Virus genome (UHGV): UHGV-0219172
Origin: a virus
Reading direction: 5' to 3' (one strand)
Length of the DNA stretch: 31,814 nt
In this document: positions 1 through 31,814 of the stretch, piece by piece
How positions within the stretch are numbered: the first letter of the stretch is position 1
Layout: each line of letters opens with the position of its first letter
Made by a program: the position numbers and the translations under genes
Notes under the pieces: generated by a model
What the model was told of the DNA's origin: nothing
The model's input: the letters and a program-made list of their open reading frames with translations, nothing else
Databases searched by the model: none

Positions 1-138
1 CATAACCTGAATCTGAGGCAGCACCTGGCACGGCTGGGACGGAAGTCGCTGTCGTTCTCAAAATCGGTGGAGCTGCATGACAAAGTCATCGGGCATTATC
101 TGAACATAAAACACTATCAATAAGTTGGAGTCATTACC
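1..138 (+). mobile_element. insB: IS1 right end (partial; window begins inside the element), includes insB C-terminus (1-123) and terminal inverted repeat
   Basis: Frame 1 reads ...[40 protein letters not shown] (stop 121-123), followed by ...AAGTTGGAGTCATTACC ending at 138. Both match my recollection of the IS1 InsB C-terminus and IS1 terminal repeat (reverse complement GGTAATGACTCCAACTTATTGATAG). Confidence 0.75.
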
Positions 139-305
139 AAAGCCCCCATGGAGTTACCCTGAAGGGCCTCAATGTCCGTAATTCCTACTTATGTAGGAAA
201 TGTTGTACAGAACATTTATTATAATCCTATTCAATTATAATAATCATGCCATTATTATATTTAAACACTAGAGAGTGTCGTTGGTATTTAATGGGGGAAG
301 GTGAG

Positions 306-623
306 ATGAAAAAGATAGCTGCTATATCATTAATTAGTATTTTTATTATGTCTGGTTGTGCTGTGCATAATGATGAGACAAGTATCGGTAAATTTGGTCT
401 TGCATATAAAAGTAATATTCAGCGTAAACTCGATAACCAATACTACACCGAAGCCGAAGCTTCTTTAGCCAGGGGTAGAATATCTGGTGCAGAAAATATA
501 GTAAAAAATGATGCAACTCATTTCTGTGTTACTCAGGGCAAAAAAATGCAAATAGTTGAGCTGAAGACAGAAGGTGTAGGATTACATGGTGTCGCTCGTC
601 TGACATTCAAATGTGGAGAGTGA
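306..623 (+). CDS. small putative lipoprotein (105 aa), unknown function; outside the prophage
   Basis: ATG at 306 preceded by a purine-rich SD-like stretch. N-terminus MKKIAAISLISIFIMSGC is a typical lipoprotein signal peptide with an M-S-G-C lipobox. Visibly AT-rich. An in-frame ATG at 291 is a less likely start. Confidence 0.6.
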   Translation: MKKIAAISLISIFIMSGCAVHNDETSIGKFGLAYKSNIQRKLDNQYYTEAEASLARGRISGAENIVKNDATHFCVTQGKKMQIVELKTEGVGLHGVARLTFKCGE

Positions 624-782
624 GAATATTTTTTGGTAAGCGTCAAATATGCGCGTTCTGGCTGTGCGTAGCCGGAACCTGTGGGAGCACGATGCCGATA
701 AGTGAAAGGCATCGTGCTATGAAGGAGGATTCTATCGATGTGGTCAATGGAAGACGGTTACCAGAGATAGGGCTTATGCATA

Positions 783-809
783 AAAAAATAAGCCCGTGTA
801 AGGGAGATT
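783..809. repeat. attL core: 27-bp direct repeat AAAAAATAAGCCCGTGTAAGGGAGATT (P2-type att core)
   Basis: Exact 27-bp copy also at 31675-31701. Sits about 80 bp beyond the int stop codon. Matches my recollection of the P2 att core sequence. Confidence 0.85.
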
Positions 810-888
810 TAGGGTGTCATCAGTAGGGGCTTTCAACGGTACAATGCGGGTTTGAGCGGCATAAATGACCACTGAAAGCCCTTAAACG

Positions 889-1902
889 TTACTCTACTGT
901 GGACACTGTGTGGACACTCTCGGCCTCAGTACCACCTCTCAGCGGATTAAGAGAAATGGCGTCCTGAAGGTACTCTGGAGCAAAATGAGCGTAAACCATA
1001 GTTTGCTCAATCCGCGTGTGACCTAGTATCCGTTGTAGCGTGATAATACTTCCTCCATTAATCATGAAATGAGTGGCAAAGCTGTGCCTTAGTGCATGTG
1101 TGGCTTGCCCCATTGGCAAATCCGGTTTTATTGCTTTCATTGTTCGTCTGAAGCGAGGGTAATCAGCATCAGGGAATAAAAAACCTCGTTTGTTATCCGC
1201 GATCATTTTGGCAACAGCCTCTGAGATCGGGACGGTGCGTGGTTTGTTTGTTTTCGTTTTAACAAACGTGACGCGGTTATGAATGATATTTTCTGCTTTC
1301 AAACGAGCTGCTTCTCCCCAACGTGCTCCAGTACTCAGGCAAAGAATCGCAATCTTTTTGTTGTCGCCGTCAAGAGCTGCGAGCAGTAAGGCAATTTCTT
1401 CCTGCGTGAGATAGCCTGTGTCTGGTTTTTCCTCCTTAAGCCTTTTTGTCCCTCTGATAGGGTGCTCACCAAAGTATAACTCCGCTTCAATCAGGGCTGT
1501 AAACATGCCGCTAATACATGTTAAATCACGATTGATACTCGAAGGTTTAATACCCTGACTTCTTCGGGTGGCGCAGTATTGGCTGATAAGCGATTTCGTA
1601 ATTTGAAATGCGCATGGGTCATTCGTTATTTTTGTGAAGATTTCAATTTTTCCAAGATTAGATTTCCCATGCTCTTCGTGTTTACCCTTTAAATCCCACC
1701 AGATCTGTGTCAGCTCCGACAGACGTCGCTTGTCTGTTGGTTTTGATAGCCATTCTTTATTGTGGTGGTTGTACAACGTGTATTTCTCGAAAGCGACAGC
1801 TTCGCTTTTCTTATCAAACTTCCTACGGATGCGTTTTCCATTACGTCCAGTAGGGCGGATGTCCACTTCATATCGACCATCATCGAGTTTTTTGATTGCC
1901 AT
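889..1902 (-). CDS. int: P2-type tyrosine integrase
   Basis: 337-aa ORF adjacent to attL. C-terminal region contains ...HALRHSFATHFMINGGSIITLQRILGHTRIEQTMVYAH..., the tyrosine-recombinase R-H-R-Y catalytic region. Lies downstream of the C repressor gene as in P2. Confidence 0.9.
   Translation of the reverse strand: MAIKKLDDGRYEVDIRPTGRNGKRIRRKFDKKSEAVAFEKYTLYNHHNKEWLSKPTDKRRLSELTQIWWDLKGKHEEHGKSNLGKIEIFTKITNDPCAFQITKSLISQYCATRRSQGIKPSSINRDLTCISGMFTALIEAELYFGEHPIRGTKRLKEEKPDTGYLTQEEIALLLAALDGDNKKIAILCLSTGARWGEAARLKAENIIHNRVTFVKTKTNKPRTVPISEAVAKMIADNKRGFLFPDADYPRFRRTMKAIKPDLPMGQATHALRHSFATHFMINGGSIITLQRILGHTRIEQTMVYAHFAPEYLQDAISLNPLRGGTEAESVHTVSTVE
898..917. promoter_or_regulatory. candidate Int arm-type binding sites: two direct TGTGGACAC repeats spaced 11 bp
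   Basis: TGTGGACAC at 898-906 and 909-917, inside the last codons of int. Matches recalled P2 Int arm-site consensus TGTGGACA. Confidence 0.5.
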
Positions 1903-2017
1903 CAGAAAACCCTCCGAGTGGTGTGTTTTTTTGCGACTACTAATCGTTTTTTTCGTGGTGGCTGAAATTTAGCCACCAATAGTAGGCACTTGTGATGAAT
2001 ATATTCACGATGAATTG

Positions 2018-2317
2018 TTAACCAGTCTTTTGACCGGAGTGGGGCGACGTTGTTTCGTTTTGCCCAAAGTGTGCGAGAGCGGGCGCAATTTGCCCGGACT
2101 CAGGAGCGATCTGATTTGTCATGAACCATAAAGTGTATTTGGTGAATTGTGGGGTCTGCAGGATGTTCATCATGACATCTGTTGGAGGTGTTGAACGACC
2201 ACTTTCATAGTAACTCAGCGTGCCATACGGAACCCCTGTTAAATCAGCAAGTTGTTGTCTGCTCAAATACTCAGATTTTCGCATTAAGACTATCTTCTCG
2301 CTTATCGTGTTTGACAT
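2018..2317 (-). CDS. C: immunity repressor C
   Basis: 99-aa ORF with an HTH region (LSRQQLADLTGVPYGTLSYYESG), transcribed divergently from cox, directly upstream of int as in P2. Confidence 0.85.
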   Translation of the reverse strand: MSNTISEKIVLMRKSEYLSRQQLADLTGVPYGTLSYYESGRSTPPTDVMMNILQTPQFTKYTLWFMTNQIAPESGQIAPALAHFGQNETTSPHSGQKTG

Positions 2318-2350
2318 AGTGTTTAGATCTCAATAGTATTTAGTTTAGAT
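2311..2350. promoter_or_regulatory. early promoter Pe with C-repressor operator half-sites (two 8-bp direct repeats GTTTAGAT, 22 bp centre to centre, flanking the -10)
   Basis: TTGACA at 2311-2316, 17-bp spacer, TAGTAT at 2334-2339. GTTTAGAT at 2321-2328 and 2343-2350. Fits the P2 arrangement of operator repeats flanking the Pe -10. Confidence 0.6.
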
Positions 2351-2380
2351 GTAGATTGTTTAGTGCTTGGATGTGGGCAC

Positions 2381-2410
2381 TAAAAGGCATTATAAGGCAT
2401 TAAACGCAAT
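2381..2410. promoter_or_regulatory. three tandem ~10-bp repeats (TAAAAGGCAT / TATAAGGCAT / TAAACGCAAT), candidate Cox boxes in the Pc region
   Basis: Directly visible 10-bp periodic repeats immediately upstream of cox, in the region where a leftward C promoter would lie. Resembles recalled P2 Cox-box consensus (TTAAAG/CNCA). Confidence 0.4.
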
Positions 2411-2431
2411 TCATGAGGGCTGGAGGACGAC

Positions 2432-2707
2432 ATGAGCAAGCAAGTAACACTCATGACTGATGCGATTCCTTATCAGGAGTTCGCAAAACTAATAGGAAAA
2501 TCGACAGGAGCGGTTCGTCGGATGATCGATAAAGGAAAGCTGCCTGTAATTGATATGACCGATCCACAATCAGCTTCAGGTCGTGCAGGTGAATATTGGG
2601 TATACCTTCCGGCATGGAATAACGGACTAAAACTGGCTTATGAAAGCCGCCCTAAAGAGATTCGTGACGGCTGGTTGATGTGGTTAGGTCTCGGTGAACC
2701 ACGTTAA
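2432..2707 (+). CDS. cox: Cox, excisionase and repressor of Pc
   Basis: 91-aa ORF, first gene of the rightward early operon, divergent from C. Position and size as in P2. Confidence 0.85.
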   Translation: MSKQVTLMTDAIPYQEFAKLIGKSTGAVRRMIDKGKLPVIDMTDPQSASGRAGEYWVYLPAWNNGLKLAYESRPKEIRDGWLMWLGLGEPR

Positions 2708-2717
2708 GGAGAACCGT

Positions 2718-2888
2718 ATGAATGAGCCTCGTTGTATTGCTCAGTTACTGCGTAACGAAAGCCCCAGGGCGATTGACTTCACCATTACCCACGGTAAGGG
2801 ACGCAAGGGAATCATTATCCGCACCAAAAAACAGAGTCCGTTAAAGAAGGCTCTGACCTTTCTGAAAAGTCGGAGGGTCTGGAAATGA
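2718..2888 (+). CDS. small early protein (P2 orf78-like), unknown function
   Basis: ATG at 2718 with AAGGAG 6 nt upstream. The track ORF begins at GTG 2694, which I consider less likely. Stop overlaps the B start (ATGA). Confidence 0.55.
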   Translation: MNEPRCIAQLLRNESPRAIDFTITHGKGRKGIIIRTKKQSPLKKALTFLKSRRVWK

Positions 2889-3385
2889 CAGTGATGACGC
2901 TCAATCTTGTTGAAAAACAGCCAGCAGCTATGCGCCGGATAATTGGTAAGCATCTGGCCGTCCCTCGCTGGCAGGAGACATGCGATTATTATAATCAGAT
3001 GATGGAACGTGAACGGCTAACGGTTTGCTTCCATGCGCAGTTAAAACAGCGTCACGCAACGATGCGTTTTGAAGAAATGAATGATGTCGAACGTGAACGA
3101 CTGGTATGTGCAATTGATGAATTGCGTGGGGCATTCTCAAAACGCCGTCAGGTTGGCGCAAGTGAGTATGCATATATTAGTTTTTTAACAGTCAGTCAGC
3201 GTCGTACTTTATTTATGCATGCCGGATTGACTGAAAAAGAATTCAACCAGCCATACTGGCGAATTAATGAAGAGTCATGTTACTGGCGTGATGCTTTATT
3301 CCGTGCATTACGTGAATTATTCAGCCTGTTTGAGTATGCACCGACAATTCTGACGTCGGTAAAACCAGAGCAATATCTGCATTAA
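2885..3385 (+). CDS. B: replication protein B (helicase-loader-like)
   Basis: 166-aa ORF in the P2 B position; translation consistent with P2 gpB. Confidence 0.8.
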   Translation: MTVMTLNLVEKQPAAMRRIIGKHLAVPRWQETCDYYNQMMERERLTVCFHAQLKQRHATMRFEEMNDVERERLVCAIDELRGAFSKRRQVGASEYAYISFLTVSQRRTLFMHAGLTEKEFNQPYWRINEESCYWRDALFRALRELFSLFEYAPTILTSVKPEQYLH

Positions 3386-3448
3386 GTAATTAACCAGAGT
3401 TTTTAACGCACTTAATCGTGCGGGGCTTCTTTTTGCCTGGAGAAAGTT

Positions 3449-3673
3449 ATGCATACAGTTTCTGAAAATCAGTGCGGTAAATACGCATTACTGCTGCAAC
3501 AGGCCAGAACCGAAGCACAGGCCGACGCTGCGACGCGCTTTTCTTCTCATCTTGATGCCATGATTCGCCACATCACAAAGGCGGAGTTATCCCGCGTGGA
3601 GATAGTCGAGCTGCTCAGTCAGGAGTCGGAAAAATTTCACAATATCGGATTGTCTCGCGGGGAGGTGCTTTGA
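3449..3673 (+). CDS. early operon small protein (P2 orf80-like)
   Basis: 74-aa ORF with GGAG SD, in the conserved P2 early-operon position. Confidence 0.6.
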
Positions 3674-3975
3674 TGTCCTGTTCTCGTTCAGTTGTATTAC
3701 TGAATAACGCCTTAAAAATCGCCGTTATGAAAAATGGCGATTTGTCTCTTATTCAACTTGGTCTTGATAAAGAAAAACGCGAAATAACTGAGTCTGTTAT
3801 CGCGATTTATCAGAACGAATTAAACCTCCTGTCTGATGTGGTCAATTTACTTGTTAAACGCGCTGTGTTTCACAAGCAAATCTCCTCCGTGGATGAACTG
3901 ACGAAATTAACGACAGAAATCGCCAGCTATTGCGCTGATGAATTTAAAAAACTGAACGACAAAAGGAACTGGTAA
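3670..3975 (+). CDS. early operon small protein (P2 orf81-like)
   Basis: 101-aa ORF translationally coupled to the upstream gene (start overlaps its stop). Confidence 0.6.
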
Positions 3976-4199
3976 TGCCGGACAACGTAGATTTTATTCA
4001 GGAACAACAGGCTGAATTACTGGAGCGCCAGATTAACGCGGCAAGGGTAAAACATTGCGGTGTTTCTTCGCTGGTTTGCGAAGAGTGTGATGCGCCAATA
4101 CCTGCTGCCCGTCGTGCGGCTTATCCGTCAGCCACGCGTTGTGTTTCCTGTCAGTCAGTCTTTGAAGCAAAAAACAAACATTACCGGAGAACGGCATGA
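3975..4199 (+). CDS. TraR/DksA-type C4 zinc-finger protein (P2 orf82-like)
   Basis: 74-aa ORF with CEEC-x17-CVSC, a four-cysteine zinc finger of the DksA/TraR type. Confidence 0.65.
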   Translation: MPDNVDFIQEQQAELLERQINAARVKHCGVSSLVCEECDAPIPAARRAAYPSATRCVSCQSVFEAKNKHYRRTA

Positions 4200-4471
4200 G
4201 TATTCGTATTGAAATTGGCGAACGTTATGTCGTTACCAGTGACAGCTTTCAGTTTATTCTCCACGAGAAAAAGAGAGCGGAAAGCGGTAAAAACGCCGGT
4301 CAGGAATGGCTGTCGGTGGTTGGTTATTACCCGAAATTAAGCCAGCTCGTTTCCGGCCTGATGCATCACGATATTCTGACCGGAAGCGCAAAGTCTTTTG
4401 CTGATTTAAACGCGCAGGTTGAGCAACTCAGCAAGCGTTGTTCAGAGGCTTTTGGCTCATATGGCCGTTAA
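4196..4471 (+). CDS. early operon small protein (P2 orf83-like)
   Basis: 91-aa ORF, overlapping-start coupling with its neighbours. Confidence 0.55.
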   Translation: MSIRIEIGERYVVTSDSFQFILHEKKRAESGKNAGQEWLSVVGYYPKLSQLVSGLMHHDILTGSAKSFADLNAQVEQLSKRCSEAFGSYGR

Positions 4472-6632
4472 AGCCTCCGGGCGTTTTGTCCCTCCGCCAG
4501 CATTTGCCGCAGGCACCGGTAAGGCGTTTACCGGTGCTTATGCATGGAACGCGCCACGCGAGGCCGTCGGGCGCGAAAGACCCCTTACACGTGACGAGAT
4601 GCGTCAGGTGCAAGGTGTTTTATCCACGATTAACCGCCTGCCTTACTTTTTGCGCTCGCTGTTTACTTCACGCTATGACTACATCCGGCGCAATAAAAGC
4701 CCGGTGCACGGGTTTTATTTCCTCACATCCACTTTTCAGCGTCGTTTATGGCCGCGCATTGAGCGTGTGAATCAGCGCCATGAAATGAACACCGACGCGT
4801 CGTTACTGTTTCTGGCAGAGCGTGACCACTATGCGCGCCTGCCGGGAATGAATGATAAGGAGCTAAAAAAGTTTGCTGCCCGTATCTCATCGCAGCTTTT
4901 CATGATGTATGAGGAACTCAGCGATGCCTGGGTGGATGCGCATGGCGAAAAAGAATCGCTGTTTACGGATGAGGCGCAGGCTCACCTCTATGGTCATGTT
5001 GCTGGCGCTGCACGTGCTTTCAATATTTCCCCGCTCTACTGGAAAAAATACCGTAAAGGGCAGATGACCACGAGGCAGGCATATTCTGCCATTGCCCGTC
5101 TGTTTAACGATGAGTGGTGGACTCATCAGCTTAAAGGCCAGCGTATGCGCTGGCATGAGGCGTTACTGATTGCTGTCGGGGAGGTCAATAAAGACCGTTC
5201 TCCTTATGCCAGTAAACATGCCATTCGTGATGTGCGTGCACGCCGCCAGGCAAATCTGGAATTTCTTAAATCGTGTGACCTTGAAAACAGGGAAACCGGC
5301 GAGCGCATCGACCTTATCAGTAAGGTGATGGGCAGTATTTCTAATCCTGAAATTCGCCGGATGGAGCTGATGAACACCATTGCCGGTATTGAGCGTTACG
5401 CCGCCGCAGAGGGTGATGTGGGGATGTTTATCACGCTGACCGCGCCGTCAAAGTATCACCCGACACGTCAGGTCAGAAAAGGCGAAAGTAAAACCGTTCA
5501 GCTTAATCACGGCTGGAACGATGAGGCATTTAATCCAAAGGATGCGCAGCGTTATCTCTGCCGCATCTGGAGCCTGATGCGCACGGCATTCAAGGATAAT
5601 GATTTACAGGTCTACGGTTTGCGTGTCGTCGAGCCACACCACGACGGAACGCCGCACTGGCATATGATGCTTTTTTGTAATCCACGCCAGCGTAACCAGA
5701 TTATCGAAATCATGCGTCGCTACGCGCTCAAAGAGGATGGAGACGAAAGAGGAGCTGCGCGAAACCGTTTTCAGGCAAAACACCTTAACCGGGGCGGTGC
5801 TGCGGGATATATCGCGAAATACATTTCAAAAAACATCGACGGCTATGCACTGGATGGTCAGCTCGATAACGATACCGGCAGGCCGCTGAAAGACACAGCG
5901 GCGGCTGTTACCGCATGGGCGTCAACGTGGCGCATCCCGCAATTTAAAACGGTTGGCCTGCCGACAATGGGGGCTTACCGTGAACTACGCAAATTGCCTC
6001 GCGGCGTCAGCATTGCTGATGAGTTTGACGAACGCGTCGAGGTTGCACGCGCCGCCGCAGACAGTGGTGATTTTGCGTTGTATATCAGCGCGCAGGGCGG
6101 GGCAAATGTCCCGCGCGATTGTCAGACTGTCAGGGTCGCCCGTAGTCCGTCGGATGAAGTTAACGAGTACGAGGAAGAAGTCGAGAGAGTGGTCGGCATT
6201 TACGCGCCGCATCTCGGCGCGCGTCATATTCATATCACCAGAACGACGGACTGGCGCATTGTGCCGAAAGTGCCGGTCGTTGAGCCTTTGACTTTAAAAA
6301 GCGGCATCGCCGCGCCTCGGAGTCCTGTCAATAACTGTGGAAAGTTCACCGGCGGTGACGTTCCGGTTATGCACCCTACACCGTCTGAGCATGCCGCAGC
6401 GGTGTTAAATCTGGTTGATAGTGGTGTTATCGGATGGGATGACCCGGAAGTTGTGACGGTGCTCAGGAGTGCATTAAAACATGGTGCACCGAGACCGAAT
6501 TGGCAACAAAGAAACTGCGAACCATTAAAACCGTACCAGATAGCGCCATCAGGGCGGATGAAAAAGGCTGAACGTTCGCAGATTCCACGCATCCATTTCG
6601 AGCTGGCACTAATTGGTAAAACCTATCAATAG
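4461..6632 (+). CDS. A: replication initiation protein A (rolling-circle nickase)
   Basis: Large ORF; the translation contains GYIAKYISKNIDGY, the paired active-site tyrosine motif of P2 A-type initiators. Start is ambiguous: in-frame ATGs at 4419 and 4461, both overlapping the end of the upstream gene. Confidence 0.85.
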   Translation: MAVKASGRFVPPPAFAAGTGKAFTGAYAWNAPREAVGRERPLTRDEMRQVQGVLSTINRLPYFLRSLFTSRYDYIRRNKSPVHGFYFLTSTFQRRLWPRIERVNQRHEMNTDASLLFLAERDHYARLPGMNDKELKKFAARISSQLFMMYEELSDAWVDAHGEKESLFTDEAQAHLYGHVAGAARAFNISPLYWKKYRKGQMTTRQAYSAIARLFNDEWWTHQLKGQRMRWHEALLIAVGEVNKDRSPYASKHAIRDVRARRQANLEFLKSCDLENRETGERIDLISKVMGSISNPEIRRMELMNTIAGIERYAAAEGDVGMFITLTAPSKYHPTRQVRKGESKTVQLNHGWNDEAFNPKDAQRYLCRIWSLMRTAFKDNDLQVYGLRVVEPHHDGTPHWHMMLFCNPRQRNQIIEIMRRYALKEDGDERGAARNRFQAKHLNRGGAAGYIAKYISKNIDGYALDGQLDNDTGRPLKDTAAAVTAWASTWRIPQFKTVGLPTMGAYRELRKLPRGVSIADEFDERVEVARAAADSGDFALYISAQGGANVPRDCQTVRVARSPSDEVNEYEEEVERVVGIYAPHLGARHIHITRTTDWRIVPKVPVVEPLTLKSGIAAPRSPVNNCGKFTGGDVPVMHPTPSEHAAAVLNLVDSGVIGWDDPEVVTVLRSALKHGAPRPNWQQRNCEPLKPYQIAPSGRMKKAERSQIPRIHFELALIGKTYQ

Positions 6633-6735
6633 TGATTTAATGAAATTTCGGAGTCATAAATATTGTGTATTTAACTAGATGATTGCAATATAAGTGCTTA
6701 TTATTTATGCGATTATAGCCATAACGGAGCTGAGT

Positions 6736-7665
6736 ATGAGTGTTGCAAGGCATCATCATTTTTTATCCCAATGTTATTTGAAAGGGTTTACAAGTAATGG
6801 GGGGAAAAAATCAAAATTAACTGTAATAGATTTAAAGGAGCGCAAAACCTTTGAGAGTAATACTCGCAATGTCGGGGGGGTTAGAGATTTCAACCGATTA
6901 GAATTGGATGGAGTTGACCCAAACTATCTCGAGAGTTCTCTTGCAGAGTTTGAAGGCAGTGTAGCTACTCATTTAAGAAAACTTGAGGAGGGGGGCGAGT
7001 TTTCAGGCGAAACCAAAGATGTTATTCTGGAGTTTATTTCCTTATTGGCAATACGTACGCCTGCTCAGCGAGAACATTTATCATCTCCATTGAAACAAAT
7101 AGCAAAGTTTATCATGAAATCCTCAGTTAGTTCGGCTGAGCGTTGGGACGATTGCAAATTAGCTTATGAGAAAGAAATGGGTGAGTCTTTGCCATATGAT
7201 CTCGCTTACGAAAAAATTAAAAATTTTGTGGATGGGGATAATTTCGAAATCAATGTAATCAGAGAGTTCATGATAGATATGGAAATGAAATGTGTACCTG
7301 TTATCACCAAGTTGTTGCATCAACGCAACTGGTCACTTATGACCATATCTGATGGGCAAGGGTCATTTATAACTTCAGATAACCCAGTTTGCTTAATGTG
7401 GACTAATCCTGAATTAGCACGAGGCCCTTATTCCCCCGGGTTTGGTGTAAAAGACACTTTAGTTTTGTTCCCAGTATCAAAAAACCTTCTTTTGGCGGGC
7501 GAGTTTGATGGTCATGAGGGTGTATTCAGTTGTAATGAGGAGCAGGCTGCGGTCTTCAATACTTCAGTCATTCGGCATACCGCAGAAAGAATATTTTCAT
7601 CTAATGATAATTTCAAATTTTTAGACTCATCTAAAAAAATGAAGCAAGGCAAAAGCCTGGTTTGA
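6736..7665 (+). CDS. cargo gene at the A-cos (tin/old) position: DUF4238-like protein, candidate single-gene anti-phage defence
   Basis: ATG 6736 with GGAG SD (6726-6729). The track start at 6694 is GTG. N-terminus HHFLSQCYLKGF and internal ITSDNPV resemble recalled DUF4238 signatures. Visibly AT-rich relative to the flanking phage genes. Confidence 0.55.
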   Translation: MSVARHHHFLSQCYLKGFTSNGGKKSKLTVIDLKERKTFESNTRNVGGVRDFNRLELDGVDPNYLESSLAEFEGSVATHLRKLEEGGEFSGETKDVILEFISLLAIRTPAQREHLSSPLKQIAKFIMKSSVSSAERWDDCKLAYEKEMGESLPYDLAYEKIKNFVDGDNFEINVIREFMIDMEMKCVPVITKLLHQRNWSLMTISDGQGSFITSDNPVCLMWTNPELARGPYSPGFGVKDTLVLFPVSKNLLLAGEFDGHEGVFSCNEEQAAVFNTSVIRHTAERIFSSNDNFKFLDSSKKMKQGKSLV

Positions 7666-7880
7666 TAGCGGTTTTTCTATGATTTTACTAGGAGAATTCT
7701 ACCCTTAATCAGTGTGTTTAAAATGATTAATTGTCATAACATTTTTTCATTTTTAGGTGTGCCTAGAAATGCATTCAATTGCATGCGTTTTCCTCCCCTG
7801 TTGCGTCTGAGCGCCACCAGTGCCGGCGCGCCTCCGGTGTATTCGTGCACCTGCATTAAAACCGACCCATAAAGCGGGCA

Positions 7881-7899
7881 GGCGAGGCGGGGATAGCAC
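7881..7899. other. candidate cos site (19-nt cohesive end region GGCGAGGCGGGGATAGCAC)
   Basis: Lies in the GC-rich non-coding region between the cargo gene and the Q stop, where P2 cos resides. Differs at about two positions from my recollection of P2 cos (GGCGAGGCGGGGAAAGCAC). Confidence 0.5.
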
Positions 7900-8041
7900 T
7901 GCGCGCTGGCGGTGGTGCTGATTTTATTTTTTCAGCGTCTCAGCGCGTCGTGACGGCGTTTGGATTGTGCGCCGGGGCGTTGGTGTGTCTGCGGGGTGTT
8001 TTGTGCGGTGGTGAGCGTGTGAGGGCGTGATGACGGGGTGT

Positions 8042-8063
8042 AAAAAAGCCGCCCGCAGGCGGC
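8042..8063 (-). terminator. rho-independent terminator after Q (minus strand)
   Basis: GC stem GCCGCC/GGCGGC (8048-8053 and 8058-8063) with a 4-nt loop, then a six-A run at 8042-8047 (six U on the minus-strand RNA), immediately after the Q stop codon. Confidence 0.6.
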
Positions 8064-8068
8064 GATGT

Positions 8069-9103
8069 TCAGCCGTTGTCAGTGTCCAGTGAGTAGTTTT
8101 TAAAGCGGATGACCTCCTGACCGAGCCAGCCGTTTATCTCGCGGATCCTGTCCTGTAGCGGGATAAGCTCATTGCGGACAAAGACCTTTGCCACTTTCTC
8201 AATATCACCCAGCGACCCGACGTTCTCCGGCTTGCCGCCCATCAACTGAAAGGGGATGCGGTGCGCGTCCAGCAGGTCAGCGGCGCTGGCTTTTTTGATA
8301 TTAAAAAAATCGTCCTTCGTTGCCACTTCACTGAGCGGGATAATTTTAATGCCGTCGGCTTTCCCCTGCGGGGCATAGAGAAACAGATTTTTAAAGTTGT
8401 TGCGGCCTTTCGACTTGACCATGTTTTCGCGAAGCATTTCGATATCGTTGCGATCCTGCACGGCATCGGTGACGTACATGATATATCCGGCATGAGCGCC
8501 GTTTTCGTAATACTTGCGGCGGAACAGCGTGGCCGACTCATTCAGCCAGGCAGAATTAAGGGCGCTGAGATATTCCGGCAGGCCGTACAGCTCCTGATTA
8601 ATATCCGGCTCCAGCAGGTGAAACACGGAGCCGGGCGCGAAGGCTGTCGGCTCGTTGAAGGACGGCACCCACCAGTAAACATCCTCCTCCACGCCACGGC
8701 GGGTATATTTTGCCGGTGAGGTTTCCAGTCTGATGACCTTACCGGTGGTGCTGTAACGCTTTTCCAGAAACGCATTACCGAACACCAGAAAATCCAGCAC
8801 AAAGCGGCTGAAATCCTGCTGGGAAAGCCACGGGTGCGGAATAAACGTTGAAGCCAGAATATTACGTTTGACGTAAATCGGTGAGCTGTGATGTACGGCA
8901 GCACGCAGGCTTTTTGCCAGACCGGTAAAGCTGACCGGTGGCTCATACCATCTGCCGTTACTGATGCACTCGACGTAATCCAGAATGTCACGGCGGTCGA
9001 GTACCGGCACCGGTTCACCAAAGGTGAATGCCTCCATTTTCGGGGCGCTGGCGGTCATTTTTTTTGCCGCAGGTTGCGGTGTTTTCCCTTTTTTCTTGCT
9101 CAT
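8069..9103 (-). CDS. Q: portal protein
   Basis: 344-aa ORF on the minus strand, in an operon with the large terminase and divergent from O, as in P2. Confidence 0.9.
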   Translation of the reverse strand: MSKKKGKTPQPAAKKMTASAPKMEAFTFGEPVPVLDRRDILDYVECISNGRWYEPPVSFTGLAKSLRAAVHHSSPIYVKRNILASTFIPHPWLSQQDFSRFVLDFLVFGNAFLEKRYSTTGKVIRLETSPAKYTRRGVEEDVYWWVPSFNEPTAFAPGSVFHLLEPDINQELYGLPEYLSALNSAWLNESATLFRRKYYENGAHAGYIMYVTDAVQDRNDIEMLRENMVKSKGRNNFKNLFLYAPQGKADGIKIIPLSEVATKDDFFNIKKASAADLLDAHRIPFQLMGGKPENVGSLGDIEKVAKVFVRNELIPLQDRIREINGWLGQEVIRFKNYSLDTDNG

Positions 9104-10875
9104 CAGTAAAACTCCAGAATGGTGGATGTCAGCGGGGTGCTGATACCGGCGGTGAGTGGCTCATTTAACAGGGCGTGCATGGTCGCCCAGGCGAGGTCGG
9201 CGTGGCTGGCTTCCTCGCTGCGGCTGGCCTCATAGGTGGCGCTGCGTCCGCTGCTGGTCATGGTCTTGCGGATAGCCATAAACGAGCTGGTGATGTCGGT
9301 GGCGCTGACGTCATATTCCAGACAGCCACGGCGAATAACGTCTTTTGCCTTGAGCACCATTGCGGTTTTCATTTCCGGCGTGTAGCGGATATCGCGTGCG
9401 GCGGGATAGAACGAGCGAACGAGCTGGAACACGCCGACACCGAGGCCGGTGGCATCAATACCGATGTATTCGACGTTGTATTTTTCGGTGAGTTTGCGGA
9501 TGGATTCAGCCTGGGTGGCAAAGTCCATGCCTTTCCACTGGTGACGCTCAAGTATTCTGAATTTGCCACCGGCCACCACCGGCGGTGCCAGCACCACGCA
9601 TCCGGCACTGTCGCCACGGTGTGACGGGTCGTAACCAATCCAGACCGGGCGGGAGCCGAACGGATTCGCGGCAAACGGCGCATAGTCTTCCCATTCTTCC
9701 AGCGTGTCGACCATGCAGCGTTGCAGCTCCTCGAACGGGAACACCGACGCCTTGTCGTCAACAAATTCACACATGAACAGGTTTTTAAAATCGTCGGCGC
9801 TGTTTTCGCGTTTAAGCTGCTCAATGTCGAACAGCGTGCAGCCACCTTTCAGGGCGTCCTCAATGGTGACAATCTGCCGCCACTGACCGTCCGCACAGAG
9901 AAGCCCACCGGCAAGAGCGTTATGACTGACGTCGATTTCCACGCGTTCGGCGGCGCTGGCGCGTCCCCGGTTGAACAGTTCACCCGACCAGAACGGGTAG
10001 GCGTCGTGCGCCAGCGTGGACGGGGTGGAGAAATAGGTCGAGCGCAGGTGACTCTGTGAGGCCATACCTGATGCCACCTTACGCAGTACCTGAAAATTCG
10101 GTATCCAGAAAATCTCGTCGACGTACAGGTCGCCGTTATGGCTCTGCGCGGTGTTGGAGTTGGTGCCGAGAAAAATCAGTTTTGCGCCGTTATTGCCCAG
10201 GACAATCGGGTCACCGGTCAGGTCAACGTCAACCAGCCGGGCAAAGGCGATGATGTATTCGCGGAACACATACGCCTGCGTTTTACTGGCCGACAGAAAA
10301 ATCTGGTTATGACCGGTTTTCAGGGCGCGCAGCAGCGCCTCGCGGGAAAAATAAAACGTCGCGCCAATCTGGCGGGATTTCAGGATATCGCGGATGCGGT
10401 GCTCAAGCCCGGCGCGATACCAGTGCAACTGATATTCGAAAGACTGCTCAAAGAAAATCTGCTCCAGCTTTTCGATAGCCTCGTCACTGAAAAAATTCTT
10501 TTTCGGTTTGCGCCGCCCGCCTTTGTTGCGGTTAGCGATGTTCGGATTAAGGTCTGCCTCGTTGCCGGTCTGGCTGTAGCGGTTTACCCGTGCCAGTCGT
10601 TCAATCTGGCGTCCGAGCAGGTCAATTTCCTTGAAGTCACCGCCGGTTTTCTGCGGTTTGATGATGAGCTGGGTCAGCCGCGCTTCCAGACTCATTTCGA
10701 CACGGCTGATGGGGGCAACGCTGTCCCAGCCGTCGCGCTGTTTCCAGCTCTGCACCGTCGGGCGTTTCATCTGCAACATGGCGGCAATCTGCGGCACGGA
10801 AAACCCCTGCCAGTACAGCAGCGCCGCCTGACGACGCGGGTCGTGTAAAAGAGTGGTGTCTGTGGTGATGGTCAT
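9103..10875 (-). CDS. P: terminase large subunit (ATPase/nuclease)
   Basis: About 590-aa ORF. ATG at 10875 is preceded by a GAGG SD; the track start at 10905 is TTG. Position as in P2. Confidence 0.9.
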   Translation of the reverse strand: MTITTDTTLLHDPRRQAALLYWQGFSVPQIAAMLQMKRPTVQSWKQRDGWDSVAPISRVEMSLEARLTQLIIKPQKTGGDFKEIDLLGRQIERLARVNRYSQTGNEADLNPNIANRNKGGRRKPKKNFFSDEAIEKLEQIFFEQSFEYQLHWYRAGLEHRIRDILKSRQIGATFYFSREALLRALKTGHNQIFLSASKTQAYVFREYIIAFARLVDVDLTGDPIVLGNNGAKLIFLGTNSNTAQSHNGDLYVDEIFWIPNFQVLRKVASGMASQSHLRSTYFSTPSTLAHDAYPFWSGELFNRGRASAAERVEIDVSHNALAGGLLCADGQWRQIVTIEDALKGGCTLFDIEQLKRENSADDFKNLFMCEFVDDKASVFPFEELQRCMVDTLEEWEDYAPFAANPFGSRPVWIGYDPSHRGDSAGCVVLAPPVVAGGKFRILERHQWKGMDFATQAESIRKLTEKYNVEYIGIDATGLGVGVFQLVRSFYPAARDIRYTPEMKTAMVLKAKDVIRRGCLEYDVSATDITSSFMAIRKTMTSSGRSATYEASRSEEASHADLAWATMHALLNEPLTAGISTPLTSTILEFY

Positions 10876-11048
10876 GAATACCTCGCCGTGATGAATACAC
10901 GGCAAGGCTACTGAGTCGCGCCCCGCGATTCGCTAAGGTGCTGTTGTGTCAGTGATAAGCCATCCGGGACTGATGGCGGAGGATGCGCATCGTCGGGAAA
11001 CTGATGCCGACATGTGACTCCTCTAATCACTATTCAGGACTCCTGACA

Positions 11049-11903
11049 ATGGCAAAAAAAGTCTCAAAATTCTTTCGTATCGGCGTTGAGGGTGACACCT
11101 GTGACGGGCGTGTCATCAGTGCGCAGGATATTCAGGAAATGGCCGAAACCTTTGACCCGCGTGTCTACGGTTGCCGCATTAACCTGGAACATCTGCGCGG
11201 CATCCTGCCTGACGGTATTTTTAAACGTTATGGCGATGTGGCCGAACTGAAGGCCGAAAAGATTGATGACGATTCGGCGCTGAAAGGCAAATGGGCGCTG
11301 TTTGCGAAAATCACCCCGACCGATGACCTTATCGCGATGAACAAGGCCGCGCAGAAGGTCTACACCTCAATGGAAATTCAGCCGAACTTTGCCAACACCG
11401 GCAAATGTTATCTGGTGGGTCTGGCCGTCACCGATGACCCGGCAAGCCTCGGCACGGAATACCTGGAATTCTGCCGCACGGCAAAACACAACCCCCTGAA
11501 CCGCTTCAAATTAAGCCCTGAAAACCTGATTTCAGTGGCAACGCCTGTTGAGCTGGAATTTGAAGACCTGCCTGAAACCGTGTTCACCGCCCTGACCGAA
11601 AAGGTGAAATCCATTTTTGGCCGCAAACAGGCCAGCGATGACGCCCGTCTGAATGACGTGCATGAAGCGGTGACCGCTGTTGCTGAACATGTGCAGGAAA
11701 AGCTGAGCGCCACTGAGCAGCGACTCGCTGAGATGGAAACCGCCTTTTCCGCACTTAAGCAGGAGGTGACTGACAGGGCGGATGAAACCAGCCAGGCATT
11801 CAGCCGCCTGAAAAACAGTCTCGACCACACCGAAAGTCTGACCCAGCAGCGCCGCAGCAAGGCCACCGGCGGTGGCGGTGACGCCCTGATGACGAACTGC
11901 TGA
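11049..11903 (+). CDS. O: capsid scaffolding protein
   Basis: Starts MAKKVSKFFRIGVEGDTCDGR; the track ORF extends upstream to 10983 without an SD. Divergent from P as in P2. Confidence 0.9.
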   Translation: MAKKVSKFFRIGVEGDTCDGRVISAQDIQEMAETFDPRVYGCRINLEHLRGILPDGIFKRYGDVAELKAEKIDDDSALKGKWALFAKITPTDDLIAMNKAAQKVYTSMEIQPNFANTGKCYLVGLAVTDDPASLGTEYLEFCRTAKHNPLNRFKLSPENLISVATPVELEFEDLPETVFTALTEKVKSIFGRKQASDDARLNDVHEAVTAVAEHVQEKLSATEQRLAEMETAFSALKQEVTDRADETSQAFSRLKNSLDHTESLTQQRRSKATGGGGDALMTNC

Positions 11904-11961
11904 CCGGCGTCAGCCAGTCCGGGAAAACCTTCACGATTAACCCTTAATTTCAGGAAAAACT

Positions 11962-13035
11962 ATGCGCCAGGAAACCCGCTTTAAATTTAATGCCTACCTG
12001 TCCCGTGTTGCCGAACTGAACGGCATCGACGCCGGTGATGTGTCGAAAAAATTCACCGTTGAACCGTCGGTCACCCAGACCCTGATGAACACCATGCAGG
12101 AGTCCTCTGACTTTCTGACCCGCATCAACATTGTGCCGGTCAGCGAAATGAAAGGGGAAAAAATTGGTATTGGTGTCACCGGCTCCATCGCCAGCACCAC
12201 AGACACCGCCGGTGGCACCGAGCGTCAGCCGAAGGACTTCTCGAAGCTGGCGTCAAACAAGTACGAATGCGACCAGATTAACTTCGATTTTTATATCCGC
12301 TACAAAACGCTTGACCTGTGGGCGCGTTATCAGGATTTCCAGCTCCGTGTCCGTAACGCCATTATCAAACGCCAGTCCCTTGATTTAATCATGGCCGGTT
12401 TTAACGGCGTGAGGCGTGCCGAAACCTCTGACCGCAGCAGTAACCAGATGCTGCAGGATGTGGCGGTCGGCTGGCTGCAGAAATACCGCAATGAAGCCCC
12501 GGCGCGCGTGATGAGCAAGGTTACTGACGAGGAAGGTCACACGACCTCTGAGGTCATCCGCGTGGGTAAGGGCGGTGATTATGCCAGCCTCGATGCACTG
12601 GTGATGGATGCGACCAACAACCTGATTGAGCCGTGGTATCAGGAAGACCCTGACCTTGTGGTGATTGTGGGGCGTCAGCTACTGGCGGACAAGTATTTCC
12701 CCATCGTCAACAAGGAGCAGGACAACAGCGAGATGCTGGCCGCTGACGTCATCATCAGCCAGAAACGCATCGGTAACCTGCCGGCGGTACGCGTCCCGTA
12801 CTTCCCGGCGGATGCGATGCTCATCACGAAGCTGGAAAACCTGTCCATCTACTACATGGATGACAGCCATCGCCGCGTGATTGTGGAAAACCCGAAACTC
12901 GACCGCGTGGAGAACTACGAGTCAATGAACATTGATTACGTGGTGGAAGACTACGCCGCCGGTTGTCTGGTGGAAAAAATCAAGGTCGGTGACTTCTCCA
13001 CACCGGCTAAAGCGACCGCAGAGCCGGGAGCGTAA
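11962..13035 (+). CDS. N: major capsid protein
   Basis: 357-aa ORF following the scaffold gene; size and position as P2 gpN. Confidence 0.9.
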   Translation: MRQETRFKFNAYLSRVAELNGIDAGDVSKKFTVEPSVTQTLMNTMQESSDFLTRINIVPVSEMKGEKIGIGVTGSIASTTDTAGGTERQPKDFSKLASNKYECDQINFDFYIRYKTLDLWARYQDFQLRVRNAIIKRQSLDLIMAGFNGVRRAETSDRSSNQMLQDVAVGWLQKYRNEAPARVMSKVTDEEGHTTSEVIRVGKGGDYASLDALVMDATNNLIEPWYQEDPDLVVIVGRQLLADKYFPIVNKEQDNSEMLAADVIISQKRIGNLPAVRVPYFPADAMLITKLENLSIYYMDDSHRRVIVENPKLDRVENYESMNIDYVVEDYAAGCLVEKIKVGDFSTPAKATAEPGA

Positions 13036-13038
13036 CCG

Positions 13039-13782
13039 ATGACGAGTCCCGCACAGCGCCACATGATGCGGGTCTCGGCAGCGATGACCGCGCAGCGGGA
13101 AGCCGCCCCGCTGCGACATGCAACTGTCTATGAGCAGATGCTGGTTAAGCTCGCCGCAGACCAGCGCACACTGAAAGCGATTTATTCAAAAGAGCTGAAG
13201 GCCGCGAAAAAACGCGAACTGCTGCCGTTCTGGTTGCCGTGGGTGAACGGCGTGCTGGAGCAGGGCAAAGGTGCACAGGATGACATTCTGATGACGGTCA
13301 TGCTGTGGCGTCTGGATACCGGCGATATTGCCGGTGCGCTGGAGATTGCCCGTTATGCCCTGAAGTACGGTCTGACCATGCCGGGTAAACACCGCCGCAC
13401 CCCGCCGTACATGTTCACCGAGGAGGTCGCGCTTGCGGCCATGCGTGCCCACGCTGCCGGTGAGTCTGTGGATACCCGCCTGCTGACGGAGACCCTTGAA
13501 CTGACTGCCGCTGCTGACATGCCTGATGAAGTGCGCGCAAAGCTGCACAAAATCACCGGTCTGTTTCTGCGTGACGGTGGTGATGCCGCCGGTGCGCTGG
13601 CGCACCTGCAACGTGCGACACAGCTCGACTGTCAGGCAGGCGTCAAAAAAGAGATTGAACGACTGGAGCGGGAGCTGAAACCGAAGCCGGAGCCGCAGCC
13701 AAAAGCGGCCACCCGTACCCCGCGTAAGACCCGGAGCGTGACACCGGCAAAACGTGGACGCCCGAAAAAGAAAGCCAGTTAA
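13039..13782 (+). CDS. M: terminase small subunit
   Basis: 247-aa ORF with a basic, Pro/Lys-rich C-terminus, in the P2 M position. Confidence 0.85.
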   Translation: MTSPAQRHMMRVSAAMTAQREAAPLRHATVYEQMLVKLAADQRTLKAIYSKELKAAKKRELLPFWLPWVNGVLEQGKGAQDDILMTVMLWRLDTGDIAGALEIARYALKYGLTMPGKHRRTPPYMFTEEVALAAMRAHAAGESVDTRLLTETLELTAAADMPDEVRAKLHKITGLFLRDGGDAAGALAHLQRATQLDCQAGVKKEIERLERELKPKPEPQPKAATRTPRKTRSVTPAKRGRPKKKAS

Positions 13783-13881
13783 CAACCGAATGCGCCCCGC
13801 GCCAGGGCGGCACGCCGGTCAGTGAGGGTGAATCATCTGACACTGCACCGGCGTCCACCGCCCGACTTTTCAGAGGTAGTC

Positions 13882-14391
13882 ATGATGACGCTGATTATTC
13901 CGCGAAAGGAGGCTCCCGTGTCCGGTGAGGGTACGGTGGTCATCCCGCAACCGGCAGGCGACGAGCCGGTGATTAAAAACACGTTCTTTTTTCCCGATAT
14001 CGACCCGAAGCGCGTCCGGGAACGTATGCGCCTTGAGCAGACTGTCGCCCCCGCCCGTCTGCGTGAGGCCATCAAGTCAGGCATGGCGGAAACAAATGCG
14101 GAGCTGTACGAGTACCGCGAACAGAAAATTGCCGCCGGTTTTACGCGTCTGGCGGACGTCCCGGCGGACGACATCGACGGTGAAAGCATCAGGGTTTTTT
14201 ACTACGAGCGCGCCGTGTGTGCGATGGCGACCGCGTCGCTGTATGAGCGTTATCGCGGCGTGGATGCCAGTGCGAAAGGCGACAAGAAGGCTGACAGCAT
14301 TGACAGCACCATTGATGAGCTGTGGCGGGATATGCGCTGGGCGGTGGCGCGCATCCAGGACAAGCCGCGCTGCATCGTGAGTCAAATCTGA
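13882..14391 (+). CDS. L: head completion protein
   Basis: Start MMTLIIPRKEAPV with AGAGG SD; the track ORF extends upstream to 13822. Stop overlaps the X start. Confidence 0.85.
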   Translation: MMTLIIPRKEAPVSGEGTVVIPQPAGDEPVIKNTFFFPDIDPKRVRERMRLEQTVAPARLREAIKSGMAETNAELYEYREQKIAAGFTRLADVPADDIDGESIRVFYYERAVCAMATASLYERYRGVDASAKGDKKADSIDSTIDELWRDMRWAVARIQDKPRCIVSQI

Positions 14392-14594
14392 TGAAGACCT
14401 TTGCGCTACAGGGCGACACGCTCGACGCCATTTGTGTCCGGTATTACGGGCGCACTGAGGGCGTGGTTGAGACCGTGCTCGCCGCAAATCCGGGACTGGC
14501 TGAACTGGGCGCGGTGCTGCCGCACGGCACCGCCGTCGAACTGCCCGACGTTCAGACCGCGCCCGTGGCTGAAACTGTCAATCTGTGGGAGTAA
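14391..14594 (+). CDS. X: tail protein X
   Basis: 67-aa ORF starting MKTFALQGDTLDAICVRYYG, at the P2 X position preceding the lysis cassette. Confidence 0.85.
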   Translation: MKTFALQGDTLDAICVRYYGRTEGVVETVLAANPGLAELGAVLPHGTAVELPDVQTAPVAETVNLWE

Positions 14595-14597
14595 CGC

Positions 14598-14879
14598 ATG
14601 ACAGCAGAAGAAAAAAGCGTCCTGTCGCTTTTCATGATTGGGGTGCTGATTGTTGTCGGCAAGGTGCTTGCCGGTGGTGAACCCATCACCCCGCGTCTGT
14701 TTATCGGGCGCATGTTGCTCGGTGGTTTTGTCTCGATGGTTGCCGGTGTTGTTCTGGTGCAGTTTCCTGACCTGTCATTGCCTGCGGTGTGCGGCATCGG
14801 CTCCATGCTGGGTATCGCCGGTTATCAGGTGATTGAGATTGCCATTCAGCGCCGCTTTAAGGGCAGGGGGAAACCGTAA
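14598..14879 (+). CDS. Y: holin
   Basis: 93-aa protein with hydrophobic transmembrane stretches and a charged C-terminus, directly upstream of the endolysin. Confidence 0.85.
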   Translation: MTAEEKSVLSLFMIGVLIVVGKVLAGGEPITPRLFIGRMLLGGFVSMVAGVVLVQFPDLSLPAVCGIGSMLGIAGYQVIEIAIQRRFKGRGKP

Positions 14880-15376
14880 TGCCGGTTATTAACACGCATC
14901 AGAATATCGCCGCCTTTCTCGACATGCTGGCCGTGTCCGAAGGGACGGCGAACCATCCGCTGACGAAAAACCGGGGCTATGACGTGATAGTCACCGGACT
15001 GGACGGAAAGCCGGAAATTTTCACCGACTACAGTGACCACCCGTTCGCACATGGCCGACCGGCGAAGGTGTTTAACCGTCGCGGTGAAAAATCCACGGCC
15101 TCCGGTCGCTATCAGCAGCTTTACCTGTTCTGGCCGCATTACCGCAAACAGCTTGCCCTGCCGGATTTCAGTCCGTTGTCACAGGACAGACTCGCCATTC
15201 AGTTGATCCGCGAACGCGGTGCGCTGGATGACATCCGGGCGGGACGTATTGAGCGCGCCATTTCACGCTGTCGCAATATCTGGGCGTCCCTGCCGGGTGC
15301 CGGTTACGGTCAGCGTGAGCATTCACTGGAAAAACTGGTCACCGTCTGGCGTACCGCTGGCGGCGTACCGGCTTAA
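14879..15376 (+). CDS. K: endolysin (lysozyme-like)
   Basis: 165-aa ORF in the P2 K position between the holin and lysA. Confidence 0.85.
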   Translation: MPVINTHQNIAAFLDMLAVSEGTANHPLTKNRGYDVIVTGLDGKPEIFTDYSDHPFAHGRPAKVFNRRGEKSTASGRYQQLYLFWPHYRKQLALPDFSPLSQDRLAIQLIRERGALDDIRAGRIERAISRCRNIWASLPGAGYGQREHSLEKLVTVWRTAGGVPA

Positions 15377-15390
15377 ACGGAGTAAACACC

Positions 15391-15816
15391 ATGAAGAAAT
15401 TATCCCTTTCACAAATGCTGAACGTGTCGCTGGCGCTGATGCTGGCACTGTCCCTGATTTACCCGCAGAGCGTGGCCGTCAATTTTGTCGCCGCCTGGGC
15501 GATTCTGGCGACGGTTATCTGTGTGGTTGCCGGTGGTGTCGGGGTGTATGCCACTGAGTATGTGCTGGAACGCTACGGGCGGGAGCTGCCGCCGGAATCG
15601 CTGGCCGTGAAGATTGTCACGTCGCTGTTTTTGCAGCCGGTGCCGTGGCGCAGACGGGCGGCGGCTCTGGTGGTGATGGTGGCGACGTTTATCGCGCTGG
15701 TCGCTGCCGGGTGGATTTTTACCGCGCTGATTTATCTTGTGGCGTCGGTGTTCTTCCGGCTGATACGTACGGCCTGCCGTCAGCGTTTTGAGGGGCGGGA
15801 ACCATGTCAAAGCTGA
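15391..15816 (+). CDS. lysA: lysis accessory membrane protein LysA
   Basis: 141-aa multi-pass hydrophobic protein following K. Confidence 0.8.
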   Translation: MKKLSLSQMLNVSLALMLALSLIYPQSVAVNFVAAWAILATVICVVAGGVGVYATEYVLERYGRELPPESLAVKIVTSLFLQPVPWRRRAAALVVMVATFIALVAAGWIFTALIYLVASVFFRLIRTACRQRFEGREPCQS

Positions 15817-16229
15817 TGATTGTGCTGGTTGTGTTGTTATCACTGGCGGTGCCGGGGCTGTTTCTGGTGAAGCATGAAAATGCCAGCCTGCGCACCTCAC
15901 TGGACAGGGCGAACAGCGTCGCCAGCGGGCAGCAGACGACCATCACCATGCTGAAAAATCAGCTTCATGTTGCACTCACCAGGGCAGACAAAAACGAGCT
16001 GGCGCAGGTGGCACTGCGTCAGGAACTGGAGAACGCCGCGAAGCGTGAAGCACTGCGCGAGAAAACCATCACGAGGTTACTTAATGAAAACGAGGATTTC
16101 CGCCGCTGGTATGGCGCTGACCTGCCTGATGCTGTGCGCCGGTTGCACCAGCGTCCGGCCTGCACTGACGCCAGTGATTGTCGCCAACGCCTGCCCGAAA
16201 GTGAGCCTTTGCCCGATGCCGGGCAGTGA
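15804..16229 (+). CDS. lysB: inner-membrane spanin LysB (Rz-like)
   Basis: N-terminal transmembrane helix (MSKLMIVLVVLLSLAVPGLFLV) followed by a charged coiled-coil-like region. Confidence 0.8.
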   Translation: MSKLMIVLVVLLSLAVPGLFLVKHENASLRTSLDRANSVASGQQTTITMLKNQLHVALTRADKNELAQVALRQELENAAKREALREKTITRLLNENEDFRRWYGADLPDAVRRLHQRPACTDASDCRQRLPESEPLPDAGQ

Positions 16230-16374
16230 CCCGCAGAAGAACGGCGATTTAAGTGCCGATATCCGGCAGCTTGAGAACGCGCTGGCACGCTGTGCCAGCC
16301 AGGTAAAAATGATTAAACACTGTCAGGACGAAAACGATGCTCAAACCCGACAGCCTGCGCAGGGCGCTGACTGA
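16084..16374 (+). CDS. lysC: outer-membrane lipoprotein spanin LysC (Rz1-like), nested +1 within lysB
   Basis: ATG at 16084 in the +1 frame of lysB. Starts MKTRISAAGMALTCLMLCAGC with lipobox L-C-A-G-C, the classic embedded o-spanin arrangement. Confidence 0.75.
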   Translation: MKTRISAAGMALTCLMLCAGCTSVRPALTPVIVANACPKVSLCPMPGSDPQKNGDLSADIRQLENALARCASQVKMIKHCQDENDAQTRQPAQGAD

Positions 16375-16804
16375 TGCCGTCACGGTGCTGAAAACTAACC
16401 CCGATATGCTGCGGATATTCGTGGATAACGGGAGTATTGCCTCCACACTGGCGACGTCGCTGTCGTTCGAAAAGCGTTACACGCTCAATGTCATTTTGAC
16501 CGACTTTACCGGTGATTTTGACCTGCTCATCGTGCCGGTGCTGGCGTGGCTGCGGGAAAATCAGCCCGACATCATGACCACCGACGAAGGCCAGAAAAAG
16601 GGCTTCACGTTTTATGCGGACATCAACAATGACAGCAGCTTTGATATCAGCATCAGCCTGATGCTGACCGAGCGCACGCTGGTCAGTGAGGTGGACGGCG
16701 CGCTGCATGTGAAGAATATCCCGGAACCCCCGCCGCCGGAGCCGGTCACCCGCCCGATGGAGCTTTATATCAATGGCGAACTGGTGAGCAAGTGGGATGA
16801 ATGA
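16337..16804 (+). CDS. R: tail completion protein R
   Basis: 155-aa ORF at the P2 R position. Confidence 0.85.
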   Translation: MLKPDSLRRALTDAVTVLKTNPDMLRIFVDNGSIASTLATSLSFEKRYTLNVILTDFTGDFDLLIVPVLAWLRENQPDIMTTDEGQKKGFTFYADINNDSSFDISISLMLTERTLVSEVDGALHVKNIPEPPPPEPVTRPMELYINGELVSKWDE

Positions 16805-17249
16805 GTTTAAGCGTTTTGAAGACCGGCTGGCCGGACTTATTGAATCGCTGTCACCGTCAGGGCGTCGGCGACTGAGTGCCGAACTGGCGAAACGTCTGCG
16901 TCAGAGTCAGCAGCGTCGGGTGATGGCACAGAAAGCCCCGGACGGCACACCCTACGCGCCACGCCAGCAGCAGAGCGCCAGAAAAAAGACCGGTCGCGTT
17001 AAGCGAAAAATGTTTGCGAAACTTATCACCAGTCGTTTTTTGCATATCCGCGCCAGCCCGGAACAGGCATCAATGGAATTTTACGGCGGGAAGTCACCGA
17101 AAATCGCCAGCGTGCATCAGTTTGGTCTGTCGGAAGAAACCCGGAAAGACGGTAAGAAAATTGATTATCCGGCGCGTCCTTTGCTCGGCTTTACCGGTAA
17201 GGATGTGCAGATGATTGAAGAGATTATCCTGGCTCACCTCGATCGTTAG
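16797..17249 (+). CDS. S: tail completion protein S
   Basis: 150-aa ORF overlapping the R stop, at the P2 S position. Confidence 0.85.
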   Translation: MNEFKRFEDRLAGLIESLSPSGRRRLSAELAKRLRQSQQRRVMAQKAPDGTPYAPRQQQSARKKTGRVKRKMFAKLITSRFLHIRASPEQASMEFYGGKSPKIASVHQFGLSEETRKDGKKIDYPARPLLGFTGKDVQMIEEIILAHLDR

Positions 17250-17399
17250 TTGTGCAATTTTTTTACGCTTTATTGCTGAGTTGTTGATTGTTGTATAACA
17301 CTCTTTGTATTTTCGTCGGATAAGTTTTAATTGCCACTTGAAAATATACAGTCGATTGGGGCATAAGGATTCATCAATGGTGATCGTTTGAATGTTTAA

Positions 17400-17430
17400 G
17401 GCCGCGATAAAATGTCGCGGCCAGTTTTTT
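17400..17430 (+). terminator. rho-independent terminator after the R-S transcript
   Basis: Stem GGCCGCGA (17400-17407) and TCGCGGCC (17415-17422), followed by a six-T run (17425-17430). Confidence 0.65.
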
Positions 17431-17453
17431 CCGTTTGCGAACTGACCAGGTTG

Positions 17454-18197
17454 TTATCTGGTTAAATAAGTGAGCTCACTCTCTTTAGGTATTAGCTGAG
17501 TGTCTCCTCCCCATTCGTTCATGATGTTTTTTCTCGCATTCCAGTATTCTTGGTAAGTATCTTGATGAACAGTGTAGATACTTGCTAAAAGCCAGTGTTG
17601 ATACTTAAGAGTCGTGTATTGGTATTCTTCTATTATCGGTAAAATGAATAAGTTTTTTTGCTTTAGTGAGATTAAATATTCTTTTGTTTGTTTGGTGGTT
17701 CTGTCATTGTTTAAGATTCTTTCAATCTTAAATGAAAAGCCGTGCATGTTTATATTTCTTTGGAGGTGCATGAATGATGATATTGATGGGGCGATCATGT
17801 TTTGATGCGTCAGGATGTTTCTTAAATCCTCCATTAATTTTATTACTGGATTATTTCGGAATTCATGATTGATGAATGCCTCTGATTTGATTTTAATGTC
17901 GGCAATATTTAATGCTTTTGTTTTAAGTAGGTTGCGCGTTGAATCTCTAAATGATAATGCTGAAGATATATAATTGAAAAGGTGTCTTGATATGTTTAAA
18001 TGTTCTTTTTTAAATTTGTCTCTGTTAAATGAATGACGGGAAACAATGTCAGGGGAGTTGAATTTGCTTAATTCATGTTGGACAACTTCGTAATTGGCAA
18101 TATGCATATGTCCAAGTAAATTGGTGTCGGAGATTTTTAAATACTCTTGGTGGGCGATGGTGTCTTTTTGATTTTCCCAGATTTGATATTTATCCAT
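17454..18197 (-). CDS. cargo gene at the S-V (P2 orf30) position: 247-aa protein of unknown family with two RNxxxH motifs, candidate HEPN-like defence/abortive-infection protein
   Basis: Antisense to the late operon, with its own SD (AAGGAA upstream of the minus-strand ATG). Visibly AT-rich. Motifs LRNILTH (R126 to H131) and QRNINMH (R147 to H152) fit the HEPN Rx4-6H pattern. I recognise no family. Confidence 0.5.
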   Translation of the reverse strand: MDKYQIWENQKDTIAHQEYLKISDTNLLGHMHIANYEVVQHELSKFNSPDIVSRHSFNRDKFKKEHLNISRHLFNYISSALSFRDSTRNLLKTKALNIADIKIKSEAFINHEFRNNPVIKLMEDLRNILTHQNMIAPSISSFMHLQRNINMHGFSFKIERILNNDRTTKQTKEYLISLKQKNLFILPIIEEYQYTTLKYQHWLLASIYTVHQDTYQEYWNARKNIMNEWGGDTQLIPKESELTYLTR

Positions 18198-18216
18198 ACT
18201 TCAGTTCCTTCTTGAT

Positions 18217-18234
18217 TGTGCCAAAAATGATACA
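18217..18234. promoter_or_regulatory. TGT-N12-ACA dyad, candidate Ogr-type late-activator site for the V promoter
   Basis: TGTGCCAAAAATGATACA in the 83-bp divergent intergenic region between the cargo gene and V. Matches the P2/P4 late-promoter dyad pattern, but its centre is only about 55 bp from the V ATG, closer than I would expect. Confidence 0.3.
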
Positions 18235-18280
18235 ACGGGTTGTAATGGTTTATCGAGTATATATCTCTCATTATTGCCGT

Positions 18281-18916
18281 ATGAGCACATTATCAAATAT
18301 TCAGGAACTCGCGCGCGCACTGCGCAACATGATACGCACCGGCATTGTCGTCGAAACCGACCTTAACGCCGGTCGCTGCCGTGTGCAGACCGGCGGCATG
18401 TGCACCGACTGGCTTCAGTGGCTGACCCATCGCGCCGGGCGTTCGCGCACATGGTGGGCACCTTCCGTGGGGGAACAGGTGCTGATTCTGGCCGTGGGCG
18501 GTGAACTCGACACGGCGTTCGTTCTGCCGGGGATTTATTCCGGCGATAACCCCGCGCCGTCTGCGTCGGCGGATGCCCTGCATATCCGTTTCCCTGACGG
18601 GGCGGTGATTGAATATGAACCCGAAACCAGTGCACTTACGGTAAGCGGAATTAAAACGGCCAGCGTGACGGCCTCTGATTCTGTTACTGCCACGGTGCCG
18701 GTGGTCATGGTGAAAGCATCAACCCGCGTCACCCTGGACACACCGGAGGTGGTCTGCACCAACAGGCTGATTACCGGCACGCTGGAAGTGCAGAAGGGCG
18801 GGACGATGCGCGGCAACATTGAACATACCGGCGGTGAACTCTCATCAAACGGTAAGGTACTGCATACCCATAAACACCCCGGCGACAGCGGCGGCACAAC
18901 CGGGAGTCCTTTATGA
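18281..18916 (+). CDS. V: baseplate spike/assembly protein V
   Basis: Starts MSTLSNIQELARALRNMIRTG; the track ORF extends upstream to 18212. Confidence 0.9.
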   Translation: MSTLSNIQELARALRNMIRTGIVVETDLNAGRCRVQTGGMCTDWLQWLTHRAGRSRTWWAPSVGEQVLILAVGGELDTAFVLPGIYSGDNPAPSASADALHIRFPDGAVIEYEPETSALTVSGIKTASVTASDSVTATVPVVMVKASTRVTLDTPEVVCTNRLITGTLEVQKGGTMRGNIEHTGGELSSNGKVLHTHKHPGDSGGTTGSPL

Positions 18917-19260
18917 CAGCGCGTTATCTCGGAATGAATCGCAGTGATGGCCTGACTGTCACTGACCTTGAGCATATCAGCCAGAGTATCGGCGATATCC
19001 TGCGTACACCGGTCGGCTCACGGGTGATGCGTCGTGATTACGGCTCGTTGCTGGCATCAATGATTGACCAGCCGCAGACCCCGGCGCTTGAGTTGCAGAT
19101 TAAGGTCGCCTGTTACATGGCGGTGCTGAAATGGGAACCCCGCGTCACCCTGTCATCCGTCACCACGGCGCGCAGCTTTGACGGGCGAATGACGGTCACG
19201 TTAACCGGCCAGCACAACGATACCGGCCAGCCACTTTCGTTAACCATCCCTGTGAGTTGA
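18913..19260 (+). CDS. W: baseplate protein W
   Basis: 115-aa ORF overlapping the V stop. Confidence 0.9.
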   Translation: MTARYLGMNRSDGLTVTDLEHISQSIGDILRTPVGSRVMRRDYGSLLASMIDQPQTPALELQIKVACYMAVLKWEPRVTLSSVTTARSFDGRMTVTLTGQHNDTGQPLSLTIPVS

Positions 19261-19264
19261 AACC

Positions 19265-20173
19265 ATGCCGATTATCGACCTGAACCAGCTACCCGCACCG
19301 GATGTGGTCGAGGAGCTGGACTTTGAAATCATTCTCGCTGAACGCAAGGCGACACTGATTTCCCTTTACCCGGAAGACCAGCAGGAGGCGGTCGCCCGTA
19401 CCCTGACGCTGGAATCTGAGCCTCTCGTCAAACTGCTGGAGGAAAATGCTTATCGTGAGCTTATCTGGCGTCAGCGTGTGAATGAGGCTGCGCGGGCGGT
19501 GATGCTGGCCTGTGCCGCCGGTAATGACCTTGATGTGATTGGTGCCAATTACAACACCACGCGCCTGACTATCACCCCGGCAGATGATTCGACCATCCCG
19601 CCGACACCGGCAGTGATGGAGTCTGACACCGATTATCGTCTGCGTATTCAGCAGGCGTTTGAGGGCTTAAGCGTCGCCGGGTCGGTGGGAGCCTATCAGT
19701 ATCATGGTCGCAGTGCCGACGGGCGTGTCGCGGATATCTCTGTCACCAGTCCGTCTCCGGCCTGCGTCACTATCTCCGTGCTGTCTCGCGAAAATAACGG
19801 TGTCGCATCCGAAGACCTGCTGGCGGTGGTGCGCAACGCCCTGAATGGTGAGGACGTCAGGCCGGTGGCCGACCGCGTGACCGTGCAGTCTGCCGCCATC
19901 GTTGAATACCAGATAAACGCCACGCTTTACCTTTACCCTGGTCCCGAAAGCGAACCCATCCGCGCTGCTGCCGTGAAAAAACTGGAAGCGTACATCACGG
20001 CACAGCACCGGCTGGGGCGCGACATCCGTCTGTCTGCTATTTATGCCGCTTTGCATGTGGAAGGCGTGCAGCGTGTCGAGCTGGCTGCACCACTGGCCGA
20101 CATTGTGCTCAACAGTACGCAGGCGTCTTTCTGCACCGAATACCGCGTCGTGACCGGAGGCTCGGATGAGTGA
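19265..20173 (+). CDS. J: baseplate protein J
   Basis: 302-aa ORF in the conserved V-W-J-I order. Confidence 0.9.
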   Translation: MPIIDLNQLPAPDVVEELDFEIILAERKATLISLYPEDQQEAVARTLTLESEPLVKLLEENAYRELIWRQRVNEAARAVMLACAAGNDLDVIGANYNTTRLTITPADDSTIPPTPAVMESDTDYRLRIQQAFEGLSVAGSVGAYQYHGRSADGRVADISVTSPSPACVTISVLSRENNGVASEDLLAVVRNALNGEDVRPVADRVTVQSAAIVEYQINATLYLYPGPESEPIRAAAVKKLEAYITAQHRLGRDIRLSAIYAALHVEGVQRVELAAPLADIVLNSTQASFCTEYRVVTGGSDE

Positions 20174-20696
20174 TTCGCGCCTGCTGCCGACCGGCTCATC
20201 ACCGCTTGAAGTCGCCGCCGCAAAAGCCTGTGCGGAAATTGAAAAAACGCCGGTCAGTATTCGTGAACTGTGGAACCCGGACACCTGTCCGGCAAATCTG
20301 CTGCCGTGGCTGGCGTGGGCGTTTTCGGTCGACAGGTGGGATGAAAAGTGGCCGGAAGCGACAAAACGCGCCGTTATCCGCGATGCCTATTTCATCCACT
20401 GTCATAAGGGCACGATAGGTGCAATCCGGCGTGTGGTGGAGCCGCTGGGCTATCTCATCAACGTGACGGAGTGGTGGGAAACCAGTGACCCGCCGGGCAC
20501 CTTCCGGCTTGATATTGGTGTACTGGAAAGTGGCATCACAGAGGCAATGTATCAGGAAATGGAACGGCTGATTGCTGATGCCAAACCTGCAAGCCGTCAC
20601 CTTATTGGCCTGAACATTACCCGGGACATTCCCGGCTACCTGTTCGCCGGTGGTGTGGCTTACGACGGCGATGTAATTACGGTTTACCCCGGATAA
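20166..20696 (+). CDS. I: baseplate/tail protein I
   Basis: 176-aa ORF overlapping the J stop. Confidence 0.9.
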   Translation: MSDSRLLPTGSSPLEVAAAKACAEIEKTPVSIRELWNPDTCPANLLPWLAWAFSVDRWDEKWPEATKRAVIRDAYFIHCHKGTIGAIRRVVEPLGYLINVTEWWETSDPPGTFRLDIGVLESGITEAMYQEMERLIADAKPASRHLIGLNITRDIPGYLFAGGVAYDGDVITVYPG

Positions 20697-20706
20697 GTGA
20701 GGAATA

Positions 20707-22635
20707 ATGAGCACAAAATTCAGAACCGTTATCACCACTGCCGGTGCAGCAAAGCTGGCAGCGGCAACCGCGCCTGGAGGGCGGAAGGTCAACATTACCA
20801 CGATGGCCGTCGGGGATGGCGGTGGTAAATTGCCTGTCCCGGATGCCGGACAGACCGGGCTTATCCATGAAGTCTGGCGACATGCGCTGAACAAAATCAG
20901 CCAGGACAAACGAAACAGTAATTATATTATCGCAGAGCTGGTTATTCCGCCGGAGGTGGGCGGTTTCTGGATGCGTGAGCTTGGCCTGTACGATGATGCG
21001 GGAACATTAATTGCCGTGGCGAACATGGCCGAAAGTTATAAGCCAGCTCTTGCCGAAGGCTCAGGGCGTTCGCAGACCTGTCGCATGGTCATCATCGTCA
21101 GCAGTGTGGCCTCAGTGGCGCTGACCATTGACACCACAACGGTGATGGCGACGCAGGATTACGTTGATGACAAAATTGCAGAGCATGAACAGTCACGACG
21201 TCACCCGGACGCCTCGCTGACCGCAAAAGGTTTTACTCAGTTAAGCAGTGCGATCAACAGCACGTCTGAAACACTGGCCGCAACGCCGAAAGCGGTAAAG
21301 GCCGCGTATGATCTTGCTAACGGGAAATACACTGCGCAGGATGCCACCACAGCGCGAAAAGGCCTTGTCCAGCTCAGTAGCGCCACCAACAGCACGTCTG
21401 AAACGCTCGCCGCAACACCAAAAGCGGTAAAGGCAGCATATGACCTTGCTAACGGGAAATACACTGCACAGGACGCCACCACAGCGCGAAAAGGTCTTGT
21501 CCAGCTCAGTAGCGCCACCAACAGCGATTCTGAAACGCTTGCAGCAACGCCAAAGGCGGTTAAGACAGCGTATGACCTTGCTAACGGGAAATACACTGCG
21601 CAGGATGCCACCACGGCGCGAAAAGGCCTTGTCCAGCTCAGTAGCGCCACCAACAGTGATTCTGAAACGCTGGCCGCAACACCAAAAGCAGTGAAGTCTG
21701 CCTATGACAATGCTGAAAAACGTCTTCAGAAAGATCAGAACGGTGCGGATATTCCGGGAAAGGATACCTTCACGAAAAATATCGGTGCCTGTCGTGCTTA
21801 TAGCGGCGCTTTGAGCACTGAAGCCGGAAACTGGACAACCGCTCAGTTTATTGAATGGCTGGATTCCCGTGGTGCATTTAATCATCCGTACTGGATGTGC
21901 AAATGTTCATGGTCATACGGCAATAATAAAATTATTACCGATACTGGCTGTGGAACTATTCATCTTGCAGGTTGCGTTATTGAGGTTATGGGTAATAAAG
22001 GTGCCATGACCATCCGTGTAACAACACCAAGCACTTCCACCGGAGGCGGCACCACTAACGCTCAATTCACTTATATTAATCATGGTGATGCTTATGCTCC
22101 TGGCTGGCGACGAGACTACAACACGAAAAACCAGCAGCCTGCATTTGCTTTAGGGAAAACAGGAAGCACTGTCGGAAATGATAAAGCTGTTGGCTGGAAC
22201 TGGAATAGCGGGGTCTATCAAGCAAATATTGGTGGCGCATCGACATTAATCCTCCATTTCAATATGAGCGAGGGGAGTTGCCCTGCCGTACAGTTCCGTG
22301 TGAATTATAAGAACGGCGGTATTTATTATCGTTCAGCGCGTGATGGTTATGGATTTGAGGCTGACTGGTCAGAGTTTTACACCACAACCCGCAAACCCTC
22401 TGCGGGAGATGTTGGTGCATATACCAAAGATGAATCGGATTCTCGCTATGTACGAGATATTCGCCTGGGCACACGTGTTGTTCAGACTATGCAAAAAGGT
22501 GTGATGTATGAGAAAGCAGGGCACGTAATTACCGGGCTTGGTATTGTCGGTGAAGTCGATGGTGATGACCCCGCAGTATTCAGACCAATACAAAAATACA
22601 TCAATGGAACATGGTATAACGTCGCACAGGTGTAA
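20707..22635 (+). CDS. H: tail fiber protein H with internal 44-aa tandem repeats and a lower-GC C-terminal domain
   Basis: 642-aa ORF after I. N-terminus conserved P2-like; the C-terminal third is visibly more AT-rich. Confidence 0.85.
   Translation: MSTKFRTVITTAGAAKLAAATAPGGRKVNITTMAVGDGGGKLPVPDAGQTGLIHEVWRHALNKISQDKRNSNYIIAELVIPPEVGGFWMRELGLYDDAGTLIAVANMAESYKPALAEGSGRSQTCRMVIIVSSVASVALTIDTTTVMATQDYVDDKIAEHEQSRRHPDASLTAKGFTQLSSAINSTSETLAATPKAVKAAYDLANGKYTAQDATTARKGLVQLSSATNSTSETLAATPKAVKAAYDLANGKYTAQDATTARKGLVQLSSATNSDSETLAATPKAVKTAYDLANGKYTAQDATTARKGLVQLSSATNSDSETLAATPKAVKSAYDNAEKRLQKDQNGADIPGKDTFTKNIGACRAYSGALSTEAGNWTTAQFIEWLDSRGAFNHPYWMCKCSWSYGNNKIITDTGCGTIHLAGCVIEVMGNKGAMTIRVTTPSTSTGGGTTNAQFTYINHGDAYAPGWRRDYNTKNQQPAFALGKTGSTVGNDKAVGWNWNSGVYQANIGGASTLILHFNMSEGSCPAVQFRVNYKNGGIYYRSARDGYGFEADWSEFYTTTRKPSAGDVGAYTKDESDSRYVRDIRLGTRVVQTMQKGVMYEKAGHVITGLGIVGEVDGDDPAVFRPIQKYINGTWYNVAQV
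21229..21709 (+). repeat. in-frame 132-bp tandem repeat, about 3.6 copies, inside tail fiber gene H
   Basis: Units begin at 21229, 21361, 21493 and 21625, each encoding G(L/F)(V/T)QLSSA(T/I)NS(T/D)SETLAATPKAVK(A/T/S)AYDLANGKYTAQDATTARK. Confidence 0.9.
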
Positions 22636-22638
22636 TTT

Positions 22639-23166
22639 ATGCAGCATTTAAAAAATATTATTGCGGGTAATCCAAAAACTGTTGCCCAATATCAACTGAC
22701 AAAAAATTTTGATGTTATCTGGTTATGGTCCGAAGAGGGAAAAAACTGGTATGAGGAAGTAAGTAATTTTCAGGAGGACACGATAAAGATTGTTTACGAC
22801 GAGAATAATATAATTGTCGGCATCACCAGAGATGCTTCAACGCTTAACCCTGAAGGTTTTAGCGTTGTCGAGGTTCCTGATATTACCGCCAACCGACGTG
22901 CTGATGACTCAGGTAAATGGATGTTTAAGGATGGTGCCGTGATTAAGCGGATTTATACGGCAGACGAACAGCAACAACAGGCCGAATCACAAAAGGCCGC
23001 GTTACTTTCCGAAGCGGAAAGCGTTATCCAGCCGCTGGAACGCACCGTCAGGCTGAATATGGCGACGGATGAGGAGCGCGCACGACTGGAGTCATGGGAA
23101 CGCTACAGCGTTCTGGTCAGCCGTGTGGATCCTGCAAATCCTGAATGGCCGGAAATACCGCAATAA
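22639..23166 (+). CDS. G: tail fiber assembly chaperone
   Basis: 175-aa ORF immediately after H, with lower GC like the H C-terminus. Confidence 0.8.
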
Positions 23167-23456
23167 GTTGTATGATATCTGGAGTGAGCTAACGTATCTA
23201 TGGCACAGAGTAAAACTTAATCTGACAGTCTGCTCTGTACCAAAAGCGGAACTTGCTTACATCGTGCTATGTTAGTTTGCTGGGAGCAGGTCATTATCTA
23301 CGTGATTGCTATTTTATAACTTGGATAAAATGAGGGATGAACATAATATCGAGACAGTGATTGCAGAGTTAGTCATTATAGGCGGGCATCAGTTCATGCC
23401 GGATCTCTAATGCAATTATCAGGAAAATATGGGACGTTTTATCAATCAGAGGAAAT

Positions 23457-24683
23457 ATGTTACAGTTCAGCTTTGTATCAAATGACGTTGTTATGACTTA
23501 CGACGGTGACAGCGGAGAACAAATAATTTGGGTTTGGGAGAGTTTAAATAAATTTCAAACAGTATGCATTTCACGAATTTTTAACTTTCAACTCCAGGAC
23601 TTGAGAAACCCACCGTCAACCGTTCAGGATTTTAATGATTACGAATATTCCTTTAATTTTGGCACGCTTAATAATGAATACATAACAGTTCCGGGACGGA
23701 TTCTAAGCATTAATCGAGATGTCCTTATACATAAGTCCATCAAGCTTGAAAGGAAAGTATTTGCGTCAGAACGCAACGTCTCCATTTTTGGTCGGCTTTC
23801 AAAACTACTCGATCACACTAATCCCATCATCATCGGAGGAGATAAGCCGGAAGCTATACCAAAAAGCGTATTCCAGGAGTTGCAAAGTAAATTCCACAAC
23901 ACAGGGGAACTGGATCGCTATGCTAATGCAAGGGTTCACGCTATTCTCGCAGGTTATCTTGATGGTATGAAAGATGCTCGCGAACGGTATGAACATTACC
24001 TAAACAGAAAAACAGTGATCAGAAAAACCGACAAACTGGATTTAGAAGTTTTAAATAAGCTCGAAATTGAGAAATATACACTCATAAGAGACATTATCCA
24101 GGATGCGTTGAATAACAAAACTAACTTGTCTGAAGATGACTGGCAGAGCCTGATGATACCCTTCATCACATTACTTTTTCCAAAATATATCAAGGTCCTC
24201 GAGAAGGTTAAAATTTTCGACTATTACTCTAATCCTTCGGCTAAAACAAATCGGTTTATAGACATTGCACTGGTGGATGCAAACGGCAACCTTGATATCA
24301 TCGAAGTCAAAAAGCCGTTTGATGATAAGATCCTTCGCAAGACGCCCTATCGCGATAACTATATTCCTACATCAGAACTTAGCGGCGGTATTATGCAGGC
24401 TGAAAAGTATATTTTTCATTTATCTAAATGGGGTGTTAAGGGTGAAAAAGAGCTTACGAATGCCTACAAGAATTCTCTGCCAGCGGGAATGTGTATTCGT
24501 ATATCTAACCCAAAAGCCATCATCATTGTCGGACGCGATCAGATAGCGAACGGTAACATGACCGACGGTCAGTTGCTTGATTTTGAGATAATCAAACGTA
24601 AGTACGCCAACATGATAGACATATTGACGTACGACGACCTGTTGCGTCGACTTAATAATACGATTGAAGCATTGAAAGGTTGA
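23457..24683 (+). CDS. cargo gene at the G-FI (Z/fun) position: 408-aa protein with a C-terminal PD-(D/E)xK nuclease-like core, possibly Shedu (DUF4263)-like; candidate anti-phage defence
   Basis: ATG 23457 with GAGG SD. Visibly AT-rich, flanked by about 290 bp of non-coding DNA on each side. C-terminal region FIDIALVDANGNLDIIEVKKP ... QAEKY gives D269/D280, E283-x-K285 and Q314...Y318, a restriction-endonuclease-fold pattern. Confidence 0.5.
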   Translation: MLQFSFVSNDVVMTYDGDSGEQIIWVWESLNKFQTVCISRIFNFQLQDLRNPPSTVQDFNDYEYSFNFGTLNNEYITVPGRILSINRDVLIHKSIKLERKVFASERNVSIFGRLSKLLDHTNPIIIGGDKPEAIPKSVFQELQSKFHNTGELDRYANARVHAILAGYLDGMKDARERYEHYLNRKTVIRKTDKLDLEVLNKLEIEKYTLIRDIIQDALNNKTNLSEDDWQSLMIPFITLLFPKYIKVLEKVKIFDYYSNPSAKTNRFIDIALVDANGNLDIIEVKKPFDDKILRKTPYRDNYIPTSELSGGIMQAEKYIFHLSKWGVKGEKELTNAYKNSLPAGMCIRISNPKAIIIVGRDQIANGNMTDGQLLDFEIIKRKYANMIDILTYDDLLRRLNNTIEALKG

Positions 24684-24752
24684 ATGCCCATGAGGTTCAC
24701 ACCCACAACGGGGAGCAGGTCACTTCCTCTTGTTTGATTGACATACCATAAC

Positions 24753-24776
24753 GTCTGCTTTTGGCTCAAAGCAGAC
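24753..24776 (+). terminator. hairpin, candidate terminator of the cargo gene
   Basis: 9-bp stem GTCTGCTTT / AAAGCAGAC with a 6-nt loop, about 70 bp after the stop, followed by T-rich sequence. Confidence 0.45.
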
Positions 24777-24844
24777 TGTCTGATTTGATAGCTTTTGGGC
24801 TATGTAAATTGTCAGTTGAAAAATGAGTGAGTACAAATCAGGAC

Positions 24845-24872
24845 GGGCGGGCGAGTTGCCCGCCTTTTCTTT
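24845..24872 (+). terminator. rho-independent terminator upstream of the FI late promoter region
   Basis: GC stem GGCGGGC (24846-24852) and GCCCGCC (24858-24864), loop GAGTT, then TTTTCTTT. Confidence 0.6.
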
Positions 24873-24969
24873 AATCTGTTGTTTCATCCACTGACCAGTC
24901 AGGTCAAATAGCGTCTTATGCACTGCCCAACAGAAAATAGTTGCACCCATTAACCACGGAGTTAAACGG

Positions 24970-26160
24970 ATGAGTGACTATCATCACGGCGTGCAGGTGC
25001 TGGAGATTAACGACGGCACCCGCGTCATTTCCACCGTATCCACCGCCATTGTTGGCATGGTCTGCACGGCCAGCGATGCGGATGCGGAAATCTTCCCACT
25101 CAATAAACCGGTGCTGATTACCAATGTGCAGAGCGCAATTGCAAAGGCCGGTAAAAAAGGCACGCTGGCGGCGTCGTTACAGGCCATCGCTGACCAGTCA
25201 AAACCGGTCACCGTTGTCGTACGTGTGGAAGACGGCACCGGCGACGACGAGGAAACGAAACTCGCGCAGACCGTTTCCAATATCATCGGCACTACCGACG
25301 AAAACGGTCAGTACACCGGACTGAAAGCCCTGCTGGCGGCGGAGTCGGTAACCGGTGTTAAACCGCGTATTCTCGGTGTGCCGGGGCTGGATACCAAAGA
25401 GGTGGCTGTTGCACTGGCATCAGTCTGTCAGAAGCTGCGCGCTTTCGGGTATATCAGCGCATGGGGCTGTAAAACCATTTCCGAGGTGAAAGCTTACCGC
25501 CAGAATTTCAGCCAGCGTGAGCTGATGGTCATCTGGCCGGATTTCCTCGCATGGGATACGGTCGCCAGTACCACCGCCACCGCGTATGCCACCGCCCGTG
25601 CGCTGGGTCTGCGCGCTAAAATCGACCAGGAGCAGGGCTGGCATAAAACGCTGTCCAACGTCGGGGTGAACGGTGTTACCGGCATCAGCGCATCTGTATT
25701 CTGGGATTTGCAGGAGTCCGGTACTGATGCTGACCTGCTTAACGAGTCAGGTGTCACTACGCTGATTCGCCGCGACGGTTTCCGCTTCTGGGGTAACTGT
25801 ACCTGCTCTGATGACCCGCTGTTCCTCTTTGAAAACTACACCCGCACCGCGCAGGTGTTGGCCGACACGATGGCTGAGGCGCACATGTGGGCGGTGGATA
25901 AGCCCATCACCGCAACGCTGATTCGCGACATCGTTGACGGCATCAATGCCAAATTCCGTGAGCTGAAAACAAACGGCTATATCGTGGATGCGACCTGCTG
26001 GTTCAGCGAAGAATCCAACGATGCGGAAACCCTCAAGGCCGGAAAACTGTATATCGACTACGACTATACACCGGTGCCTCCTCTCGAAAACCTGACCCTG
26101 CGCCAGCGTATTACCGATAAATACCTGGCAAATCTGGTCACCTCGGTTAACAGCAATTAA
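24970..26160 (+). CDS. FI: contractile tail sheath protein
   Basis: 396-aa ORF followed by the tail tube gene; conserved P2 FI/FII pair. Confidence 0.9.
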   Translation: MSDYHHGVQVLEINDGTRVISTVSTAIVGMVCTASDADAEIFPLNKPVLITNVQSAIAKAGKKGTLAASLQAIADQSKPVTVVVRVEDGTGDDEETKLAQTVSNIIGTTDENGQYTGLKALLAAESVTGVKPRILGVPGLDTKEVAVALASVCQKLRAFGYISAWGCKTISEVKAYRQNFSQRELMVIWPDFLAWDTVASTTATAYATARALGLRAKIDQEQGWHKTLSNVGVNGVTGISASVFWDLQESGTDADLLNESGVTTLIRRDGFRFWGNCTCSDDPLFLFENYTRTAQVLADTMAEAHMWAVDKPITATLIRDIVDGINAKFRELKTNGYIVDATCWFSEESNDAETLKAGKLYIDYDYTPVPPLENLTLRQRITDKYLANLVTSVNSN

Positions 26161-26172
26161 GGAGCCTGACCG

Positions 26173-26691
26173 ATGGCAATGCCGCGCAAACTCAAGTTAA
26201 TGAACGTCTTTCTGAACGGCTACAGCTATCAGGGCGTCGCAAAGTCCGTCACGCTGCCAAAACTGACCCGTAAGCTCGAAAACTATCGCGGTGCGGGGAT
26301 GAACGGCAGCGCACCGGTAGACCTCGGCCTTGATGACGATGCGCTGTCAATGGAGTGGTCGCTCGGGGGCTTCCCGGATTCGGTTATCTGGGAGCTTTAC
26401 GCCGCAACCGGTGTGGATGCCGTGCCGATTCGTTTTGCTGGCTCTTACCAGCGCGACGATACCGGCGAAACGGTGGCCGTCGAAGTGGTCATGCGTGGAC
26501 GTCAGAAAGAAATCGACACCGGAGAGGGTAAACAGGGAGAAGACACCGAGTCGAAAATCTCCGTGGTCTGCACCTATTTCCGGCTGACGATGGACGGTAA
26601 GGAGCTGGTCGAAATCGACACCATCAACATGATTGAGAAGGTGAACGGCGTCGACCGGCTGGAGCAACACCGCCGTAATATCGGCCTGTGA
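26173..26691 (+). CDS. FII: tail tube protein
   Basis: 172-aa ORF following the sheath gene. Confidence 0.9.
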   Translation: MAMPRKLKLMNVFLNGYSYQGVAKSVTLPKLTRKLENYRGAGMNGSAPVDLGLDDDALSMEWSLGGFPDSVIWELYAATGVDAVPIRFAGSYQRDDTGETVAVEVVMRGRQKEIDTGEGKQGEDTESKISVVCTYFRLTMDGKELVEIDTINMIEKVNGVDRLEQHRRNIGL

Positions 26692-26747
26692 TTTTCATAC
26701 GGTCAGCCAGGCTGACCGGTTAACCCTGATTCAGAAGTGAGAAAACC

Positions 26748-27023
26748 ATGGACAAAGAAAATGTCATTACCCTGGAAAATCCGGTCAAACGTGGTGAGCA
26801 GGTTATCGAACAGGTCACGCTGATGAAACCCAGTGCCGGGACGCTGCGCGGTGTCAGTCTGGCTGCGGTCGCAAACTCCGAAGTCGATGCACTGATTAAA
26901 GTGCTGCCGCGCATGACGGCACCGATGCTGACCGAGCAGGAAGTTGCCGCGTTGGAACTGCCTGACCTTGTGGCGCTGGCCGGTAAGGTGGTCGGTTTTT
27001 TGTCGCCGAACTCGGTGCAGTAA
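26748..27023 (+). CDS. E: tail assembly chaperone E (in-frame product)
   Basis: 91-aa ORF immediately upstream of the tape measure gene, ending just after the slippery heptamer. Confidence 0.85.
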   Translation: MDKENVITLENPVKRGEQVIEQVTLMKPSAGTLRGVSLAAVANSEVDALIKVLPRMTAPMLTEQEVAALELPDLVALAGKVVGFLSPNSVQ

Positions 27024-27175
27024 CGTTTCCTAAAAATCTGTCGGTCGATGACCTGATGGCGGATGTGGCAGTGATATTTCACTGGCCGCCATCAGAACTG
27101 TATCCCATGAGTCTGACCGAACTCATCACATGGCGCGAAAAGGCGCTCCGGCGAAGCGGAAACACGAATGAGTAA
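26748..27175 (+). CDS. E': tail assembly chaperone E+E' (-1 programmed ribosomal frameshift product)
   Basis: Slippery T TTT TTG at 26996-27002. The -1 frame stays open to a TAA at 27173-27175 and encodes ...FPKNLSVDDLMADVAVIFHWPPSELYPMSLTELITWREKALRRSGNTNE, overlapping the T start. Confidence 0.75.
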
Positions 27176-29615
27176 CAATGTAAAATTACAGGTATTGCTC
27201 AGGGCTGTTGACCAGGCATCCCGCCCGTTTAAATCCATCCGCACAGCGAGCAAATCGCTGTCGGGGGATATCCGGGAAACACAAAAATCACTGCGCGAGC
27301 TGAACGGTCAGGCATCCCGTATTGAGGGATTTCGCAAGACCAGTGCACAGCTCGCCGTGACTGGTCAGGAACTGAAAAAAGCCAGACAGGAAGCCGCAGC
27401 TCTGGCTGTCCAGTTTAAAAATACTGAACGACCGACAAATGCACAGGCAAAGGCAATGGAAGCCGCGCGTAAAAATGCGTCTGAGTTACAGGCGAAATAT
27501 AACAGCCTGAGATTGTCGGTACAGCGCCAGCGTCAGGAATTGAGTCAGGCGGGTATTAATACCCGTAATCTGGCGCATGATGAACGAGGGCTGAAAAACC
27601 GTATCAGTGAAACCACCGCACAGCTTAACCGTCAGCGCGACGCGCTGGCGCGTGTCAGTGCGCAACAGGCAAAACTTAATGCAGTAAAACAGCGTTATCA
27701 GGCCGGAAAGGAACTGGCTGGAAATATGGCCTCGGTAGGCGCTGCCGGTGTGGGGATTGCGGCGGCGGGAACGATGGCCGGAGTTAAGCTGCTGATGCCC
27801 GGTTATGAGTTTGCGCAGAAAAACTCAGAATTGCAGGCCGTGCTGGGTGTGGCAAAAGACTCCGCCGAAATGACCGCACTCCGCAAGCAGGCGCGCCAGC
27901 TCGGCGACAATACCGCAGCCTCGGCGGATGATGCAGCCGGTGCACAGATTATCATTGCGAAAGCCGGCGGGGATGCTGCGGCTATTCAGGCGGCAACGCC
28001 GGTAACGCTGAATATGGCACTGGCGAATCAGCGGTCGATGGAAGAAAACGCGCAACTGTTGCTGGGGACTAAGGTATCCTTTCAACTGTCAAATGATGAT
28101 GTCAGCCATGTGGGCGACGTGTTGTCGGCAAAGATGAATAAGTCGGCGGCTGATTTTCAGGGACTCAGTGATGCACTGACTTACCTCGGTCCGGTTGCGA
28201 GGACGGCAGGTGTAAGTCTTGAACAGGCTGCAGCCATGACAGGTGTGCTGCATGACAATAACATCAGGGGGTCAATGGCGGGTACGGGTAGTAGTGCCGT
28301 TGTCACCCGATTACAGGCTCCGACAGGGAAAGCATGGGAAGCACTAAAAGAGCTTGGCGTTAAAACCTCGGACAAAAAGGGAAATATGCGTCCGTTGTTC
28401 ACCATTCTGAAAGAGATTCAGGTCAGCTTTGATAAACACAAGCTGGGAACGTCTCAGAAGGGGGAATACCTTAAAACCATTTTTGGTGAGGAAGCCCTGA
28501 AATCAGCGAACGTTTTACTGGCAGCGGCAGCAAGCGGAAAACTGGATAAGCTGACCGCCACGCTGAAAGCATCGGACGGTAAAACGGAAGAGCTGGTTAA
28601 AATCATGCAGGATAACCTCGGTGGTGACTTTAAGGAGTTTCAGTCCGCTTATGAGGCGGTGGGGACTGACCTGTTTGACCAGCAGGAAGGCACACTGCGT
28701 AAGCTCACTCAGACGGCCACAAAGTATGTGTTAAAACTCGACGGCTGGATCCAGAAAAACAAATCACTGGCGTCAACCATCGGCCTCATTGCCGGTGGCG
28801 CGCTGGCGCTTATTGGCATCATCGGTGCAATTGGTCTTGCAGCCTGGCCGGTTATCACCGGCATCAATGCCATCATCGCGGCAGCAGGCGCAATGGGTGC
28901 AATCTTCACGACGGTTGGTAGTGCCGTTATGACGGCCATCGGGGCGATTAGCTGGCCGGTTGTGGCCGTGGTGGCTGCAATTGTCGCCGGGGCGTTGCTT
29001 ATCCGTAAATACTGGGAGCCTGTCAGCGCATTCTTTGGCGGTGTGGTGGAAGGGCTGAAAGCGGCATTTGCGCCGGTGGGAGAACTGTTCACGCCACTGA
29101 AGCCGGTGTTTGACTGGCTGGGCGAAAAGTTACAGGCCGCGTGGCAGTGGTTTAAAAACCTGATTGCCCCGGTTAAAGCCACCCAGGACACCCTGAACCG
29201 TTGCCGTGACACGGGCGTCATGTTCGGGCAGGCACTGGCTGACGCACTGATGCTGCCGCTTAATGCGTTCAACAAACTGCGCAGTGGTATTGACTGGGTG
29301 CTGGAAAAACTCGGTGTTATCAACAAAGAGTCAGACACACTTGACCAGACCGCCGCAAGGACTAATGCCGCCACGTATGGCACCGGTGGTTATATTCCGG
29401 CGACCAGCTCTTATGCAGGCTATCAGGCTTACCAGCCGGTCACGGCACCGGCTGGCCGCTCTTATGTGGACCAGAGTAAAAACGAATATCACATCAACCT
29501 GACGGGCGGTACTGCGCAGGGGACACAGCTCGACCGCCAGTTACAGGATGCACTCGAAAAATACGAGCGGGATAAACGTGCGCGCGCCCGTGCCAGCATG
29601 ATGCATGACGGTTAA
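27168..29615 (+). CDS. T: tail tape measure protein
   Basis: 815-aa ORF with an Ala/Gln-rich coiled-coil N-terminal half and hydrophobic Gly/Ala-rich segments. Confidence 0.9.
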   Translation: MSNNVKLQVLLRAVDQASRPFKSIRTASKSLSGDIRETQKSLRELNGQASRIEGFRKTSAQLAVTGQELKKARQEAAALAVQFKNTERPTNAQAKAMEAARKNASELQAKYNSLRLSVQRQRQELSQAGINTRNLAHDERGLKNRISETTAQLNRQRDALARVSAQQAKLNAVKQRYQAGKELAGNMASVGAAGVGIAAAGTMAGVKLLMPGYEFAQKNSELQAVLGVAKDSAEMTALRKQARQLGDNTAASADDAAGAQIIIAKAGGDAAAIQAATPVTLNMALANQRSMEENAQLLLGTKVSFQLSNDDVSHVGDVLSAKMNKSAADFQGLSDALTYLGPVARTAGVSLEQAAAMTGVLHDNNIRGSMAGTGSSAVVTRLQAPTGKAWEALKELGVKTSDKKGNMRPLFTILKEIQVSFDKHKLGTSQKGEYLKTIFGEEALKSANVLLAAAASGKLDKLTATLKASDGKTEELVKIMQDNLGGDFKEFQSAYEAVGTDLFDQQEGTLRKLTQTATKYVLKLDGWIQKNKSLASTIGLIAGGALALIGIIGAIGLAAWPVITGINAIIAAAGAMGAIFTTVGSAVMTAIGAISWPVVAVVAAIVAGALLIRKYWEPVSAFFGGVVEGLKAAFAPVGELFTPLKPVFDWLGEKLQAAWQWFKNLIAPVKATQDTLNRCRDTGVMFGQALADALMLPLNAFNKLRSGIDWVLEKLGVINKESDTLDQTAARTNAATYGTGGYIPATSSYAGYQAYQPVTAPAGRSYVDQSKNEYHINLTGGTAQGTQLDRQLQDALEKYERDKRARARASMMHDG

Positions 29616-29629
29616 GGAGGTGACGAAAA

Positions 29630-30109
29630 ATGATGCTCGCGTTAGGTATGTTTGTTTTTATGCGCCAGACGCTGCCACACCAGACCATGCAGCGTGAATC
29701 AGATTATCGCTGGCCGTCAAATTCCCGTATCGGTAAACGGGATGCCTACCAGTTTCTCGGTGTGGGTGAGGAAAACATTACGCTTGCCGGTGTGCTTTAT
29801 CCCGAACTGACAGGCGGAAAGCTGACGATGACCACGCTCAGGCTGATGGCAGAGGAAGGTCGGGCGTGGCCGTTGCTGGATGGCACCGGCATGATTTACG
29901 GCATGTATGTCATCAGCAGGGTGAGTGAAACAGGGAGTATTTTCTTTTCAGACGGCACACCCCGGAAAATTGATTTTACGCTGTCGCTCACCCGCGTTGA
30001 TGAATCACTGGCCGCGCTTTATGGCGATATCGGTAAACAGGCGGAGTCGCTCATCGGTAAGGTTGGCAGTATGGCGACCAGATTCACGGGGATGACGGGG
30101 GCGGGATAA
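29630..30109 (+). CDS. U: tail protein U
   Basis: 159-aa ORF after T. Confidence 0.85.
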   Translation: MMLALGMFVFMRQTLPHQTMQRESDYRWPSNSRIGKRDAYQFLGVGEENITLAGVLYPELTGGKLTMTTLRLMAEEGRAWPLLDGTGMIYGMYVISRVSETGSIFFSDGTPRKIDFTLSLTRVDESLAALYGDIGKQAESLIGKVGSMATRFTGMTGAG

Positions 30110-31272
30110 TGCTGGATGCGCTGACATTTGATGCAGGCAGTACGCTGACGCCGGATTACATGCTGATGCTCGACAGCAGGGATATTACCGGCAATATCAG
30201 CGACCGTCTGATGAGTATGACCCTGACGGATAACAGGGGCTTTGAAGCTGACCAGCTTGATATTGAACTGAACGATGCTGACGGGCAGGTCGGGCTGCCG
30301 GTTCGTGGCGCTGTCCTGACGGTGTATATCGGCTGGAAAGGCTTTGCCCTGGTATGCAAAGGGAAATTTACCGTTGATGAGGTTGAACACCGGGGCGCGC
30401 CGGATGTGGTTACCATCCGTGCCCGGAGTGCAGATTTCCGCGGGACGCTTAATTCCCGCCGGGAAGGCTCCTGGCATGACACAACGCTCGGTGCAATTGT
30501 TGAGGCGATAGCCTCCCGTAACAGGCTGGAAGCCAGTGTCGCTCCGTCACTGGCCGGAATTAAAATCCCGCACATCGACCAGTCGCAGGAGTCTGATGCG
30601 AAATTCCTGACCCGTCTTGCAGAACGCAACGGCGGTGAGGTGTCGGTAAAAATGGGAAAACTGTTGTTTCTCAAAGCGGGGCAGGGGGTGACGGCCAGCG
30701 GTAAAAAAATCCCGCAGGTCACCATAACCCGCAGCGACGGCGACCGCCATCATTTTGCGATTGCTGACCGTGGAGCCTATACCGGCGTAACGGCAAAGTG
30801 GTTACACACCAAAGACCCGAAACCACAAAAGCAGAAGGTAAAACTGAAACGCAAAAAGAAAGAAAAACACCTGCGCGCACTGGAGCACCCGAAAGCAAAA
30901 CTGGTCACGCAGAAGAAAGCGCCAAAAGTACCGGAAGCGCGCGAAGGTGAATACATGGCCGGTGAGGCTGACAACGTTTTTGCCCTGACTACGGTATATG
31001 CCACGAAAGCACAGGCCATGCGTGCTGCTCAGGCGAAGTGGGACAAACTGCAACGGGGCGTTGCGGAGTTCTCCATCATCCTGGCTACCGGTCGTGCAGA
31101 TATTTACACGGAAACACCGGTCAGAGTGTCAGGCTTTAAGCGCGTCATAGACGAGCAGGACTGGACAATCACTAAGGTGACACATTTTCTGAATAATAGC
31201 GGCTTCACGACGTCCTTGGAGCTTGAGGTCAGGCTTTCTGATGTGGAGTACGAAACAGAAGATGATGAGTGA
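30109..31272 (+). CDS. D: tail protein D (late control gene D)
   Basis: 387-aa ORF after U and before ogr, with the characteristic Lys-rich segment (KQKVKLKRKKKEKHLR). Confidence 0.85.
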   Translation: MLDALTFDAGSTLTPDYMLMLDSRDITGNISDRLMSMTLTDNRGFEADQLDIELNDADGQVGLPVRGAVLTVYIGWKGFALVCKGKFTVDEVEHRGAPDVVTIRARSADFRGTLNSRREGSWHDTTLGAIVEAIASRNRLEASVAPSLAGIKIPHIDQSQESDAKFLTRLAERNGGEVSVKMGKLLFLKAGQGVTASGKKIPQVTITRSDGDRHHFAIADRGAYTGVTAKWLHTKDPKPQKQKVKLKRKKKEKHLRALEHPKAKLVTQKKAPKVPEAREGEYMAGEADNVFALTTVYATKAQAMRAAQAKWDKLQRGVAEFSIILATGRADIYTETPVRVSGFKRVIDEQDWTITKVTHFLNNSGFTTSLELEVRLSDVEYETEDDE

Positions 31273-31353
31273 TGTTTTTATTTTATCTGTTTGTTTTATA
31301 AGGATAAATTAACTAAAATGGCACCATCAACAAAACCGGAAGAGGTGCTCGCG

Positions 31354-31572
31354 ATGTTTCATTGTCCTTTATGCCAGCATGCCGCACATGCGCGTACAAG
31401 TCGCTATATCACTGACACGACAAAAGAGCGTTATCACCAGTGCCAGAACGTGAATTGCAGCGCCACGTTCATCACTTATGAGTCGGTACAGAGATACATC
31501 GTGAAGCCGGGAGAAGTCCACGCCGTGAGGCCGCACCCGTTGCCGTCAGGGCAGCAAATTATGTGGATGTAA
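31354..31572 (+). CDS. ogr: Ogr late-gene transcriptional activator (zinc finger)
   Basis: Starts MFHCPLCQHAAHARTSRY..., with CPLC...CQNVNC four-cysteine zinc finger, 72 aa. The track ORF extends upstream to 31291. Confidence 0.9.
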   Translation: MFHCPLCQHAAHARTSRYITDTTKERYHQCQNVNCSATFITYESVQRYIVKPGEVHAVRPHPLPSGQQIMWM

Positions 31573-31584
31573 TTACAAACAGAA

Positions 31585-31610
31585 AGCCCCTCAGTCGAGG
31601 GGCTTTTTTT
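31585..31610 (+). terminator. rho-independent terminator after ogr
   Basis: Stem AGCCCCTC / GAGGGGCT with loop AGTC, followed by a seven-T run. Confidence 0.8.
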
Positions 31611-31615
31611 GTCGA

Positions 31616-31634
31616 TGTGGTCAATGTGTGGACT
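31616..31634. promoter_or_regulatory. candidate Int arm-type sites on the ogr-side arm (TGTGGTCA and TGTGGACT, 11-bp spacing)
   Basis: Two TGTGG-containing direct repeats at 31616-31623 and 31627-31634, about 40 bp from the attR core, with the same 11-bp periodicity as the int-side sites. Confidence 0.4.
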
Positions 31635-31674
31635 TAACCAGAAATAAATCCTTTTATTTCAATTTGTTGTACGT

Positions 31675-31701
31675 AAAAAATAAGCCCGTGTAAGGGAGAT
31701 T
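31675..31701. repeat. attR core: second copy of the 27-bp att direct repeat
   Basis: Identical to 783-809. Confidence 0.85.
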
Positions 31702-31814
31702 ACACAGGCTAAGGAGGTGGTTCCTGGTACAGCTAGCATTTTATGGGTTATGTTTTTCAGCGAAACGGATGATAACCTTAATAAATGCAGCTGTATGTGA
31801 TCGGTTTCTAAGAA

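Follow-up and report, generated by a model that had tools for sequence, protein, structure and literature searches.

Why should a 15-bp sequence lying just outside a P2-like prophage recur, letter for letter, just inside the opposite end of the same prophage? The window analyzed here is a single strand of 31,814 nucleotides (UHGV virus genome UHGV-0219172). It carries the 15-mer TCGATGTGGTCAATG at positions 735–749, in the left flank, and at positions 31612–31626, within the prophage, both on the plus strand. An earlier note, made from the letters of the window, had described both copies and had proposed that the left flank is the relic of an earlier P2-like element whose attR was reused as an attachment site. 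The two positions were confirmed, and they are the only copies in the window, even if two mismatches are allowed.

The DNA between the two copies of a 27-bp core, AAAAAATAAGCCCGTGTAAGGGAGATT (783–809 and 31675–31701, both on the plus strand), is a P2-like prophage with 96.8% identity to phage P2 over the aligned 80% of the query. The attL core (783–809) is identical to the attR copy and to the attP core of P2. The prophage occupies locI, the classical primary site of P2, in the 3' end of the sRNA gene cyaR. This gene (RyeE, 31678–31763, minus strand), whose 3' end is the integration target, matches the Rfam family RF00112 with 100.7 bits (E = 3e-19, gathering score 47), and the attR core overlaps its terminator. 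The integrase gene of the prophage (889–1902, minus strand) encodes Int_N and Phage_integrase domains; downstream of it lie a gene for an HTH repressor-like protein and cox. The Int sites of the P' arm, CTGTGGACACTGTGTGGACA, fall at approximately 897–923 (114–140 nt from the start of the core) when transferred from the P2 annotation. The right end comprises ogr (31354–31572, plus strand, Ogr_Delta, E = 1.1e-21), the rho-independent terminator of ogr and the F operon (31583–31610, plus strand), the Int P-arm binding region of the resident prophage (31612–31639, plus strand) and the IHF site of the P arm (31643–31676, plus strand). Terminator and IHF site were transferred from the P2 annotation, and the Int region was mapped by alignment from the P2 record AF063097.

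Within the prophage, a Shedu defence gene (SduA, 23457–24683, plus strand; PADLOC PDLC04067, E = 3.7e-218; Pfam SduA_C) is flanked by a tail-fibre assembly gene and FI, which corresponds to the Z/fun position of P2. The gene for a DUF4238 protein (6694–7665, plus strand; PADLOC 'DUF4238-Pers', E = 1.8e-219) is located between replication gene A and portal gene Q, the old/tin cargo position of P2. An ORF of 247 aa at 17454–18197, without a match in Pfam or PADLOC, is encoded on the minus strand, opposite to the surrounding late genes, and may represent further cargo. The tail-fibre ORF (642 aa, 20707–22635) contains three overlapping copies of a 226-nt unit (21225–21714), which are 132 nt apart and 85–86% identical.

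In the P2 record AF063097, a protein_bind feature 'Int, P arm' is annotated at 24293–24320 (28 nt), followed by an IHF site at 24324–24357 and the attP core at 24356–24382. The right 15-mer of the window is exactly the first 15 nt of this Int P-arm region, in agreement with the earlier observation that it overlaps a candidate Int arm-type site. It holds the first of two arm-type repeats, TGTGGTCA; the second repeat reads TGTGGAC. The consensus of P2-type arm repeats is tgTGGaCa (PMC3448106). From the end of the 15-mer to the core we measured 33 nt at attL and 48 nt at attR, which agrees with the distances of 34 and 49 bp given before. Shuffling of the window yielded a chance expectation of 0.07 matches to the 15-mer with two mismatches allowed. 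For two 100-nt stretches to the left of the cores, a hand calculation gave a probability of 86 × 86 / 4^15, or about 7e-6, of sharing an exact 15-mer, so that the match is indeed as improbable as had been assumed. The similarity continues past the 15-mer: 29 of 40 positions are identical in an ungapped comparison of 730–769 with 31607–31646, and the alignment of the flank with the prophage arm reaches the core if a gap of 15–16 nt is allowed.

Genuine P2-type arms beside cyaR are built to one plan in many genera, consisting of a terminator hairpin, TCGATGTGGTCAATGTGTGGAC, 7 nt, GAAATAAATCCTTTTATTTCA, approximately 13 nt and the core. The E. coli flank aligns with these arms in the same frame from the 15-mer through to the core. 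On the basis of this alignment and the P2 annotation we assigned positions 730–782 (plus strand) as the relic of a P2-type P arm. Its first repeat is intact, as the 15-mer contains a TGTGGTCA identical to the P2 repeat. The second repeat has decayed to GGAAGAC (versus TGTGGAC, 4/7 identities with a 1-nt shift), which leaves only half of the repeat pair. Farther towards the core, ACCAGAGATA of the flank matches ACCAGAAATA of the genuine arms, and the core-proximal TTATGCAT is the counterpart of TTACGCGT or TTGTACGT. In the common allele, to which the window belongs, about 15 nt of the segment annotated as the IHF site in P2 are absent, and the IHF-site segment is thus largely deleted. The relic is found on the proper side of the core and on the proper strand. 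Its distance from the core is 33 nt for the window allele and 44 nt for the EE72d allele, compared with ~48 nt in genuine arms. With the second repeat decayed and the IHF site largely deleted, the flank does not qualify as a functional P arm.

A Smith-Waterman alignment between the flank and the arm of the resident prophage, with the core left out, resulted in a score of 34. Shuffled sequences scored 12.9 ± 2.2, and 0 of 5000 shuffles reached 34. The alignment to P2-like attR regions that the earlier note had suggested as a check thus gave a same-frame match up to the core. After removal of the 15-mer, the observed score was reached by 111 of 5000 shuffles for the window allele and by 5 of 5000 for the EE72d allele. 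An arm profile built from 13 genuine arms, with the core and the E. coli flanks left out, matched every E. coli flank tested (E = 0.003–0.006, with an aligned part of only ~19 nt) and had no match in Escherichia sp. E1V33. Outside these ~19 nt the identity to the arms is only about 50–67%, and the common allele requires the 15-nt gap. A composite 'ancestral' relic assembled from two alleles scores very well; since it is cherry-picked, it was given no weight as evidence.

At 770–796 an inverted repeat of 8 bp, GGGCTTAT and ATAAGCCC, brackets the A-run with which the attL core begins. This repeat arose through the deletion that characterizes the common relic allele. Read on the cyaR strand, it could allow the 3' half of the terminator to pair with downstream read-through RNA.

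To describe the distribution of the flank in E. coli, an empty-site query, in which the two flanks are joined through a single core, was searched against 5,426 complete E. coli genomes. It was found as one place with at least 80% coverage in 5,385 of them, and the 93-nt arm-like stretch at 690–782 is present in 5,415 of the 5,426 with 91–100% identity. The left copy thus belongs to conserved host DNA that ~99.8% of complete E. coli genomes have in common, with or without a prophage. A relic with this distribution must be old and species-wide rather than strain-specific. The alleles differ in how much of the arm they retain. About 149 genomes carry the EE72d-type allele with 12 extra bases, in which GGGATCAATCCGTCT matches GAAATAAATCCTTTT of the IHF-site segment with 10 of 15 bases kept. 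In DETEC-P649 the core-proximal sequence is TTACGCGT, identical to that of the K-12 remnant arm (see below). Independently of the arm, a 170-bp AT-rich indel between the yegR stop codon and the flank was observed in FDAARGOS_1296 (1992–2160) and SCU-306; it occurs neither in the window nor in K-12.

The ancestral state of the locus was derived from 120 species-representative Enterobacteriaceae genomes, in which the locus was anchored on the conserved cyaR body among the matches listed; E. fergusonii and the named cryptic clades lie outside this sample. In 70 of the 120 species (among the matches listed) yegS starts ~85 bp from the cyaR terminator, and neither yegR nor arm-like DNA is present. 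Escherichia sp. E1V33, with 93% identity to E. coli in yegS, belongs to this short-spacer group and is the only Escherichia lacking the extra DNA among the matches listed. E. coli retains the ancestral spacer beside yegS, which reads ...GATGAAAGTCGGAGGATAAAAAG/TCAGTTC... (equivalently ...AGTGTAGAGCAGAAAAGAAAAGGTGGAGTCAGAACAGGATGAAAGTCGGAGGATAAAAAG/TCAGTTC...), and the E1V33 spacer enters the core directly at the same point (...GATGAAAGTCGTGAGGCAAAAAATAAGCC..., also ...GATGAAAGTCGTGAGGCAAAAAATAAGCCTGCG...). Homology between the two ends at the A-run that opens the att core. The E. coli DNA that follows the break amounts to ~0.94 kb in FDAARGOS_1296 and ~0.77 kb in K-12-type flanks without the 170-bp indel. 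This segment of ~0.8–0.95 kb, in the following called the yegR islet, consists of yegR and the arm-like stretch and terminates at the intact core; by outgroup comparison its part within the window spans 138–782 (plus strand).

The islet is an insertion relative to the ancestral locus and is placed exactly at the att core. Such an anatomy would be expected if an element had entered at the core and its left part had been lost afterwards. At the left junction in E. coli only ATAAAAAG, the A-run, remains of an attL-side core copy, and for this reason we interpret the junction as a deletion scar and not as a clean attL. The earlier note had pointed to the same locus in prophage-free genomes as a test of the relic idea, and there the segment from yegR to the core proves to be an insertion with respect to the 70 of 120 species. 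It had also held that a 15-mer belonging to conserved host sequence in strains that never carried a P2-like element would speak against a relic. Taken literally, this is what was found, with the 15-mer host-conserved in ~99.8% of genomes; the relic idea nevertheless stands, since the flank is itself an insertion. The E. coli core differs from that of E1V33 and E. albertii only in its left half (GCCCGTGTAAGGG versus GCCTGCGTAAGGG). This difference is consistent with a half supplied by a phage in an attR but is not decisive, as the match of E. coli with P2 in this half could equally reflect adaptation of the phage to its host.

Between 0.16 and 4.3 kb separate yegS and cyaR in 25 sampled species (among the matches listed). 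Islands with a full second core copy of 20–22 nt on the yegS side were found at four loci (L013, L034, L117 and L097), and others retain, like E. coli, only the A-run part. An arm-like stretch beside cyaR is present in ~12 species, for example in E. albertii, Salmonella enterica subsp. diarizonae, Citrobacter, Enterobacter and Trabulsiella; no P2 tail, D, ogr or int genes were detected in these species within the 0.2–7.4 kb examined per locus. Still other species have full prophage right ends at cyaR, some of them with 0.1–1 kb of cargo between ogr and the arm.

Many Enterobacter spp. (L012, L058, L059, L096, L098, L099, L105 and L116) share a conserved island of ~0.55 kb between yegS and cyaR (anchor -669 to -36). 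A small ORF within it stops immediately short of the core (...ELIAWIEEREG*), and the yegS side has a degenerate copy resembling the core. Two Enterobacter hormaechei strains, B56 (L013, CP170191.1) and B17-3 (L096, CP169086.1), are 99.8–99.9% identical to E. coli from the first core base rightwards, over cyaR and yegQ and for at least 3.1 kb in B17-3. To the left of the core they are of the Enterobacter type (~70% identical), and the right side of other Enterobacter is ~82% identical. The chimeric junction is located exactly at the att core (anchor -36) in both chromosomes, which are labelled 'complete'. It could stem from an interspecies transfer resolved by Int at the core or from a hybrid or mis-assembled genome.

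The only gene of the islet in the window is yegR (306–623, plus strand), which encodes a predicted lipoprotein of 105 aa according to the RefSeq annotation of an identical sequence. It has no match in the local Pfam copy, and apart from records that include host flank no phage homologues were found. Homologues belong to the precomputed family PF27694 and are few and distant; they are flanked by IS elements in an Enterobacter and otherwise located in unrelated parts of the chromosome. The lipoprotein gene, which had been suggested to mark a decayed mobile region, does lie inside the inserted segment; a link of the gene to a phage was not found. Nor did tblastx and tblastn searches of the E. coli empty-site flanks with the prophage ends reveal the further degraded P2 gene fragments that had been considered upstream, beyond D'/ogrK of K-12. 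The IS1 copy whose end occupies positions 1–137 had likewise been regarded as a mark of the relic. Its boundary is approximate and was placed from the sequence and partly from the general form of the IS1 end. Homology with IS1-free E. coli flanks resumes at ~138, and strain EC09 has an identical flank with an annotated IS1A transposase directly upstream. Being absent from most flanks, IS1 is a separate, strain-specific insertion that entered the islet later and is not part of the relic.

A perfect hairpin with an 11-bp stem, AGCACGATGCC...GGCATCGTGCT, is located at 686–718 (plus strand), downstream of yegR and 16 nt upstream of the 15-mer. Its calculated energy is -30.8 kcal/mol in an 85-nt context (z = -4.2), and its loop and inner stem end vary among E. 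coli alleles. In genuine arms, the ogr terminator occupies this position. We considered the hairpin as a counterpart of this terminator and rejected it, as it has no T-run, no terminator-like site and no detectable homology.

The direction in which the arm was transferred can be judged from other phages. W-phi and fiAA91-ss have an unrelated core and the same arm plan, GTCGATGTGGAC...ATGTGGAC...GATATAAATCCATTTATATCA. The arm motif is, moreover, repeated in the P' arm on the int side. That P2-like phages with a different core possess the same arm shows that the transfer went from phage to host. The relic-type version of the arm (the 15-mer followed by GAAGAC; GATGTGGTCAATGGAAGAC) gave 118 matches in IMG/VR. 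Junctions of the E. coli attL type, flanked by yegR upstream and int downstream, account for 116 of them, and the other two are chance matches in GC-rich coding sequence; a living phage with the relic-type arm in an attP context was not among the 118. A phage-collection search for an arm nearer to the flank than that of P2 retrieved only the shared core and two records containing host flank, namely 'Phage TP' and vB_EcoM-720R8, a prophage record with gatR-yegS-yegR. The absence of the relic-type arm from attP contexts, together with the same plan in phages with other cores, identifies the host copy as the derived, degraded one.

More than 100 'viral' contigs of E. coli P2-like prophages in IMG/VR (L145–L262) start exactly at the start codon of yegR and hence include ~480 bp of host flank. 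Prophage boundary calls at the cyaR site are systematically too wide.

Based on these results we propose that the left 15-mer is the fossil Int arm site of an ancient P2-type element, whose leftover attR is now the E. coli attB locI. We estimate the probability of this explanation at roughly 85%. The identity with the P arm, the alignment along the arm and the insertion placed at the core all support the original suggestion that the left flank is the relic of an earlier P2-like element with a reused attR. The sequence of events would be as follows. Before the split of the E. coli lineages sampled, an ancient P2-type integrative element would have entered cyaR at its 3' end. A deletion that began within or close to the attL core would then have removed nearly the whole element and left its right end, ~0.8–0.95 kb with yegR, a decaying Int/IHF P arm and an intact core. 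This leftover attR, composed of arm relic, core and cyaR, would have become the attB locI of E. coli. Later P2-like phages, among them the ancestor of the K-12 remnant and the prophage of the window, would have integrated in its core by normal Int/IHF recombination. Integration within the 27-bp core would have placed the old relic just outside attL and the functional arm just inside attR, and the 15-bp direct repeat would be the outcome. Since the islet has no recognizable phage gene, it is solely the arm that identifies the donor as a P2-like phage. We infer that the donor was such a phage rather than another element with a P2-type integrase, and that the relic has no function today.

The origin of the relic could be as proposed and its arm-type site could still be bound by the N-terminal domain of P2 Int, with an effect on integration at locI or on excision from attL. 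In this case the 15-mer would owe its preservation to selection or to conversion from resident prophages. A 27-nt block around the 15-mer, GATTCTATCGATGTGGTCAATGGAAGA, is in fact invariant in 10 diverse E. coli flanks, in which 22 of 126 neighbouring positions vary, and the first repeat is the best-conserved part of genuine arms. With 10 haplotypes, however, the permutation test is marginal (P = 0.047 for a 15-mer without segregating sites, P = 0.063 for a run of that length). Furthermore, the second repeat and the IHF site, both parts of the annotated arm, are decayed or deleted, and a real arm stands 15 nt farther from the core. The attB of P2 is considered to require the core alone. From these sequence patterns continued binding appears unlikely, and it is doubtful that a fossil site still read by the P2 integrase turns locI into a 'primed' attB or attL into a partial attP mimic affecting prophage stability. 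If Int did still read the site, this could help to explain the preference for locI over secondary sites with similar cores, and the locus would offer a natural experiment on attB arm sites and the directionality of tyrosine recombinases.

Quite unlikely in our view is a donor other than a P2-like phage, such as a small island or satellite with a P2-type integrase and arm. In favour of such a donor, the islet has no phage genes, and several species have islands of 0.6–4 kb at this locus without P2 genes, some of them with clean duplicate cores. On the other hand, the 15-mer together with TATCGATG upstream of it is exactly the sequence found behind the ogr terminator of cyaR-integrated P2-like prophages from many genera. 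In K-12 a P2 prophage decayed to a stub of D', ogr and arm at this very site, and full P2-like prophages, including that of the window, occupy it today. A capture in the opposite direction, in which an ancestor of P2 excised aberrantly and took up the E. coli flank as its arm, is very unlikely. Such an excision would place DNA of the left flank beside the core in the phage genome, and the 15-mer is exact in both copies. The arm plan is, however, common to P2-like phages with unrelated cores and hosts and to prophages of many genera, and its motif recurs in the int-side P' arm. The host version is degraded, lacking the second repeat and the IHF site, and did not turn up in any phage attP; moreover, the flank is itself an insertion in E. 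coli. We rejected host capture because W-phi and fiAA91-ss carry the same arm with a different core. Chance similarity, for which nothing speaks except the shortness of the exact match, has a negligible probability and was rejected in view of the shuffle tests, the estimate for the two neighbourhoods, the common strand and side, the similar distance to the core and the similarity extending past the 15-mer.

If a fossil arm of a P2-type element is accepted, the 'bacterial' arm of the primary attachment site of P2 in E. coli is derived from a phage, and yegR is located in an ancient insertion at cyaR and not in the ancestral chromosome. A single locus would then display three stages, a species-wide relic, the K-12 remnant and an intact prophage, as a hotspot at a small-RNA gene accretes and erodes DNA. 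In practical terms, software that sets prophage boundaries at the longest direct repeat could put attL in the wrong place at this site.

The closest known counterpart is the P2 remnant of K-12 (yegZ/D'–ogrK–attR), which has the same site and orientation as the relic. Barreiro and Haggård-Ljungquist reportedly described this remnant at locI in 1992. Like the relic, it is a P2-type right end left after a deletion beginning in the attL core, with an intact core in cyaR. The order in K-12 is relic arm with the 15-mer, a core cut after 18 nt, D', ogrK, full arm and core. K-12 carries both structures because the relic lies outside, to the left of the remnant, and the retention of flank and 15-mer in that position means that the flank copy predates the remnant. 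In a derivative of K-12 MG1655 (L001) the left junction of the remnant, at 2140–2165, is inside the core (AAAAAATAAGCCCGTGTA/GCAGAGTTCTCC) and joins into gene D. With this junction in the core and that of the islet at the A-run of the core, both deletions start in the attL core, which hints at aberrant Int-mediated events rather than random deletion. The two structures differ in age. The K-12 remnant is young; it is ~94–99% identical to P2 proteins, retains ogr together with a full arm and occurs only in K-12-type strains. In the relic, which is older and species-wide, no phage gene is left, and the second Int repeat and most of the IHF site are gone.

A comparison with the P arm of P2 attP and attR reveals the same combination of retention and loss. 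The first repeat and its 5' context are identical and agree with P2 in strand and in the side of the core on which they lie, and ACCAGA-ATA and the core-proximal bases are recognizable. The flank differs from the P2 arm in its second repeat (4/7), the deleted IHF segment of the common allele, a distance of 33 instead of 48 nt to the core, and the lack of ogr and a terminator upstream.

Prophage relics at integration hotspots are a well-known kind of structure. The Salmonella sdsR locus is a noted example of decayed islands and relic att sites at such a hotspot (PMC3333887). The literature we searched, which excluded the primary P2 att papers, contained no prior description of the E. coli cyaR arm relic. 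As in other hotspots at tRNA, tmRNA and sRNA genes, integration at cyaR occurs repeatedly at the 3' end of a small-RNA gene, the 3' end is restored each time and distal remnants accumulate. Unlike other hotspot relics, the remnant described here is fixed across a species and constitutes the 'bacterial' arm of the primary attB of a model phage.

Follow-up and report, generated by a model that had tools for sequence, protein, structure and literature searches.

The window, a stretch of 31,814 nucleotides analysed at its full length, carries two copies of one 27-bp sequence near its ends. The question is whether the DNA between them is a complete P2-like prophage that can still be induced, as the original prediction proposed. 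Two exact copies of the 27-mer AAAAAATAAGCCCGTGTAAGGGAGATT are present, at 783-809 and 31675-31701 and both in + orientation, against a chance expectation of 0.00 copies (mean of 100 shuffles), and no further match with up to 3 mismatches was found elsewhere in the window. The exact repeat stops at 27 bp, since the two copies are preceded by A versus T and followed by TAGG versus ACAC. The 27-mer is identical (27/27) to the annotated attP core of phage P2 (P2 24356-24382), which confirms that the repeat is a duplicated att core, with attL at 783-809 and attR at 31675-31701.

Boundaries and the cyaR integration site

The 30.9 kb between the att copies is colinear with the P2 prophage (five BLAST blocks of 86-98% identity in prophage order). 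As had been claimed, int is next to the left copy and ogr next to the right copy; the 3' end of int lies 80 nt from the former, and ogr ends 103 nt short of the latter. The core is flanked by Int arm, IHF and Cox sites, which is the attP architecture of P2. The attL phage arm (810-925, + strand) overlaps the 3' end of int and contains the Cox-binding region (73/74 positions identical to P2) and the Int P' arm sites (27/27). The attR phage arm (31583-31674, + strand) contains the ogr terminator, Int P-arm sites and an IHF site (24/24, 26/28 and 33/34 compared with P2). The element is flanked by yegR at one end and by the K-12-type cyaR region at the other. An unoccupied locus was looked for in related strains and found, the exact empty attB junction being present as a single piece at 100% identity in many E. 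coli genomes, including ATCC 8739. Synteny, intact genes, near-identical Int, IHF and Cox sites and this empty attB all bear out that the prophage is complete, P2-like and delimited by the att core. Region 783-31701 very probably represents a Peduovirus prophage with immunity of the P2 class that is structurally intact and integrated at the classical E. coli site of P2 between yegR and cyaR/yegQ. The yegR-int junction is carried by 811 of 5,426 complete E. coli genomes, that is, P2-type prophages occupy the cyaR site in about 15% of them.

The cyaR (ryeE) sRNA gene is intact at 31678-31763 (- strand), with an untruncated match to Rfam RF00112 of 100.7 bits (gathering score 47) over model positions 1-85 of 85. 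The attR core takes in the last 24 nt of this gene, and the terminator hairpin of cyaR spans the core boundary. The att core is thus located inside the sRNA gene and covers the loop, 3' arm and U-tail of the CyaR terminator, and the attL core is a duplicate of the 3' half of this terminator. This overlap is absent from the original prediction. Integration proceeded by Int-mediated recombination within the 27-bp core at the CyaR terminator. Because the phage and host cores are identical, a complete cyaR gene is restored at attR, and an extra terminator half is left behind at attL. A tRNA scan found no tRNA; the att site is therefore not a tRNA, and that candidate was rejected. The K-12 gene order cyaR-ogrK-yegR was confirmed from the literature, and a literature search on the cyaR/P2 att overlap and on the viability of pro483 gave nothing usable beyond this gene order.

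Gene content, viability and inducibility

The 42 annotated P2 proteins were compared with the window by tblastn, and the P2 accessory regions (orf30, fun(Z), orf91, tin and old) were set apart from the integrity count. All P2 proteins outside these regions were matched at full length, without gaps and at 88-100% identity, with the exception of H and gpA. This comparison found no internal stop or frameshift in the P2-homologous genes. The claim that every essential P2 function is intact stands as far as full-length genes and the absence of stops and frameshifts are concerned, with two variants, gpA, which has a shortened C-terminus, and H, which has a different receptor-binding part.

The tyrosine integrase gene int (889-1902, - strand) aligns over 337/337 aa with 99.4% identity to P2 Int. 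The immunity repressor C, of the P2 immunity class (2018-2317, - strand; 99 aa), and Cox, the excisionase and Pc repressor (2432-2707, + strand), are both 100% identical to their P2 counterparts, and the developmental switch formed by C and Cox is present with a repressor of the P2 type. The early operon orf78, B, orf80, orf81, orf82, orf83 (2718-4471, + strand; full length, 97-100%) is followed by A, which encodes the rolling-circle replication initiator (4461-6632, + strand). Q (portal) and P (large terminase) at 8069-10875 (- strand) are full length and 99.4% and 99.7% identical to P2. The O operon, O, N, M, L, X, Y, K, lysA, lysB, lysC, R, S (11049-17249, + strand; full length, 90-100%), provides capsid, lysis and tail completion functions, and a terminator-like hairpin with a 10-bp stem and a T run lies 3' of it (17400-17431, + strand). 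In the V operon, V, W, J, I, H, G (18281-23166, + strand), V to I are 97-100% and G is 92.6% identical to P2. H, of 642 aa, carries tail-fibre Pfam domains and a 132-nt repeat in 3.4 copies; its residues 1-251 are 95% identical to P2, after which the protein diverges through its middle and C-terminal parts, so that the receptor-binding part is different. The F operon, FI, FII, E, E+E', T, U, D (24970-31272, + strand; full length, 88-100%), encodes the tail sheath, tube and tape measure. Its E+E' frameshift product is intact (141/143 identical to P2) with the slippery site GGTTTTTTG conserved. The late-gene activator Ogr (31354-31572, + strand) is 100% identical to P2 Ogr.

Our data suggest that the prophage could be viable and capable of lytic growth once derepressed, and this growth would depend on Cox, B, A, the Ogr-dependent late operons and cos packaging. 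An element that looks complete may also be cryptic, if the gpA end, the cos variant or the pV and pF regions block replication, packaging or tail synthesis; missense or regulatory defects that the sequence does not reveal may be present as well. gpA has 723 aa versus 761 in P2. Its alignment covers P2 residues 1-719 of 761 at 94% identity, so that the last ~42 residues of P2 gpA are missing and its own final ~50 aa diverge, and the 761-aa form is found in both isolated phages checked, W-phi and vB_YpM_50. The 19-nt cohesive-end sequence cos, GGCGAGGCGGGGATAGCAC, beside the portal and terminase genes (7881-7899, + strand), matches P2 cos at 18/19 positions. The pV promoter region falls within a swapped cassette, the pF activator site is divergent from P2, and the cassette of A-end, DUF4238 and cos is rare (14 of 5,426 genomes). 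However, the same gpA end and the identical cos variant occur in the deposited genome of phage pro483 and in the otherwise complete prophage of E. coli CD45. The catalytic domain of gpA is intact (Phage_GPA at residues 133-462, Pfam), and the ori nick site maps by coordinates into a block 97% identical to P2. The site bound by the Ogr activator at the divergent late promoters pP/pO (10939-10969, + strand) is the same as that of P2 (31/31). For the V operon, a TTGT-N12-ACAA dyad read from the sequence inside the cassette of the second cargo gene (18216-18235, + strand) is a candidate Ogr-type activator site of the late promoter; its centre is ~55 nt 5' of the V start codon, the same spacing as at the P2 pV site. 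These features, and the lack of a stop or frameshift in any P2-homologous gene, make a cryptic prophage rather improbable, and we prefer the reading of a viable one.

Viability does not imply a response to DNA damage. P2 is the textbook non-inducible prophage, and its C repressor is not inactivated by RecA, whereas phage 186 carries the antirepressor gene tum in the slot after gene A. No LexA box (CTGT-N8-ACAG) was found in the window and nothing resembling 186 tum was seen; the position behind A is taken up by a DUF4238 gene only. Because the repressor is that of P2 and there is no LexA box, the prophage should be of the classic type that is non-inducible by DNA damage, and lysogeny would be held by a C repressor that RecA does not cleave. 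An SOS-inducible prophage that excises upon DNA damage would be consistent with the intact excision functions (int, cox and both att arms). It is nevertheless very unlikely given the identity of the repressor to P2 C and the lack of both a LexA box and a tum-type gene, and the description "plausibly inducible" is unsupported in the SOS or mitomycin sense. Phage may still be released spontaneously, or the prophage may be derepressed by a satellite of the P4 type.

Cargo of the three accessory slots

The three AT-rich accessory regions of P2 hold other cargo here, with a GC content of 0.35-0.39 versus 0.55-0.60 in the core. Accessory genes of P2-like phages usually lie in these three slots. In the window a DUF4238 gene stands in place of orf91, tin and old of P2, a gene for a 247-aa protein in place of orf30, and a Shedu gene, sduA, in place of fun(Z). 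Neither the cargo genes nor the shortening of gpA had been noted in the original prediction.

The first cargo gene (6736-7665, + strand) sits in the A/Q (old-tin) slot between A and cos/Q, that is, in the gpA/gpQ hotspot. A/Q and tail-region hotspots have been described in P2-like phages (PMC9122126; PMC13586616; 10.1101/2024.10.15.618418), and a single DUF4238 protein from the gpA/gpQ hotspot protects against T7 (PMC9122126). The gene matches the PADLOC model DUF4238-Pers (1.5e-219 over 309/309 positions) and Pfam DUF4238 (4.2e-39), and its GC content is 0.37. The full-length model match and the hotspot location argue for a DUF4238 single-gene anti-phage system.

The nuclease SduA senses the ends of DNA and introduces nicks. 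The third cargo gene (23457-24683, + strand) lies in the Z/fun slot, in a cassette (23219-24785) with imperfect inverted repeats of 32 nt at 23219-23250 and 24754-24785 (84% complementary). It matches PADLOC SduA (3.7e-218) and Pfam SduA_C (3.4e-33), and 407 of its 408 residues are identical to E. coli SduA in PDB 8PS4. By its DUF4263/SduA_C PD-(D/E)xK nuclease domain this gene is identified as Shedu, a single-gene system. The cargo genes would act as lysogenic-conversion genes. If they are expressed in the lysogen, as we infer, they most likely protect it from other phages and would therefore protect the prophage as well. The lysogen is predicted to be resistant to T7-like phages through DUF4238 and to T2, T6 and similar phages through Shedu.

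The second cargo gene (17454-18197, - strand; GC 0.345) encodes an uncharacterised 247-aa protein in the S/V (orf30) slot, assigned to phrog_12680 of unknown function. N75, R126 and H131 do not vary among 80 relatives, and conservation at N127 is at least 90%. The resulting motif R126-N127-x3-H131 contains the conserved Rx4-6H motif of HEPN nucleases (R126, H131). An AF2 model built from the 80 sequences reached pLDDT 96, and one built from 6 sequences was too poor for use (pLDDT 56.7). Searches of Pfam, PADLOC and NCBIfam with the protein, the 80 relatives and ten long relatives (547-718 aa) gave nothing meaningful, and neither the protein nor the 80 relatives matched a HEPN-clan family there. 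No match was found by tblastn in 50,697 phage records, a PDB profile search gave chance matches only, and Foldseek of the model against PDB and BFVD gave nothing at E <= 0.001. The resemblance to HEPN (Rx4-6H) ribonuclease toxins is a lead for this protein only, alike in motif and with no family-profile match. Homology to P2 orf30 was rejected (hhalign probability 0.2%).

We tentatively suggest that this gene belongs to a new single-gene anti-phage or exclusion family acting through the R-N-x3-H centre, possibly as a HEPN-like RNase, and that it is a long-resident, fast-evolving occupant of S/V as a third defence hotspot. It might instead be a phage-beneficial accessory gene (a regulator, tail or lysis gene) conserved with P2-like phages, a proposal that is likewise doubtful. 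Four other, divergent P2-like phages have relatives of 28-51% identity in this slot, which fits long-term co-inheritance rather than free cargo exchange, and the protein has no defence-family match. On the other hand, the gene is dispensable because it is absent from P2, where the unrelated orf30 occupies the slot, and is also missing from the majority of P2-like prophages in E. coli, 18 of about 1,555 having its junction. Like orf30, fun(Z), tin and old, it is rich in A+T and its transcription runs opposite to that of the late operons, and distant relatives occur outside phages, although the contexts of four of these were uninformative. If the defence reading is true, S/V would add a third hotspot for defence genes, one in which the same family recurs. 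A family predicted to fold well and with a catalytic-looking motif is a cheap candidate for a defence screen.

Comparison with known P2-like elements

The att core, the accessory hotspots, DUF4238 and Shedu are already published, and the finding as originally stated matters little. The prophage is an ordinary and apparently intact element, a new mosaic of a well-known kind with ~20% non-P2 cargo. None of the complete E. coli genomes searched carries the same whole prophage, the best covering 87% of it at 97.6% identity.

The element shares with P2 (NC_001895) the core used at the preferred E. coli site locI and the gene order int, C, cox, B, A, cos, Q to S, V to G, FI to D, ogr. Identity to P2 is complete (100%) for C, Cox and Ogr and lies at 97-100% for most structural proteins. 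Apart from its cargo it differs from P2 in the receptor-binding part of H, in T (88%), in gpA, which is 38 aa shorter, and in one mismatch in cos. The 723-aa gpA end, the DUF4238 cassette and the cos variant are the same in pro483 (NC_028943) and in the CD45 prophage (NZ_CP182220). The latter also shares Shedu in the Z slot and the yegR/yegQ location, but has a 357-aa protein in the S/V slot, whereas pro483 lacks Shedu, differs in its immunity region and has a tail-fibre segment that is invertible. The Z-region of P2-EC31 (AJ512677) is 99.5% identical over 1.8 kb, including the annotated flanking inverted repeats and the SduA ORF. In that record a 1-nt deletion at window position 24412 shortens ORF1 to 362 aa, whereas the copy in the window encodes the full 408 aa. 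Compared with the crystallised SduA of PDB 8PS4 (bioRxiv 10.1101/2023.08.10.552762), there is one substitution, H147 here versus P. The gene of the window is placed in its native P2-like Z/fun slot, and the element thus displays the structurally solved E. coli Shedu in a natural phage context.

A P2-like prophage between two copies of the P2 att core

Exactly two copies of the 27-mer AAAAAATAAGCCCGTGTAAGGGAGATT are present in the window (783-809 and 31675-31701, plus strand in both cases). The sequence is identical to the attP core annotated in phage P2 (NC_001895, 24356-24382). The full exact repeat is 27 bp long, and the bases beside the two copies differ. Allowing three mismatches revealed no third copy in the window, and none arose in 100 dinucleotide-preserving shuffles.

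The P2 genome was rearranged to the prophage order and compared with the window by BLAST, which gave five colinear blocks: int to most of A (783-6594, 97.1% identity), cos and Q to S (7881-17251, 97.6%), V to the N-terminus of H (18281-21432, 97.1%), the end of H and G (22438-23254, 86%), and FI to ogr with the att arm (24750-31701, 92.8%). A tblastn search with 42 P2 proteins as queries found all those encoded outside the P2 accessory regions; they are full length, without gaps or stops, at 88-100% identity, with gpA and H as variants. C, Cox, Ogr, X, Y, K, W and FII are 100% identical to their P2 counterparts. The E+E' product of the programmed -1 frameshift is intact (141/143 compared with P2), and its slippery site is kept. 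H is an open frame of 642 aa with a P2-type N-terminus, a different receptor-binding part and additional 132-nt fibre repeats. The repeat is present in 3.4 tandem copies at 21255-21708 (89% matches) and encodes Phage_fiber_2 repeats, whereas P2 has the homologous stretch only once. The cis-acting sites are also kept: the Int P arm (26/28 positions matching P2), the IHF site (33/34), the Cox sites (73/74), the Int P' arm (27/27), the ogr terminator (24/24), the pO/pP Ogr site (31/31) and cos (7881-7899, 18/19). These data agree with the original prediction of a complete P2-like prophage between the repeats, and its claim that there are no obvious frameshifts or truncations holds save for the shortened gpA.

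Integration at the 3' end of cyaR

The left flank carries yegR (306-623), preceded by an IS1 end at 1-138, and the same yegR-integrase junction is present in 811 of 5,426 complete E. coli genomes. The IS1 end consists of the 3' end of insB and the terminal inverted repeat, about 170 bp upstream of yegR, and IS1 occupies this position in few genomes only. The unoccupied site was rebuilt by joining both flanks via a single core copy. The resulting 423-nt sequence is represented in K-12 by two segments at 100% identity, which lie around the P2 remnant of that strain (a D fragment and ogrK), and a 106-nt junction is found as one 100% piece in many genomes, including ATCC 8739. The comparison with an unoccupied locus that had been proposed as a check therefore indicates precise insertion at the classical preferred site of P2.

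The gene for the small RNA CyaR (RyeE) was found at full length by an Rfam scan (minus strand, 31678-31763; score 100.7 bits, gathering threshold 47), and its last 24 nt fall within the attR core. According to folding, it is the 27-bp core that provides the terminator hairpin of CyaR with its loop, 3' arm and U-tail. Since cyaR is full length and half of its terminator lies in the core, P2 uses the 3' end of a small-RNA gene as its insertion site and restores that gene in the process. Many phages rebuild tRNA genes in a similar way on integration, and the overlap of cyaR with the P2 att site has already been remarked in the CyaR literature. The gene order in K-12 is cyaR-ogrK-yegR (PMC9765468).

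Bacterial DNA to the left of attL (735-769) resembles the phage P arm at 31612-31646 and contains TCGATGTGGTCAATG, a sequence of the Int arm type. Aligned locally, the two stretches score 34, a value reached by none of 2,000 shuffles (mean 13.9, maximum 24); no such similarity was found in the right-hand flanks. The flank holding this stretch is matched in 5,424 of the 5,426 E. coli genomes, with at least 80% coverage in 4,561. Because it is matched in nearly all E. coli, the "empty" site may itself be the scar of an older P2-type attR.

Cargo in the three accessory slots

Three low-GC regions (0.35-0.39, compared with 0.55-0.60 in the core) stand in place of the P2 accessory regions. The A/Q cassette (6594-7881) stands where P2 has the end of A together with orf91, tin and old. 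Its sole gene (6736-7665) gives an end-to-end PADLOC match to DUF4238-Pers (1.5e-219) and a Pfam DUF4238 match, and a single DUF4238 protein of the gpA/gpQ hotspot confers strong T7 resistance (Rousset et al., PMC9122126). As the cassette boundary falls within A (4461-6632), gpA has 723 aa instead of the 761 of P2, and its last approximately 50 residues are divergent. The adjacent cos differs from that of P2 by one mismatch, A to T at position 14. Escherichia phage pro483 (NC_028943) and the prophage of E. coli CD45 (NZ_CP182220) have the same gpA end, cos variant and DUF4238 cassette, whereas W-phi and vB_YpM_50, the two isolated phages checked, have gpA in the 761-aa form. The region from the 3' end of A through the DUF4238 gene to cos is matched at 99% identity or more in 14 of the 5,426 genomes. 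That pro483 and the CD45 prophage share all three of gpA end, cos variant and cassette suggests that this block moves as a single recombination unit.

The Z/fun cassette (23254-24750) replaces fun(Z) and encodes the Shedu protein SduA (23457-24683, PADLOC 3.7e-218), which has 407 of 408 residues in common with the E. coli SduA structure PDB 8PS4. The entire cassette, including the imperfect 32-nt inverted repeats around it (23219-23250 and 24754-24785, 84% complementary), has 99.5% identity to AJ512677, the P2-EC31 record of the Z region, in which these repeats are annotated likewise. That record describes its ORF1 as a putative lysogenic conversion protein. Compared with the window, AJ512677 has a 1-nt deletion at position 24412 that frameshifts the SduA ORF and leaves it 362 aa long. 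The deletion is either a true mutation, which would inactivate the gene, or an artefact of sequencing in that record.

The S/V cassette (17251-18281) replaces orf30 with a minus-strand gene (17454-18197) for a 247-aa protein. A relationship to P2 orf30 was considered and rejected. The protein has no match in Pfam, PADLOC or NCBIfam, and it falls in a PHROG of unknown function. Its close relatives form seven clusters, and a profile search found 337 distant ones. In an alignment of 80 of the latter only N75, R126 and H131 are invariant, and N127 and R88 are kept in at least 90%; the resulting R-N-x3-H motif is HEPN-like, and membership of HEPN is putative. The structure model has a pLDDT of 96, and Foldseek found no significant match to it in PDB or BFVD. 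The S/V slot of four other, divergent P2-like phages holds relatives with 28-51% identity in the same divergent orientation, next to V, W and J that are 55-80% identical to those of the window. Among the approximately 1,555 E. coli genomes with an S/V junction, the gene fills the slot in 18. From its slot, composition and dispensability, our best guess is a lysogenic-conversion or anti-phage gene. We give a defence role about an even chance, and HEPN-like catalysis appears possible but doubtful.

Lysogeny and relation to known P2-like elements

Integration would proceed as in P2, through Int and IHF, at the core in the CyaR terminator, and excision would require Int and Cox. As C is identical to that of P2, the element should have P2 immunity. 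It is established that SOS induction does not lead to cleavage of the P2 repressor C, and P2 is not known to have an antirepressor. No LexA box was found in the window and no tum-like gene was seen. Taken with the identity of C, this means that the "inducible" of the original prediction should give way to a prophage that is probably non-inducible yet viable. Ogr would be required for late expression. The swapped S/V cassette includes the pV promoter, but a TTGT-N12-ACAA dyad is found some 55 nt ahead of V, at the same distance as in P2; the sequence of the pF site is variant. The shortened gpA would be the chief caveat to the predicted viability.

A search of the 5,426 complete E. coli genomes did not find the exact whole mosaic in any of them; the best match covers 87%. 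Apart from the 247-aa S/V-slot family, all components are of described kinds, namely P2 with its att site, DUF4238, Shedu, CyaR, and the gpA/gpQ and tail-region hotspots of P2-like phages (PMC9122126, PMC13586616, 10.1101/2024.10.15.618418).

Follow-up and report, generated by a model that had tools for sequence, protein, structure and literature searches.

What is encoded by the AT-rich gene that the P2-like prophage UHGV-0219172 carries between its replication gene A and its cohesive end, and by what means might the product act? From the letters alone, an earlier reading (the sequence-only reading hereafter) had proposed a DUF4238-like cargo gene at positions 6736-7665. We analysed this locus within the window, that is, the whole stretch of 31,814 nucleotides. 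The gene is, almost beyond doubt, the single-gene anti-phage defence DUF4238 (Rst_DUF4238 in DefenseFinder, DUF4238 in PADLOC), carried as cargo by a P2-like prophage of E. coli nearly identical to Escherichia phage pro483. The best overall explanation, which we regard as likely, is an acquired DUF4238 defence that would protect against T7-like phages, perhaps through a self-contained action of the enzyme type.

The ORF was found on the plus strand exactly as claimed. It opens with an ATG at 6736, preceded at a distance of 6 nt by a GGAG Shine-Dalgarno sequence (6726-6729), and its stop codon ends at 7665, giving a product of 309 aa. At the local base composition, the chance that 309 codons stay open is ~1e-10 per start. 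The longer ORF with a GTG start at 6694 that appears in the mechanical ORF list was rejected on the basis of the homologue starts; the 41 aligned homologues start without exception at the M-S/T-x-x-R-H-H-H (MS/MT-x-RHHH) position, and the start was therefore set at 6736. This is a constrained coding gene, because dN/dS over the whole CDS is 0.10-0.11 when compared with alleles of 92-93% identity. In the same comparison, residues 1-86 have accumulated 17-20 synonymous changes versus 0-1.5 non-synonymous ones, and the gene is under purifying selection. Sequence-based prediction gives a soluble product of 34.9 kDa, with a pI of 6.0 and zero transmembrane segments. The AT-richness that had caught the eye is real: the GC content is 39% in the CDS (GC3 35%) and 29% in the 103-nt spacer upstream, versus ~53% in the flanking genes A and Q.

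The surrounding interval is organised as follows. The left anchor of the hotspot is the replication gene A (gpA; 4461-6632, plus strand; start at 4419 in the mechanical ORF list), identified by Pfam Phage_GPA (1e-122), and its equivalent in pro483 is annotated 'nicking at origin of replication'. It is followed by the AT-rich spacer (6633-6735, plus strand), which probably holds a promoter for the cargo gene, by the DUF4238 CDS itself and by the 3' untranslated tail of the cassette (7666-7790, plus strand), which is conserved between alleles (~85-90% identity to those of 92-93%). The junction between cassette and phage backbone (7791-7852) is variable, its sequence being unrelated among alleles and to P2. 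The right anchor (7853-7899, plus strand) consists of cos-proximal conserved DNA that aligns with the right end of P2, the homology starting at ~7853, and of the 19-nt cohesive-end sequence GGCGAGGCGGGGATAGCAC (7881-7899), which matches the annotated P2 cosR at 18/19 positions. The right end of the PSP3 record corresponds to window position 7880. Beyond cos lies the portal gene Q (8069-9103, minus strand), recognised by Pfam Phage_portal and annotated as portal in both pro483 and E. coli TOK-001.

The gene thus lies where it had been placed, between gene A and the cos/Q region, and this is indeed the tin/old position, as orf91, tin and old occupy the same interval of P2. From gene A up to cos there is no other CDS. 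Having both this location and a foreign base composition, the gene belongs to the hotspot and is horizontally acquired cargo in the variable gene A-cos slot of a P2-like prophage. Two small ORFs in the interval, at 7714-7872 (plus strand) and 7734-7856 (minus strand), were rejected, as neither is conserved as a peptide across alleles or matched by Pfam or PADLOC. The second, which overlaps the variable junction and the cos-proximal DNA, is probably not a gene; in pro483 it is annotated as gp12, a hypothetical protein of 40 aa.

The family assignment is firm. Pfam PF14022 (DUF4238) matched with an E-value of 4e-39 (135.1 bits against a cut-off of 27), residues 7-291 covering nearly the whole profile (positions 2-280 of 281). 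The defence-system model PDLC03000 of PADLOC, 'DUF4238-Pers', matched end to end (residues 1-309 of 309, 725 bits, E 1.5e-219). PHROG 29785, of unknown function, was also matched, and an NCBIfam scan of the protein gave zero matches. Both motifs that the sequence-only reading had likened to DUF4238 signatures contain family-conserved residues: the N-terminal HHFLSQCYLKGF holds the family-conserved H8, Y14 and F18, and the internal ITSDNPV holds T213 and P217.

The sequence-only reading took single DUF4238 genes from P2-like hotspots to be reported anti-phage systems, and the literature bears this out. Rousset et al. (2022, PMC9122126) surveyed the gpA-gpQ interval of P2-like prophages across all E. 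coli genomes and cloned eight further systems from this hotspot, obtaining defence from three. A single DUF4238 protein from the hotspot, whose molecular function they termed unknown, gave strong resistance to T7. The clone, pFR101, has an insert from E. coli TA007 expressed from its native promoter in the host K-12 MG1655, and was active against one of eight phages, T7 (PMC9122126). In their Table S5, WP_001515549 is entered for this locus, and system 50, DUF4238, has 80 occurrences (PMC9122126).

The window protein is RefSeq WP_001515549.1 and is identical at 309/309 residues to the system 50 sequence of Table S5B, of which it is the representative. Against the validated pFR101 protein, also of 309 aa and also from the gpA-cos hotspot of a P2-like prophage, 284/309 residues are identical (92%) in an ungapped alignment, and the 25 substitutions all lie beyond residue 86. 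With 100% identity to system 50 and 92% to pFR101, this is therefore an already known system, as had been supposed. The dedicated HMM match, the stand-alone gene and the close identity to a validated protein together mark it as Rst_DUF4238. It probably protects the lysogen, and hence the prophage, against T7-like phages, as suggested by the 92% identity to the validated clone and by the retention of all conserved residues. The impression that the mechanism is uncharacterised agrees with Rousset et al. (2022) and with a 2024 survey in which Rst_DUF4238 is still among the systems lacking an assignable known domain family. In the literature searched we found neither a mechanistic study of DUF4238 nor a statement on whether its defence is abortive or direct.

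The same locus recurs in related genomes. Its 1248-nt region is 99.9% identical to that of pro483 (Peduovirus pro483), where the annotation has a DUF4238 domain-containing protein flanked by the nicking/replication and portal genes. Among 5426 complete E. coli genomes, 14 carry the locus at an identity of at least 99.7%, always on the chromosome. In E. coli TOK-001, for example, it lies between the replication endonuclease and portal genes and encodes WP_001515549.1. The identical protein is also encoded by 8 IMG/VR viral contigs. These occurrences bear on the idea that this particular allele is not a defence gene at all, being either inactive or cargo put to another use, such as another lysogenic-conversion function. 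The 25 residues that differ from the validated protein would be compatible with this idea, as would the fact that most candidates cloned from such hotspots were inactive (just over a third were active; PMC9122126). It is nevertheless highly improbable: every family- and clade-invariant residue is present, dN/dS is 0.1, the identical protein persists in the 14 complete E. coli genomes, the 8 IMG/VR contigs and phage pro483, and even a decayed remnant in Kluyvera retains a 98%-identical copy.

This remnant, in Kluyvera intermedia (NZ_JAKCNS010000008.1, 5590-8945), is what is left of a P2-like prophage whose gene A is reduced to its last ~300 nt. The gene A remnant is followed by the DUF4238 gene, a cos-like site and a gene for a 555-aa PARIS-like AAA_21+DUF4435 fusion, and the whole is flanked by chromosomal ABC-transporter/YegS genes and by a peptidase U32 gene. 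The defence gene seems here to have survived the decay of its phage. An exchange between P2 and P4 hotspots mediated by cos has been proposed by Rousset et al. (PMC9122126), which agrees with the arrangement here, P2-type cargo on one side of cos and a PARIS-type gene directly on the other.

The limits of the transferred unit and its likely control signals were sought by comparing the window with a 93% allele, a 92% allele and the 98% Kluyvera copy. The shared cassette extends from ~6645 to ~7790. Within the spacer, the 31-nt block TCATAAATATTGTGTATTTAACTAGATGATT (6654-6684) is identical in the 93% allele and the Kluyvera copy, with differences in the neighbouring bases; the ribosome-binding site is likewise identical across the compared alleles. 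The block, a candidate promoter or operator, is invariant between alleles whose coding dS is ~0.3-0.4 and, together with 6691-6709, makes up an imperfect inverted repeat of 19 nt. Both the block and the ribosome-binding site are shared with pFR101, whose DNA differs from that of the window further upstream, outside the cassette. Because pFR101 carried the same block and worked from its native promoter, the DUF4238 promoter probably lies in the AT-rich spacer, between 6645 and 6735; a scan upstream of the gene found no sigma-70 consensus. On the other side, the ~125-nt 3' tail is conserved up to the palindrome TGCATTCAATTGCAT, followed by the unrelated segment 7791-7852 and then by the cos-proximal backbone. 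No convincing terminator was found between the DUF4238 stop codon and cos, the RNA structure of the tail was not significant (z -0.7), and no repeats flank the cassette.

If a single gene makes up the cassette, does the protein act alone? An exhaustive profile search (E up to 1e-3) gave a family of 7722 clusters at 50% identity. The best 150 of these 7722 are, fragments aside, all single-domain proteins of ~300-330 aa. Members of a distant rhizobial branch are likewise single-domain proteins, and no fusions were seen. At 42 homologue loci we scanned the two closest of the ORFs called on either flank: across these loci no Pfam family occurred in more than 3/81 upstream or 2/78 downstream neighbours. 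The 42 loci thus show no conserved partner gene.

The homologues are found in the typical surroundings of mobile and defence regions, namely prophages, plasmids and defence islands. For example, one adjoins Gabija, another lies beside a KAP NTPase gene in a Vibrio prophage, a third stands alongside type I restriction-modification, McrA-like HNH and NERD helicase genes, and a fourth is on an integrative element that also encodes GmrSD and a type I R subunit. Others are carried by conjugative plasmids, and PARIS-like, ThsA-Macro, reverse transcriptase, PLD, AbiU2 and caspase genes were each seen as a neighbour in a single instance. A distant family member on the Pseudomonas syringae plasmid pMG2_SR198 (3741-4843) lies 8 nt downstream of ardR, an anti-restriction gene; the region opens directly after the plasmid's genes for ParA/ParB partition, and nearby are a gene for a zeta toxin and a pair formed by a nucleotidyltransferase and an S-4TM effector. 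A TIR-domain gene and, two genes further downstream, a distant DUF4238 homologue (22% identity) occur on the Agrobacterium vaccinii plasmid pB19.1.4b (1025-4927), with a TrlF-family ATPase gene near the homologue.

This last arrangement recalls a two-protein TIR system of E. coli that includes a DUF4238-domain protein and in which both proteins are required (Nat Commun 2024, PMC11350192). Like the window gene, that system involves a protein of the same Pfam family in E. coli anti-phage defence, the likeness being known at the level of the Pfam family; unlike it, it requires a TIR NADase (PMC11350192). Since the TIR system requires both of its proteins, the DUF4238 fold is not self-sufficient in some contexts, and together with the Agrobacterium plasmid this hints that some DUF4238 branches work with TIR proteins. 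One could accordingly suppose that the window protein, too, is a sensor only or an effector only, dependent on another protein or a small-molecule signal as in TIR-based systems, and the E. coli system and the Agrobacterium neighbourhood would both speak for it. We consider this improbable for the present gene, given that the close homologue in pFR101 was sufficient alone in K-12 MG1655, that the 42 loci show no conserved neighbour and the family no fusions, and that the window gene has no other CDS beside it between gene A and cos. Neither the window hotspot nor the surroundings of the close homologues contain a TIR gene.

What kind of protein might then act alone? The AlphaFold2 model, built on a 42-sequence alignment, is confident (mean pLDDT 88.5, pTM 0.84). 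In this model, a short N-terminal helix with a beta-hairpin (12-42) is followed by a conserved loop (43-63) and a six-helix region (64-195), and the C-terminal half (198-304) is predicted to be beta-rich with one long helix. Searches by structure and by PDB profile returned no solved-structure match; PDB sequence-profile searches with close and with diverse alignments gave a best E-value of 0.078. These structural and profile searches revealed no similarity to solved nuclease, NADase or other enzyme folds. When 18 diverse DUF4238 members were scanned against Pfam and PADLOC at E-values up to 5, no consistent second family emerged. Motifs of the HNH, HIT, HEPN, PD-(D/E)xK and H-Y-E ADP-ribosyltransferase types, looked for by eye, were rejected, as their spacing or secondary structure did not fit the model and fold searches gave them no support. 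Against the viral library, the sole significant Foldseek match was V9IQH5 of Stenotrophomonas phage Smp131 (E 9e-11), an uncharacterised protein with only 13% identity to the window protein. Smp131 is presumably a P2-like phage.

Within the clade, residues 1-63 have a mean identity of 0.69 to the window protein, compared with 0.35 in 109-196 and 0.30 in 268-309. Down to 21% identity, only H8, Y14, L15, F18, D32, G59, E66, P109, W199, T213, P217, F245, P246, L253 and N275 are at least 90% conserved, and D215 is usually retained. The polar members of this small set, H8, D32, E66, T213 and N275, span the Gamma-, Beta- and Alphaproteobacteria and beyond. The window allele has all of the family-invariant and clade-invariant residues.

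A mode of action other than catalysis is suggested by the company that the hotspot keeps. P2 Tin, encoded in the same slot, is annotated as blocking the growth of T-even phages; it acts by poisoning the phage ssDNA-binding protein gp32. The DUF4238 protein could similarly bind one essential phage protein or structure in a stoichiometric manner and poison it, with no enzymatic activity and no killing of the host. The narrow range of the validated homologue, active on T7 only among eight phages, is what would be expected of a specific binder, and neither a catalytic motif nor an enzyme fold was detected. The pattern of conservation argues in the other direction. Binders of fast-evolving phage proteins usually have variable polar surfaces and not invariant ones, yet the polar residues of DUF4238 are fixed down to 21% identity across the Gamma-, Beta- and Alphaproteobacteria and beyond, and the most conserved part of the protein is under near-absolute purifying selection. 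We therefore regard a non-catalytic blocker as unlikely.

The comparison with tin and old themselves is limited to position and role. They share the gene A-cos slot with DUF4238, and in both cases a prophage excludes unrelated phages, T-even phages and lambda for tin/old and, going by the validated homologue, T7 for DUF4238. The P2 genes, however, are on the opposite strand and read leftward from a promoter near cos, whereas the DUF4238 gene is on the gene A strand. PADLOC and Pfam scans at E-values up to 1 gave only DUF4238, with no homology to P2 Old or Tin.

The reading that we prefer, with low confidence, is that of a self-contained enzyme triggered by phage infection. In the lysogen, a promoter of the gene itself, located in the AT-rich spacer of 103 nt, would drive its transcription even though the early operon is repressed. 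The product would be a soluble 35-kDa protein working without a dedicated partner, as the single-domain architecture and the absence of a conserved neighbour suggest. It would be built of modules: the highly conserved N-terminal residues 1-63, the variable helical insert 109-196 and the beta-rich C-terminal half. H8, D32, E66, T213, N275 and, in most members, D215 may form a catalytic or ligand-binding centre, a proposal drawn from conservation, and the variable helical region may be the part that recognises a phage cue. Once infection occurs, this enzyme would act on nucleic acid or on a nucleotide cofactor as its conserved target. We put forward only tentatively the combination of a polar centre in an enzyme of unsolved fold with helices that sense a phage cue. 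A bolder version, somewhat more doubtful still, is that the DUF4238 proteins are founding members of an unsolved enzyme fold, in which one 35-kDa protein both senses T7-like phages and has an activity new to bacterial immunity. This version is permitted by the combination of a confident model, no structural or profile relative, a small polar core that is invariant across the 7722 clusters and no published mechanism that we could find.

The prophage carries further cargo. A 408-aa Shedu SduA gene is located at 23457-24683 (plus strand; Pfam SduA_C 3e-33; PADLOC SduA 3.7e-218, full length), flanked by the genes for tail-fibre assembly (22639-23166) and for the sheath (24970-26160), that is, in the Z/fun cargo slot of P2. 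With Shedu in the Z/fun slot and DUF4238 in the gene A-cos slot, there are therefore two defence systems, one per cargo slot, and a single 30-kb prophage has defence genes in its two cargo slots. In addition, a 246-aa ORF at 17454-18197 (minus strand) lies inside the late tail-gene block on the opposite strand, where P2 has orf30. Neither Pfam nor PADLOC matches this ORF, which may be a third cargo gene.

The identification of the DUF4238 gene is annotation and not discovery, as the exact protein is in RefSeq, the system is in the model sets of DefenseFinder and PADLOC, and the locus is in the 2022 catalogue of P2 hotspots. What is new here is the stand-alone architecture of ~310 aa with no conserved neighbour, the prophage, plasmid and defence-island settings of the homologues, the purifying selection, the model with no solved-fold match and the set of conserved residues. 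The value of the locus is as an entry point to the mechanism of DUF4238, a large family whose members work as single small soluble proteins of no recognisable fold. H8, D32, E66, T213/D215 and N275, along with the variable region 109-196, are direct targets for mutagenesis.

Follow-up and report, generated by a model that had tools for sequence, protein, structure and literature searches.

DUF4238, Shedu and candidate HEPN-like ribonuclease genes at the three cargo positions of a P2 prophage

The window, the whole stretch of 31,814 nucleotides analysed here (UHGV virus genome UHGV-0219172), holds a complete P2 (Peduovirus) prophage inserted beside cyaR. Homology to P2 begins at position 783, equivalent to P2 attP 24356.

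783..809, strand not applicable: attL, left copy of the 27-nt P2 att core, an exact direct repeat of 31675-31701
31675..31701, strand not applicable: attR, overlapping the 3' end of the CyaR sRNA gene (27-nt repeat and Rfam match)
7881..7899, strand not applicable: cos site, 19-nt cohesive end, aligned to P2 coordinates 1-19 (cosL)

Genes followed the P2 order (gpA, Q, P, O, N, M, L, X, lysis genes, R, S, V, W, J, I, H, G, FI, FII, E, T, U, D), and this order, the identity to P2, the att repeats and the internal cos site together identified the element as a P2-like (Peduovirus) prophage. BLASTN against phage P2 gave matching stretches totalling roughly 25 kb, with ~97-98% identity over most of the backbone, ~93% in the FI-D tail genes and lower values in H/G. 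The alignment was broken at 6480-7880, 17252-18293 and 23255-24749 and in the variable part of the tail-fibre gene H, and nowhere else. The first three breaks are the positions of tin/old, orf30 and fun(Z) in P2, which correspond to its three moron regions, a concept taken from PMC6823313. P2 itself (AF063097; TO region tin/old, orf30, Z/fun) shares the att core, cos and gene order with the window and is interrupted at the same three points, each time by AT-rich, non-essential DNA. However, all three cargo genes differ. The first and third (c1 and c3) lie on the plus strand here, whereas P2 tin, old and fun(Z) lie on the minus strand. The window lacks P2 orf91, and its gpA has a replaced C-terminus.

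The original prediction had placed three different AT-rich single-gene cargos at A-cos, S-V and G-FI, between 6633 and 24969. Base composition, flanking genes and the P2 alignment all agreed with this, and the interval brackets all three islands.

6633..7880, strand not applicable: island 1, A-cos ('TO region'), from the A stop to cos, GC 0.390
17250..18280, strand not applicable: island 2, S-V (orf30 position), from the S stop to the V start, GC 0.344
23167..24969, strand not applicable: island 3, G-FI (Z/fun position), from the G stop to the FI start, GC 0.404
4419..6632, plus strand: gpA replication endonuclease, left flank of slot 1 (Pfam Phage_GPA, 1.2e-122)
8069..9103, minus strand: gpQ portal, right flank of slot 1 (Pfam Phage_portal; P2 homology)
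16797..17249, plus strand: gpS tail completion, left flank of slot 2 (Pfam Phage_tail_S, 2.3e-43)
18281..18916, plus strand: gpV baseplate spike, right flank of slot 2 (Pfam Phage_base_V and Phage_spike; start as in the RefSeq annotation of identical DNA)
22639..23166, plus strand: gpG tail-fibre assembly, left flank of slot 3 (Pfam Caudo_TAP, 2.2e-35)
24970..26160, plus strand: gpFI tail sheath, right flank of slot 3 (Pfam Phage_sheath_1)

Backbone GC was 0.538. The cargo open reading frames (ORFs) had GC contents of 0.390 (c1), 0.332 (c2) and 0.394 (c3), each lower than every one of 479 backbone windows of 750 bp (minimum 0.428). Each island contained one long intact ORF, and a search of the islands for further credible ORFs, hidden RNAs and tRNAs found none; the islands were therefore regarded as single-gene. 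The sole Rfam match was CyaR at attR. Promoter scans of all three islands gave matches at or below chance and for this reason were left out of the evidence. On the left, the swap boundary lay at 6479, within the 3' end of gene A: P2 homology stops there, so that the last ~50 codons of gpA belong to the swapped module.

The cargo at A-cos, c1, has no other credible ORF beside it in that interval, which makes it a single-gene system at the A-Q hotspot of P2.

6736..7665, plus strand: c1, single-gene DUF4238 defence protein by homology, 309 aa (Pfam, PADLOC, tested homologue)

It matched Pfam DUF4238 at 5e-39 (134.8 bits, cut-off 27; positions 2-280 of 281) and PADLOC DUF4238-Pers at 1.8e-219 (725 bits; 1-309 of 309). 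The start was set at ATG 6736 and not at GTG 6694 because the PADLOC and PHROG profiles open at that codon, as does the tested homologue. That homologue, the E. coli TA007 protein carried on pFR101, gave strong T7 resistance (Rousset et al. 2022) and is identical to c1 at 284/309 positions (92%). The two share the slot (the P2 A-Q hotspot), the 309-aa length, the start codon and the proximal upstream sequence, but are separated by 25 substitutions; T7 protection was demonstrated for the TA007 allele and would extend to c1 by analogy. This similarity identifies c1 as a known defence gene, probably of the T7-blocking kind. A sequence search for a solved DUF4238 structure detected none.

At G-FI, the cargo is a member of the Shedu family.

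23457..24683, plus strand: c3, Shedu nuclease SduA by homology, 408 aa (Pfam, PADLOC, PDB identity)
24753..24865, plus strand: two terminator-like hairpins 3' of c3 (24753-24776 and 24845-24865), consensus matches only

c3 matched Pfam SduA_C (PF14082) at 3.4e-33 (115.5 bits; 2-159 of 159) and PADLOC SduA at 3.7e-218, and was identical at 407/408 positions to E. coli SduA, the 'Shedu effector protein' of PDB 8PS4/8PS5. The single substitution is H147, a P in the solved protein. The catalytic region (SduA_C, DUF4263, PD-(D/E)xK) is identical to that of 8PS4, and residues 1-188 match the 8PS6 N-terminal construct except at position 147, so that the E. coli-type DNA-end-sensing clamp domain is present. 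E. coli SduA is a DNA-end-sensing nickase for which nicking and phage protection have been published (Loeff et al.), and those authors noted its P2 Z/fun location, the same as that of c3. c3 can thus be assigned to a known defence gene, with nicking and protection expected from a protein one residue away. If P2 packages its DNA from circular monomers, SduA would be expected not to harm its own prophage upon induction. A scan for a terminator-like site between G and c3 found none. The exact c3 variant was rare: it was seen in only four short contigs, each breaking in gene H.

The S-V cargo, c2, belongs to an uncharacterised family and is encoded on the strand opposite to S and V.

17454..18197, minus strand: c2, 247-aa protein, phrog_12680 (uncharacterised family); intact ORF with SD AAGGAA upstream
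17400..17422, plus strand: terminator-like hairpin (10 bp stem and T-run) closing the O late operon where S and c2 converge, consensus match only
18217..18234, plus strand: putative TGT-N12-ACA Ogr/activator-type site of late promoter pV, read from the sequence

In PHROGs, c2 matched only function-unknown families, and tblastn against 50,697 phage records returned no match. P2 Orf30 shares with c2 its slot, strand, similar size (261 against 247 aa) and non-essential nature; homology between the two was rejected (BLASTP E = 0.74; hhalign probability 0.2-0.3%). Kinship to two other S-V cargos, the 347-aa gene of L725 and the 246-aa gene of PE144, was likewise rejected (hhalign probability < 1%). 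About 340 distant relatives were found, some of them fused into proteins of ~700 aa whose C-terminal domains had no match in Pfam.

Conservation within the family pointed to a possible activity. Among 80 relatives, a motif R-N-x3-H was nearly invariant (R126 in 80/80, N127 in 75/80, H131 in 80/80), and N75 was also invariant. The x4 spacing and the N after R agree with the published description of HEPN motifs as Rx4-6H in which a polar N, D or H follows R (PMC3710099). In the AF2 model (pLDDT 95.5) the motif lies at the C-terminal end of helix 117-131 and is followed by a loop. The HEPN core is a four-helix up-down arrangement in which an insert separates helices 2 and 3 and the motif ends helix 3, ahead of the loop to helix 4; judged by helix positions in the model, the long helices at 14-44, 59-90 and 185-214, with an extra helix at 99-113, may be compatible with it. 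Helix 59-90 carries conserved acidic/basic pairs (E68 in 57/80 with R71 in 72/80; D/E85 in 75/80 with R88 in 75/80), with x2 spacing against the Ex3[KR] typical of HEPN. Neither profile nor fold searches gave a significant match of c2 to a HEPN family, the fold search did not single out HEPN, and one relative matched PF18736 at E = 0.0057 only. The stand-alone prophage HEPN abortive-infection RNases (such as HepS of Gifsy-1, AbiV and the pEK499_p136-like family) resemble c2 in being single-gene, prophage-borne, about 250 aa long and mostly alpha-helical, with R-N-x3-H at a helix end and conserved acidic/basic residues in the preceding long helix; c2 differs in a beta-hairpin insert after the motif and in matching no profile significantly. 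The motif, its helix-end position and the defence neighbourhoods of distant relatives (below) make c2 a candidate HEPN-like ribonuclease.

A role outside defence was weighed for c2: it could be a lysogenic-conversion or virulence factor, an anti-defence or anti-P4-satellite factor, or could modulate late-gene expression or assembly, leaving only two of the three cargos defensive. Several observations fit such a role. Neither c2 nor its 80 relatives matched PADLOC, Pfam or NCBIfam, and divergent P2-like phages carry homologues of 51-59% identity in the same slot and direction, also when their G-FI is empty. The start and upstream region of c2 is also interleaved with the putative pV activator site, whose centre lies ~55 bp before the V start, at the spacing annotated in P2: promoter-like c2 elements from the promoter scan (minus strand, -35 at 18256 and -10 ending at 18227) overlap the site at the -10, and this stretch is conserved together with the c2 homologues. 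Non-defence cargo is documented in P2 moron slots, with NeaT at G-FI and CDT and partition systems at A-Q, and a defence role for c2 can therefore not be assumed from position alone. However, the invariant R-N-x3-H argues for an enzyme and not a regulator, and most of the distant c2 relatives lie outside phages, adjoining restriction-modification and other defence genes. Furthermore, the GC content of 0.33 and the presence of unrelated genes in its place in ~97% identical prophages show that P2 itself can do without c2. We consider a non-defence role rather unlikely and retain the candidate ribonuclease as the preferred reading.

The label 'candidate effector' in the original prediction is too weak for c1 and c3, given their near-identity to proteins that have been tested, and too strong for c2. 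Experimentally supported defence genes fill two of the three positions. 'Three distinct putative defence genes' holds for c1 and c3, with c2 as a candidate.

Very low GC, together with promoter matches not above chance, would also fit silent or decaying acquired DNA, for example H-NS-silenced islands, with no current function in the lysogen. Against this, none of the three ORFs is truncated, the exact c1 and c2 proteins recur in contigs from 2,254 and 573 index blocks, respectively, and c3 is one residue from an active enzyme. The cloned DUF4238 construct was active from its own upstream region, which is partly common to c1 (Rousset 2022), and PMC13586616 reports pseudogenes to be rare in P2 defence loci. 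Silent islands appear quite improbable, and the three genes are predicted to be expressed in the lysogen.

The filling of all three slots, which had been singled out, proved to be the default for P2-like phages. All three are filled in P2 (tin/old, orf30, fun(Z)) and in R18C, and every visible slot was filled in the E. coli-type P2 prophages examined; the divergent P2-like phage L029, with an empty G-FI slot, was the only such case met. Defence systems in several hotspots have been reported for 10% of P2 prophages with complete systems (PMC13586616).

It had also been proposed that the genes might cooperate or antagonise each other, and that co-occurrence in related P2-like prophages be compared. 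Defence systems can synergise, and all three pairs of cargos recur in other genomes, as would be seen if the three were a co-selected, interacting set (through synergy or mutual buffering of toxicity) whose combination is the selected feature. The recurrence of every pairwise combination elsewhere, however, argues against functional coupling: each cargo also occurs with many other partners, and a search of 5,426 complete E. coli genomes did not find the exact triple, the best coverage there being 87%. The homologues of c1 and c3 each work alone when cloned, and published work describes P2 hotspots as normally being exchanged rapidly and independently (PMC13586616). The three cargo modules assort independently, the suggested interplay found no support, and a co-selected set is very improbable.

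These results make it probable that an intact P2 prophage had its three moron slots filled independently and that the cargos provide parallel defence layers, a proposed c2 RNase among them. Separate recombination events would have placed a different foreign single-gene cassette into each slot: a DUF4238 protein of the T7-blocking kind at slot 1 (A-cos), the all-alpha c2 at slot 2 and the E. coli Shedu SduA at slot 3 (G-FI). c2 would be transcribed divergently from pV and act as a stand-alone HEPN-like, metal-independent RNase; it may serve in abortive infection or in shutting off translation. Rather than forming one system, the three genes would work side by side in the lysogen as independent layers that differ in target range, and their protection may be additive. 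A natural lysogen of this kind, with three different single-gene cargos, would lend itself to asking whether prophage defences are additive or epistatic.

The three-cargo arrangement itself carries little weight, given the known modular design of P2 and two cargos that are already characterised; novelty is confined to c2 and the under-explored S-V slot. c2 combines very good conservation, foreign composition, a confident predicted fold and an enzyme-like invariant motif. Only the A-Q and Z/fun loci are described in hotspot surveys (Rousset 2022, Vassallo 2022, iLund4u preprint), which do not treat S-V as a defence hotspot. Tentatively, c2 may found a new single-gene anti-phage family of HEPN-like RNases, with S-V as a third, largely unexplored P2 defence hotspot. 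At least five mutually unrelated genes were found in the S-V slot; none has a known function and only one matches even a candidate defence model. Should c2 and these neighbours prove defensive, S-V would offer new single-gene systems at low cost, and mining it would be easy because conserved genes, S and V, flank it.

The window held a complete P2-type prophage whose ends were marked by an exact 27-nt att repeat. BLASTN against P2 (AF063097) gave ~97-98% identity over most of the backbone, ~93% in the FI-D tail genes and lower values in H/G. Homology was interrupted only at 6480-7880, 17252-18293 and 23255-24749 and in the variable part of tail-fibre gene H (roughly 21.4-22.4 kb). The three gaps correspond to the P2 positions of tin/old (A-cos), orf30 (S-V) and fun(Z) (G-FI), and the slot-flanking genes gpA, portal, S, V, G and sheath were confirmed with Pfam. 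Each gap contained one long intact ORF, termed c1, c2 and c3 respectively, and no further credible ORFs, tRNAs or Rfam families were found in them.

783-809 and 31675-31701: copies of the att repeat, an exact 27-nt direct repeat
6736-7665, plus strand: c1, 309 aa, full-length DUF4238 (Pfam 5e-39; PADLOC DUF4238-Pers 1.8e-219)
17454-18197, minus strand: c2, 247 aa, phrog_12680 (function unknown)
23457-24683, plus strand: c3, Shedu SduA (PF14082 3e-33; PADLOC 3.7e-218)
31678-31763, minus strand: CyaR (RyeE) sRNA gene (Rfam, 100.7 bits), which the prophage adjoins

GC content was 0.390, 0.344 and 0.404 in the A-cos, S-V and G-FI gaps compared to 0.538 in the backbone. The cargo ORFs themselves (0.390, 0.332 and 0.394 for c1, c2 and c3) were lower in GC than every one of the 479 backbone 750-bp windows (minimum 0.428). 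The original prediction, that each slot is filled by a different AT-rich single gene, was thus borne out. The 27-nt attR core overlapped the CyaR 3' end, so that the terminal part of this sRNA gene is contributed by phage att DNA. Gene H (20707-22635) carried three tandem 132-bp (44-aa) repeats of 85-86% identity at 21225-21714, a region to which the P2 tail fibre aligned in shifted registers only.

The proposal that the cargo consists of defence genes was supported for c1 and c3, identified as DUF4238 and Shedu SduA; c2 matched no defence model. The start codon of c1 is the ATG at 6736 and not the GTG at 6694. The left recombination boundary lies inside gene A: P2 homology stopped within its final ~50 codons (6479-6632), so that this end of the replication endonuclease gene moves as part of the cargo module. 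P2 orf91 was absent. A single DUF4238 gene from the same P2 hotspot, cloned with its native promoter, conferred strong resistance to T7 (Rousset et al. 2022); the construct, pFR101, derives from E. coli TA007 (Table S2 of that study). The TA007 protein was identical to c1 at 284 of 309 positions (92%), and the proximal upstream DNA was common to both. No DUF4238 relative with a solved structure was detectable by sequence.

c3 was identical at 407 of 408 positions to the protein deposited as 'Shedu effector protein' (PDB 8PS4/8PS5). Loeff et al. describe this protein as tetrameric, with an N-terminal clamp recognising free dsDNA ends, and as protective against T6. The same authors pointed out that P2 prophages carry Shedu at the Z/fun locus; since they cover both protein and locus, the identity and placement of c3 are already published. 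The exact c3 variant occurred in four fragmented contigs only, and the short-read contigs carrying it all broke in gene H. In P2, G is followed by a V-operon terminator, whereas in the window no terminator-like hairpin was found in the interval (23167-23456) that separates G from Shedu, which runs in the same direction; transcription of the late operon could therefore continue into Shedu in the lytic cycle. Replication and packaging of P2 proceed from circular monomers; this would account for its tolerance of a DNA-end-sensing nuclease.

P2 Orf30 and c2 share slot, strand and, approximately, size; homology between them was ruled out (BLASTP E = 0.74, hhalign probability 0.2-0.3%). c2 had no match in Pfam, NCBIfam or PADLOC, nor by tblastn in 50,697 phage records. 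Its close family comprised 7 clusters among 5.8 billion, and an exhaustive profile search returned 337 distant relatives, most of ~240 aa and about ten of ~700 aa with the c2-like module N-terminal. These long proteins (600-720 aa) included P0029, P0037, P0052, P0068, P0076, P0078 and P0144, and their C-terminal half matched no Pfam family.

In an alignment of 80 sequences, N75, R126 and H131 were the only invariant residues; N127 was kept in 75, and the acidic/basic pairs E68/R71 and D/E85/R88 were conserved. The AlphaFold model built from this alignment (pLDDT 95.5, pTM 0.90) consisted mainly of long helices; R126-N-x3-H131 closes helix 117-131 at its C-terminus, ahead of a loop and beta-hairpin. 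The HEPN Rx4-6H motif occupies the same helix-end position, and its R is followed by a polar residue (Anantharaman et al. 2013, PMC3710099). No HEPN profile scored above threshold against c2 or its relatives and Foldseek found no match to the model, so we infer a HEPN-like activity as a putative working mechanism only, not as family membership.

More divergent P2-like phages carried c2 homologues of 51-59% identity at S-V, in unchanged orientation; one of these phages had an empty G-FI slot. Defence-type genes adjoined four of the five distant c2 relatives examined, which is guilt by association from few loci, with no control set. The loci were as follows.

L025, 4066-7669: MmeI-type RM enzyme 23 bp upstream of the c2 relative, same strand
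L031: SNase, Panacea-domain protein and Eco57I-type RM nearby
L033: 1,561-aa DUF4011/Upf1-like helicase-nuclease nearby
L034: KAP NTPase, GIY-YIG and type I-like RM nearby

A good Shine-Dalgarno sequence precedes the c2 start codon. The 80 bp between this start and gene V, which are conserved alongside c2 homologues, include a TGT-N12-ACA activator-type site (18217-18234). This site lies ~55 bp ahead of V, as it does in P2, and overlaps a promoter-like -10 for c2 on the opposite strand. It may be speculated that late activation represses c2. On the S side, a 150-bp AT-rich spacer (17250-17399) with no P2 counterpart and no credible ORF separates the S stop from a terminator hairpin (17400-17422), compared to ~90-105 bp at the divergent-phage loci.

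Three defence-hotspot surveys (Rousset 2022, Vassallo 2022, iLund4u preprint) list only A-Q, Z/fun and a tail-CI locus, and a 2026 survey places hotspots 'within the tail genes' with S-V not resolved (Moura de Sousa et al. 2026, PMC13586616). Near-identical P2 prophages carried at least five mutually unrelated S-V genes: P2 Orf30, c2, and genes for a 347-aa protein, a 414-aa ATPase and a 246-aa protein in the sister prophages of L725, KW21 and PE144, respectively. The KW21 ATPase matched the PADLOC candidate PDC-S59 (2.8e-31); the other four matched no model, candidate defence models included. The PE144 gene lies on the late-gene strand, unlike other S-V genes. The S-V positions compared in sister loci were as follows.

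L024, 11449-12492: S-V slot
L036, 2133-3377: S-V slot
L037, 2703-3443: S-V slot
L001, 9439-10224: S-V slot

P2 slots are also documented to carry cargo unrelated to defence (NeaT; CDT and partition systems), and a defence role for the S-V genes is therefore offered as a hypothesis.

Among the loci examined, every visible slot of E. coli-type P2 prophages was occupied, and only L029 had an empty G-FI slot. In ~1,600 complete E. coli genomes carrying the backbone, the c1, c2 and c3 alleles were present in 14, 18 and 53 genomes. c2 was partnered at A-Q by retron RT, FRG, ParA-like, NACHT, OLD-like or IS21 genes and at G-FI by Shedu, FRG, DUF2971 or small hypotheticals; c1 was accompanied by at least five different S-V genes. 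Comparison with related prophages recovered every pairwise combination (c1 with c3 in L725, CD45 and GMM060; c2 with c3 in loci L005 and L009; c1 with c2 in GCA_000350685.1) but not the exact triple, which was absent from 5,426 complete E. coli genomes (best coverage 87%). This pattern of pairs and missing triple is what independent assortment predicts. The suggestion that the cargo genes act together or counteract one another found no support in it.

Among P2 elements that have complete systems, 10% carry defence systems at several hotspots, and swapping is so fast that core-identical elements differ in their defences (Moura de Sousa et al. 2026, PMC13586616); the cargo distribution here agrees with this picture. 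The three-cargo combination is not special: it reflects the usual modular organisation of P2-like phages, and two of the genes are defence genes that have already been characterised. The original framing was broadly right. Three independent single-gene modules giving parallel protection are the most likely reading: DUF4238 would guard against phages like T7, Shedu against those of T-even type that replicate through linear intermediates, and c2 would be a third protective module of unspecified target. What remains of interest is c2, an uncharacterised, motif-bearing family with a confident fold, together with the S-V slot, which has been little explored.

Decay was seen in several sister prophages: a c1-bearing remnant (L019) had a deletion from terminase to gpU, Shedu was truncated to 363 aa in L007 (3650-4741), gpV was a pseudogene with an internal stop in L002 (13682-14317), and an IS21 insertion adjoined terminase at the expected place of the portal in L005 (19184-20744).

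Follow-up and report, generated by a model that had tools for sequence, protein, structure and literature searches.

Introduction

The closest described counterpart of the gene analyzed here is gpH of phage P2 (NC_001895, 669 aa), which occupies the H position in the gene order V-W-J-I-H-G and carries, behind its N-terminal domain, a 44-aa unit from aa 174. The same repeat family, PF03406 ('Pf2'), forms arrays of variable length in lambda Stf, in the Stf-type fibres of E. coli prophages and in the fibres of P1-type phage-plasmids (PMC3368898). Stf- and P1-type fibres have other N-terminal domains and often far longer arrays (up to 11–12 units), in which the prevailing spacings are 44 and 56 aa and the two versions alternate. 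Tail fibre protein S (gp49) of Mu (PDB 5yvq, 8ju3, 9ki1) and S/S' of P1 have one Pf2 unit followed by an exit segment (...AATAKAVKIAMDNANARLAKDRNGADIPNK...). In P1, the distal module that resembles that of the gene analyzed here is part of a segment annotated as invertible, and Mu switches its tail-fibre modules as P1 does (PMC11915804).

Length variation by whole repeats is also on record. The collagen-like fibres EPclA-D of EHEC, some architectures of which contain a Pf2 unit, differ in length by whole repeat periods between prophage copies, their variable parts being Gly-X-Y triplets and coiled-coil heptads (PMC3368898). Bacterial surface proteins contain in-frame intragenic VNTRs whose number varies between strains while the terminal domains are kept (PMC2639597). 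Our literature searches turned up no account of unit-number polymorphism in P2 H, and what they returned on Pf2 and fibre mosaicism was of a general kind; the Sf14 paper gives no detail on the Pf2 unit. PF03406 was listed without a solved structure in 2021 (PMC8078820), and the Mu cryo-EM study modelled the N-terminus alone of gp49 (PMC11915804).

Here we analyzed the repeat array in the tail fibre gene of a P2-like prophage, in a 31,814-nt stretch of viral DNA (UHGV-0219172; hereafter, the window). Like P2 gpH, the window's H has the 44-aa unit from aa 174, and the two genes share 94.8% DNA identity across their first 860 nt. P2 gpH has 2 motifs (one full unit and a partial one) against 4 in the window, and its exit and C-terminal module read KTVMD followed by ETNKKAPLNSPALTG..., whereas those of the window are of the Mu S/P1 S' type. 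The array of H is 44-aa only, in contrast to the Stf- and P1-type arrays, with which its unit shares 84–93% aa identity. Its variable part is a 44-aa Pf2 unit, unlike the triplets and heptads of EPclA-D, and it differs from the bacterial surface VNTRs in belonging to a prophage virion protein whose units are diverged at synonymous sites and positionally conserved.

Gene H and its repeat array

A sequence-only reading of the window had named the gene tail fibre gene H, and its identity was borne out by the P2 gpH N-terminal domain, four PF03406 matches, a gp37_C match and the gene neighbours (Table 1). H lies between the Tail_P2_I and Caudo_TAP genes, so that J, I, H and G follow one another as in the V-W-J-I-H-G order of the P2 record; downstream of H come G, a Shedu gene and a sheath gene. 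A 408-aa SduA_C (Shedu) cargo gene was also seen downstream of G, in the same place as in the window, on one related metagenome scaffold (L001). Copies 100% identical to the 642-aa H protein (P0018) were found on 69 contigs. By homology to P2-type gpH, the H protein would form a trimeric fibre on the baseplate that binds the host receptor, and its 308-aa C-terminal module is presumed to be the receptor-binding part.

Table 1. Coordinates of gene H, its parts and its neighbours in the window
Feature	Position	Strand	Basis or remark
Baseplate_J	19265-20173		Pfam
Tail_P2_I	20166-20696		Pfam
Tail fibre gene H, 642 aa, P2-like prophage	20707-22635	+	ORF; PF12571, PF03406 x4, PF12604
H N-terminal baseplate-attachment ('tail-collar') domain, aa 1-151	20707-21159	+	PF12571 Phage_tail_fib, E 2.4e-58
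Repeat unit 1, aa 174-217, KGFTQLSSAINSTSETLAATPKAVKAAYDLANGKYTAQDATTAR	21226-21357	+	PF03406 best stretch, residues 170-210
Repeat unit 2, aa 218-261	21358-21489	+	DNA identity 85% to unit 1, 89% to unit 3
Repeat unit 3, aa 262-305	21490-21621	+	Codon-register unit comparison
Partial unit 4, aa 306-334, first 29/44 residues, ending ...AATPKAVKSAYD	21622-21708	+	87 bp
Exit segment NAEKRLQKDQNGADIPGKDTFTKNIGACRA	21709-21798	+	Homologous to Mu tail-fibre protein S, ~residues 145-172
H C-terminal module, 308 aa, distal fibre	21709-22632	+	gp37_C match PF12604 at aa 483-577; P1 S'-like
Tail fibre assembly gene G	22639-23166	+	PF02413 Caudo_TAP, E 2e-35; P2 G position
Antisense ORF, 214 aa	21241-21885	-	ORF list; by-product of periodic array (putative)
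Antisense ORF, 138 aa	21237-21653	-	ORF list; by-product of periodic array (putative)

In codon register, the array consists of three full 132-bp units and a partial one (483 nt, 3.66 units), all in frame, between the conserved baseplate-attachment domain and the Mu S/P1 S'-like C-terminal module; a partial terminal unit closes every array examined. Tandem Repeats Finder reported a single, indel-free array at 21255-21708, with a score of 705 for 3.4 copies of period 132 at 89% matches. Self-identity was 0.87 at offset 132 and 0.85 at offset 264, as opposed to a mean of 0.26 (sd 0.04) at the remaining offsets, indicating a periodicity far beyond chance. The earlier reading, which placed about 3.6 in-frame copies of a 44-aa, 132-bp unit at 21229-21709, was accurate to within 3 nt. 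Its description of the copies as near-identical fits the protein, in which full units agree at 39–42 of the 44 residues; the DNA, at 83–89% identity, does not bear it out.

PF03406 (Phage_fiber_2, phage tail fibre repeat) matched each unit of H, in four stretches (266.4 bits, cut-off 22; E 5.4e-81), the best of which covers profile positions 1-41 of 42. The family comprises tandem units of ~40–45 residues in tail-fibre proteins, and the period of H is exactly 44 aa. The array is a member of an already catalogued repeat family and, as such, an ordinary and known feature. A PDB sequence search returned only Mu fibre protein S (5yvq, 8ju3), with a match spanning one unit only, and an AF2 monomer model of aa 150-400 from a 36-row alignment had a mean pLDDT of 37.5 and a pTM of 0.21, too low for the model to be of use.

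Unit number varies among related prophages

The sequence-only reading had proposed that the repeats can expand or contract by replication slippage or recombination, a proposal that an invariant copy number among relatives would have contradicted. H alleles with identical flanks encode proteins of 554, 598, 642, 686, 730 and 774 aa, that is, 2–7 motifs in 44-aa steps; the best 120 relatives had proteins of 598, 642, 686, 730 and 774 aa. In four of these proteins (P0113, P0018, P0004 and P0003), the N-terminal 173 aa and the C-terminal 308 aa are 100% identical. Related prophages thus have 2, 3, 4, 5, 6 or 7 motifs within identical or near-identical flanks, and the alleles differ by whole units only, as in VNTRs. 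The expectation of variable repeat number was therefore right, and invariance is refuted.

At the DNA level, a model with a single indel left no mismatch along the whole gene for L001 and L009 (3 vs 4 motifs), L005 and L006 (2 vs 4), or L067/L069 and L004 (4 vs 7), and one mismatch for L088-L090 and L004 (5 vs 7). Among complete O145 genomes, H measures 1665 nt in RM9872 (2 motifs) and 1929 nt in RM12581 (4 motifs), a difference of exactly 264 bp, and the flanks are identical at 4000/4000 nt upstream and 3999/4000 nt downstream (7,999/8,000). The junction unit of this pair joins parts of units 2 and 4 in a chimera whose crossover falls within 11 bp of identical sequence. Similarly, unit 1 of L001 is chimeric between window units 1 and 2, and here the crossover maps to an 18-bp identical block; the array offers longer stretches of identity, of up to 30 bp at offset 132 and 41 bp at offset 264. 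Expansions left duplicated units: two adjacent units are identical in L002 and three units in L004, and a two-unit (264-bp) block is duplicated in L003. Alleles in 44-aa steps, together with chimeric and duplicated units, indicate that whole units are gained and lost through unequal recombination or replication slippage, in support of the mechanism proposed earlier; the two mapped junctions, in 11- and 18-bp blocks, fit either route and cannot separate them.

We searched a set of 5,426 E. coli genomes, and the unit-number figures cover the matches listed. Among these matches, complete genomes have this allele in only the 2-, 4- and 5-motif states, and the 1929-nt form of H is common to 21 complete genomes. 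The 5-motif state is that assembled for 2015C-4136CT1. Alleles with 3 motifs and other C-terminal ends occur in complete genomes (1548-nt spans) and in phage fiAA91-ss. For the 598-, 730- and 774-aa variants, the sources are short-read assemblies (metagenome or draft), in which repeats can be mis-assembled. Four motifs, the modal number, were present in 38 of 54 sampled type-B arrays (~70%), suggesting that unit-number changes are infrequent. In one genome record from each of 27 species, 25 of them Enterobacteriaceae by title, the first motif lies at aa 190/191, motifs number 1–4, and all motif spacings are 44 aa except one of 88. The isolated phages P2, fiAA91-ss and vB_EcoM-12474 have 2, 3 and 4 motifs, respectively, and Wphi has 2.

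The array is old and its units are positionally conserved

Pairs of full units differ at 20, 23 and 14 bases, of which 15, 15 and 11, respectively, are at third codon positions. Between units, dN/dS was 0.02–0.14 and dS 0.39–0.75, with units 1 vs 4 saturated; between alleles, dS in the flanks was 0.02–0.11. Across 29 distinct arrays, same-position units scored 0.93–0.95 (diagonal) vs 0.76–0.90 off the diagonal, and the best match of each unit was the same-position unit of other phages. Mostly synonymous differences between units and positional orthology across phages indicate an old array that has been under selection, and the divergence of the copies at the DNA level speaks for an old array with sporadic changes rather than a hypermutable tract. 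The codon-level pattern points to a four-motif array that purifying selection maintains at the level of the protein.

C-terminal modules part within or after the exit segment

Sixteen C-module types were found downstream of one N-terminus and array; in a comparison of one representative per type (16), identity over the first 173 aa was 98% or higher. The types part ways after 'NGADIP' in the exit segment, BLAST matches in E. coli genomes stop at query positions 990-1058, and the 89% DNA identity of the window's distal module to the P1 Sv' segment starts at 21722. These breakpoints argue that C-terminal modules are swapped within or after the exit segment, and that the array end and exit segment are the joint. 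The arrangement differs from the invertible segments of Mu (G) and P1 (C): in the window, G comes directly after H, and no second inverted module was found between H and the sheath gene in the ORFs and Pfam matches. For each of six different C-module types, more than one unit number was observed.

Proposed mechanism

We consider it very likely that the repeats of H are 44-residue PF03406 shaft modules in an old, selected array, and that out-of-register pairing changes their number and hence, presumably, fibre length. The modules would form the proximal shaft of a trimeric P2-type fibre, from the end of the baseplate-attachment domain (aa 1-173) to the exchangeable distal module. As direct repeats of exactly 132 bp, the units would occasionally pair out of register, through replication slippage, template switching or unequal homologous recombination, and whole units would be deleted or duplicated without harm to the frame or to either end domain. 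The outcome would be a family of fibres alike in all but their motif number (1 to 7), whose length or reach may change stepwise while receptor specificity stays the same. The conserved array end and exit segment would double as a joint for swapped-in C-terminal modules. We infer the shaft role, the trimeric state and the length effect of the units from the known fibres of P2, Mu and lambda Stf and from rotary-shadowing EM, which suggests that a Pf2 region is a bead between stalks (PMC3368898); by this analogy, it is plausible that unit number alters fibre length.

The feature alone matters little, as it belongs to a curated Pfam family, and its exact protein is on dozens of database contigs; in-frame variation of repeat number is also the expected behaviour of fibre shafts. 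What is added here is a clean natural series of otherwise identical P2-type fibres with 2–7 motifs, some of them in complete O145-lineage genomes, which is suited to asking whether the length of the proximal shaft affects adsorption or host range. The variation also calls for caution in the annotation and assembly of tail-fibre genes and in the engineering of P2-based particles. The array and exit segment mark the natural splice point for distal-module swaps.

Alternative explanations

A tuned array is possible, though we think it rather unlikely. Unit number would then be an adaptively set spacer length, fitted to the distal module and to the thickness of the host surface layer (O-antigen/capsule), and each C-module type would have a preferred number. 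Divergence of the units at synonymous sites would be preserved for its effect of guarding the chosen length against recombination. In our sample, P2-type exits always went with 2 motifs (21/21 arrays), the 331-aa module mostly with 5 and the 438-aa module mostly with 4.

Somewhat more doubtful is that unit-number differences arose mainly by recombination between different fibre genes, those of co-resident P2-like, lambdoid Stf-type or P1-type prophages with the unit in common, rather than by mispairing inside a single gene. The H unit does recur in Stf-like and P1-type fibres, within the identity range given above and in long arrays, the number of matching places in E. coli genomes that have any reaches 15, with a median of 2, and C-terminal modules switch at the array and exit segment. 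For other C-module types, moreover, pairs unlike in unit number differ by 34–60 substitutions. However, the cleanest pairs differ by an indel alone (0 mismatches per 1.7–1.9 kb), the junction units are chimeras of the same allele's own units, and duplicated units match their neighbours rather than foreign units. Some between-phage differences may come from recombination of co-resident prophages rather than from slippage in situ.

Out-of-register pairing within the array, as we propose, differs from a programmed, contingency-type locus in which unit number changes at high frequency within a population and diversifies the fibre. We regard such a locus as very improbable. Whole units are gained and lost without any other substitution across ~1.8 kb, and the identical adjacent units of some alleles would favour further change; yet the units are diverged and positionally orthologous across phages, only 7 of 105 adjacent full-unit pairs reach at least 99% identity, and particular states prevail, as in the type-B and P2-type arrays and in the 1929-nt form noted above among the matches listed. 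We saw no dedicated enzyme or site, and since 132 bp is 44 codons, a multiple of 3, the frame is always kept and no on/off switching results. Divergence, positional orthology and frame together led us to reject a contingency or phase-variable locus.

Slightly less credible again is that short-read assemblers collapsed or expanded the 132-bp repeat of an array that is in truth invariant. The sequences L001, L002 and L003 are scaffolds from metagenomes, L004 comes from a draft genome, and de Bruijn assemblers perform poorly on arrays with identical adjacent units. Against this, the 1665-, 1929- and 2061-nt alleles are present in closed genomes (the last in NZ_CP027550), the 1665-nt form recurs in at least 6 separate complete assemblies with a chimeric unit of the kind that a real crossover would leave, 89 contigs encode P0017, the 686-aa protein of the 2061-nt allele, and the isolated phages themselves differ in motif number. 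Window units differ by 11–17%, which allows unique read placement. In view of the complete genomes and recurrent assemblies, we rejected an assembly artefact as the cause.

Least likely of all is that one long antisense ORF over the array is a real overlapping gene. The sequence-only reading had given spurious antisense ORFs as the single span 21237-21885; they exist, with start codons, but that span merges two separate ORFs, both of which end inside unit 1. Neither has a Pfam match, and units recoded synonymously with H's own codon usage stayed stop-free in the two frames in 30% and 35% of cases; on these grounds we rejected antisense genes. From the coordinates, third-position changes in H fall on first codon positions of the 214-aa ORF, indicating that this frame is not conserved, and the third codon positions of the 138-aa ORF coincide with those of H. 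Because the periodicity is in frame, an antisense frame that is open in one unit stays open through the whole array, and the two ORFs look like by-products of it.

Gene H carries a tandem repeat array

ORF 20707-22635 encodes the tail fibre protein H, as the sequence-only reading had proposed, and is of the P2 type: it matches PF12571 and PF03406 and lies in the P2 gene order J-I-H-G. Phage P2 has the same order, and its H shares 94.8% identity with the window H over the first 860 nt; the phage P1 Sv' segment shares 89% identity from 21722 on, 14 nt past the array. Public databases contain an identical 642-aa protein (P0018) on 69 contigs, and in one source a close relative goes by the name "phage tail fiber repeat family protein".

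Features of gene H, its repeat array and its neighbours
Feature	Position	Strand	Remarks
Repeat unit 1	21226-21357	+	frame of 642-aa ORF 20707-22635
Repeat unit 2	21358-21489	+	frame of 642-aa ORF 20707-22635
Repeat unit 3	21490-21621	+	frame of 642-aa ORF 20707-22635
Partial unit 4	21622-21708	+	first 29 of 44 residues, C-terminal end ...AATPKAVKSAYD
Antisense ORF, 214 aa	21241-21885	-	crosses array
Antisense ORF, 138 aa	21237-21653	-	crosses array
Out-of-frame ORF, 84 aa	21440-21694	+	crosses array
PF12571 tail-collar N-terminal domain	H residues 1-151		E 2e-58
PF03406 Phage_fiber_2, "phage tail fibre repeat"	four stretches in H		266 bits, cut-off 22
PF12604 gp37_C	H residues 483-577		Pfam match
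Baseplate_J	19265-20173		Pfam match, H neighbour
Tail_P2_I	20166-20696		Pfam match, H neighbour
Caudo_TAP assembly gene	22639-23166		Pfam match, H neighbour

The only strong array that Tandem Repeats Finder detected in the window lies at 21255-21708 (period 132, 3.4 copies, 89% matches, 0 indels, score 705), and an ungapped repeat search found three 226-nt copies at 132-nt spacing. Self-identity was 0.87 at offset 132 and 0.85 at offset 264, far above other offsets (mean 0.26, sd 0.04), which excludes chance as the source of the array. Mapped in the frame of H it comprises 3.66 units, in agreement with the roughly 3.6 copies initially read at 21229-21709, and its presence is confirmed. The copies had been described as near-identical, which holds for the protein (2-5 differences per 44 aa between full units) but not for the DNA (83-89% identity); third codon positions accounted for 15/20, 15/23 and 11/14 of the differing bases between full units.

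The two minus-strand ORFs that cross the array are by-products. Neither has a Pfam family, and when a unit was recoded with synonymous codons at H's own usage, the two antisense frames were stop-free 30% and 35% of the time. In-frame periodicity then carries an open antisense frame on through the array. The view that the repeats create long spurious antisense ORFs therefore stands, the stretch concerned holding two of them.

Unit number varies among relatives

H unit number varies among relatives. The best 120 protein relatives had lengths of 598, 642, 686, 730 and 774 aa, in 44-aa steps, and their motifs (full units plus the terminal partial unit) were spaced 44 aa throughout, except in six 642-aa proteins in which the search pattern missed one motif. 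In four database relatives, P0113 (598 aa), P0018 (642 aa), P0004 (686 aa) and P0003 (730 aa), the N-terminal 173 aa and C-terminal 308 aa were 100% identical. We fitted to pairs of alleles, from loci L001 onward on metagenome, draft-genome and IMG/VR contigs, a DNA model of one whole-unit indel and no other change. It left 0 mismatches across the whole gene for L001 versus L009 (3 vs 4 motifs), L005 versus L006 (2 vs 4) and L067/L069 versus L004 (4 vs 7), and 1 mismatch for L088-L090 versus L004 (5 vs 7).

Because several variants stem from short-read assemblies and are possible artefacts, complete genomes were examined. Among the matches listed, 21 complete E. coli genomes had a 1929-nt form and six, the O145 RM9872 group, a form exactly 264 nt shorter (1665 nt); one genome, 2015C-4136CT1, had a 2061-nt form. 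The flanks of H in RM9872 and RM12581, both complete O145 genomes, were identical at 4000/4000 nt upstream and 3999/4000 downstream. Alleles with another C-terminal tip spanned 1680 nt in most complete genomes and 1548 nt in four, again among the matches listed. Isolated phages P2 and Wphi have 2 motifs and fiAA91-ss has 3; in vB_EcoM-12474, H is 1929 nt long, as in the window, a length that implies 4.

At the 75 IMG/VR loci with complete H, of 80 sampled, we counted 2 (21 loci), 3 (8), 4 (38) or 5 (8) motifs, and more than one count was seen within each of six C-terminal module types. A one-genome-per-species scan yielded 27 records with a recognisable P2-type array of 1-4 motifs, motif 1 always at aa 190/191 and all spacings but one 44 aa. 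The proposal that the repeats can expand and contract is thus borne out by the 44-aa steps, the mismatch-free pairs and the length forms in complete genomes; across related prophages the count is not invariant, ranging over 2-7 motifs among alleles with identical or near-identical flanks.

Records titled Chryseobacterium sp. 18061 (L115) and Vagococcus sp. WN89Y (L120) contain a P2-type H with 74-77% identity to E. coli H. All other full-length matches were from Enterobacteriaceae or a relative, and contamination or mislabelling of these two is likely. Some H ORFs on IMG/VR contigs are far shorter than normal and end inside or just past the array (L015, 289 aa; L026, 265 aa; L056, 322 aa) or further downstream, in the C-terminal module (L023, 487 aa; L080, 519 aa). 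Frameshift or disruption of the fibre gene in decaying prophages may account for them, as may sequencing errors.

Gain and loss of units

Crossovers were mapped with synonymous differences between units as markers. Unit 1 of L001, a contraction, agrees with window unit 1 as far as column 29 and, beginning at column 48, with window unit 2, placing the crossover within an 18-bp identical block. Similarly, unit 2 of the contracted RM9872 array carries the markers of RM12581 unit 2 up to column 39 and, starting at column 51, those of RM12581 unit 4, placing the crossover within an 11-bp identical block, TCTGAAACGCT. Expansions comprised two identical adjacent units in L002, a repeated two-unit 264-bp block in L003, and three identical units plus a fourth with a one-base difference in L004. 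Out-of-register pairing of direct repeats yields changes of both classes. Both mapped junctions are shorter than the longest exact blocks available in the window array (30 bp at offset 132, 41 bp at offset 264). Short junctions in E. coli repeat deletion point to RecA-independent slippage or template switching, towards which we lean here, two events not being decisive.

The array is old. Pairwise comparison of the window units gave dN/dS of 0.02-0.14 and dS of 0.39-0.75 (saturated for units 1 vs 4); dS between alleles in the flanks was 0.02-0.11. Among 29 distinct four-motif arrays, identity was 0.93-0.95 for same-position units across phages and 0.76-0.90 for other positions. There was no strong concerted evolution among units, and only 7/105 adjacent full-unit pairs were ≥99% identical. 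A hypermutable tract is ruled out by these pairs and by the diverged, position-matched units; together with the distribution of counts, the latter indicate a stable architectural element with sporadic unit-number changes.

Exits, wider family and function

The first 173 aa are at least 98% identical in all sampled H proteins; next come the array and an exit segment of one of two types. Type A (KTVMD, then ETNKKAPLNSPALTG), as in P2, always had 2 motifs in the sample, and type B (KSAYD, then NAEKRLQKDQNGADIP), the form seen in Mu S and P1 S', had 2-7. At least three different continuations past "NGADIP" lead to 16 C-module types. Among the matches listed, BLAST matches in E. coli genomes ended at query 594, 860, 990-1058, 1411 and 1680, and some began at 1021. 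These breakpoints fit the mosaic evolution of tail fibres, which has long been known. The exit segment …NGADIPGKDTFTKNIGACRA (21709-21798) aligns with Mu S residues 145-172. In the S/S' fusion chain 8ju3 it aligns again, at residues 176-207, where the constant part of Mu S may join the variable part. A second inverted module was absent from the ORFs and domains of the window.

With one 44-aa unit as query, 1,665 of 1.84 billion representative proteins matched at E ≤ 0.001, the best 150 of them with 2-17 matched stretches per protein. Dominant spacings in this wider family were 44 and 56 aa, with up to 11-12 units in fibres of the P1-type phage-plasmid and Stf classes. The Pf2 family was first noticed in lambda Stf, its structure being described as unknown in 2012 (PMC3368898); in 2021 it was still classed as structurally unsolved (PMC8078820). 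Among solved structures, sequence similarity to H was confined to Mu fibre protein S (5yvq, 8ju3, 9ki1), whose match takes in one unit and the exit segment NAEKRLQKDQNGADIPGKDTFTKNIG. An AF2 monomer model of the array was unusable (pLDDT 37.5). From their position and homology, we take the units to be the proximal shaft of a trimeric fibre, in which each unit gained or lost would change fibre length while both ends are kept. In a collagen-like prophage fibre, rotary-shadowing EM suggested the Pf2 region as a bead between stalks (PMC3368898).

This fibre-length effect aside, the interpretation in the sequence-only reading is supported. The repeat family is catalogued, the gene is well known and databases contain identical sequences. 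Variation in number is the expected behaviour of such repeats; we found no published description of the unit-number series in P2-type H.

Cargo genes and other loci

A 408-aa Shedu defence protein (23457-24683, +; SduA, PADLOC PDLC04067, E 4e-218; Pfam SduA_C) is encoded between assembly gene G and the sheath gene, and L001 has an SduA_C gene of matching position and length 3' of G. This position is occupied by fun(Z) in P2 and, among close relatives, by a gene for an SMEK_N-domain protein in L004, L005, L006 and L088 and by genes for 175- and 197-aa proteins without assigned function in L002 and L087. Just 3' of replication gene A (4419-6632), at what we take to be the second site of variable cargo in P2-like phages (tin/old position), lies a gene for a 323-aa DUF4238 protein (6694-7665, +; PADLOC candidate defence model "DUF4238-Pers", E 2e-219). 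A 247-aa ORF (17454-18197, -) without Pfam or PADLOC matches is flanked by the tail-completion genes and by baseplate gene V, on the strand opposite theirs; the same place holds a 247-aa gene in L001 and one for a 261-aa hypothetical protein in O145 prophages.

Follow-up and report, generated by a model that had tools for sequence, protein, structure and literature searches.

The H-G Locus

The window analyzed here is a 31,814-nucleotide stretch of viral DNA (UHGV virus genome UHGV-0219172). Judged by its sequence, the region under study, made up of the distal part of the tail-fiber gene H and the tail-fiber assembly gene G, serves as the host-range module in a P2-like (Peduovirus) prophage (Table 1). 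An earlier note on this DNA had given the two genes this role, and their homology to the fiber and chaperone genes of phages P2 and Mu bears it out. Gene H encodes 642 residues, and its stop codon ends at 22635. Gene G, encoding 175 residues, starts with an ATG at 22639 on the same strand, directly downstream.

Table 1. Features of the H-G region (positions in the window)
Feature	Coordinates	Strand	Description
H 5' part	20707..21224	+	P2-type N-terminal tail-collar fiber domain (residues 1-151) plus linker by homology; GC 0.560, as in the backbone
Tandem array	21225..21714	+	132-nt (44-residue) unit, 'phage tail fibre repeat', forming the shaft; GC 0.541
H distal body, residues 337-577	21715..22437	+	Mu S' (G(-), gp52) type; GC 0.465, GC3 0.402
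H tip, final 65 residues and stop codon	22438..22635	+	P2 H / Mu S type, not S' type; GC 0.455
G 5' two-thirds, N-terminal domain	22639..22983	+	Most AT-rich stretch; GC 0.409
G 3' third, helical C-terminal domain	22984..23166	+	G/U type, not U' type; GC 0.557
Conserved flank 3' of G	23167..23254	+	Left inverted-repeat arm at its end; right-hand limit of the P2-like stretch

Upstream of H, an open reading frame matches PF09684 (Tail_P2_I). The N-terminal domain of H matches PF12571 (residues 1-151, E 2.4e-58, Pfam), a domain whose role is baseplate attachment. The shaft matches PF03406 in four stretches (E 5.4e-81, Pfam). Tandem Repeats Finder places the array at 21255-21708, with a period of 132, 3.4 copies, and 89% matches, and a direct-repeat search returns the same 132-nt spacing. 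At the protein level, H possesses four such repeats versus two in P2 H; the extra ones are visible in BLASTP as residues 256-339 of H aligning back onto residues 168-251 of P2 H. The body can be divided into two or more sub-modules (approximately residues 337-480 and 483-577), and the second of these matches gp37_C (Pfam). The tip is the presumed chaperone docking region. G matches PF02413 (Caudo_TAP; E 2.2e-35, Pfam) and phrog_136 (E 2.6e-79). Separate sub-stretches of H, and of G, are matched by separate PHROG families, and those of H by separate phages as well; in G, phrog_24494 spans residues 1-93 and phrog_3792 spans residues 101-175. A passage in PMC9608196, citing North et al. 2019, assigns fiber binding to the N-terminal domain of the tail-fiber assembly protein and trimerization to the C-terminal domain.

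The variable cargo begins to the right of the conserved flank. A 32-nt inverted repeat, with arms at 23219-23250 and 24754-24785, the left one starting 53 nt after G, brackets the neighboring Shedu gene and not the fiber genes. The left arm is kept in phage 12474III and in IMG/VR loci. Rfam reports no structured RNA in the region; a CyaR match near the opposite end of the window is its sole hit.

Base Composition and Codon Usage

To quantify composition, 366 in-frame windows of 300 nt from 20 backbone late genes served as the reference. These genes have a GC content of 0.564 (sd 0.032, minimum 0.470) and a GC3 of 0.651 (sd 0.065); only 0.5% of the reference windows fall at or below 0.48 GC, and none falls at or below 0.46 GC3. 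From 21715 to 22983, GC is 0.41-0.47 and GC3 is about 0.40, with z between -3 and -5. GC3 is 0.379 in the H tip (22438-22635) and 0.400 in the 5' part of G (22639-22983), where GC2 is 0.322 versus 0.433 in the backbone. Over the interval that the earlier note had singled out as AT-rich, 21850-23166, GC is 0.458 (z -3.3) and GC3 is 0.415 (z -3.6). The GC drop at distal H and G is thus real and far beyond chance, and composition is plainly non-uniform. The limits of the drop differ from those first proposed at both ends. By maximum likelihood, the change point falls at 21678-21685, with a log-likelihood gain of 37.7 nats. This is some 170 nt before 21850, and it coincides with the end of the 132-nt tandem repeats and with the start of similarity to Mu S'. 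Nor is all of G AT-rich: its last 183 nt are at backbone level (Table 1).

Codon choice departs as well. Measured against backbone usage, synonymous codon choice has z of -5.7 to -6.8 in the H body, the H tip, and the 5' part of G. For comparison, z is -0.2 to +1.3 in V, J, I, and FI, all four being members of the reference set. The N-terminal half of H is also flagged by this test (z -5.1). Thus, atypical codon usage spans all of H and reaches beyond the low-GC module.

Analogous drops exist in other phages. P2 itself has a GC of 0.477 in distal H and 0.388 in the 5' part of G. The modules of Mu, SfMu, P88, and the P1-like JL22 are equally low in GC, and the backbones that carry them range from 0.49 to 0.585. 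Across carriers, the N-domain of G has a GC of 0.39-0.41 and its C-domain has a GC of 0.53-0.56. Low GC shared by the P2, Mu, SfMu, P88, and P1-like modules marks a common pool of fiber genes and not a recent swap, and so its use as evidence for a swap, as first suggested, falls away. More generally, a GC dip where a P2-type tail operon ends is the usual mark of the shared pool of fiber modules and no evidence of recent exchange.

A Composite of P2-Type and Mu-Type Parts

Over 78% of its first 25 kb, the window is 96.8% identical to P2. Specifically, 18281-21432, from V through the N-terminus of H (to residue 245), has 97% DNA identity, and H residues 1-245 have 95% protein identity to P2 H. 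The body, residues 337-577, is only 27% identical to P2 H and gives no blastn match to P2. The blastn match restarts exactly at 22438, with the tip, which is 82% identical to P2 H in protein. G is 93% identical to P2 G (91% over residues 1-115 and 95% at the C-terminus). By alignment, then, the difference in kind from P2 is limited to H 337-577, which is of the Mu S' type, and to two extra repeats; the C-terminus of H is not orthologous to P2 H throughout. The earlier claim of a swapped receptor-binding domain with its cognate chaperone is right only in part: the H body has been exchanged, and the chaperone has not, given that both G and the tip are P2-like. DNA identity over the tip and G (through 23254) is nevertheless 86% versus 97% for the backbone, and therefore this stretch, too, has a history apart from the P2 backbone.

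Segment identities computed across 11 fiber/chaperone pairs locate the Mu relatives of each part. Distal H (residues 334-640) matches PDB 8JU3 (Mu S/S') with an E-value of 1.5e-157, query residues 5-311 falling on residues 177-486 of the chain. The body has about 85% protein identity to Mu S'v, and at this identity to a solved structure, its fold is settled. At the DNA level, the match to Mu S'v drops to only 75%, which shows that Mu itself was not the donor. The tip is 58% identical to the Mu S tip and 42% identical to the Mu S' tip, and it matches residues 436-503 of PDB 5YVQ_A. G matches PDB 5YVQ_B (Mu U, TfaMu) over residues 1-175 (E 1.2e-103, about 91% identity), and its C-domain is 92% identical to that of Mu U and 32% identical to that of Mu U'.

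From its homology to the solved Mu G(-) fiber, H 337-577 probably carries receptor (LPS) specificity. A tail-fiber chaperone is itself reportedly able to bind cell surfaces (North and Davidson 2021); given this, the tip and G may also contribute. The prediction for the window prophage is a Mu G(-)-like, LPS-core-dependent host range, unlike that of P2.

Occurrence and Assortment in Other Genomes

The same H and G, of 642 and 175 residues, exist in the Escherichia phages vB_EcoM-12474II-V (Peduovirus; MK907236-9), which are 95.6% identical in DNA to the window over 20707-23254. These phages carry the same hybrid of S' body, P2-type tip, and G-type chaperone. They differ from the window in divergent patches at about 22100-22320 (86-91%) and 22950-23170 (81%), and in the cargo after G, which is a SMEK-domain protein in 12474II-V versus Shedu in the window. 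MC1061 and a derivative of E. coli C support plaque formation by phage 12474V; W3110, JM109, DH5alpha, and ATCC 11303 do not (PMC6834657). Viability of the 12474 phages suggests that a fiber of the window's H/G type is functional. The same gene pair is also present in two IMG/VR contigs.

In E. coli, the body, tip, and start of G occur together in about 40 of 5,426 complete genomes. In many others, the match is confined to 21727-22424 or to 22438-22760. Indeed, the body (21727-22424) and the tip with G (22438 onward) are found apart in other E. coli prophages and in P1-like plasmids, among which the breakpoint at about 22425-22438 recurs. An IMG/VR panel of 71 loci divides into 56 with an S' tip and a U'-type chaperone, 11 with a P2-type tip and a G-type chaperone, and four with a P2-type tip and a chimeric chaperone. 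Tip type tracks the first 55 chaperone residues in 70 of the 71 loci, which is not proof of co-adaptation because the two pieces are adjacent and the loci are not independent. Covariation of tip type with the chaperone C-domain was considered and rejected: in L022, L024, L025, and L029, the tip is P2-type but the chaperone C-domain is U'-type, the C-terminal domain of G having been exchanged independently in each. A GTDB genome scan with distal H returned four partial relatives only, too thin a set for mapping a donor lineage.

A Fixed Module

Several searches bear on whether the module can switch. With Mu Gin as the query, tblastn finds no homolog in the whole window (best E-value 1.7). No gix-like site lies within seven substitutions of Mu gix on either strand of the whole window. 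Searches with distal H, G, Mu S'v, Sv, and U' (tblastn) recover a single H and a single G, and no second fiber/chaperone pair. A repeat search finds no inverted repeat flanking distal H and G. As the window lacks an invertase, a gix-like site, and an inverted second pair, the host-range module is fixed and not switchable, as the earlier note had proposed. An invertible segment was thus rejected, as was a diversity-generating retroelement, no pair of variable and template repeats being present. Direct repeats of at least 14 nt inside H are limited to the in-frame 132-nt shaft units, none of which pairs with the 3' end of H.

Origin of the Module

We propose, with a probability of roughly 0.85, that H and G are a patchwork drawn from a shared, reshuffled, low-GC pool of fiber genes, and that the module is fixed. 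H combines four parts: a P2-type N-terminal domain, a four-repeat shaft, a Mu S'-type body, and a tip that resembles those of P2 H and Mu S. Its chaperone, G, is the ortholog of P2 G and Mu U. Extrapolating from published studies of Mu, G would bind the fiber tip through its AT-rich N-terminal domain and drive trimerization through its GC-rich helical C-terminal domain. Low GC and GC3 would be a standing property of the pool, which P2-, Mu-, P88-, and P1-like phages would hold in common, and homologous recombination at conserved linkers would reshuffle the pieces. Candidate linkers are, on the upstream side, the fiber repeat and the 'NGADIP' motif; further on, the boundary of body and tip (about 22425-22438); and, within G, the stretch that joins its two domains. 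The module is hard-wired: no invertase is present, and the window lacks the segment that in Mu contains the gix crossover site.

Could a single event instead have replaced P2's genes with one foreign cassette, a receptor-binding domain together with its own chaperone, leaving low GC as the scar of import? The lower DNA identity of the tip and G to P2, relative to the 97% that extends from V to the N-terminus of H, fits such an event. So does the Mu-like Yersinia phage vB_YpM_6, which matches 21727 to 22958 unbroken at 84.8% and thereby makes conceivable a donor in which the body, tip, and G N-domain were already together. However, the tip and G remain close in protein to P2's own, P2 has the same GC drop, and the body is found apart from the tip and G in many genomes, with the recurrent break described above. 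Moreover, in Mu, SfMu, P88, and JL22 an S'-type body goes with a U'-type chaperone and not with one of the G/U type, and some prophages combine a different body with a tip, G, and Shedu shared with the window at 98%. We therefore regard a single import as improbable. Somewhat less so, and still unlikely, is the idea that low GC reflects functional constraint, either through amino-acid composition or through slow translation that aids folding of the trimeric fiber, in which case it would be uninformative about separate evolutionary origin. All carrier phages keep this composition, and its changes coincide with the limits of protein domains, as in the N- and C-domains of G, and the low GC2 in the 5' part of G likewise points to constraint. 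Yet synonymous sites show the largest drop (GC3 0.38-0.40 versus 0.65), and synonymous choice departs even when the amino acids are given. In addition, the same modules reside in unrelated phage backbones, in which horizontal exchange is directly seen.

A further possibility concerns history and is compatible with the shared-pool explanation: the module could be a decayed invertible segment of the Mu/P1 type, which has an invertase, gix, and two fiber ends, now frozen in the S' orientation. The route would be a deletion between two 'NGADIP' motifs and loss of the second pair. Consistent with this, the window's Mu Sc-like sequence 'AVK.A.DNA..RL.KD.NGADIP' abuts the S'v sequence 'GKDTFTKNIGACRAYS', and in Mu these two stretches are 33 residues apart with gix between them. 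P2 H keeps a gix-like relic with three mismatches (L001:3624), and the same hybrid fiber lies beside a Gin homolog in L023, L024, and L029. Against it, the window harbors no remnant of a second fiber or chaperone anywhere, Mu is set aside as the donor by its distance in DNA, and the comparison gives no direction, as an invertible form could equally come from a fixed one. We consider such decay rather doubtful as the actual history, while noting that a deletion from one duplicated 'NGADIP' motif to the other may have removed gix and thereby converted an invertible form into the fixed one.

Under the shared-pool reading, the locus is of an already known and ordinary kind, the fixed host-range module of a P2-like prophage, and its practical value is small. 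The exchange points at about 21700, 22430, and 22980 are possible natural junctions for retargeting P2- or Mu-based particles. A more specific notion, which we put forward tentatively and at somewhat less than even odds, is that this natural chimera reveals how the chaperone is chosen. Provided that the chimera folds, which the viability of the 12474 phages suggests, the last 65 fiber residues and roughly the first 55-105 chaperone residues alone would set chaperone choice, and the body and the chaperone C-domain would be freely exchangeable. If so, these residues would constitute a minimal and portable unit for docking the chaperone, of use in the retargeting of P2-based particles.

Comparison with Known Systems

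One close reference is P2 (NC_001895), in which gpH and gpG occupy the same place in the V-W-J-I-H-G late operon as H and G in the window. P2 H has 669 residues versus the window's 642. Residues 252-604 of P2 H are of the Mu S (G(+)) type and include the gix-like relic, whereas the window has an S'-type body that lacks any such site.

Mu provides two points of comparison. From its G(-) orientation, S' (gp52) and U' (gp51) offer a body like that of the window, but a tip and a chaperone C-domain that are unlike. From its G(+) orientation, S and U offer the reverse: the chaperone and tip resemble those of the window, and the S body is unrelated (25% identity). The Mu S' gene is located inside the invertible G segment beside gin, while the window's H is fixed.

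Finally, SfMu, P88 (Xuanwuvirus), and the P1-like JL22 possess S'-type bodies that are 83-88% identical to the window's. In these phages, an adjacent DNA invertase and an opposed second fiber/chaperone pair accompany the fiber, and the window has neither. Their S' body is joined to an S' tip and a U' chaperone; in the window, by contrast, the S' body is joined to a P2-type tip and a G-type chaperone.

Fiber and Chaperone Compared with P2 and Mu

Judged by its sequence, the window is a P2-like prophage, its first 25 kb matching phage P2 at 96.8% identity across 78%. In the tail-fiber gene H, Pfam finds an N-terminal tail-collar domain of P2 type, four fiber repeats, and a weak gp37_C match, and it places the adjoining chaperone gene G in the tail-fiber assembly family. 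After G come, in ORF order, a low-GC insert and then FI and FII. The 132-nt shaft copies are 85–86% identical among themselves in DNA, and fiber length should vary with their number.

In DNA, 18281–21432 is 97% identical to P2, 21432–22437 has no P2 match beyond the repeats, and the match resumes at 86% over 22438–23254. At the protein level, residues 1–245 of H are 95% identical to P2 H, residues 256–339 constitute two additional 44-residue repeat copies, residues 340–577 are unrelated to P2 H, and the final 65 share 82% identity with it; for G, identity to its P2 counterpart is 93%. Solved Mu structures are matched by H 334–640 (G(-) fiber S/S', 8JU3; E 1.5e-157), the H tip (S, 5YVQ_A), and G (chaperone U, 5YVQ_B; E 1.2e-103). 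By segment, the body is 85% identical to S'v, the variable part of the Mu G(-) fiber; the tip is 82% identical to the P2 tip and 42% to the S' tip; and the chaperone C-domain is 32% identical to U', the G(-) chaperone, and 92–95% to U and G. Compared with P2, the swap is thus limited to the body, with a longer shaft in addition, and leaves the chaperone out. On these alignments, the pair reads as a hybrid in which a body of S' type meets a P2-type tip and a G-type chaperone. The earlier note had described a fixed host-range module comprising a swapped receptor-binding domain and its cognate chaperone. The host-range assignment stands, and the swap holds for the body but neither for the tip nor for the chaperone.

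Features of the window and of comparison loci
Feature	Position	Strand	Details
DUF4238 protein	6694–7665	+	323 residues, low GC; PADLOC DUF4238-Pers, 725 bits
ORF between S and V	17454–18197	-	247 residues; GC 0.31–0.34
H	20707–22635		642 residues; ORF order V, W, J, I, H, G
Fiber shaft repeats	21225–21714		four copies of a 44-residue (132-nt) unit; P2 has two
H body	21715–22437		residues 337–577
H tip	22438–22635		last 65 residues
G	22639–23166		175 residues; next ORF after H
Inverted repeat	23219–23250 / 24754–24785		32 nt; 27/32 bases complementary
Shedu SduA nuclease (predicted)	23457–24683	+	408 residues; PADLOC SduA, 722 bits; Pfam SduA_C, E 3.4e-33
Conserved terminator	24845–24865		right of Shedu gene
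CyaR/RyeE small RNA gene	31678–31763	-	Rfam, 100.7 bits
gix relic in P2 H	L001 (P2) 3624–3649		TTATCGAATATCTCGGTTTACAGGAA; 3 mismatches to Mu gix
Chimeric chaperone loci	L022, L024, L025, L029 (IMG/VR)		about 55 first residues G-like; middle and C-terminal domain U'-like

Base Composition

The 20 backbone late genes, sampled in 366 in-frame windows of 300 nt, have a GC of 0.564 (sd 0.032) and a GC3 of 0.651 (sd 0.065), with 0.5% of windows at GC 0.48 or less. By comparison, GC is 0.465 in the H body, 0.455 in the H tip, and 0.409 in the 5' part of G (22639–22983). GC3 is 0.38–0.40 in all three (z -3 to -5), and synonymous codon choice, amino acids given, departs from backbone usage at z -5.7 to -6.8. 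The GC drop claimed for distal H and G is therefore real, but its proposed limits, 21850–23166, need revision: the best single change point is 21678 (log-likelihood gain 37.7 nats), about 170 nt earlier, and G is not AT-rich throughout, as had been stated, because its last 183 nt have GC 0.557.

The same compositions recur in other carriers, whose backbones range from GC 0.49 to 0.585. Specifically, GC is 0.477 in P2 distal H and 0.388 in the 5' part of P2 G; in Mu, it is 0.450 in Sv (the variable part of the G(+) fiber), 0.473 in S'v, and 0.391 in the 5' part of U. Modules of SfMu, P88, and the P1-like JL22 fall within this range, and the G/U 3' domain has GC 0.53–0.56 wherever present. Low GC is a property of the fiber-module pool, not the mark of a particular swap in the window, as had been supposed.

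Assortment of Modules

Among 5,426 complete E. coli genomes, body, tip, and start of G occur together in 40 at a coverage of at least 80%. Many other matches, P1-like plasmids among them, are confined to 21727–22424, and still more to 22438–22760. Prophages that agree with the window at 97.9% over tip, G, and Shedu gene differ in the body, the similarity breaking off at 22438 or 22577. Separate halves of the H body are matched by different phages, and separate sub-stretches of H, and of G, by different PHROG families. The closest phage, 12474III (one of Escherichia phages vB_EcoM-12474II-V), is otherwise 97–100% identical to the window, broken by 81–91% patches at about 22100–22320 and 22950–23170, which suggest small recombination tracts within the H body and G C-domain. 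Fiber modules, as these matches indicate, assort independently.

In 56 of 71 IMG/VR loci with complete fiber and chaperone, the S' tip is accompanied by a U'-type chaperone. A P2-type tip goes with a G-type chaperone in 11, and in the other 4 an S'-type body bears a P2-type tip and is followed by a chimeric chaperone (first 55 residues G-like, rest U'-like); two of these four, L024 and L029, adjoin a Gin homolog. The first 55 chaperone residues follow tip type in 70 of the 71 loci; the C-domain does not. This pattern fits a published model that assigns fiber binding to the chaperone N-domain and trimerization to the C-domain (as summarized in a passage of PMC9608196 citing North et al. 2019). 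It could also come from adjacency and shared ancestry and is not proof of co-adaptation.

A Fixed Module and Its Neighbors

That the module is fixed, lacking an invertase, is confirmed: the best match to Mu Gin in the window has an E-value of 1.7, no site lies within 7 substitutions of Mu gix, and distal H and G are each present once. P2 H retains a gix relic, TTATCGAATATCTCGGTTTACAGGAA, exactly at the start of its similarity to Mu Sv; 12474III, like the window, has none.

The low-GC insert occupies the P2 "Z/fun" hot spot between G and FI, where P2 has fun(Z) and the window a Shedu SduA gene. The inverted repeat flanks this variable cargo. In 12474III and several IMG/VR loci, both arms are again present, around cargo of differing lengths (1352, 1503, and 1665 nt); in P2, the search recovered the right arm only, the left being recognizable by eye in the aligned flank. 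When the two flanks are joined in silico, they fold into a single extended hairpin (-50 kcal/mol). Neither of the two P2 hot-spot papers searched uses the term "inverted repeat." Given that the Shedu gene shares the late operon's strand and that the terminator lies to its right, late-operon read-through into it is possible. The DUF4238 gene follows gene A, where P2 has old/tin; a DUF4238 protein from this hot spot was reported to protect against T7 (PMC9122126). The very AT-rich ORF between S and V lies at the position of P2 orf30, on the opposite strand; Pfam and PADLOC gave no match, and phrog_12680 (function unknown) is its sole match. Finally, the CyaR/RyeE gene lies just beyond the ogr end of the prophage, and the window therefore probably extends into host DNA at the attachment site.

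Host Range and Relation to Known Systems

The vB_EcoM-12474II-V phages carry the hybrid H and G at 95.6% DNA identity. Mu particles of G(-) type adsorb to E. coli C and are not known to adsorb to K-12, and MC1061 has galU, truncating the LPS core. Phage 12474V plaques on DSM 12242 and MC1061 and does not plate on W3110, JM109, DH5alpha, or ATCC 11303 (PMC6834657 Table 2, a paper in which the tail fiber goes unmentioned); DSM 12242 derives from E. coli strain C, according to a passage of PMC6753275. If the points on Mu G(-) and galU hold, the plating would agree, circumstantially and by analogy with Mu, with S'-type, LPS-core-dependent specificity.

A 1992 title (Haggard-Ljungquist et al., cited in PMC13100340) concerns the horizontal exchange of fiber genes of P2, Mu, P1, and lambda, and structures of both Mu fibers and TfaMu are solved. 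GenBank phages already include this exact gene pair, as do RefSeq E. coli genomes, where strain 20A24 has it at 98.5% identity, and two IMG/VR contigs, which match at 100%. The module is thus an unremarkable example of a familiar type, and its one slightly new aspect is that an S' body is joined to a P2-type tip and served by a G-type chaperone. The homologous S' body of SfMu, P88, and JL22 is part of a segment adjoining an invertase, whereas the window has no invertase; either form, invertible or fixed, may have come first. The window's junction resembles the Mu S' fiber minus the 33 residues separating two "NGADIP" motifs, the stretch that in Mu holds gix.

Follow-up and report, generated by a model that had tools for sequence, protein, structure and literature searches.

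The window analysed here, the full 31,814 nt of the virus genome UHGV-0219172, carries at 23457–24683 on the plus strand an open reading frame (ATG start, 408 aa plus stop codon) that we assign with high confidence to sduA, the gene of a Shedu immune nuclease. A Shine–Dalgarno-like AGAGGA motif (23448–23453) lies upstream, with 3 nt between its end and the ATG. The left neighbour on the same strand is gene G for tail fibre assembly (22639–23166; Pfam Caudo_TAP, E 2e-35, and RefSeq annotation of a near-identical prophage), and the right neighbour, also on the plus strand, is gene FI for the tail sheath (24970–26160; Pfam Phage_sheath_1, Phage_sheath_1C and Gp18_domIII_N, and RefSeq annotation). 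These Pfam neighbours, together with synteny to the annotated P2-like prophage and to P2, place sduA between G and FI in the position of fun(Z), as the preliminary description of this DNA, made from the letters alone, had proposed. It had also called the CDS visibly AT-rich, which agrees with its GC content of 39.4% compared to 51.5% for the window and with a GC profile that falls to 0.37–0.42 over 23200–24600. The spacers around the gene measure 290 bp on its upstream side and 286 bp on its downstream side, close to the 290 bp of non-coding DNA it had given for each side. One antisense ORF in the downstream spacer (24720–24950, 76 aa) was considered as a hidden gene, since it matches phrog_11095 and is annotated in two phages. 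A 1-nt indel shifts its frame and length between P2 lineages (45 aa versus 76–83 aa) and the changes in the 27 shared residues are all non-synonymous; it is therefore most likely not a gene, and the downstream spacer can still be described as non-coding. No other small ORF of more than 35 codons was found in either spacer, and Rfam placed no RNA family at the locus or close to it, its sole match in the window being CyaR at the far right end.

Homology to P2 stops at about 23250 and resumes at about 24749, which delimits a variable Z/fun cargo cassette (23251–24748) not shared with the P2 backbone. This cassette of 1.5 kb consists of one ORF with no methylase or other partner gene, its neighbours being the tail genes G and FI, so that sduA stands at the P2 Z/fun locus as the single gene expected of a Shedu system. 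On both sides it is flanked by the conserved inverted repeats of the Z-region, imperfect arms of 32 nt each that are 84% complementary. The left arm (23219–23250) is a feature of the P2 backbone, is conserved in P2 and lies inside the ‘left inverted repeat’ of record AJ512677; the right arm (24754–24785) lies inside the ‘Right inverted repeat’ of the same record, overlaps the first of two downstream hairpins and is kept in seven P2-like phages with different cargo. In phage P2 itself, fun(Z) occupies the same slot between G and FI in the same orientation and within the same conserved backbone borders. It too is a defence gene, but it encodes an unrelated protein of 299 aa, and the P2 DNA between the repeat arms has no similarity to the sduA cassette. 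Nilsson et al. 2004 (Mol Biol Evol 21:1) are said to have given the first description of these Z-regions.

A putative sduA promoter (TTGGAT, 17 nt, TAATAT) lies at 23321–23349 on the plus strand. It was annotated by the depositors of AJ512677, was transferred here by coordinates and resembles the consensus weakly, at only 7 of the 12 positions; a consensus scan of the upstream spacer returned no plus-strand sigma-70 site with at least 9 of 12 matches. Downstream of the gene, both of the hairpins that the preliminary description had read as terminators were found. Hairpin 1 (24753–24776) has a 9-bp stem and a folding energy of −13.3 kcal/mol (z −3.4). The second, intrinsic-terminator-like element occupies 24845–24875 on the plus strand in the backbone upstream of FI and reads GGGCGGGC-GAGTT-GCCCGCC followed by TTTTCTTT; its hairpin (24845–24865) folds at −20.1 kcal/mol (z −3.7) and is kept in each of the seven P2-like phages that were aligned. 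None of 200 shuffles folded as well as either hairpin. A search upstream of FI for the Ogr-type dyad TGT-N12-ACA gave two sites, each with one mismatch.

The preliminary description had guessed that the protein belongs to Shedu (SduA/DUF4263) and had suggested an HMM search for DUF4263 as a check. In a profile search, the 408-aa protein matched Pfam SduA_C (PF14082; DUF4263) with 115.5 bits against a cut-off of 27 (E 3.4e-33), the match running over protein residues 224–396 and profile positions 2–159 of 159. The PADLOC SduA model PDLC04067 scored 722 bits over residues 1–407 and a second, PDLC00388, also matched over the full length, whereas PADLOC models of other SduA subfamilies matched the C-terminal part only, with E values of 1e-12 or weaker. 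Among solved structures, the protein of PDB entries 8PS4 and 8PS5 (‘Shedu effector protein’) is identical at 407 of 408 residues (99.75%), and the crystal construct of the N-terminal domain, 8PS6, has the same residues 1–188 except for residue 147. The sequence cluster of the window protein includes ELC07825.1, the very construct used by Loeff et al., and the RefSeq label for the same gene is ‘Shedu immune nuclease family protein’. Because an NCBIfam profile search of the 408-aa protein gave no match, the name SduA rests on Pfam, PADLOC, PDB and RefSeq. The PHROGs search gave only an unnamed family. More distant homologues do not share the flanking P2 genes, with no homologue of G, FI or H in the flanks searched. 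Overall, these data make it very probable that the ORF at 23457–24683 encodes SduA, the sole protein of a type I Shedu system, carried by a P2-like prophage as lysogenic-conversion cargo in Z/fun.

The limits of the domains can be transferred from EcSduA, the near-identical protein studied by Loeff et al. (bioRxiv 10.1101/2023.08.10.552762), with which the window protein shares 407 of 408 residues. Residues 1–145 (23457–23891, plus strand) form the N-terminal sensor domain, to which these authors assign the clamp for dsDNA ends with W25; residues 146–188 (23892–24020, plus strand) form an α-helical linker that includes codon 147 and the DNA-contact residues R154 and Y181; and residues 195–408 (24039–24680, plus strand) form the DUF4263/SduA_C nuclease domain of the PD-(D/E)xK type, supported by the Pfam match and by published mutagenesis. 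This order of N-terminal sensor, helical linker and C-terminal nuclease is that of the EcSduA type (type I; Type 1B of Gu et al.). A variable N-terminal domain followed by a C-terminal nuclease had been read correctly from the letters, but the sizes had not: the nuclease spans about 214 residues instead of 150, and the sensor region about 190 instead of 250. Alanine mutants define the active site of EcSduA as E226, Q230, D269, E283, K285 and Q314 (bioRxiv 10.1101/2023.08.10.552762). All six are present here, which leaves the PD-(D/E)xK constellation of Shedu intact, and all 13 published functional residues, W25, R106 and K116 among them, are found in the window protein. Across 30 homologues at 37–64% identity, the six catalytic residues are kept in 29–30, and W25 is kept in all 27 homologues aligned. 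The preliminary description had drawn the active site from D269, D280, E283, V284, K285, Q314 and Y318, all of which do stand at the positions it gave. D269, E283, K285 and Q314 have been validated by mutation; D280 and Y318 lie outside the published active site and E226 and Q230 have to be added. D280 (30/30 homologues) and Y318 (29/30) are conserved as well and were not among the residues tested by Loeff et al. This shows that Shedu, with four of its catalytic residues, can be recognised correctly from the letters without tools.

The gene, its structure, mechanism and phenotype, and its location in P2 Z/fun are all already known from the literature. The closest characterised relative is EcSduA of E. 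coli KTE10 (ELC07825.1; 8PS4, 8PS5 and 8PS6; Loeff, Walter, Rosalen and Jinek, bioRxiv 10.1101/2023.08.10.552762), which has the same length, domains, and catalytic and DNA-contact residues as the window protein and differs from it only at residue 147 (Pro there, His here). It shares the P2 Z/fun context, and the occurrence of Shedu in this locus is stated by its authors. In Vassallo et al. 2022 (PMC9519451), the same gene appears as PD-T4-8 (RCP52534.1), obtained from E. coli ECOR31 in an independent functional selection for defence against T4. It is described there as a single 1227-nt DUF4263 gene of a P2-like prophage and was cloned together with the promoter native to it. Gu et al. (bioRxiv 10.1101/2023.08.10.552793) place PD-T4-8 in Type 1B and state that abortive infection had been proposed for it, a proposal that conflicts with the direct immunity found for EcSduA. 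PD-T4-8 differs from the window protein by a few substitutions, those of the AJ512677 copy including T121N and H147P (window to record). This record of the ECOR31 prophage locus is 99.5% identical in DNA to 23167–24969 of the window, with nine differences in 1803 nt, and its ORF1 in the P2-EC31 Z-region has the same locus, flanking inverted repeats and annotated promoter. It lacks one T (window position 24412), which reduces the annotated ORF1 protein to 362 aa; since Vassallo et al. give the ECOR31 gene a length of 1227 nt, the missing T probably reflects a mistake in the older sequence. SduA of Bacillus cereus, reportedly the founding Shedu of Doron et al. 2018, is more remote. Like the window protein it works as a single protein in which a variable sensor at the N-terminus precedes a DUF4263 nuclease of the PD-(D/E)xK type at the C-terminus, and its core is tetrameric, but its N-terminal domain is of an unrelated class and a different route of activation has been proposed for it (bioRxiv 10.1101/2023.08.10.552793).

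From these relatives a mode of action can be proposed for the window protein, in which the steps of clamping, nicking and T2/T6 exclusion were shown by others on a protein whose only difference is P147. The behaviour of the PD-T4-8 clone suggests that sduA would be expressed in the lysogen from its own cassette promoter. The protein would assemble into a homotetramer whose paired N-terminal domains form a narrow clamp that linear dsDNA can enter only with a free end, which stacks on W25. The duplex would then be laid over a positively charged channel and across the Mg2+-dependent PD-(D/E)xK active site, which would nick the 5′ strand about 13–14 nt from the end. For EcSduA, a monodisperse tetramer with a Mg2+ ion already in the active site of the apo map, the end clamp, a W25A mutant and DNA-binding patches have been described, and the nicking product is 13 nt long (bioRxiv 10.1101/2023.08.10.552762). 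Circular host and plasmid DNA would be spared and linear phage DNA hit, notably the intermediates of recombination-dependent replication in T-even phages. In the same work, EcSduA lowered transformation with linear DNA about 10-fold and left that with circular plasmids unaffected; phage escape mutants mapped to uvsW. A result that speaks against the proposed mode of action is that genomic T2, T6 and T7 DNA showed no substantial degradation in vitro. Infection by T2 and T6 would be blocked without cell death, the plating efficiency of both phages being lowered by more than 30,000-fold with EcSduA. We further suggest that the two downstream hairpins stop sduA transcription from entering the late FI operon, and that the circular replication and packaging substrates of P2 make the cargo tolerable to its carrier. 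An anti-phage phenotype dependent on the nuclease has been shown for the P147 protein and for PD-T4-8, and it would be expected for the H147 allele.

Other readings of this activity have to be weighed against direct immunity by an end-clamping tetramer. The same Shedu could protect by abortive infection, through general DNA damage that kills the infected cell or halts its growth. The nuclease domain of EcSduA is toxic when expressed without the N-terminal domain, which indicates that the enzyme can harm the host; yet cultures with full-length EcSduA did not collapse after T6 at an MOI of 5 but grew like uninfected controls (bioRxiv 10.1101/2023.08.10.552762), transformation with circular plasmids was unaffected, as noted above, and the main text of Vassallo et al. 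(PMC9519451), in the part accessible to us, gives no classification for PD-T4-8. We therefore regard abortive infection as improbable. It also seems unlikely that the window protein is activated like the Bacillus cereus enzyme, for which the abstract of Gu et al. (bioRxiv 10.1101/2023.08.10.552793) describes a conformational change that makes a sequestered active site complete and promotes assembly into higher-order forms, so that the static end-clamping tetramer would be a partial story. What speaks for this is the DNA-bound structure of EcSduA, in which about 12 Å separate the scissile phosphate from the catalytic centre; according to its authors, a rearrangement is needed (bioRxiv 10.1101/2023.08.10.552762). 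On the other hand, BcSduA and EcSduA have N-terminal domains of different classes, the matches to PADLOC models for other SduA subfamilies are confined to the C-terminal part here, and EcSduA is a monodisperse tetramer with Mg2+ already bound in the apo active site. Finally, the gene might have no role in defence and encode a stray restriction-type endonuclease, a homing nuclease or a phage DNA-processing enzyme, as AJ512677 says only ‘putative lysogenic conversion protein’ and NCBIfam has no model for it. Two independent laboratories have shown a defence phenotype for near-identical proteins, the cassette has no methylase or other partner, and the Z/fun slot is a recognised defence hotspot; the published plaque assays effectively refute this last reading, which we consider extremely improbable.

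The only item that is new relative to the literature is P147H at an invariant hinge proline. Codon 147 (23895–23897) is CAC for His, the sole protein-level difference from EcSduA. Pro147 is invariant in 29 of 29 distant homologues, Proteobacteria and Verrucomicrobia included, and all other 408-aa proteins listed as members of the 90% cluster have it too. The 61-mer around codon 147 has one mismatch in all 53 complete E. coli genomes that carry the gene and an exact match in none; in 20A24, the one of the 53 read at base level, the mismatch is a C at 23896, giving Pro. Residue 147 is at the junction of sensor domain and linker, and in EcSduA the sensor domain restrains the nuclease (bioRxiv 10.1101/2023.08.10.552762). 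The activity or regulation of the H147 allele could differ, because P147H replaces an invariant proline at the domain–linker junction. Judged from sequence, the window appears to hold a rare natural P147H allele, and we raise only tentatively that the change at the hinge could alter specificity, activation threshold or toxicity to the host; P147H could also bear on the control of the nuclease by the sensor domain. If the hinge sets the geometry of the clamp or auto-inhibition, this allele would be a natural probe of the activation step of Shedu.

The same observations, namely the invariance of Pro147 across several phyla and the listed cluster members, the consistent mismatch in the carrier genomes with Pro in 20A24, and the position of the residue where a restraining sensor meets the linker, would also fit a Shedu that is weakened, has lost its activity or is mis-regulated, so that the cargo gene would be decaying or altered instead of serving as a working defence. 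We think this rather doubtful. The frame is intact and all residues known to matter are present; the H147 allele with identical flanks was found in three independent assemblies, suggesting that it persists in nature; and toxicity should lead to the loss of a de-repressed nuclease. A working Shedu with an altered hinge residue is the reading that we prefer.

With regard to the wider locus, the accessible sections of Rousset et al. 2022 and of the 2026 P2/P4 preprint make no mention of Shedu or the Z/fun hotspot. The prophage of the window carries defence genes at both of its cargo hotspots: Z/fun has Shedu, and the site between gpA and the portal gene has one for a DUF4238 protein.

The stretch is a P2-like prophage that comprises, from the integrase (889–1902) onwards, gpA and the portal, capsid, lysis and tail genes, and it is collinear with the prophage annotated in strain 20A24. 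The gene under study, sduA (23457–24683, + strand), has 408 codons with an ATG start, 3 nt upstream of which an AGAGGA motif ends. Both the ORF and the matches of its neighbours, a Caudo_TAP tail-fibre assembly protein (22639–23166) and a tail sheath protein (24970–26160), agree with the preliminary description, which had placed a 408-aa CDS between these two genes. It had called the CDS AT-rich, and the GC content is 39.4% compared to 51.5% for the window; the flanks of about 290 bp measure 290 bp upstream and 286 bp downstream. The two hairpins it had noted 3′ of the gene are both stable, one at 24753–24776 (−13.3 kcal/mol, z −3.4) and the other at 24845–24865, followed by TTTTCTTT (−20.1 kcal/mol, z −3.7).

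The gene product is SduA, the Shedu defence protein. Its Pfam hit is SduA_C (PF14082, the former DUF4263; 115.5 bits, E 3.4e-33), and the PADLOC SduA model PDLC04067 covers residues 1–407 (722 bits), with the SduA models of other subfamilies matching the C-terminal part only. Comparison with the PDB gave 407/408 identity to the chains of 8PS4 and 8PS5 (‘Shedu effector protein’), and the crystal construct 8PS6 matches the first 188 residues, the sole difference being residue 147. The 90% cluster holding the protein also contains ELC07825.1, which differs at residue 147 only and is the accession of ‘EcSduA’ from E. coli KTE10 in Loeff et al. (bioRxiv 10.1101/2023.08.10.552762). RefSeq names the same gene ‘Shedu immune nuclease family protein’. 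Pfam, PADLOC, PDB, RefSeq and position thus fully support the earlier suggestion of a PD-(D/E)xK nuclease cargo with Shedu architecture in Z/fun, the P2 cargo hotspot between G and FI. At ≥99% identity, sduA was found in 53 of 5,426 complete E. coli genomes, chromosomal every time. As a Shedu system in Z/fun the gene is already known; Loeff et al. report that this locus of P2 prophages houses Shedu systems.

All 13 functional residues named by Loeff et al. are present in the window protein, and the motif residues proposed from the sequence (D269, D280, E283, K285, Q314 and Y318) were each found at their proposed positions. We compared 30 homologues of 37–64% identity from Pseudomonas, many Alphaproteobacteria, Burkholderiales, Akkermansia and Methylacidiphilum (L009–L038). 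E226, D269 and D280 are invariant across them, Q230, E283, K285, Q314 and Y318 are each present in 29/30, and W25 in 27/27. Conservation of the motif in homologues, on which the preliminary description had staked the nuclease reading, is therefore borne out, with the residues kept in 29–30 of 30. No P2 tail genes were found near the full-length homologues among these loci, and at the 12 loci checked the GC content of the homologue is below that of its flanks (0.41 vs 0.63 at L009). Internal stop codons interrupt two of the homologue copies, L032 and L036.

Codon 147 of sduA (23895–23897) is CAC, encoding His. Pro occupies this position in the PDB protein, in all other 408-aa members listed for the 90% cluster and in 29/29 aligned distant homologues. 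In strain 20A24, the one genome checked at base level, Pro147 was confirmed base by base, and a 61-mer centred on the codon has exactly one mismatch in 53/53 complete E. coli genomes with sduA, which fits the same C/A difference. The His147 allele is real, since one Logan run and two ENA metagenomes, all of them independent assemblies, carry it with flanks identical across 23167–24969 and the same G and FI neighbours.

In phage P2, the slot that sduA fills here in the G–FI interval is filled by the 299-aa fun(Z). Similarity to the P2 backbone is lost at ~23250 and regained at ~24749, indicating a swapped cassette of ~1.5 kb. An imperfect inverted repeat of 32 nt (arms 23219–23250 and 24754–24785, 84% complementary) abuts the cassette breakpoints with its inner ends, within a few bases. 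GenBank entry AJ512677 (‘P2-EC31 proviral Z-region, ORF1’), 99.5% identical to the window sduA region over 1803 bp, carries ‘left’ and ‘right inverted repeat’ features that enclose these arms. The right arm and the downstream terminator are kept in seven P2-like phages with quite different cargo, which in one of these phages lies on the opposite strand, and cargo exchange may use the inverted repeat as a substrate. The repeat-bounded cassette and the P147H allele are worth a line rather than a project.

Vassallo et al. 2022 (PMC9519451) describe a selection for T4 resistance that yielded PD-T4-8, a 1227-nt DUF4263 gene from ECOR31, whose defence was confirmed after cloning with the native promoter; a second defence-enriched P2 locus, containing fun, is also reported there. 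The name P2-EC31 points to ECOR31 as the host, so PD-T4-8 is the sduA gene. Gu et al. (bioRxiv 10.1101/2023.08.10.552793) class PD-T4-8 as Type 1B Shedu. The depositors of AJ512677 annotated a promoter, TTGGAT-17-TAATAT at 23321–23349, in which 7/12 positions fit the consensus; this annotation and the working native-flank clone are the two grounds on which we infer native expression of sduA. AJ512677 lacks one T at the site equal to window 24412, which cuts its annotated ORF1 to 362 aa; this is probably an old sequencing error, because the ECOR31 gene in Vassallo et al. has the full 1227 nt.

In the work of Loeff et al. (bioRxiv 10.1101/2023.08.10.552762), EcSduA reduced plating of T2 and T6 >30,000-fold, and cultures survived T6 at an MOI of 5. 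This survival conflicts with the proposal, reported by Gu et al., that PD-T4-8 acts abortively. EcSduA is a 195-kDa tetramer with a sensor (1–145), a helical linker (146–188) and a nuclease domain (195–408) that is toxic on its own. It acts on dsDNA, not ssDNA or RNA, and requires Mg2+. Alanine substitutions in the active site (E226, Q230, D269, E283, K285 and Q314) abolish both defence and cleavage; the exception is Q230A, which only lowers immunity in vivo. In the DNA complex, the duplex end is held in a 17 Å clamp of two N-terminal domains and stacked on W25, the backbone is guided by three basic patches, and the scissile phosphate lies ~12 Å away from the metal. Nicking gives a product ~13 nt from each 5′ end, independent of substrate length, and EcSduA did not substantially break down whole phage genomes in vitro. 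EcSduA lowers transformation by linear DNA ~10-fold and does not lower that by circular plasmid, and T6 escapers carry uvsW mutations. Although worked out on the P147 protein, this mechanism would be expected to carry over to the His147 allele. P2 uses monomeric circles for replication and packaging alike, which could make an end-sensing nuclease tolerable as P2 cargo.

An antisense ORF of 76 aa (24720–24950, − strand) in the spacer 5′ of FI matches phrog_11095, and the annotations of phages HQ103 and 11W list its counterpart as a ‘hypothetical protein’ of 45 aa. The frame of this ORF differs between lineages owing to a 1-nt indel in the T-tract of the terminator, and every change in the shared N-terminus is non-synonymous; both argue against a gene, and the ORF is probably a spurious annotation across conserved regulatory DNA. 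The P2 late promoter of the FI operon is situated upstream of FI.

A protein matching Pfam DUF4238 (E 5e-39) and PADLOC ‘DUF4238-Pers’ (725 bits) is encoded at 6694–7665 (+ strand), in the P2 cargo hotspot other than Z/fun, which separates replication gene A (4419–6632) from the portal gene (8069–9103). As Rousset et al. reported T7 defence by a protein of this kind, the prophage, with Shedu in Z/fun, carries two defence genes. A possible third accessory slot holds a 247-aa ORF (17454–18197, − strand), which is flanked by the virion-morphogenesis gene and baseplate gene V; searches of Pfam and PADLOC gave no match, its only hit is the unnamed phrog_12680, and its RefSeq counterpart is a ‘hypothetical protein’. 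Just outside the right end lies a CyaR/RyeE sRNA gene (31678–31763, − strand; 100.7 bits), and yegQ comes after ogrK in the near-identical 20A24 prophage, which together place the prophage at the yegQ-side attachment site. Within tail fibre gene H (20707–22635), the segment 21200–21700 has four Pfam Phage_fiber_2 matches with a repeat of ~40 residues, and this repeat DNA also yields long spurious ORFs on both strands.

Follow-up and report, generated by a model that had tools for sequence, protein, structure and literature searches.

A probable P2-type E/E+E' programmed -1 frameshift site between the tail tube and tape measure genes of a P2-like prophage

Does the short interval that separates the tail tube and tape measure genes of this virus encode a single tail assembly protein, or two proteins that share one start codon? 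The window analysed here is the whole 31,814-nucleotide stretch UHGV-0219172, read on one strand, and it carries the heptamer T TTT TTG near the end of the reading frame that corresponds to gene E of phage P2. The preliminary description of this DNA, made from its letters, had taken the heptamer for the conserved tail-chaperone -1 frameshift. That reading is upheld by P2 orthology, the annotation of the P2 record, the L-V junction of the deposited P2 protein and the secondary literature, all of which agree. On comparative sequence grounds the site is very probably the E/E+E' programmed -1 ribosomal frameshift of a P2-type prophage, by which two tail assembly chaperones would be made from one start codon.

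Judged by gene content and identity, the window is a P2-like prophage (Peduovirus, P2-type) with approximately 97% identity to phage P2. Its first 25 kb matched bacteriophage P2 at 96.8% identity with 78% of the length covered, and the E-E'-T region did so at 97.6% DNA identity. The genes follow the P2 prophage map, with the integrase, the early genes, Q-P-O-N-M-L, the lysis and tail genes, H-G, FI-FII-E-T-U-D and ogr in that order. Pfam calls around the site identified the tail sheath (FI), tail tube (FII), tape measure (T), GpU, GpD and Ogr proteins, and the calls on the neighbouring ORFs give E the position it has in the P2 annotation, with FII (tail tube) before it and T (tape measure) after it in the FI-FII-E-T-U-D operon. 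The features on which the argument turns are as follows.

26173..26691, + strand: FII, tail tube protein, upstream neighbour of E (Pfam PF04985 Phage_tube, E = 2e-60; matches P2 FII)
26748..27023, + strand: gene E, tail assembly chaperone, 91 aa, the zero-frame product (ORF and translation; Pfam PF10109 Phage_TAC_7, E = 2e-12; matches the P2 E CDS)
26986..26990, + strand: SD-like AGGTG, candidate upstream element six nt before the heptamer, its synonymous sites conserved in some 85 distinct relatives
26987..27023, + strand: overlap of 37 nt in which the E and -1 (E') frames are both open, bounded by the -1 stop TAA at 26984-26986 and the E stop at 27021-27023
26996..27002, + strand: slippery heptamer T TTT TTG, with UUU (Phe) as the predicted P-site codon and UUG (Leu) as the predicted A-site codon; invariant in close relatives
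27002..27175, + strand: E' extension, 57 codons of the -1 frame plus TAA, predicted to be reachable only by frameshift (Pfam PF06528 Phage_P2_GpE, E = 2e-22)
27168..29615, + strand: gene T, tail tape measure protein, 815 aa (Pfam PF10145, E = 6e-43; TIGR01760, E = 5e-98; matches the P2 T CDS), its start overlapping the E' stop (ATGAGTAA)

Gene E begins with ATG at 26748 and ends with TAA at 27021-27023; in an exact-sequence look-up the same protein was found on 448 contigs, where it is named 'phage tail assembly protein'. The zero-frame codons around the site are GGT TTT TTG, which sets the heptamer in the X XXY YYZ phase within E, and here the coordinates first proposed for it were exact. Its distance from the E stop had been misjudged, since not four but six sense codons intervene (TCG CCG AAC TCG GTG CAG, 27003-27020). 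Because the -1 frame is closed upstream by the TAA at 26984-26986, a productive shift would be confined to the 37-nt overlap at 26987-27023, and the heptamer falls inside it. Downstream, the proposed run of 57 open -1-frame codons to the TAA at 27173-27175 was exact, as was the proposal that the end of E' overlaps the start of T: the ATG of T (27168-27170) and the E' stop share an 8-nt overlap, ATGAGTAA. The predicted E+E' fusion is 142 aa long, with PF10109 at residues 7-85 and PF06528 at residues 104-139. No NCBIfam model matched E or E+E', and no relative of E+E' was found among solved structures.

A heptamer of this kind might be nothing but an accident of coding Gly-Phe-Leu, with the -1 ORF left unexpressed. 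TTTTTTG is indeed common in the window, where the two strands together hold 18 copies and shuffling gives an expectation of 9.8; a count of 18 was reached in 1 of 100 shuffles, a mild enrichment. Rarity of the heptamer was therefore rejected as evidence, the motif alone proves nothing, and the case rests on context and comparison. What sets the site above chance is the combination of its phase, its position in the 37-nt overlap and between the tube and tape measure genes, the PF06528 match on the -1 ORF, its conservation and its codon choice.

For the comparison we assembled two sets of related loci. The close relatives comprised 80 IMG/VR loci and P2 (81 in total). The diverged set comprised eight phage loci, which represent five other Peduoviridae genera (Eganvirus, Duonihilunusvirus, Aptresvirus, Elveevirus and Gegavirus) and an unclassified Klebsiella phage, together with 80 loci from different bacterial genomes, nearly all of them Enterobacterales; with the window this amounts to 89 loci. 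An in-phase T TTT TTN was present in all 169 related loci examined. Among the close relatives the in-phase heptamer T TTT TTG was invariant (81/81), and the diverged set plus window carried T TTT TTN in phase in 89/89 loci, of which 78 had TTG, nine TTA and two TTC. Codon choice at and around the heptamer was equally restricted. Codon -1 encodes G, N, S, L, P or T, yet its third base was T in 85/85 distinct contexts. In the same 85 contexts the heptamer Phe was always TTT, compared with 61% TTT elsewhere in these genes, and the A-site Leu was never CTN, compared with a 72% share of CTG among the Leu codons elsewhere.

These patterns indicate that the heptamer is under selection at the nucleotide level, and they make the comparative data a clean example of such selection acting on a slippery site. 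An accident of coding does not fit a motif that is kept in all related loci despite variable flanking residues and with an extreme synonymous-codon skew, nor an E' that belongs to a Pfam family and has a coding signature. The comparative data effectively refute this explanation, to which we attach a negligible probability. One further sequence, a second E-region copy in L016 (IMGVR_UViG_2695420821_000010, from 1508 onward) with an E' of 30 codons, was discarded; it diverges abruptly at an N and represents a scaffold or assembly join, not a biological variant.

The way in which the programmed shift would proceed can be read from P2. At the homologous position the P2 RefSeq record NC_001895 lists E and a two-piece CDS for E+E' with the remark 'shares amino terminus with gpE; -1 frameshift; essential tail protein', and it marks a misc_feature 'site of -1 translational frameshift' one base past the homologous heptamer. 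By exact-sequence look-up, the P2 product NP_046780.1 (UniProt O64312, 'Tail assembly protein E'') has the junction GFL-VAELG, as expected if both tRNAs slip in tandem on T TTT TTG and the G is then read again. The variant P2 join that would reread the base after the heptamer (GFL-F-AELG) was absent from the protein collection and was rejected; the G-reread GFL-V form is the one deposited as NP_046780.1. The programmed -1 frameshift of P2 E/E+E' in the FETUD tail operon was reportedly described by Christie, Temple, Bartlett and Goodwin in 2002 (J Bacteriol 184:6522). In the passages of later papers that summarise Christie et al. 2002, P2 shifts by -1 at TTTTTTG to give a 91-aa E and a 142-aa E+E', no RNA structure being reported there (PMC3091744), and the E/E' overlap measures 37 nt (PMC3931495). 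These two summaries and the RefSeq remark present E+E' as frameshift-made and essential, and a third paper, where it touches on P2, puts the frameshift efficiency at two- to threefold that of lambda G-T (PMC5009743).

The window and P2 have in common the heptamer T TTT TTG, the 37-nt overlap, the products of 91 and 142 aa, an E' end that overlaps the T start, and the flanking order FI-FII-E-E'-T-U-D. The E' proteins are identical (57/57), and the E proteins differ at two residues, D2 and E10 in the window as against N2 and D10 in P2. E ends with TAA in the window and with TGA in P2; both stops are found among the close relatives. This G-to-A change (window 27022) is silent in both frames, replacing stop by stop in one and GTG by GTA (Val) in the other, and it puts GUA in place of the GUG that had at one time been proposed as a start for E', so that no E'-frame start codon occurs before 27056. 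The mechanism is unaffected by the differences between window and P2. On its sequence-level defining features, all of which are present, the window locus is a member of the P2 E/E+E' system, and the feature as such has been described before (Christie et al. 2002; Xu et al. 2004).

We envisage that most ribosomes would read E to its stop and release the 91-aa gpE tail assembly chaperone. A minority would slip back by one base on T TTT TTG with tRNA-Phe (UUU) in the P site and tRNA-Leu (UUG) in the A site. Both tRNAs would re-pair with UUU UUU in a simultaneous slippage, which fits the deposited P2 product, and decoding would resume in the -1 frame at GTC (GUC) 27002 and continue for 57 codons. 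The resulting 142-aa E+E' would contain the junction GFL-VAELG, a tandem ribosomal slip giving the junction peptide GFLVAELGAVTFPK, and its translation would end at the TAA at 27173-27175, where the tape measure gene T has already begun.

The fusion could also arise one step earlier, if RNA polymerase added one U on the T6 run and so made some mRNAs in which E and E' stand in one frame, with the junction GFF-VAELG. The site is a homopolymer run, six T's are needed by both models, and a single E. coli record, QTN08932.1, encodes an in-frame 142-aa GFF-VAELG protein, so this junction does exist as sequence. Bacterial RNA polymerase, however, as a rule slips efficiently only on runs of some 7-9 or more, and the T6 run is short. 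Selection for slippage should favour longer runs, and none of the 89 loci has a T7 run, the seventh base being G, A or C. Moreover, the synonymous-site conservation of the SD-like AGGTG points to a signal at the level of the ribosome, and the P2 product in the database has the L-V junction. We consider transcriptional slippage quite unlikely and retain ribosomal frameshifting as the preferred reading. As to QTN08932.1 itself, which lies outside the window, its in-frame 142-aa E+E' with the GFF-VAELG junction implies a T7 run in the underlying DNA, and would reflect either a fusion fixed in nature or a sequencing error in the homopolymer.

Ribosomal frameshifting predicts a translated E' frame from the heptamer onward, and we examined E' for a coding signature. 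E' was 57 or 58 codons long in 86 of the 89 loci, its stop overlapped the T start in the loci checked for it, and the other two frames over E' contained stops in all lineages. Substitutions in E' concentrate at third codon positions, with counts by position of 0/0/4 relative to P2 and 6/4/15 relative to Klebsiella phage Kp4852-2. From 26987 to 27055 the E' frame has no ATG, GTG or TTG, the first start codon lying at 27056. The 11 codons between the E stop and this first ATG (E' codons 8-18) had column entropies of 0.67/0.47/1.23 by codon position, which is again a coding signature. These codons would be translatable only after a frameshift, and their signature argues against E' as a separate 39-aa gene; it suggests coding constraint on E' upstream of its first ATG.

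Such a gene is nevertheless what the databases contain. PGAP annotates E' in E. coli genomes as a 39-aa 'GpE family phage tail protein' that would start independently at ATG 27056 and involve no fusion, and the 39-aa sequence is found on about 1000 contigs. Codon 19 of E' is moreover ATG or GTG in 57/57 sequences, and the Pfam PF06528 model begins at that codon. Yet an SD-like motif 4-16 nt upstream of codon 19 was found in 0/57 sequences. In every locus the 18 preceding codons are open in the -1 frame, and they vary with a third-position bias around the conserved residues V.E.G..F...L.VDDL. Nucleotide-level selection on the in-phase heptamer would be needless for an independent gene, and the P2 record and the literature, in the P2 passages cited above (PMC3091744, PMC3931495), give E+E' as essential and frameshift-made. 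A separate E' gene is thereby rendered highly improbable, and the frameshifted extension of E remains the reading that we adopt.

This has a bearing on annotation. Of 5,426 complete E. coli genomes, 1,583 carry the 551-bp segment with the E/E' site. In the ten RefSeq E. coli records that matched best (the best 10 of 1,583 genomes) PGAP splits the locus into a 'phage tail assembly protein' and the 39-aa 'GpE family phage tail protein', with no fusion, and by exact-sequence look-up the fused E+E' protein of the window was absent from the protein collection. The locus adds a further P2-like prophage to those with this textbook P2 E/E+E' recoding site and is of small value as a discovery. Its practical value lies in annotation, given a segment that occurs in this many genomes and a fusion that is unannotated in the ten best-matching records.

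The only point that may be new is the conserved SD-like element AGGTG upstream of the heptamer. Codon -4 was NAG in 84/85 distinct contexts, while the encoded residue varied between K, Q and E; the ratio of AAG to AAA at this codon was 68:1, compared with 24:76 elsewhere in the same E genes. Codon -3 was GTG in 81/88 contexts (94% of its Val codons), compared with a background of 38%. Third-position entropies were 0.09 at codon -4 and 0.46 at codon -3, as against 1.2-1.8 at neighbouring codons. Since the -1 frame is non-coding at AGGTG, dual coding cannot explain this conservation.

SD-like stimulators of frameshifting have been validated experimentally and given an operational definition, with a range of 6-17 nt (Sharma et al. 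2014, PMC4066793). Elements that fit this definition occur in 87 of the 89 loci, window included, a count that comes from phylogenetically related loci and from a 6-nt spacing at the short limit of the validated range. U_UU.U_UU.G lies outside the motifs found to be efficient in E. coli reporter assays (PMC4066793); the heptamer alone may consequently be weak, and a stimulator would help to explain the reported efficiency. AGGTG could be a functional SD-like upstream stimulator of the dnaX/IS911 type, which would act by pairing with the anti-SD of 16S rRNA, raising a weak U UUU UUG to the two- to threefold excess over lambda reported for P2 and doing so without a downstream structure. We advance this role tentatively, as a serious possibility that we would not yet call probable.

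Like the dnaX and IS911/IS3-type signals, the site has an X XXY YYZ heptamer after an SD-like element (here AGGTG) at a spacing within 6-17 nt. Unlike them, it has its spacing at the short end of that range and a heptamer that is U-rich, not A AAA AAG, and it is accompanied by no supported downstream hairpin or pseudoknot. The open-access literature in which we looked for an SD-like element in the P2 family contained no mention of one; the original description of 2002 stands outside that scope and may already have it. AGGTG is in any case a testable candidate for an SD-like stimulator, and the system is one that has been described as having no stimulatory elements.

Downstream of the heptamer, neither folding nor an alignment of eight diverged lineages supported a hairpin or pseudoknot at 5-9 nt. 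The 98 nt that follow the heptamer folded with z = -2.7, due to a 10-bp inverted repeat some 50 nt downstream and a 5-bp hairpin (27004-27017) that starts 1 nt after the heptamer; for the segment that spans the slip site (26960-27062) z was -0.5. The inverted repeat is perfect (27053-27062 and 27086-27095, CTGATGGCGG and CCGCCATCAG) and lies within E' over the conserved LMAD...WPPSE motif, and its presence is probably a side effect of conservation at the protein level. A consensus fold of the eight diverged lineages gave a covariation term of +0.39, with compensatory changes in 2 of 26 pairs. Downstream RNA structure was rejected as a stimulator for want of covariation support, in agreement with the P2 summary in PMC3091744, which reports no structure.

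Chaperone frameshifts are not confined to P2. Between E/E' and lambda G/T no sequence similarity was detectable. The slippery sequence of lambda is G GGA AAG, as against T TTT TTG here. Lambda gpG/gpGT and the conserved tail assembly chaperone frameshift are said to have been described by Levin et al. 1993 and by Xu, Hendrix and Duda in 2004, 2013 and 2014. The likeness to lambda and to the chaperone frameshifts of other long-tailed dsDNA phages is one of arrangement, in that two overlapping ORFs lie between the major tail or tube gene and the tape measure gene (PMC5009743). As in lambda, a -1 shift shortly before the first ORF ends would yield a minor, longer product with the same N-terminus and a presumed role in tail length or assembly (PMC5009743). 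The window displays what marks the G/GT type, namely a pair of overlapping ORFs flanked by the tube and tape measure genes, a slippery sequence and a shared N-terminus, and the locus is one instance of the broader tail assembly chaperone frameshift that long-tailed phages conserve (Xu et al. 2004). The present phage differs from lambda in being contractile-tailed, and the efficiency reported for P2 is two- to threefold higher than that of lambda where PMC5009743 treats it. On the model of lambda gpG/gpGT (PMC5009743), E and the E portion of E+E' would bind and coat tape measure protein T. The E' tail, present on the less abundant product, would bring in the tube subunit FII and so let the tail polymerise round T to the right length.

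Three further genes of the prophage were recorded in passing. A 247-aa ORF (17454-18197, - strand) runs on the opposite strand within the tail and baseplate block, near the position of P2 orf30; it had no Pfam or PADLOC match, its sole match being PHROG 12680 (function not known). Between the tail fibre assembly gene G and the sheath gene FI, which is the Z/fun position in P2, lies a gene for a 408-aa Shedu defence protein (23457-24683, + strand, flanks 23167-24969) that matches SduA (PADLOC, E = 4e-218; Pfam SduA_C, E = 3e-33). The GC content of this segment is 0.38-0.45, below the 0.55-0.58 of the tail genes, and the segment shares 99.5% identity with the 'P2-EC31' fragment AJ512677, in which it is annotated as a putative lysogenic conversion protein. 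Directly after the replication gene A, where P2 has tin/old, a 323-aa DUF4238 protein (6694-7665, + strand) matches the PADLOC candidate defence family 'DUF4238-Pers' (E = 2e-219), and a match at this position gives the prophage a second defence cargo locus.
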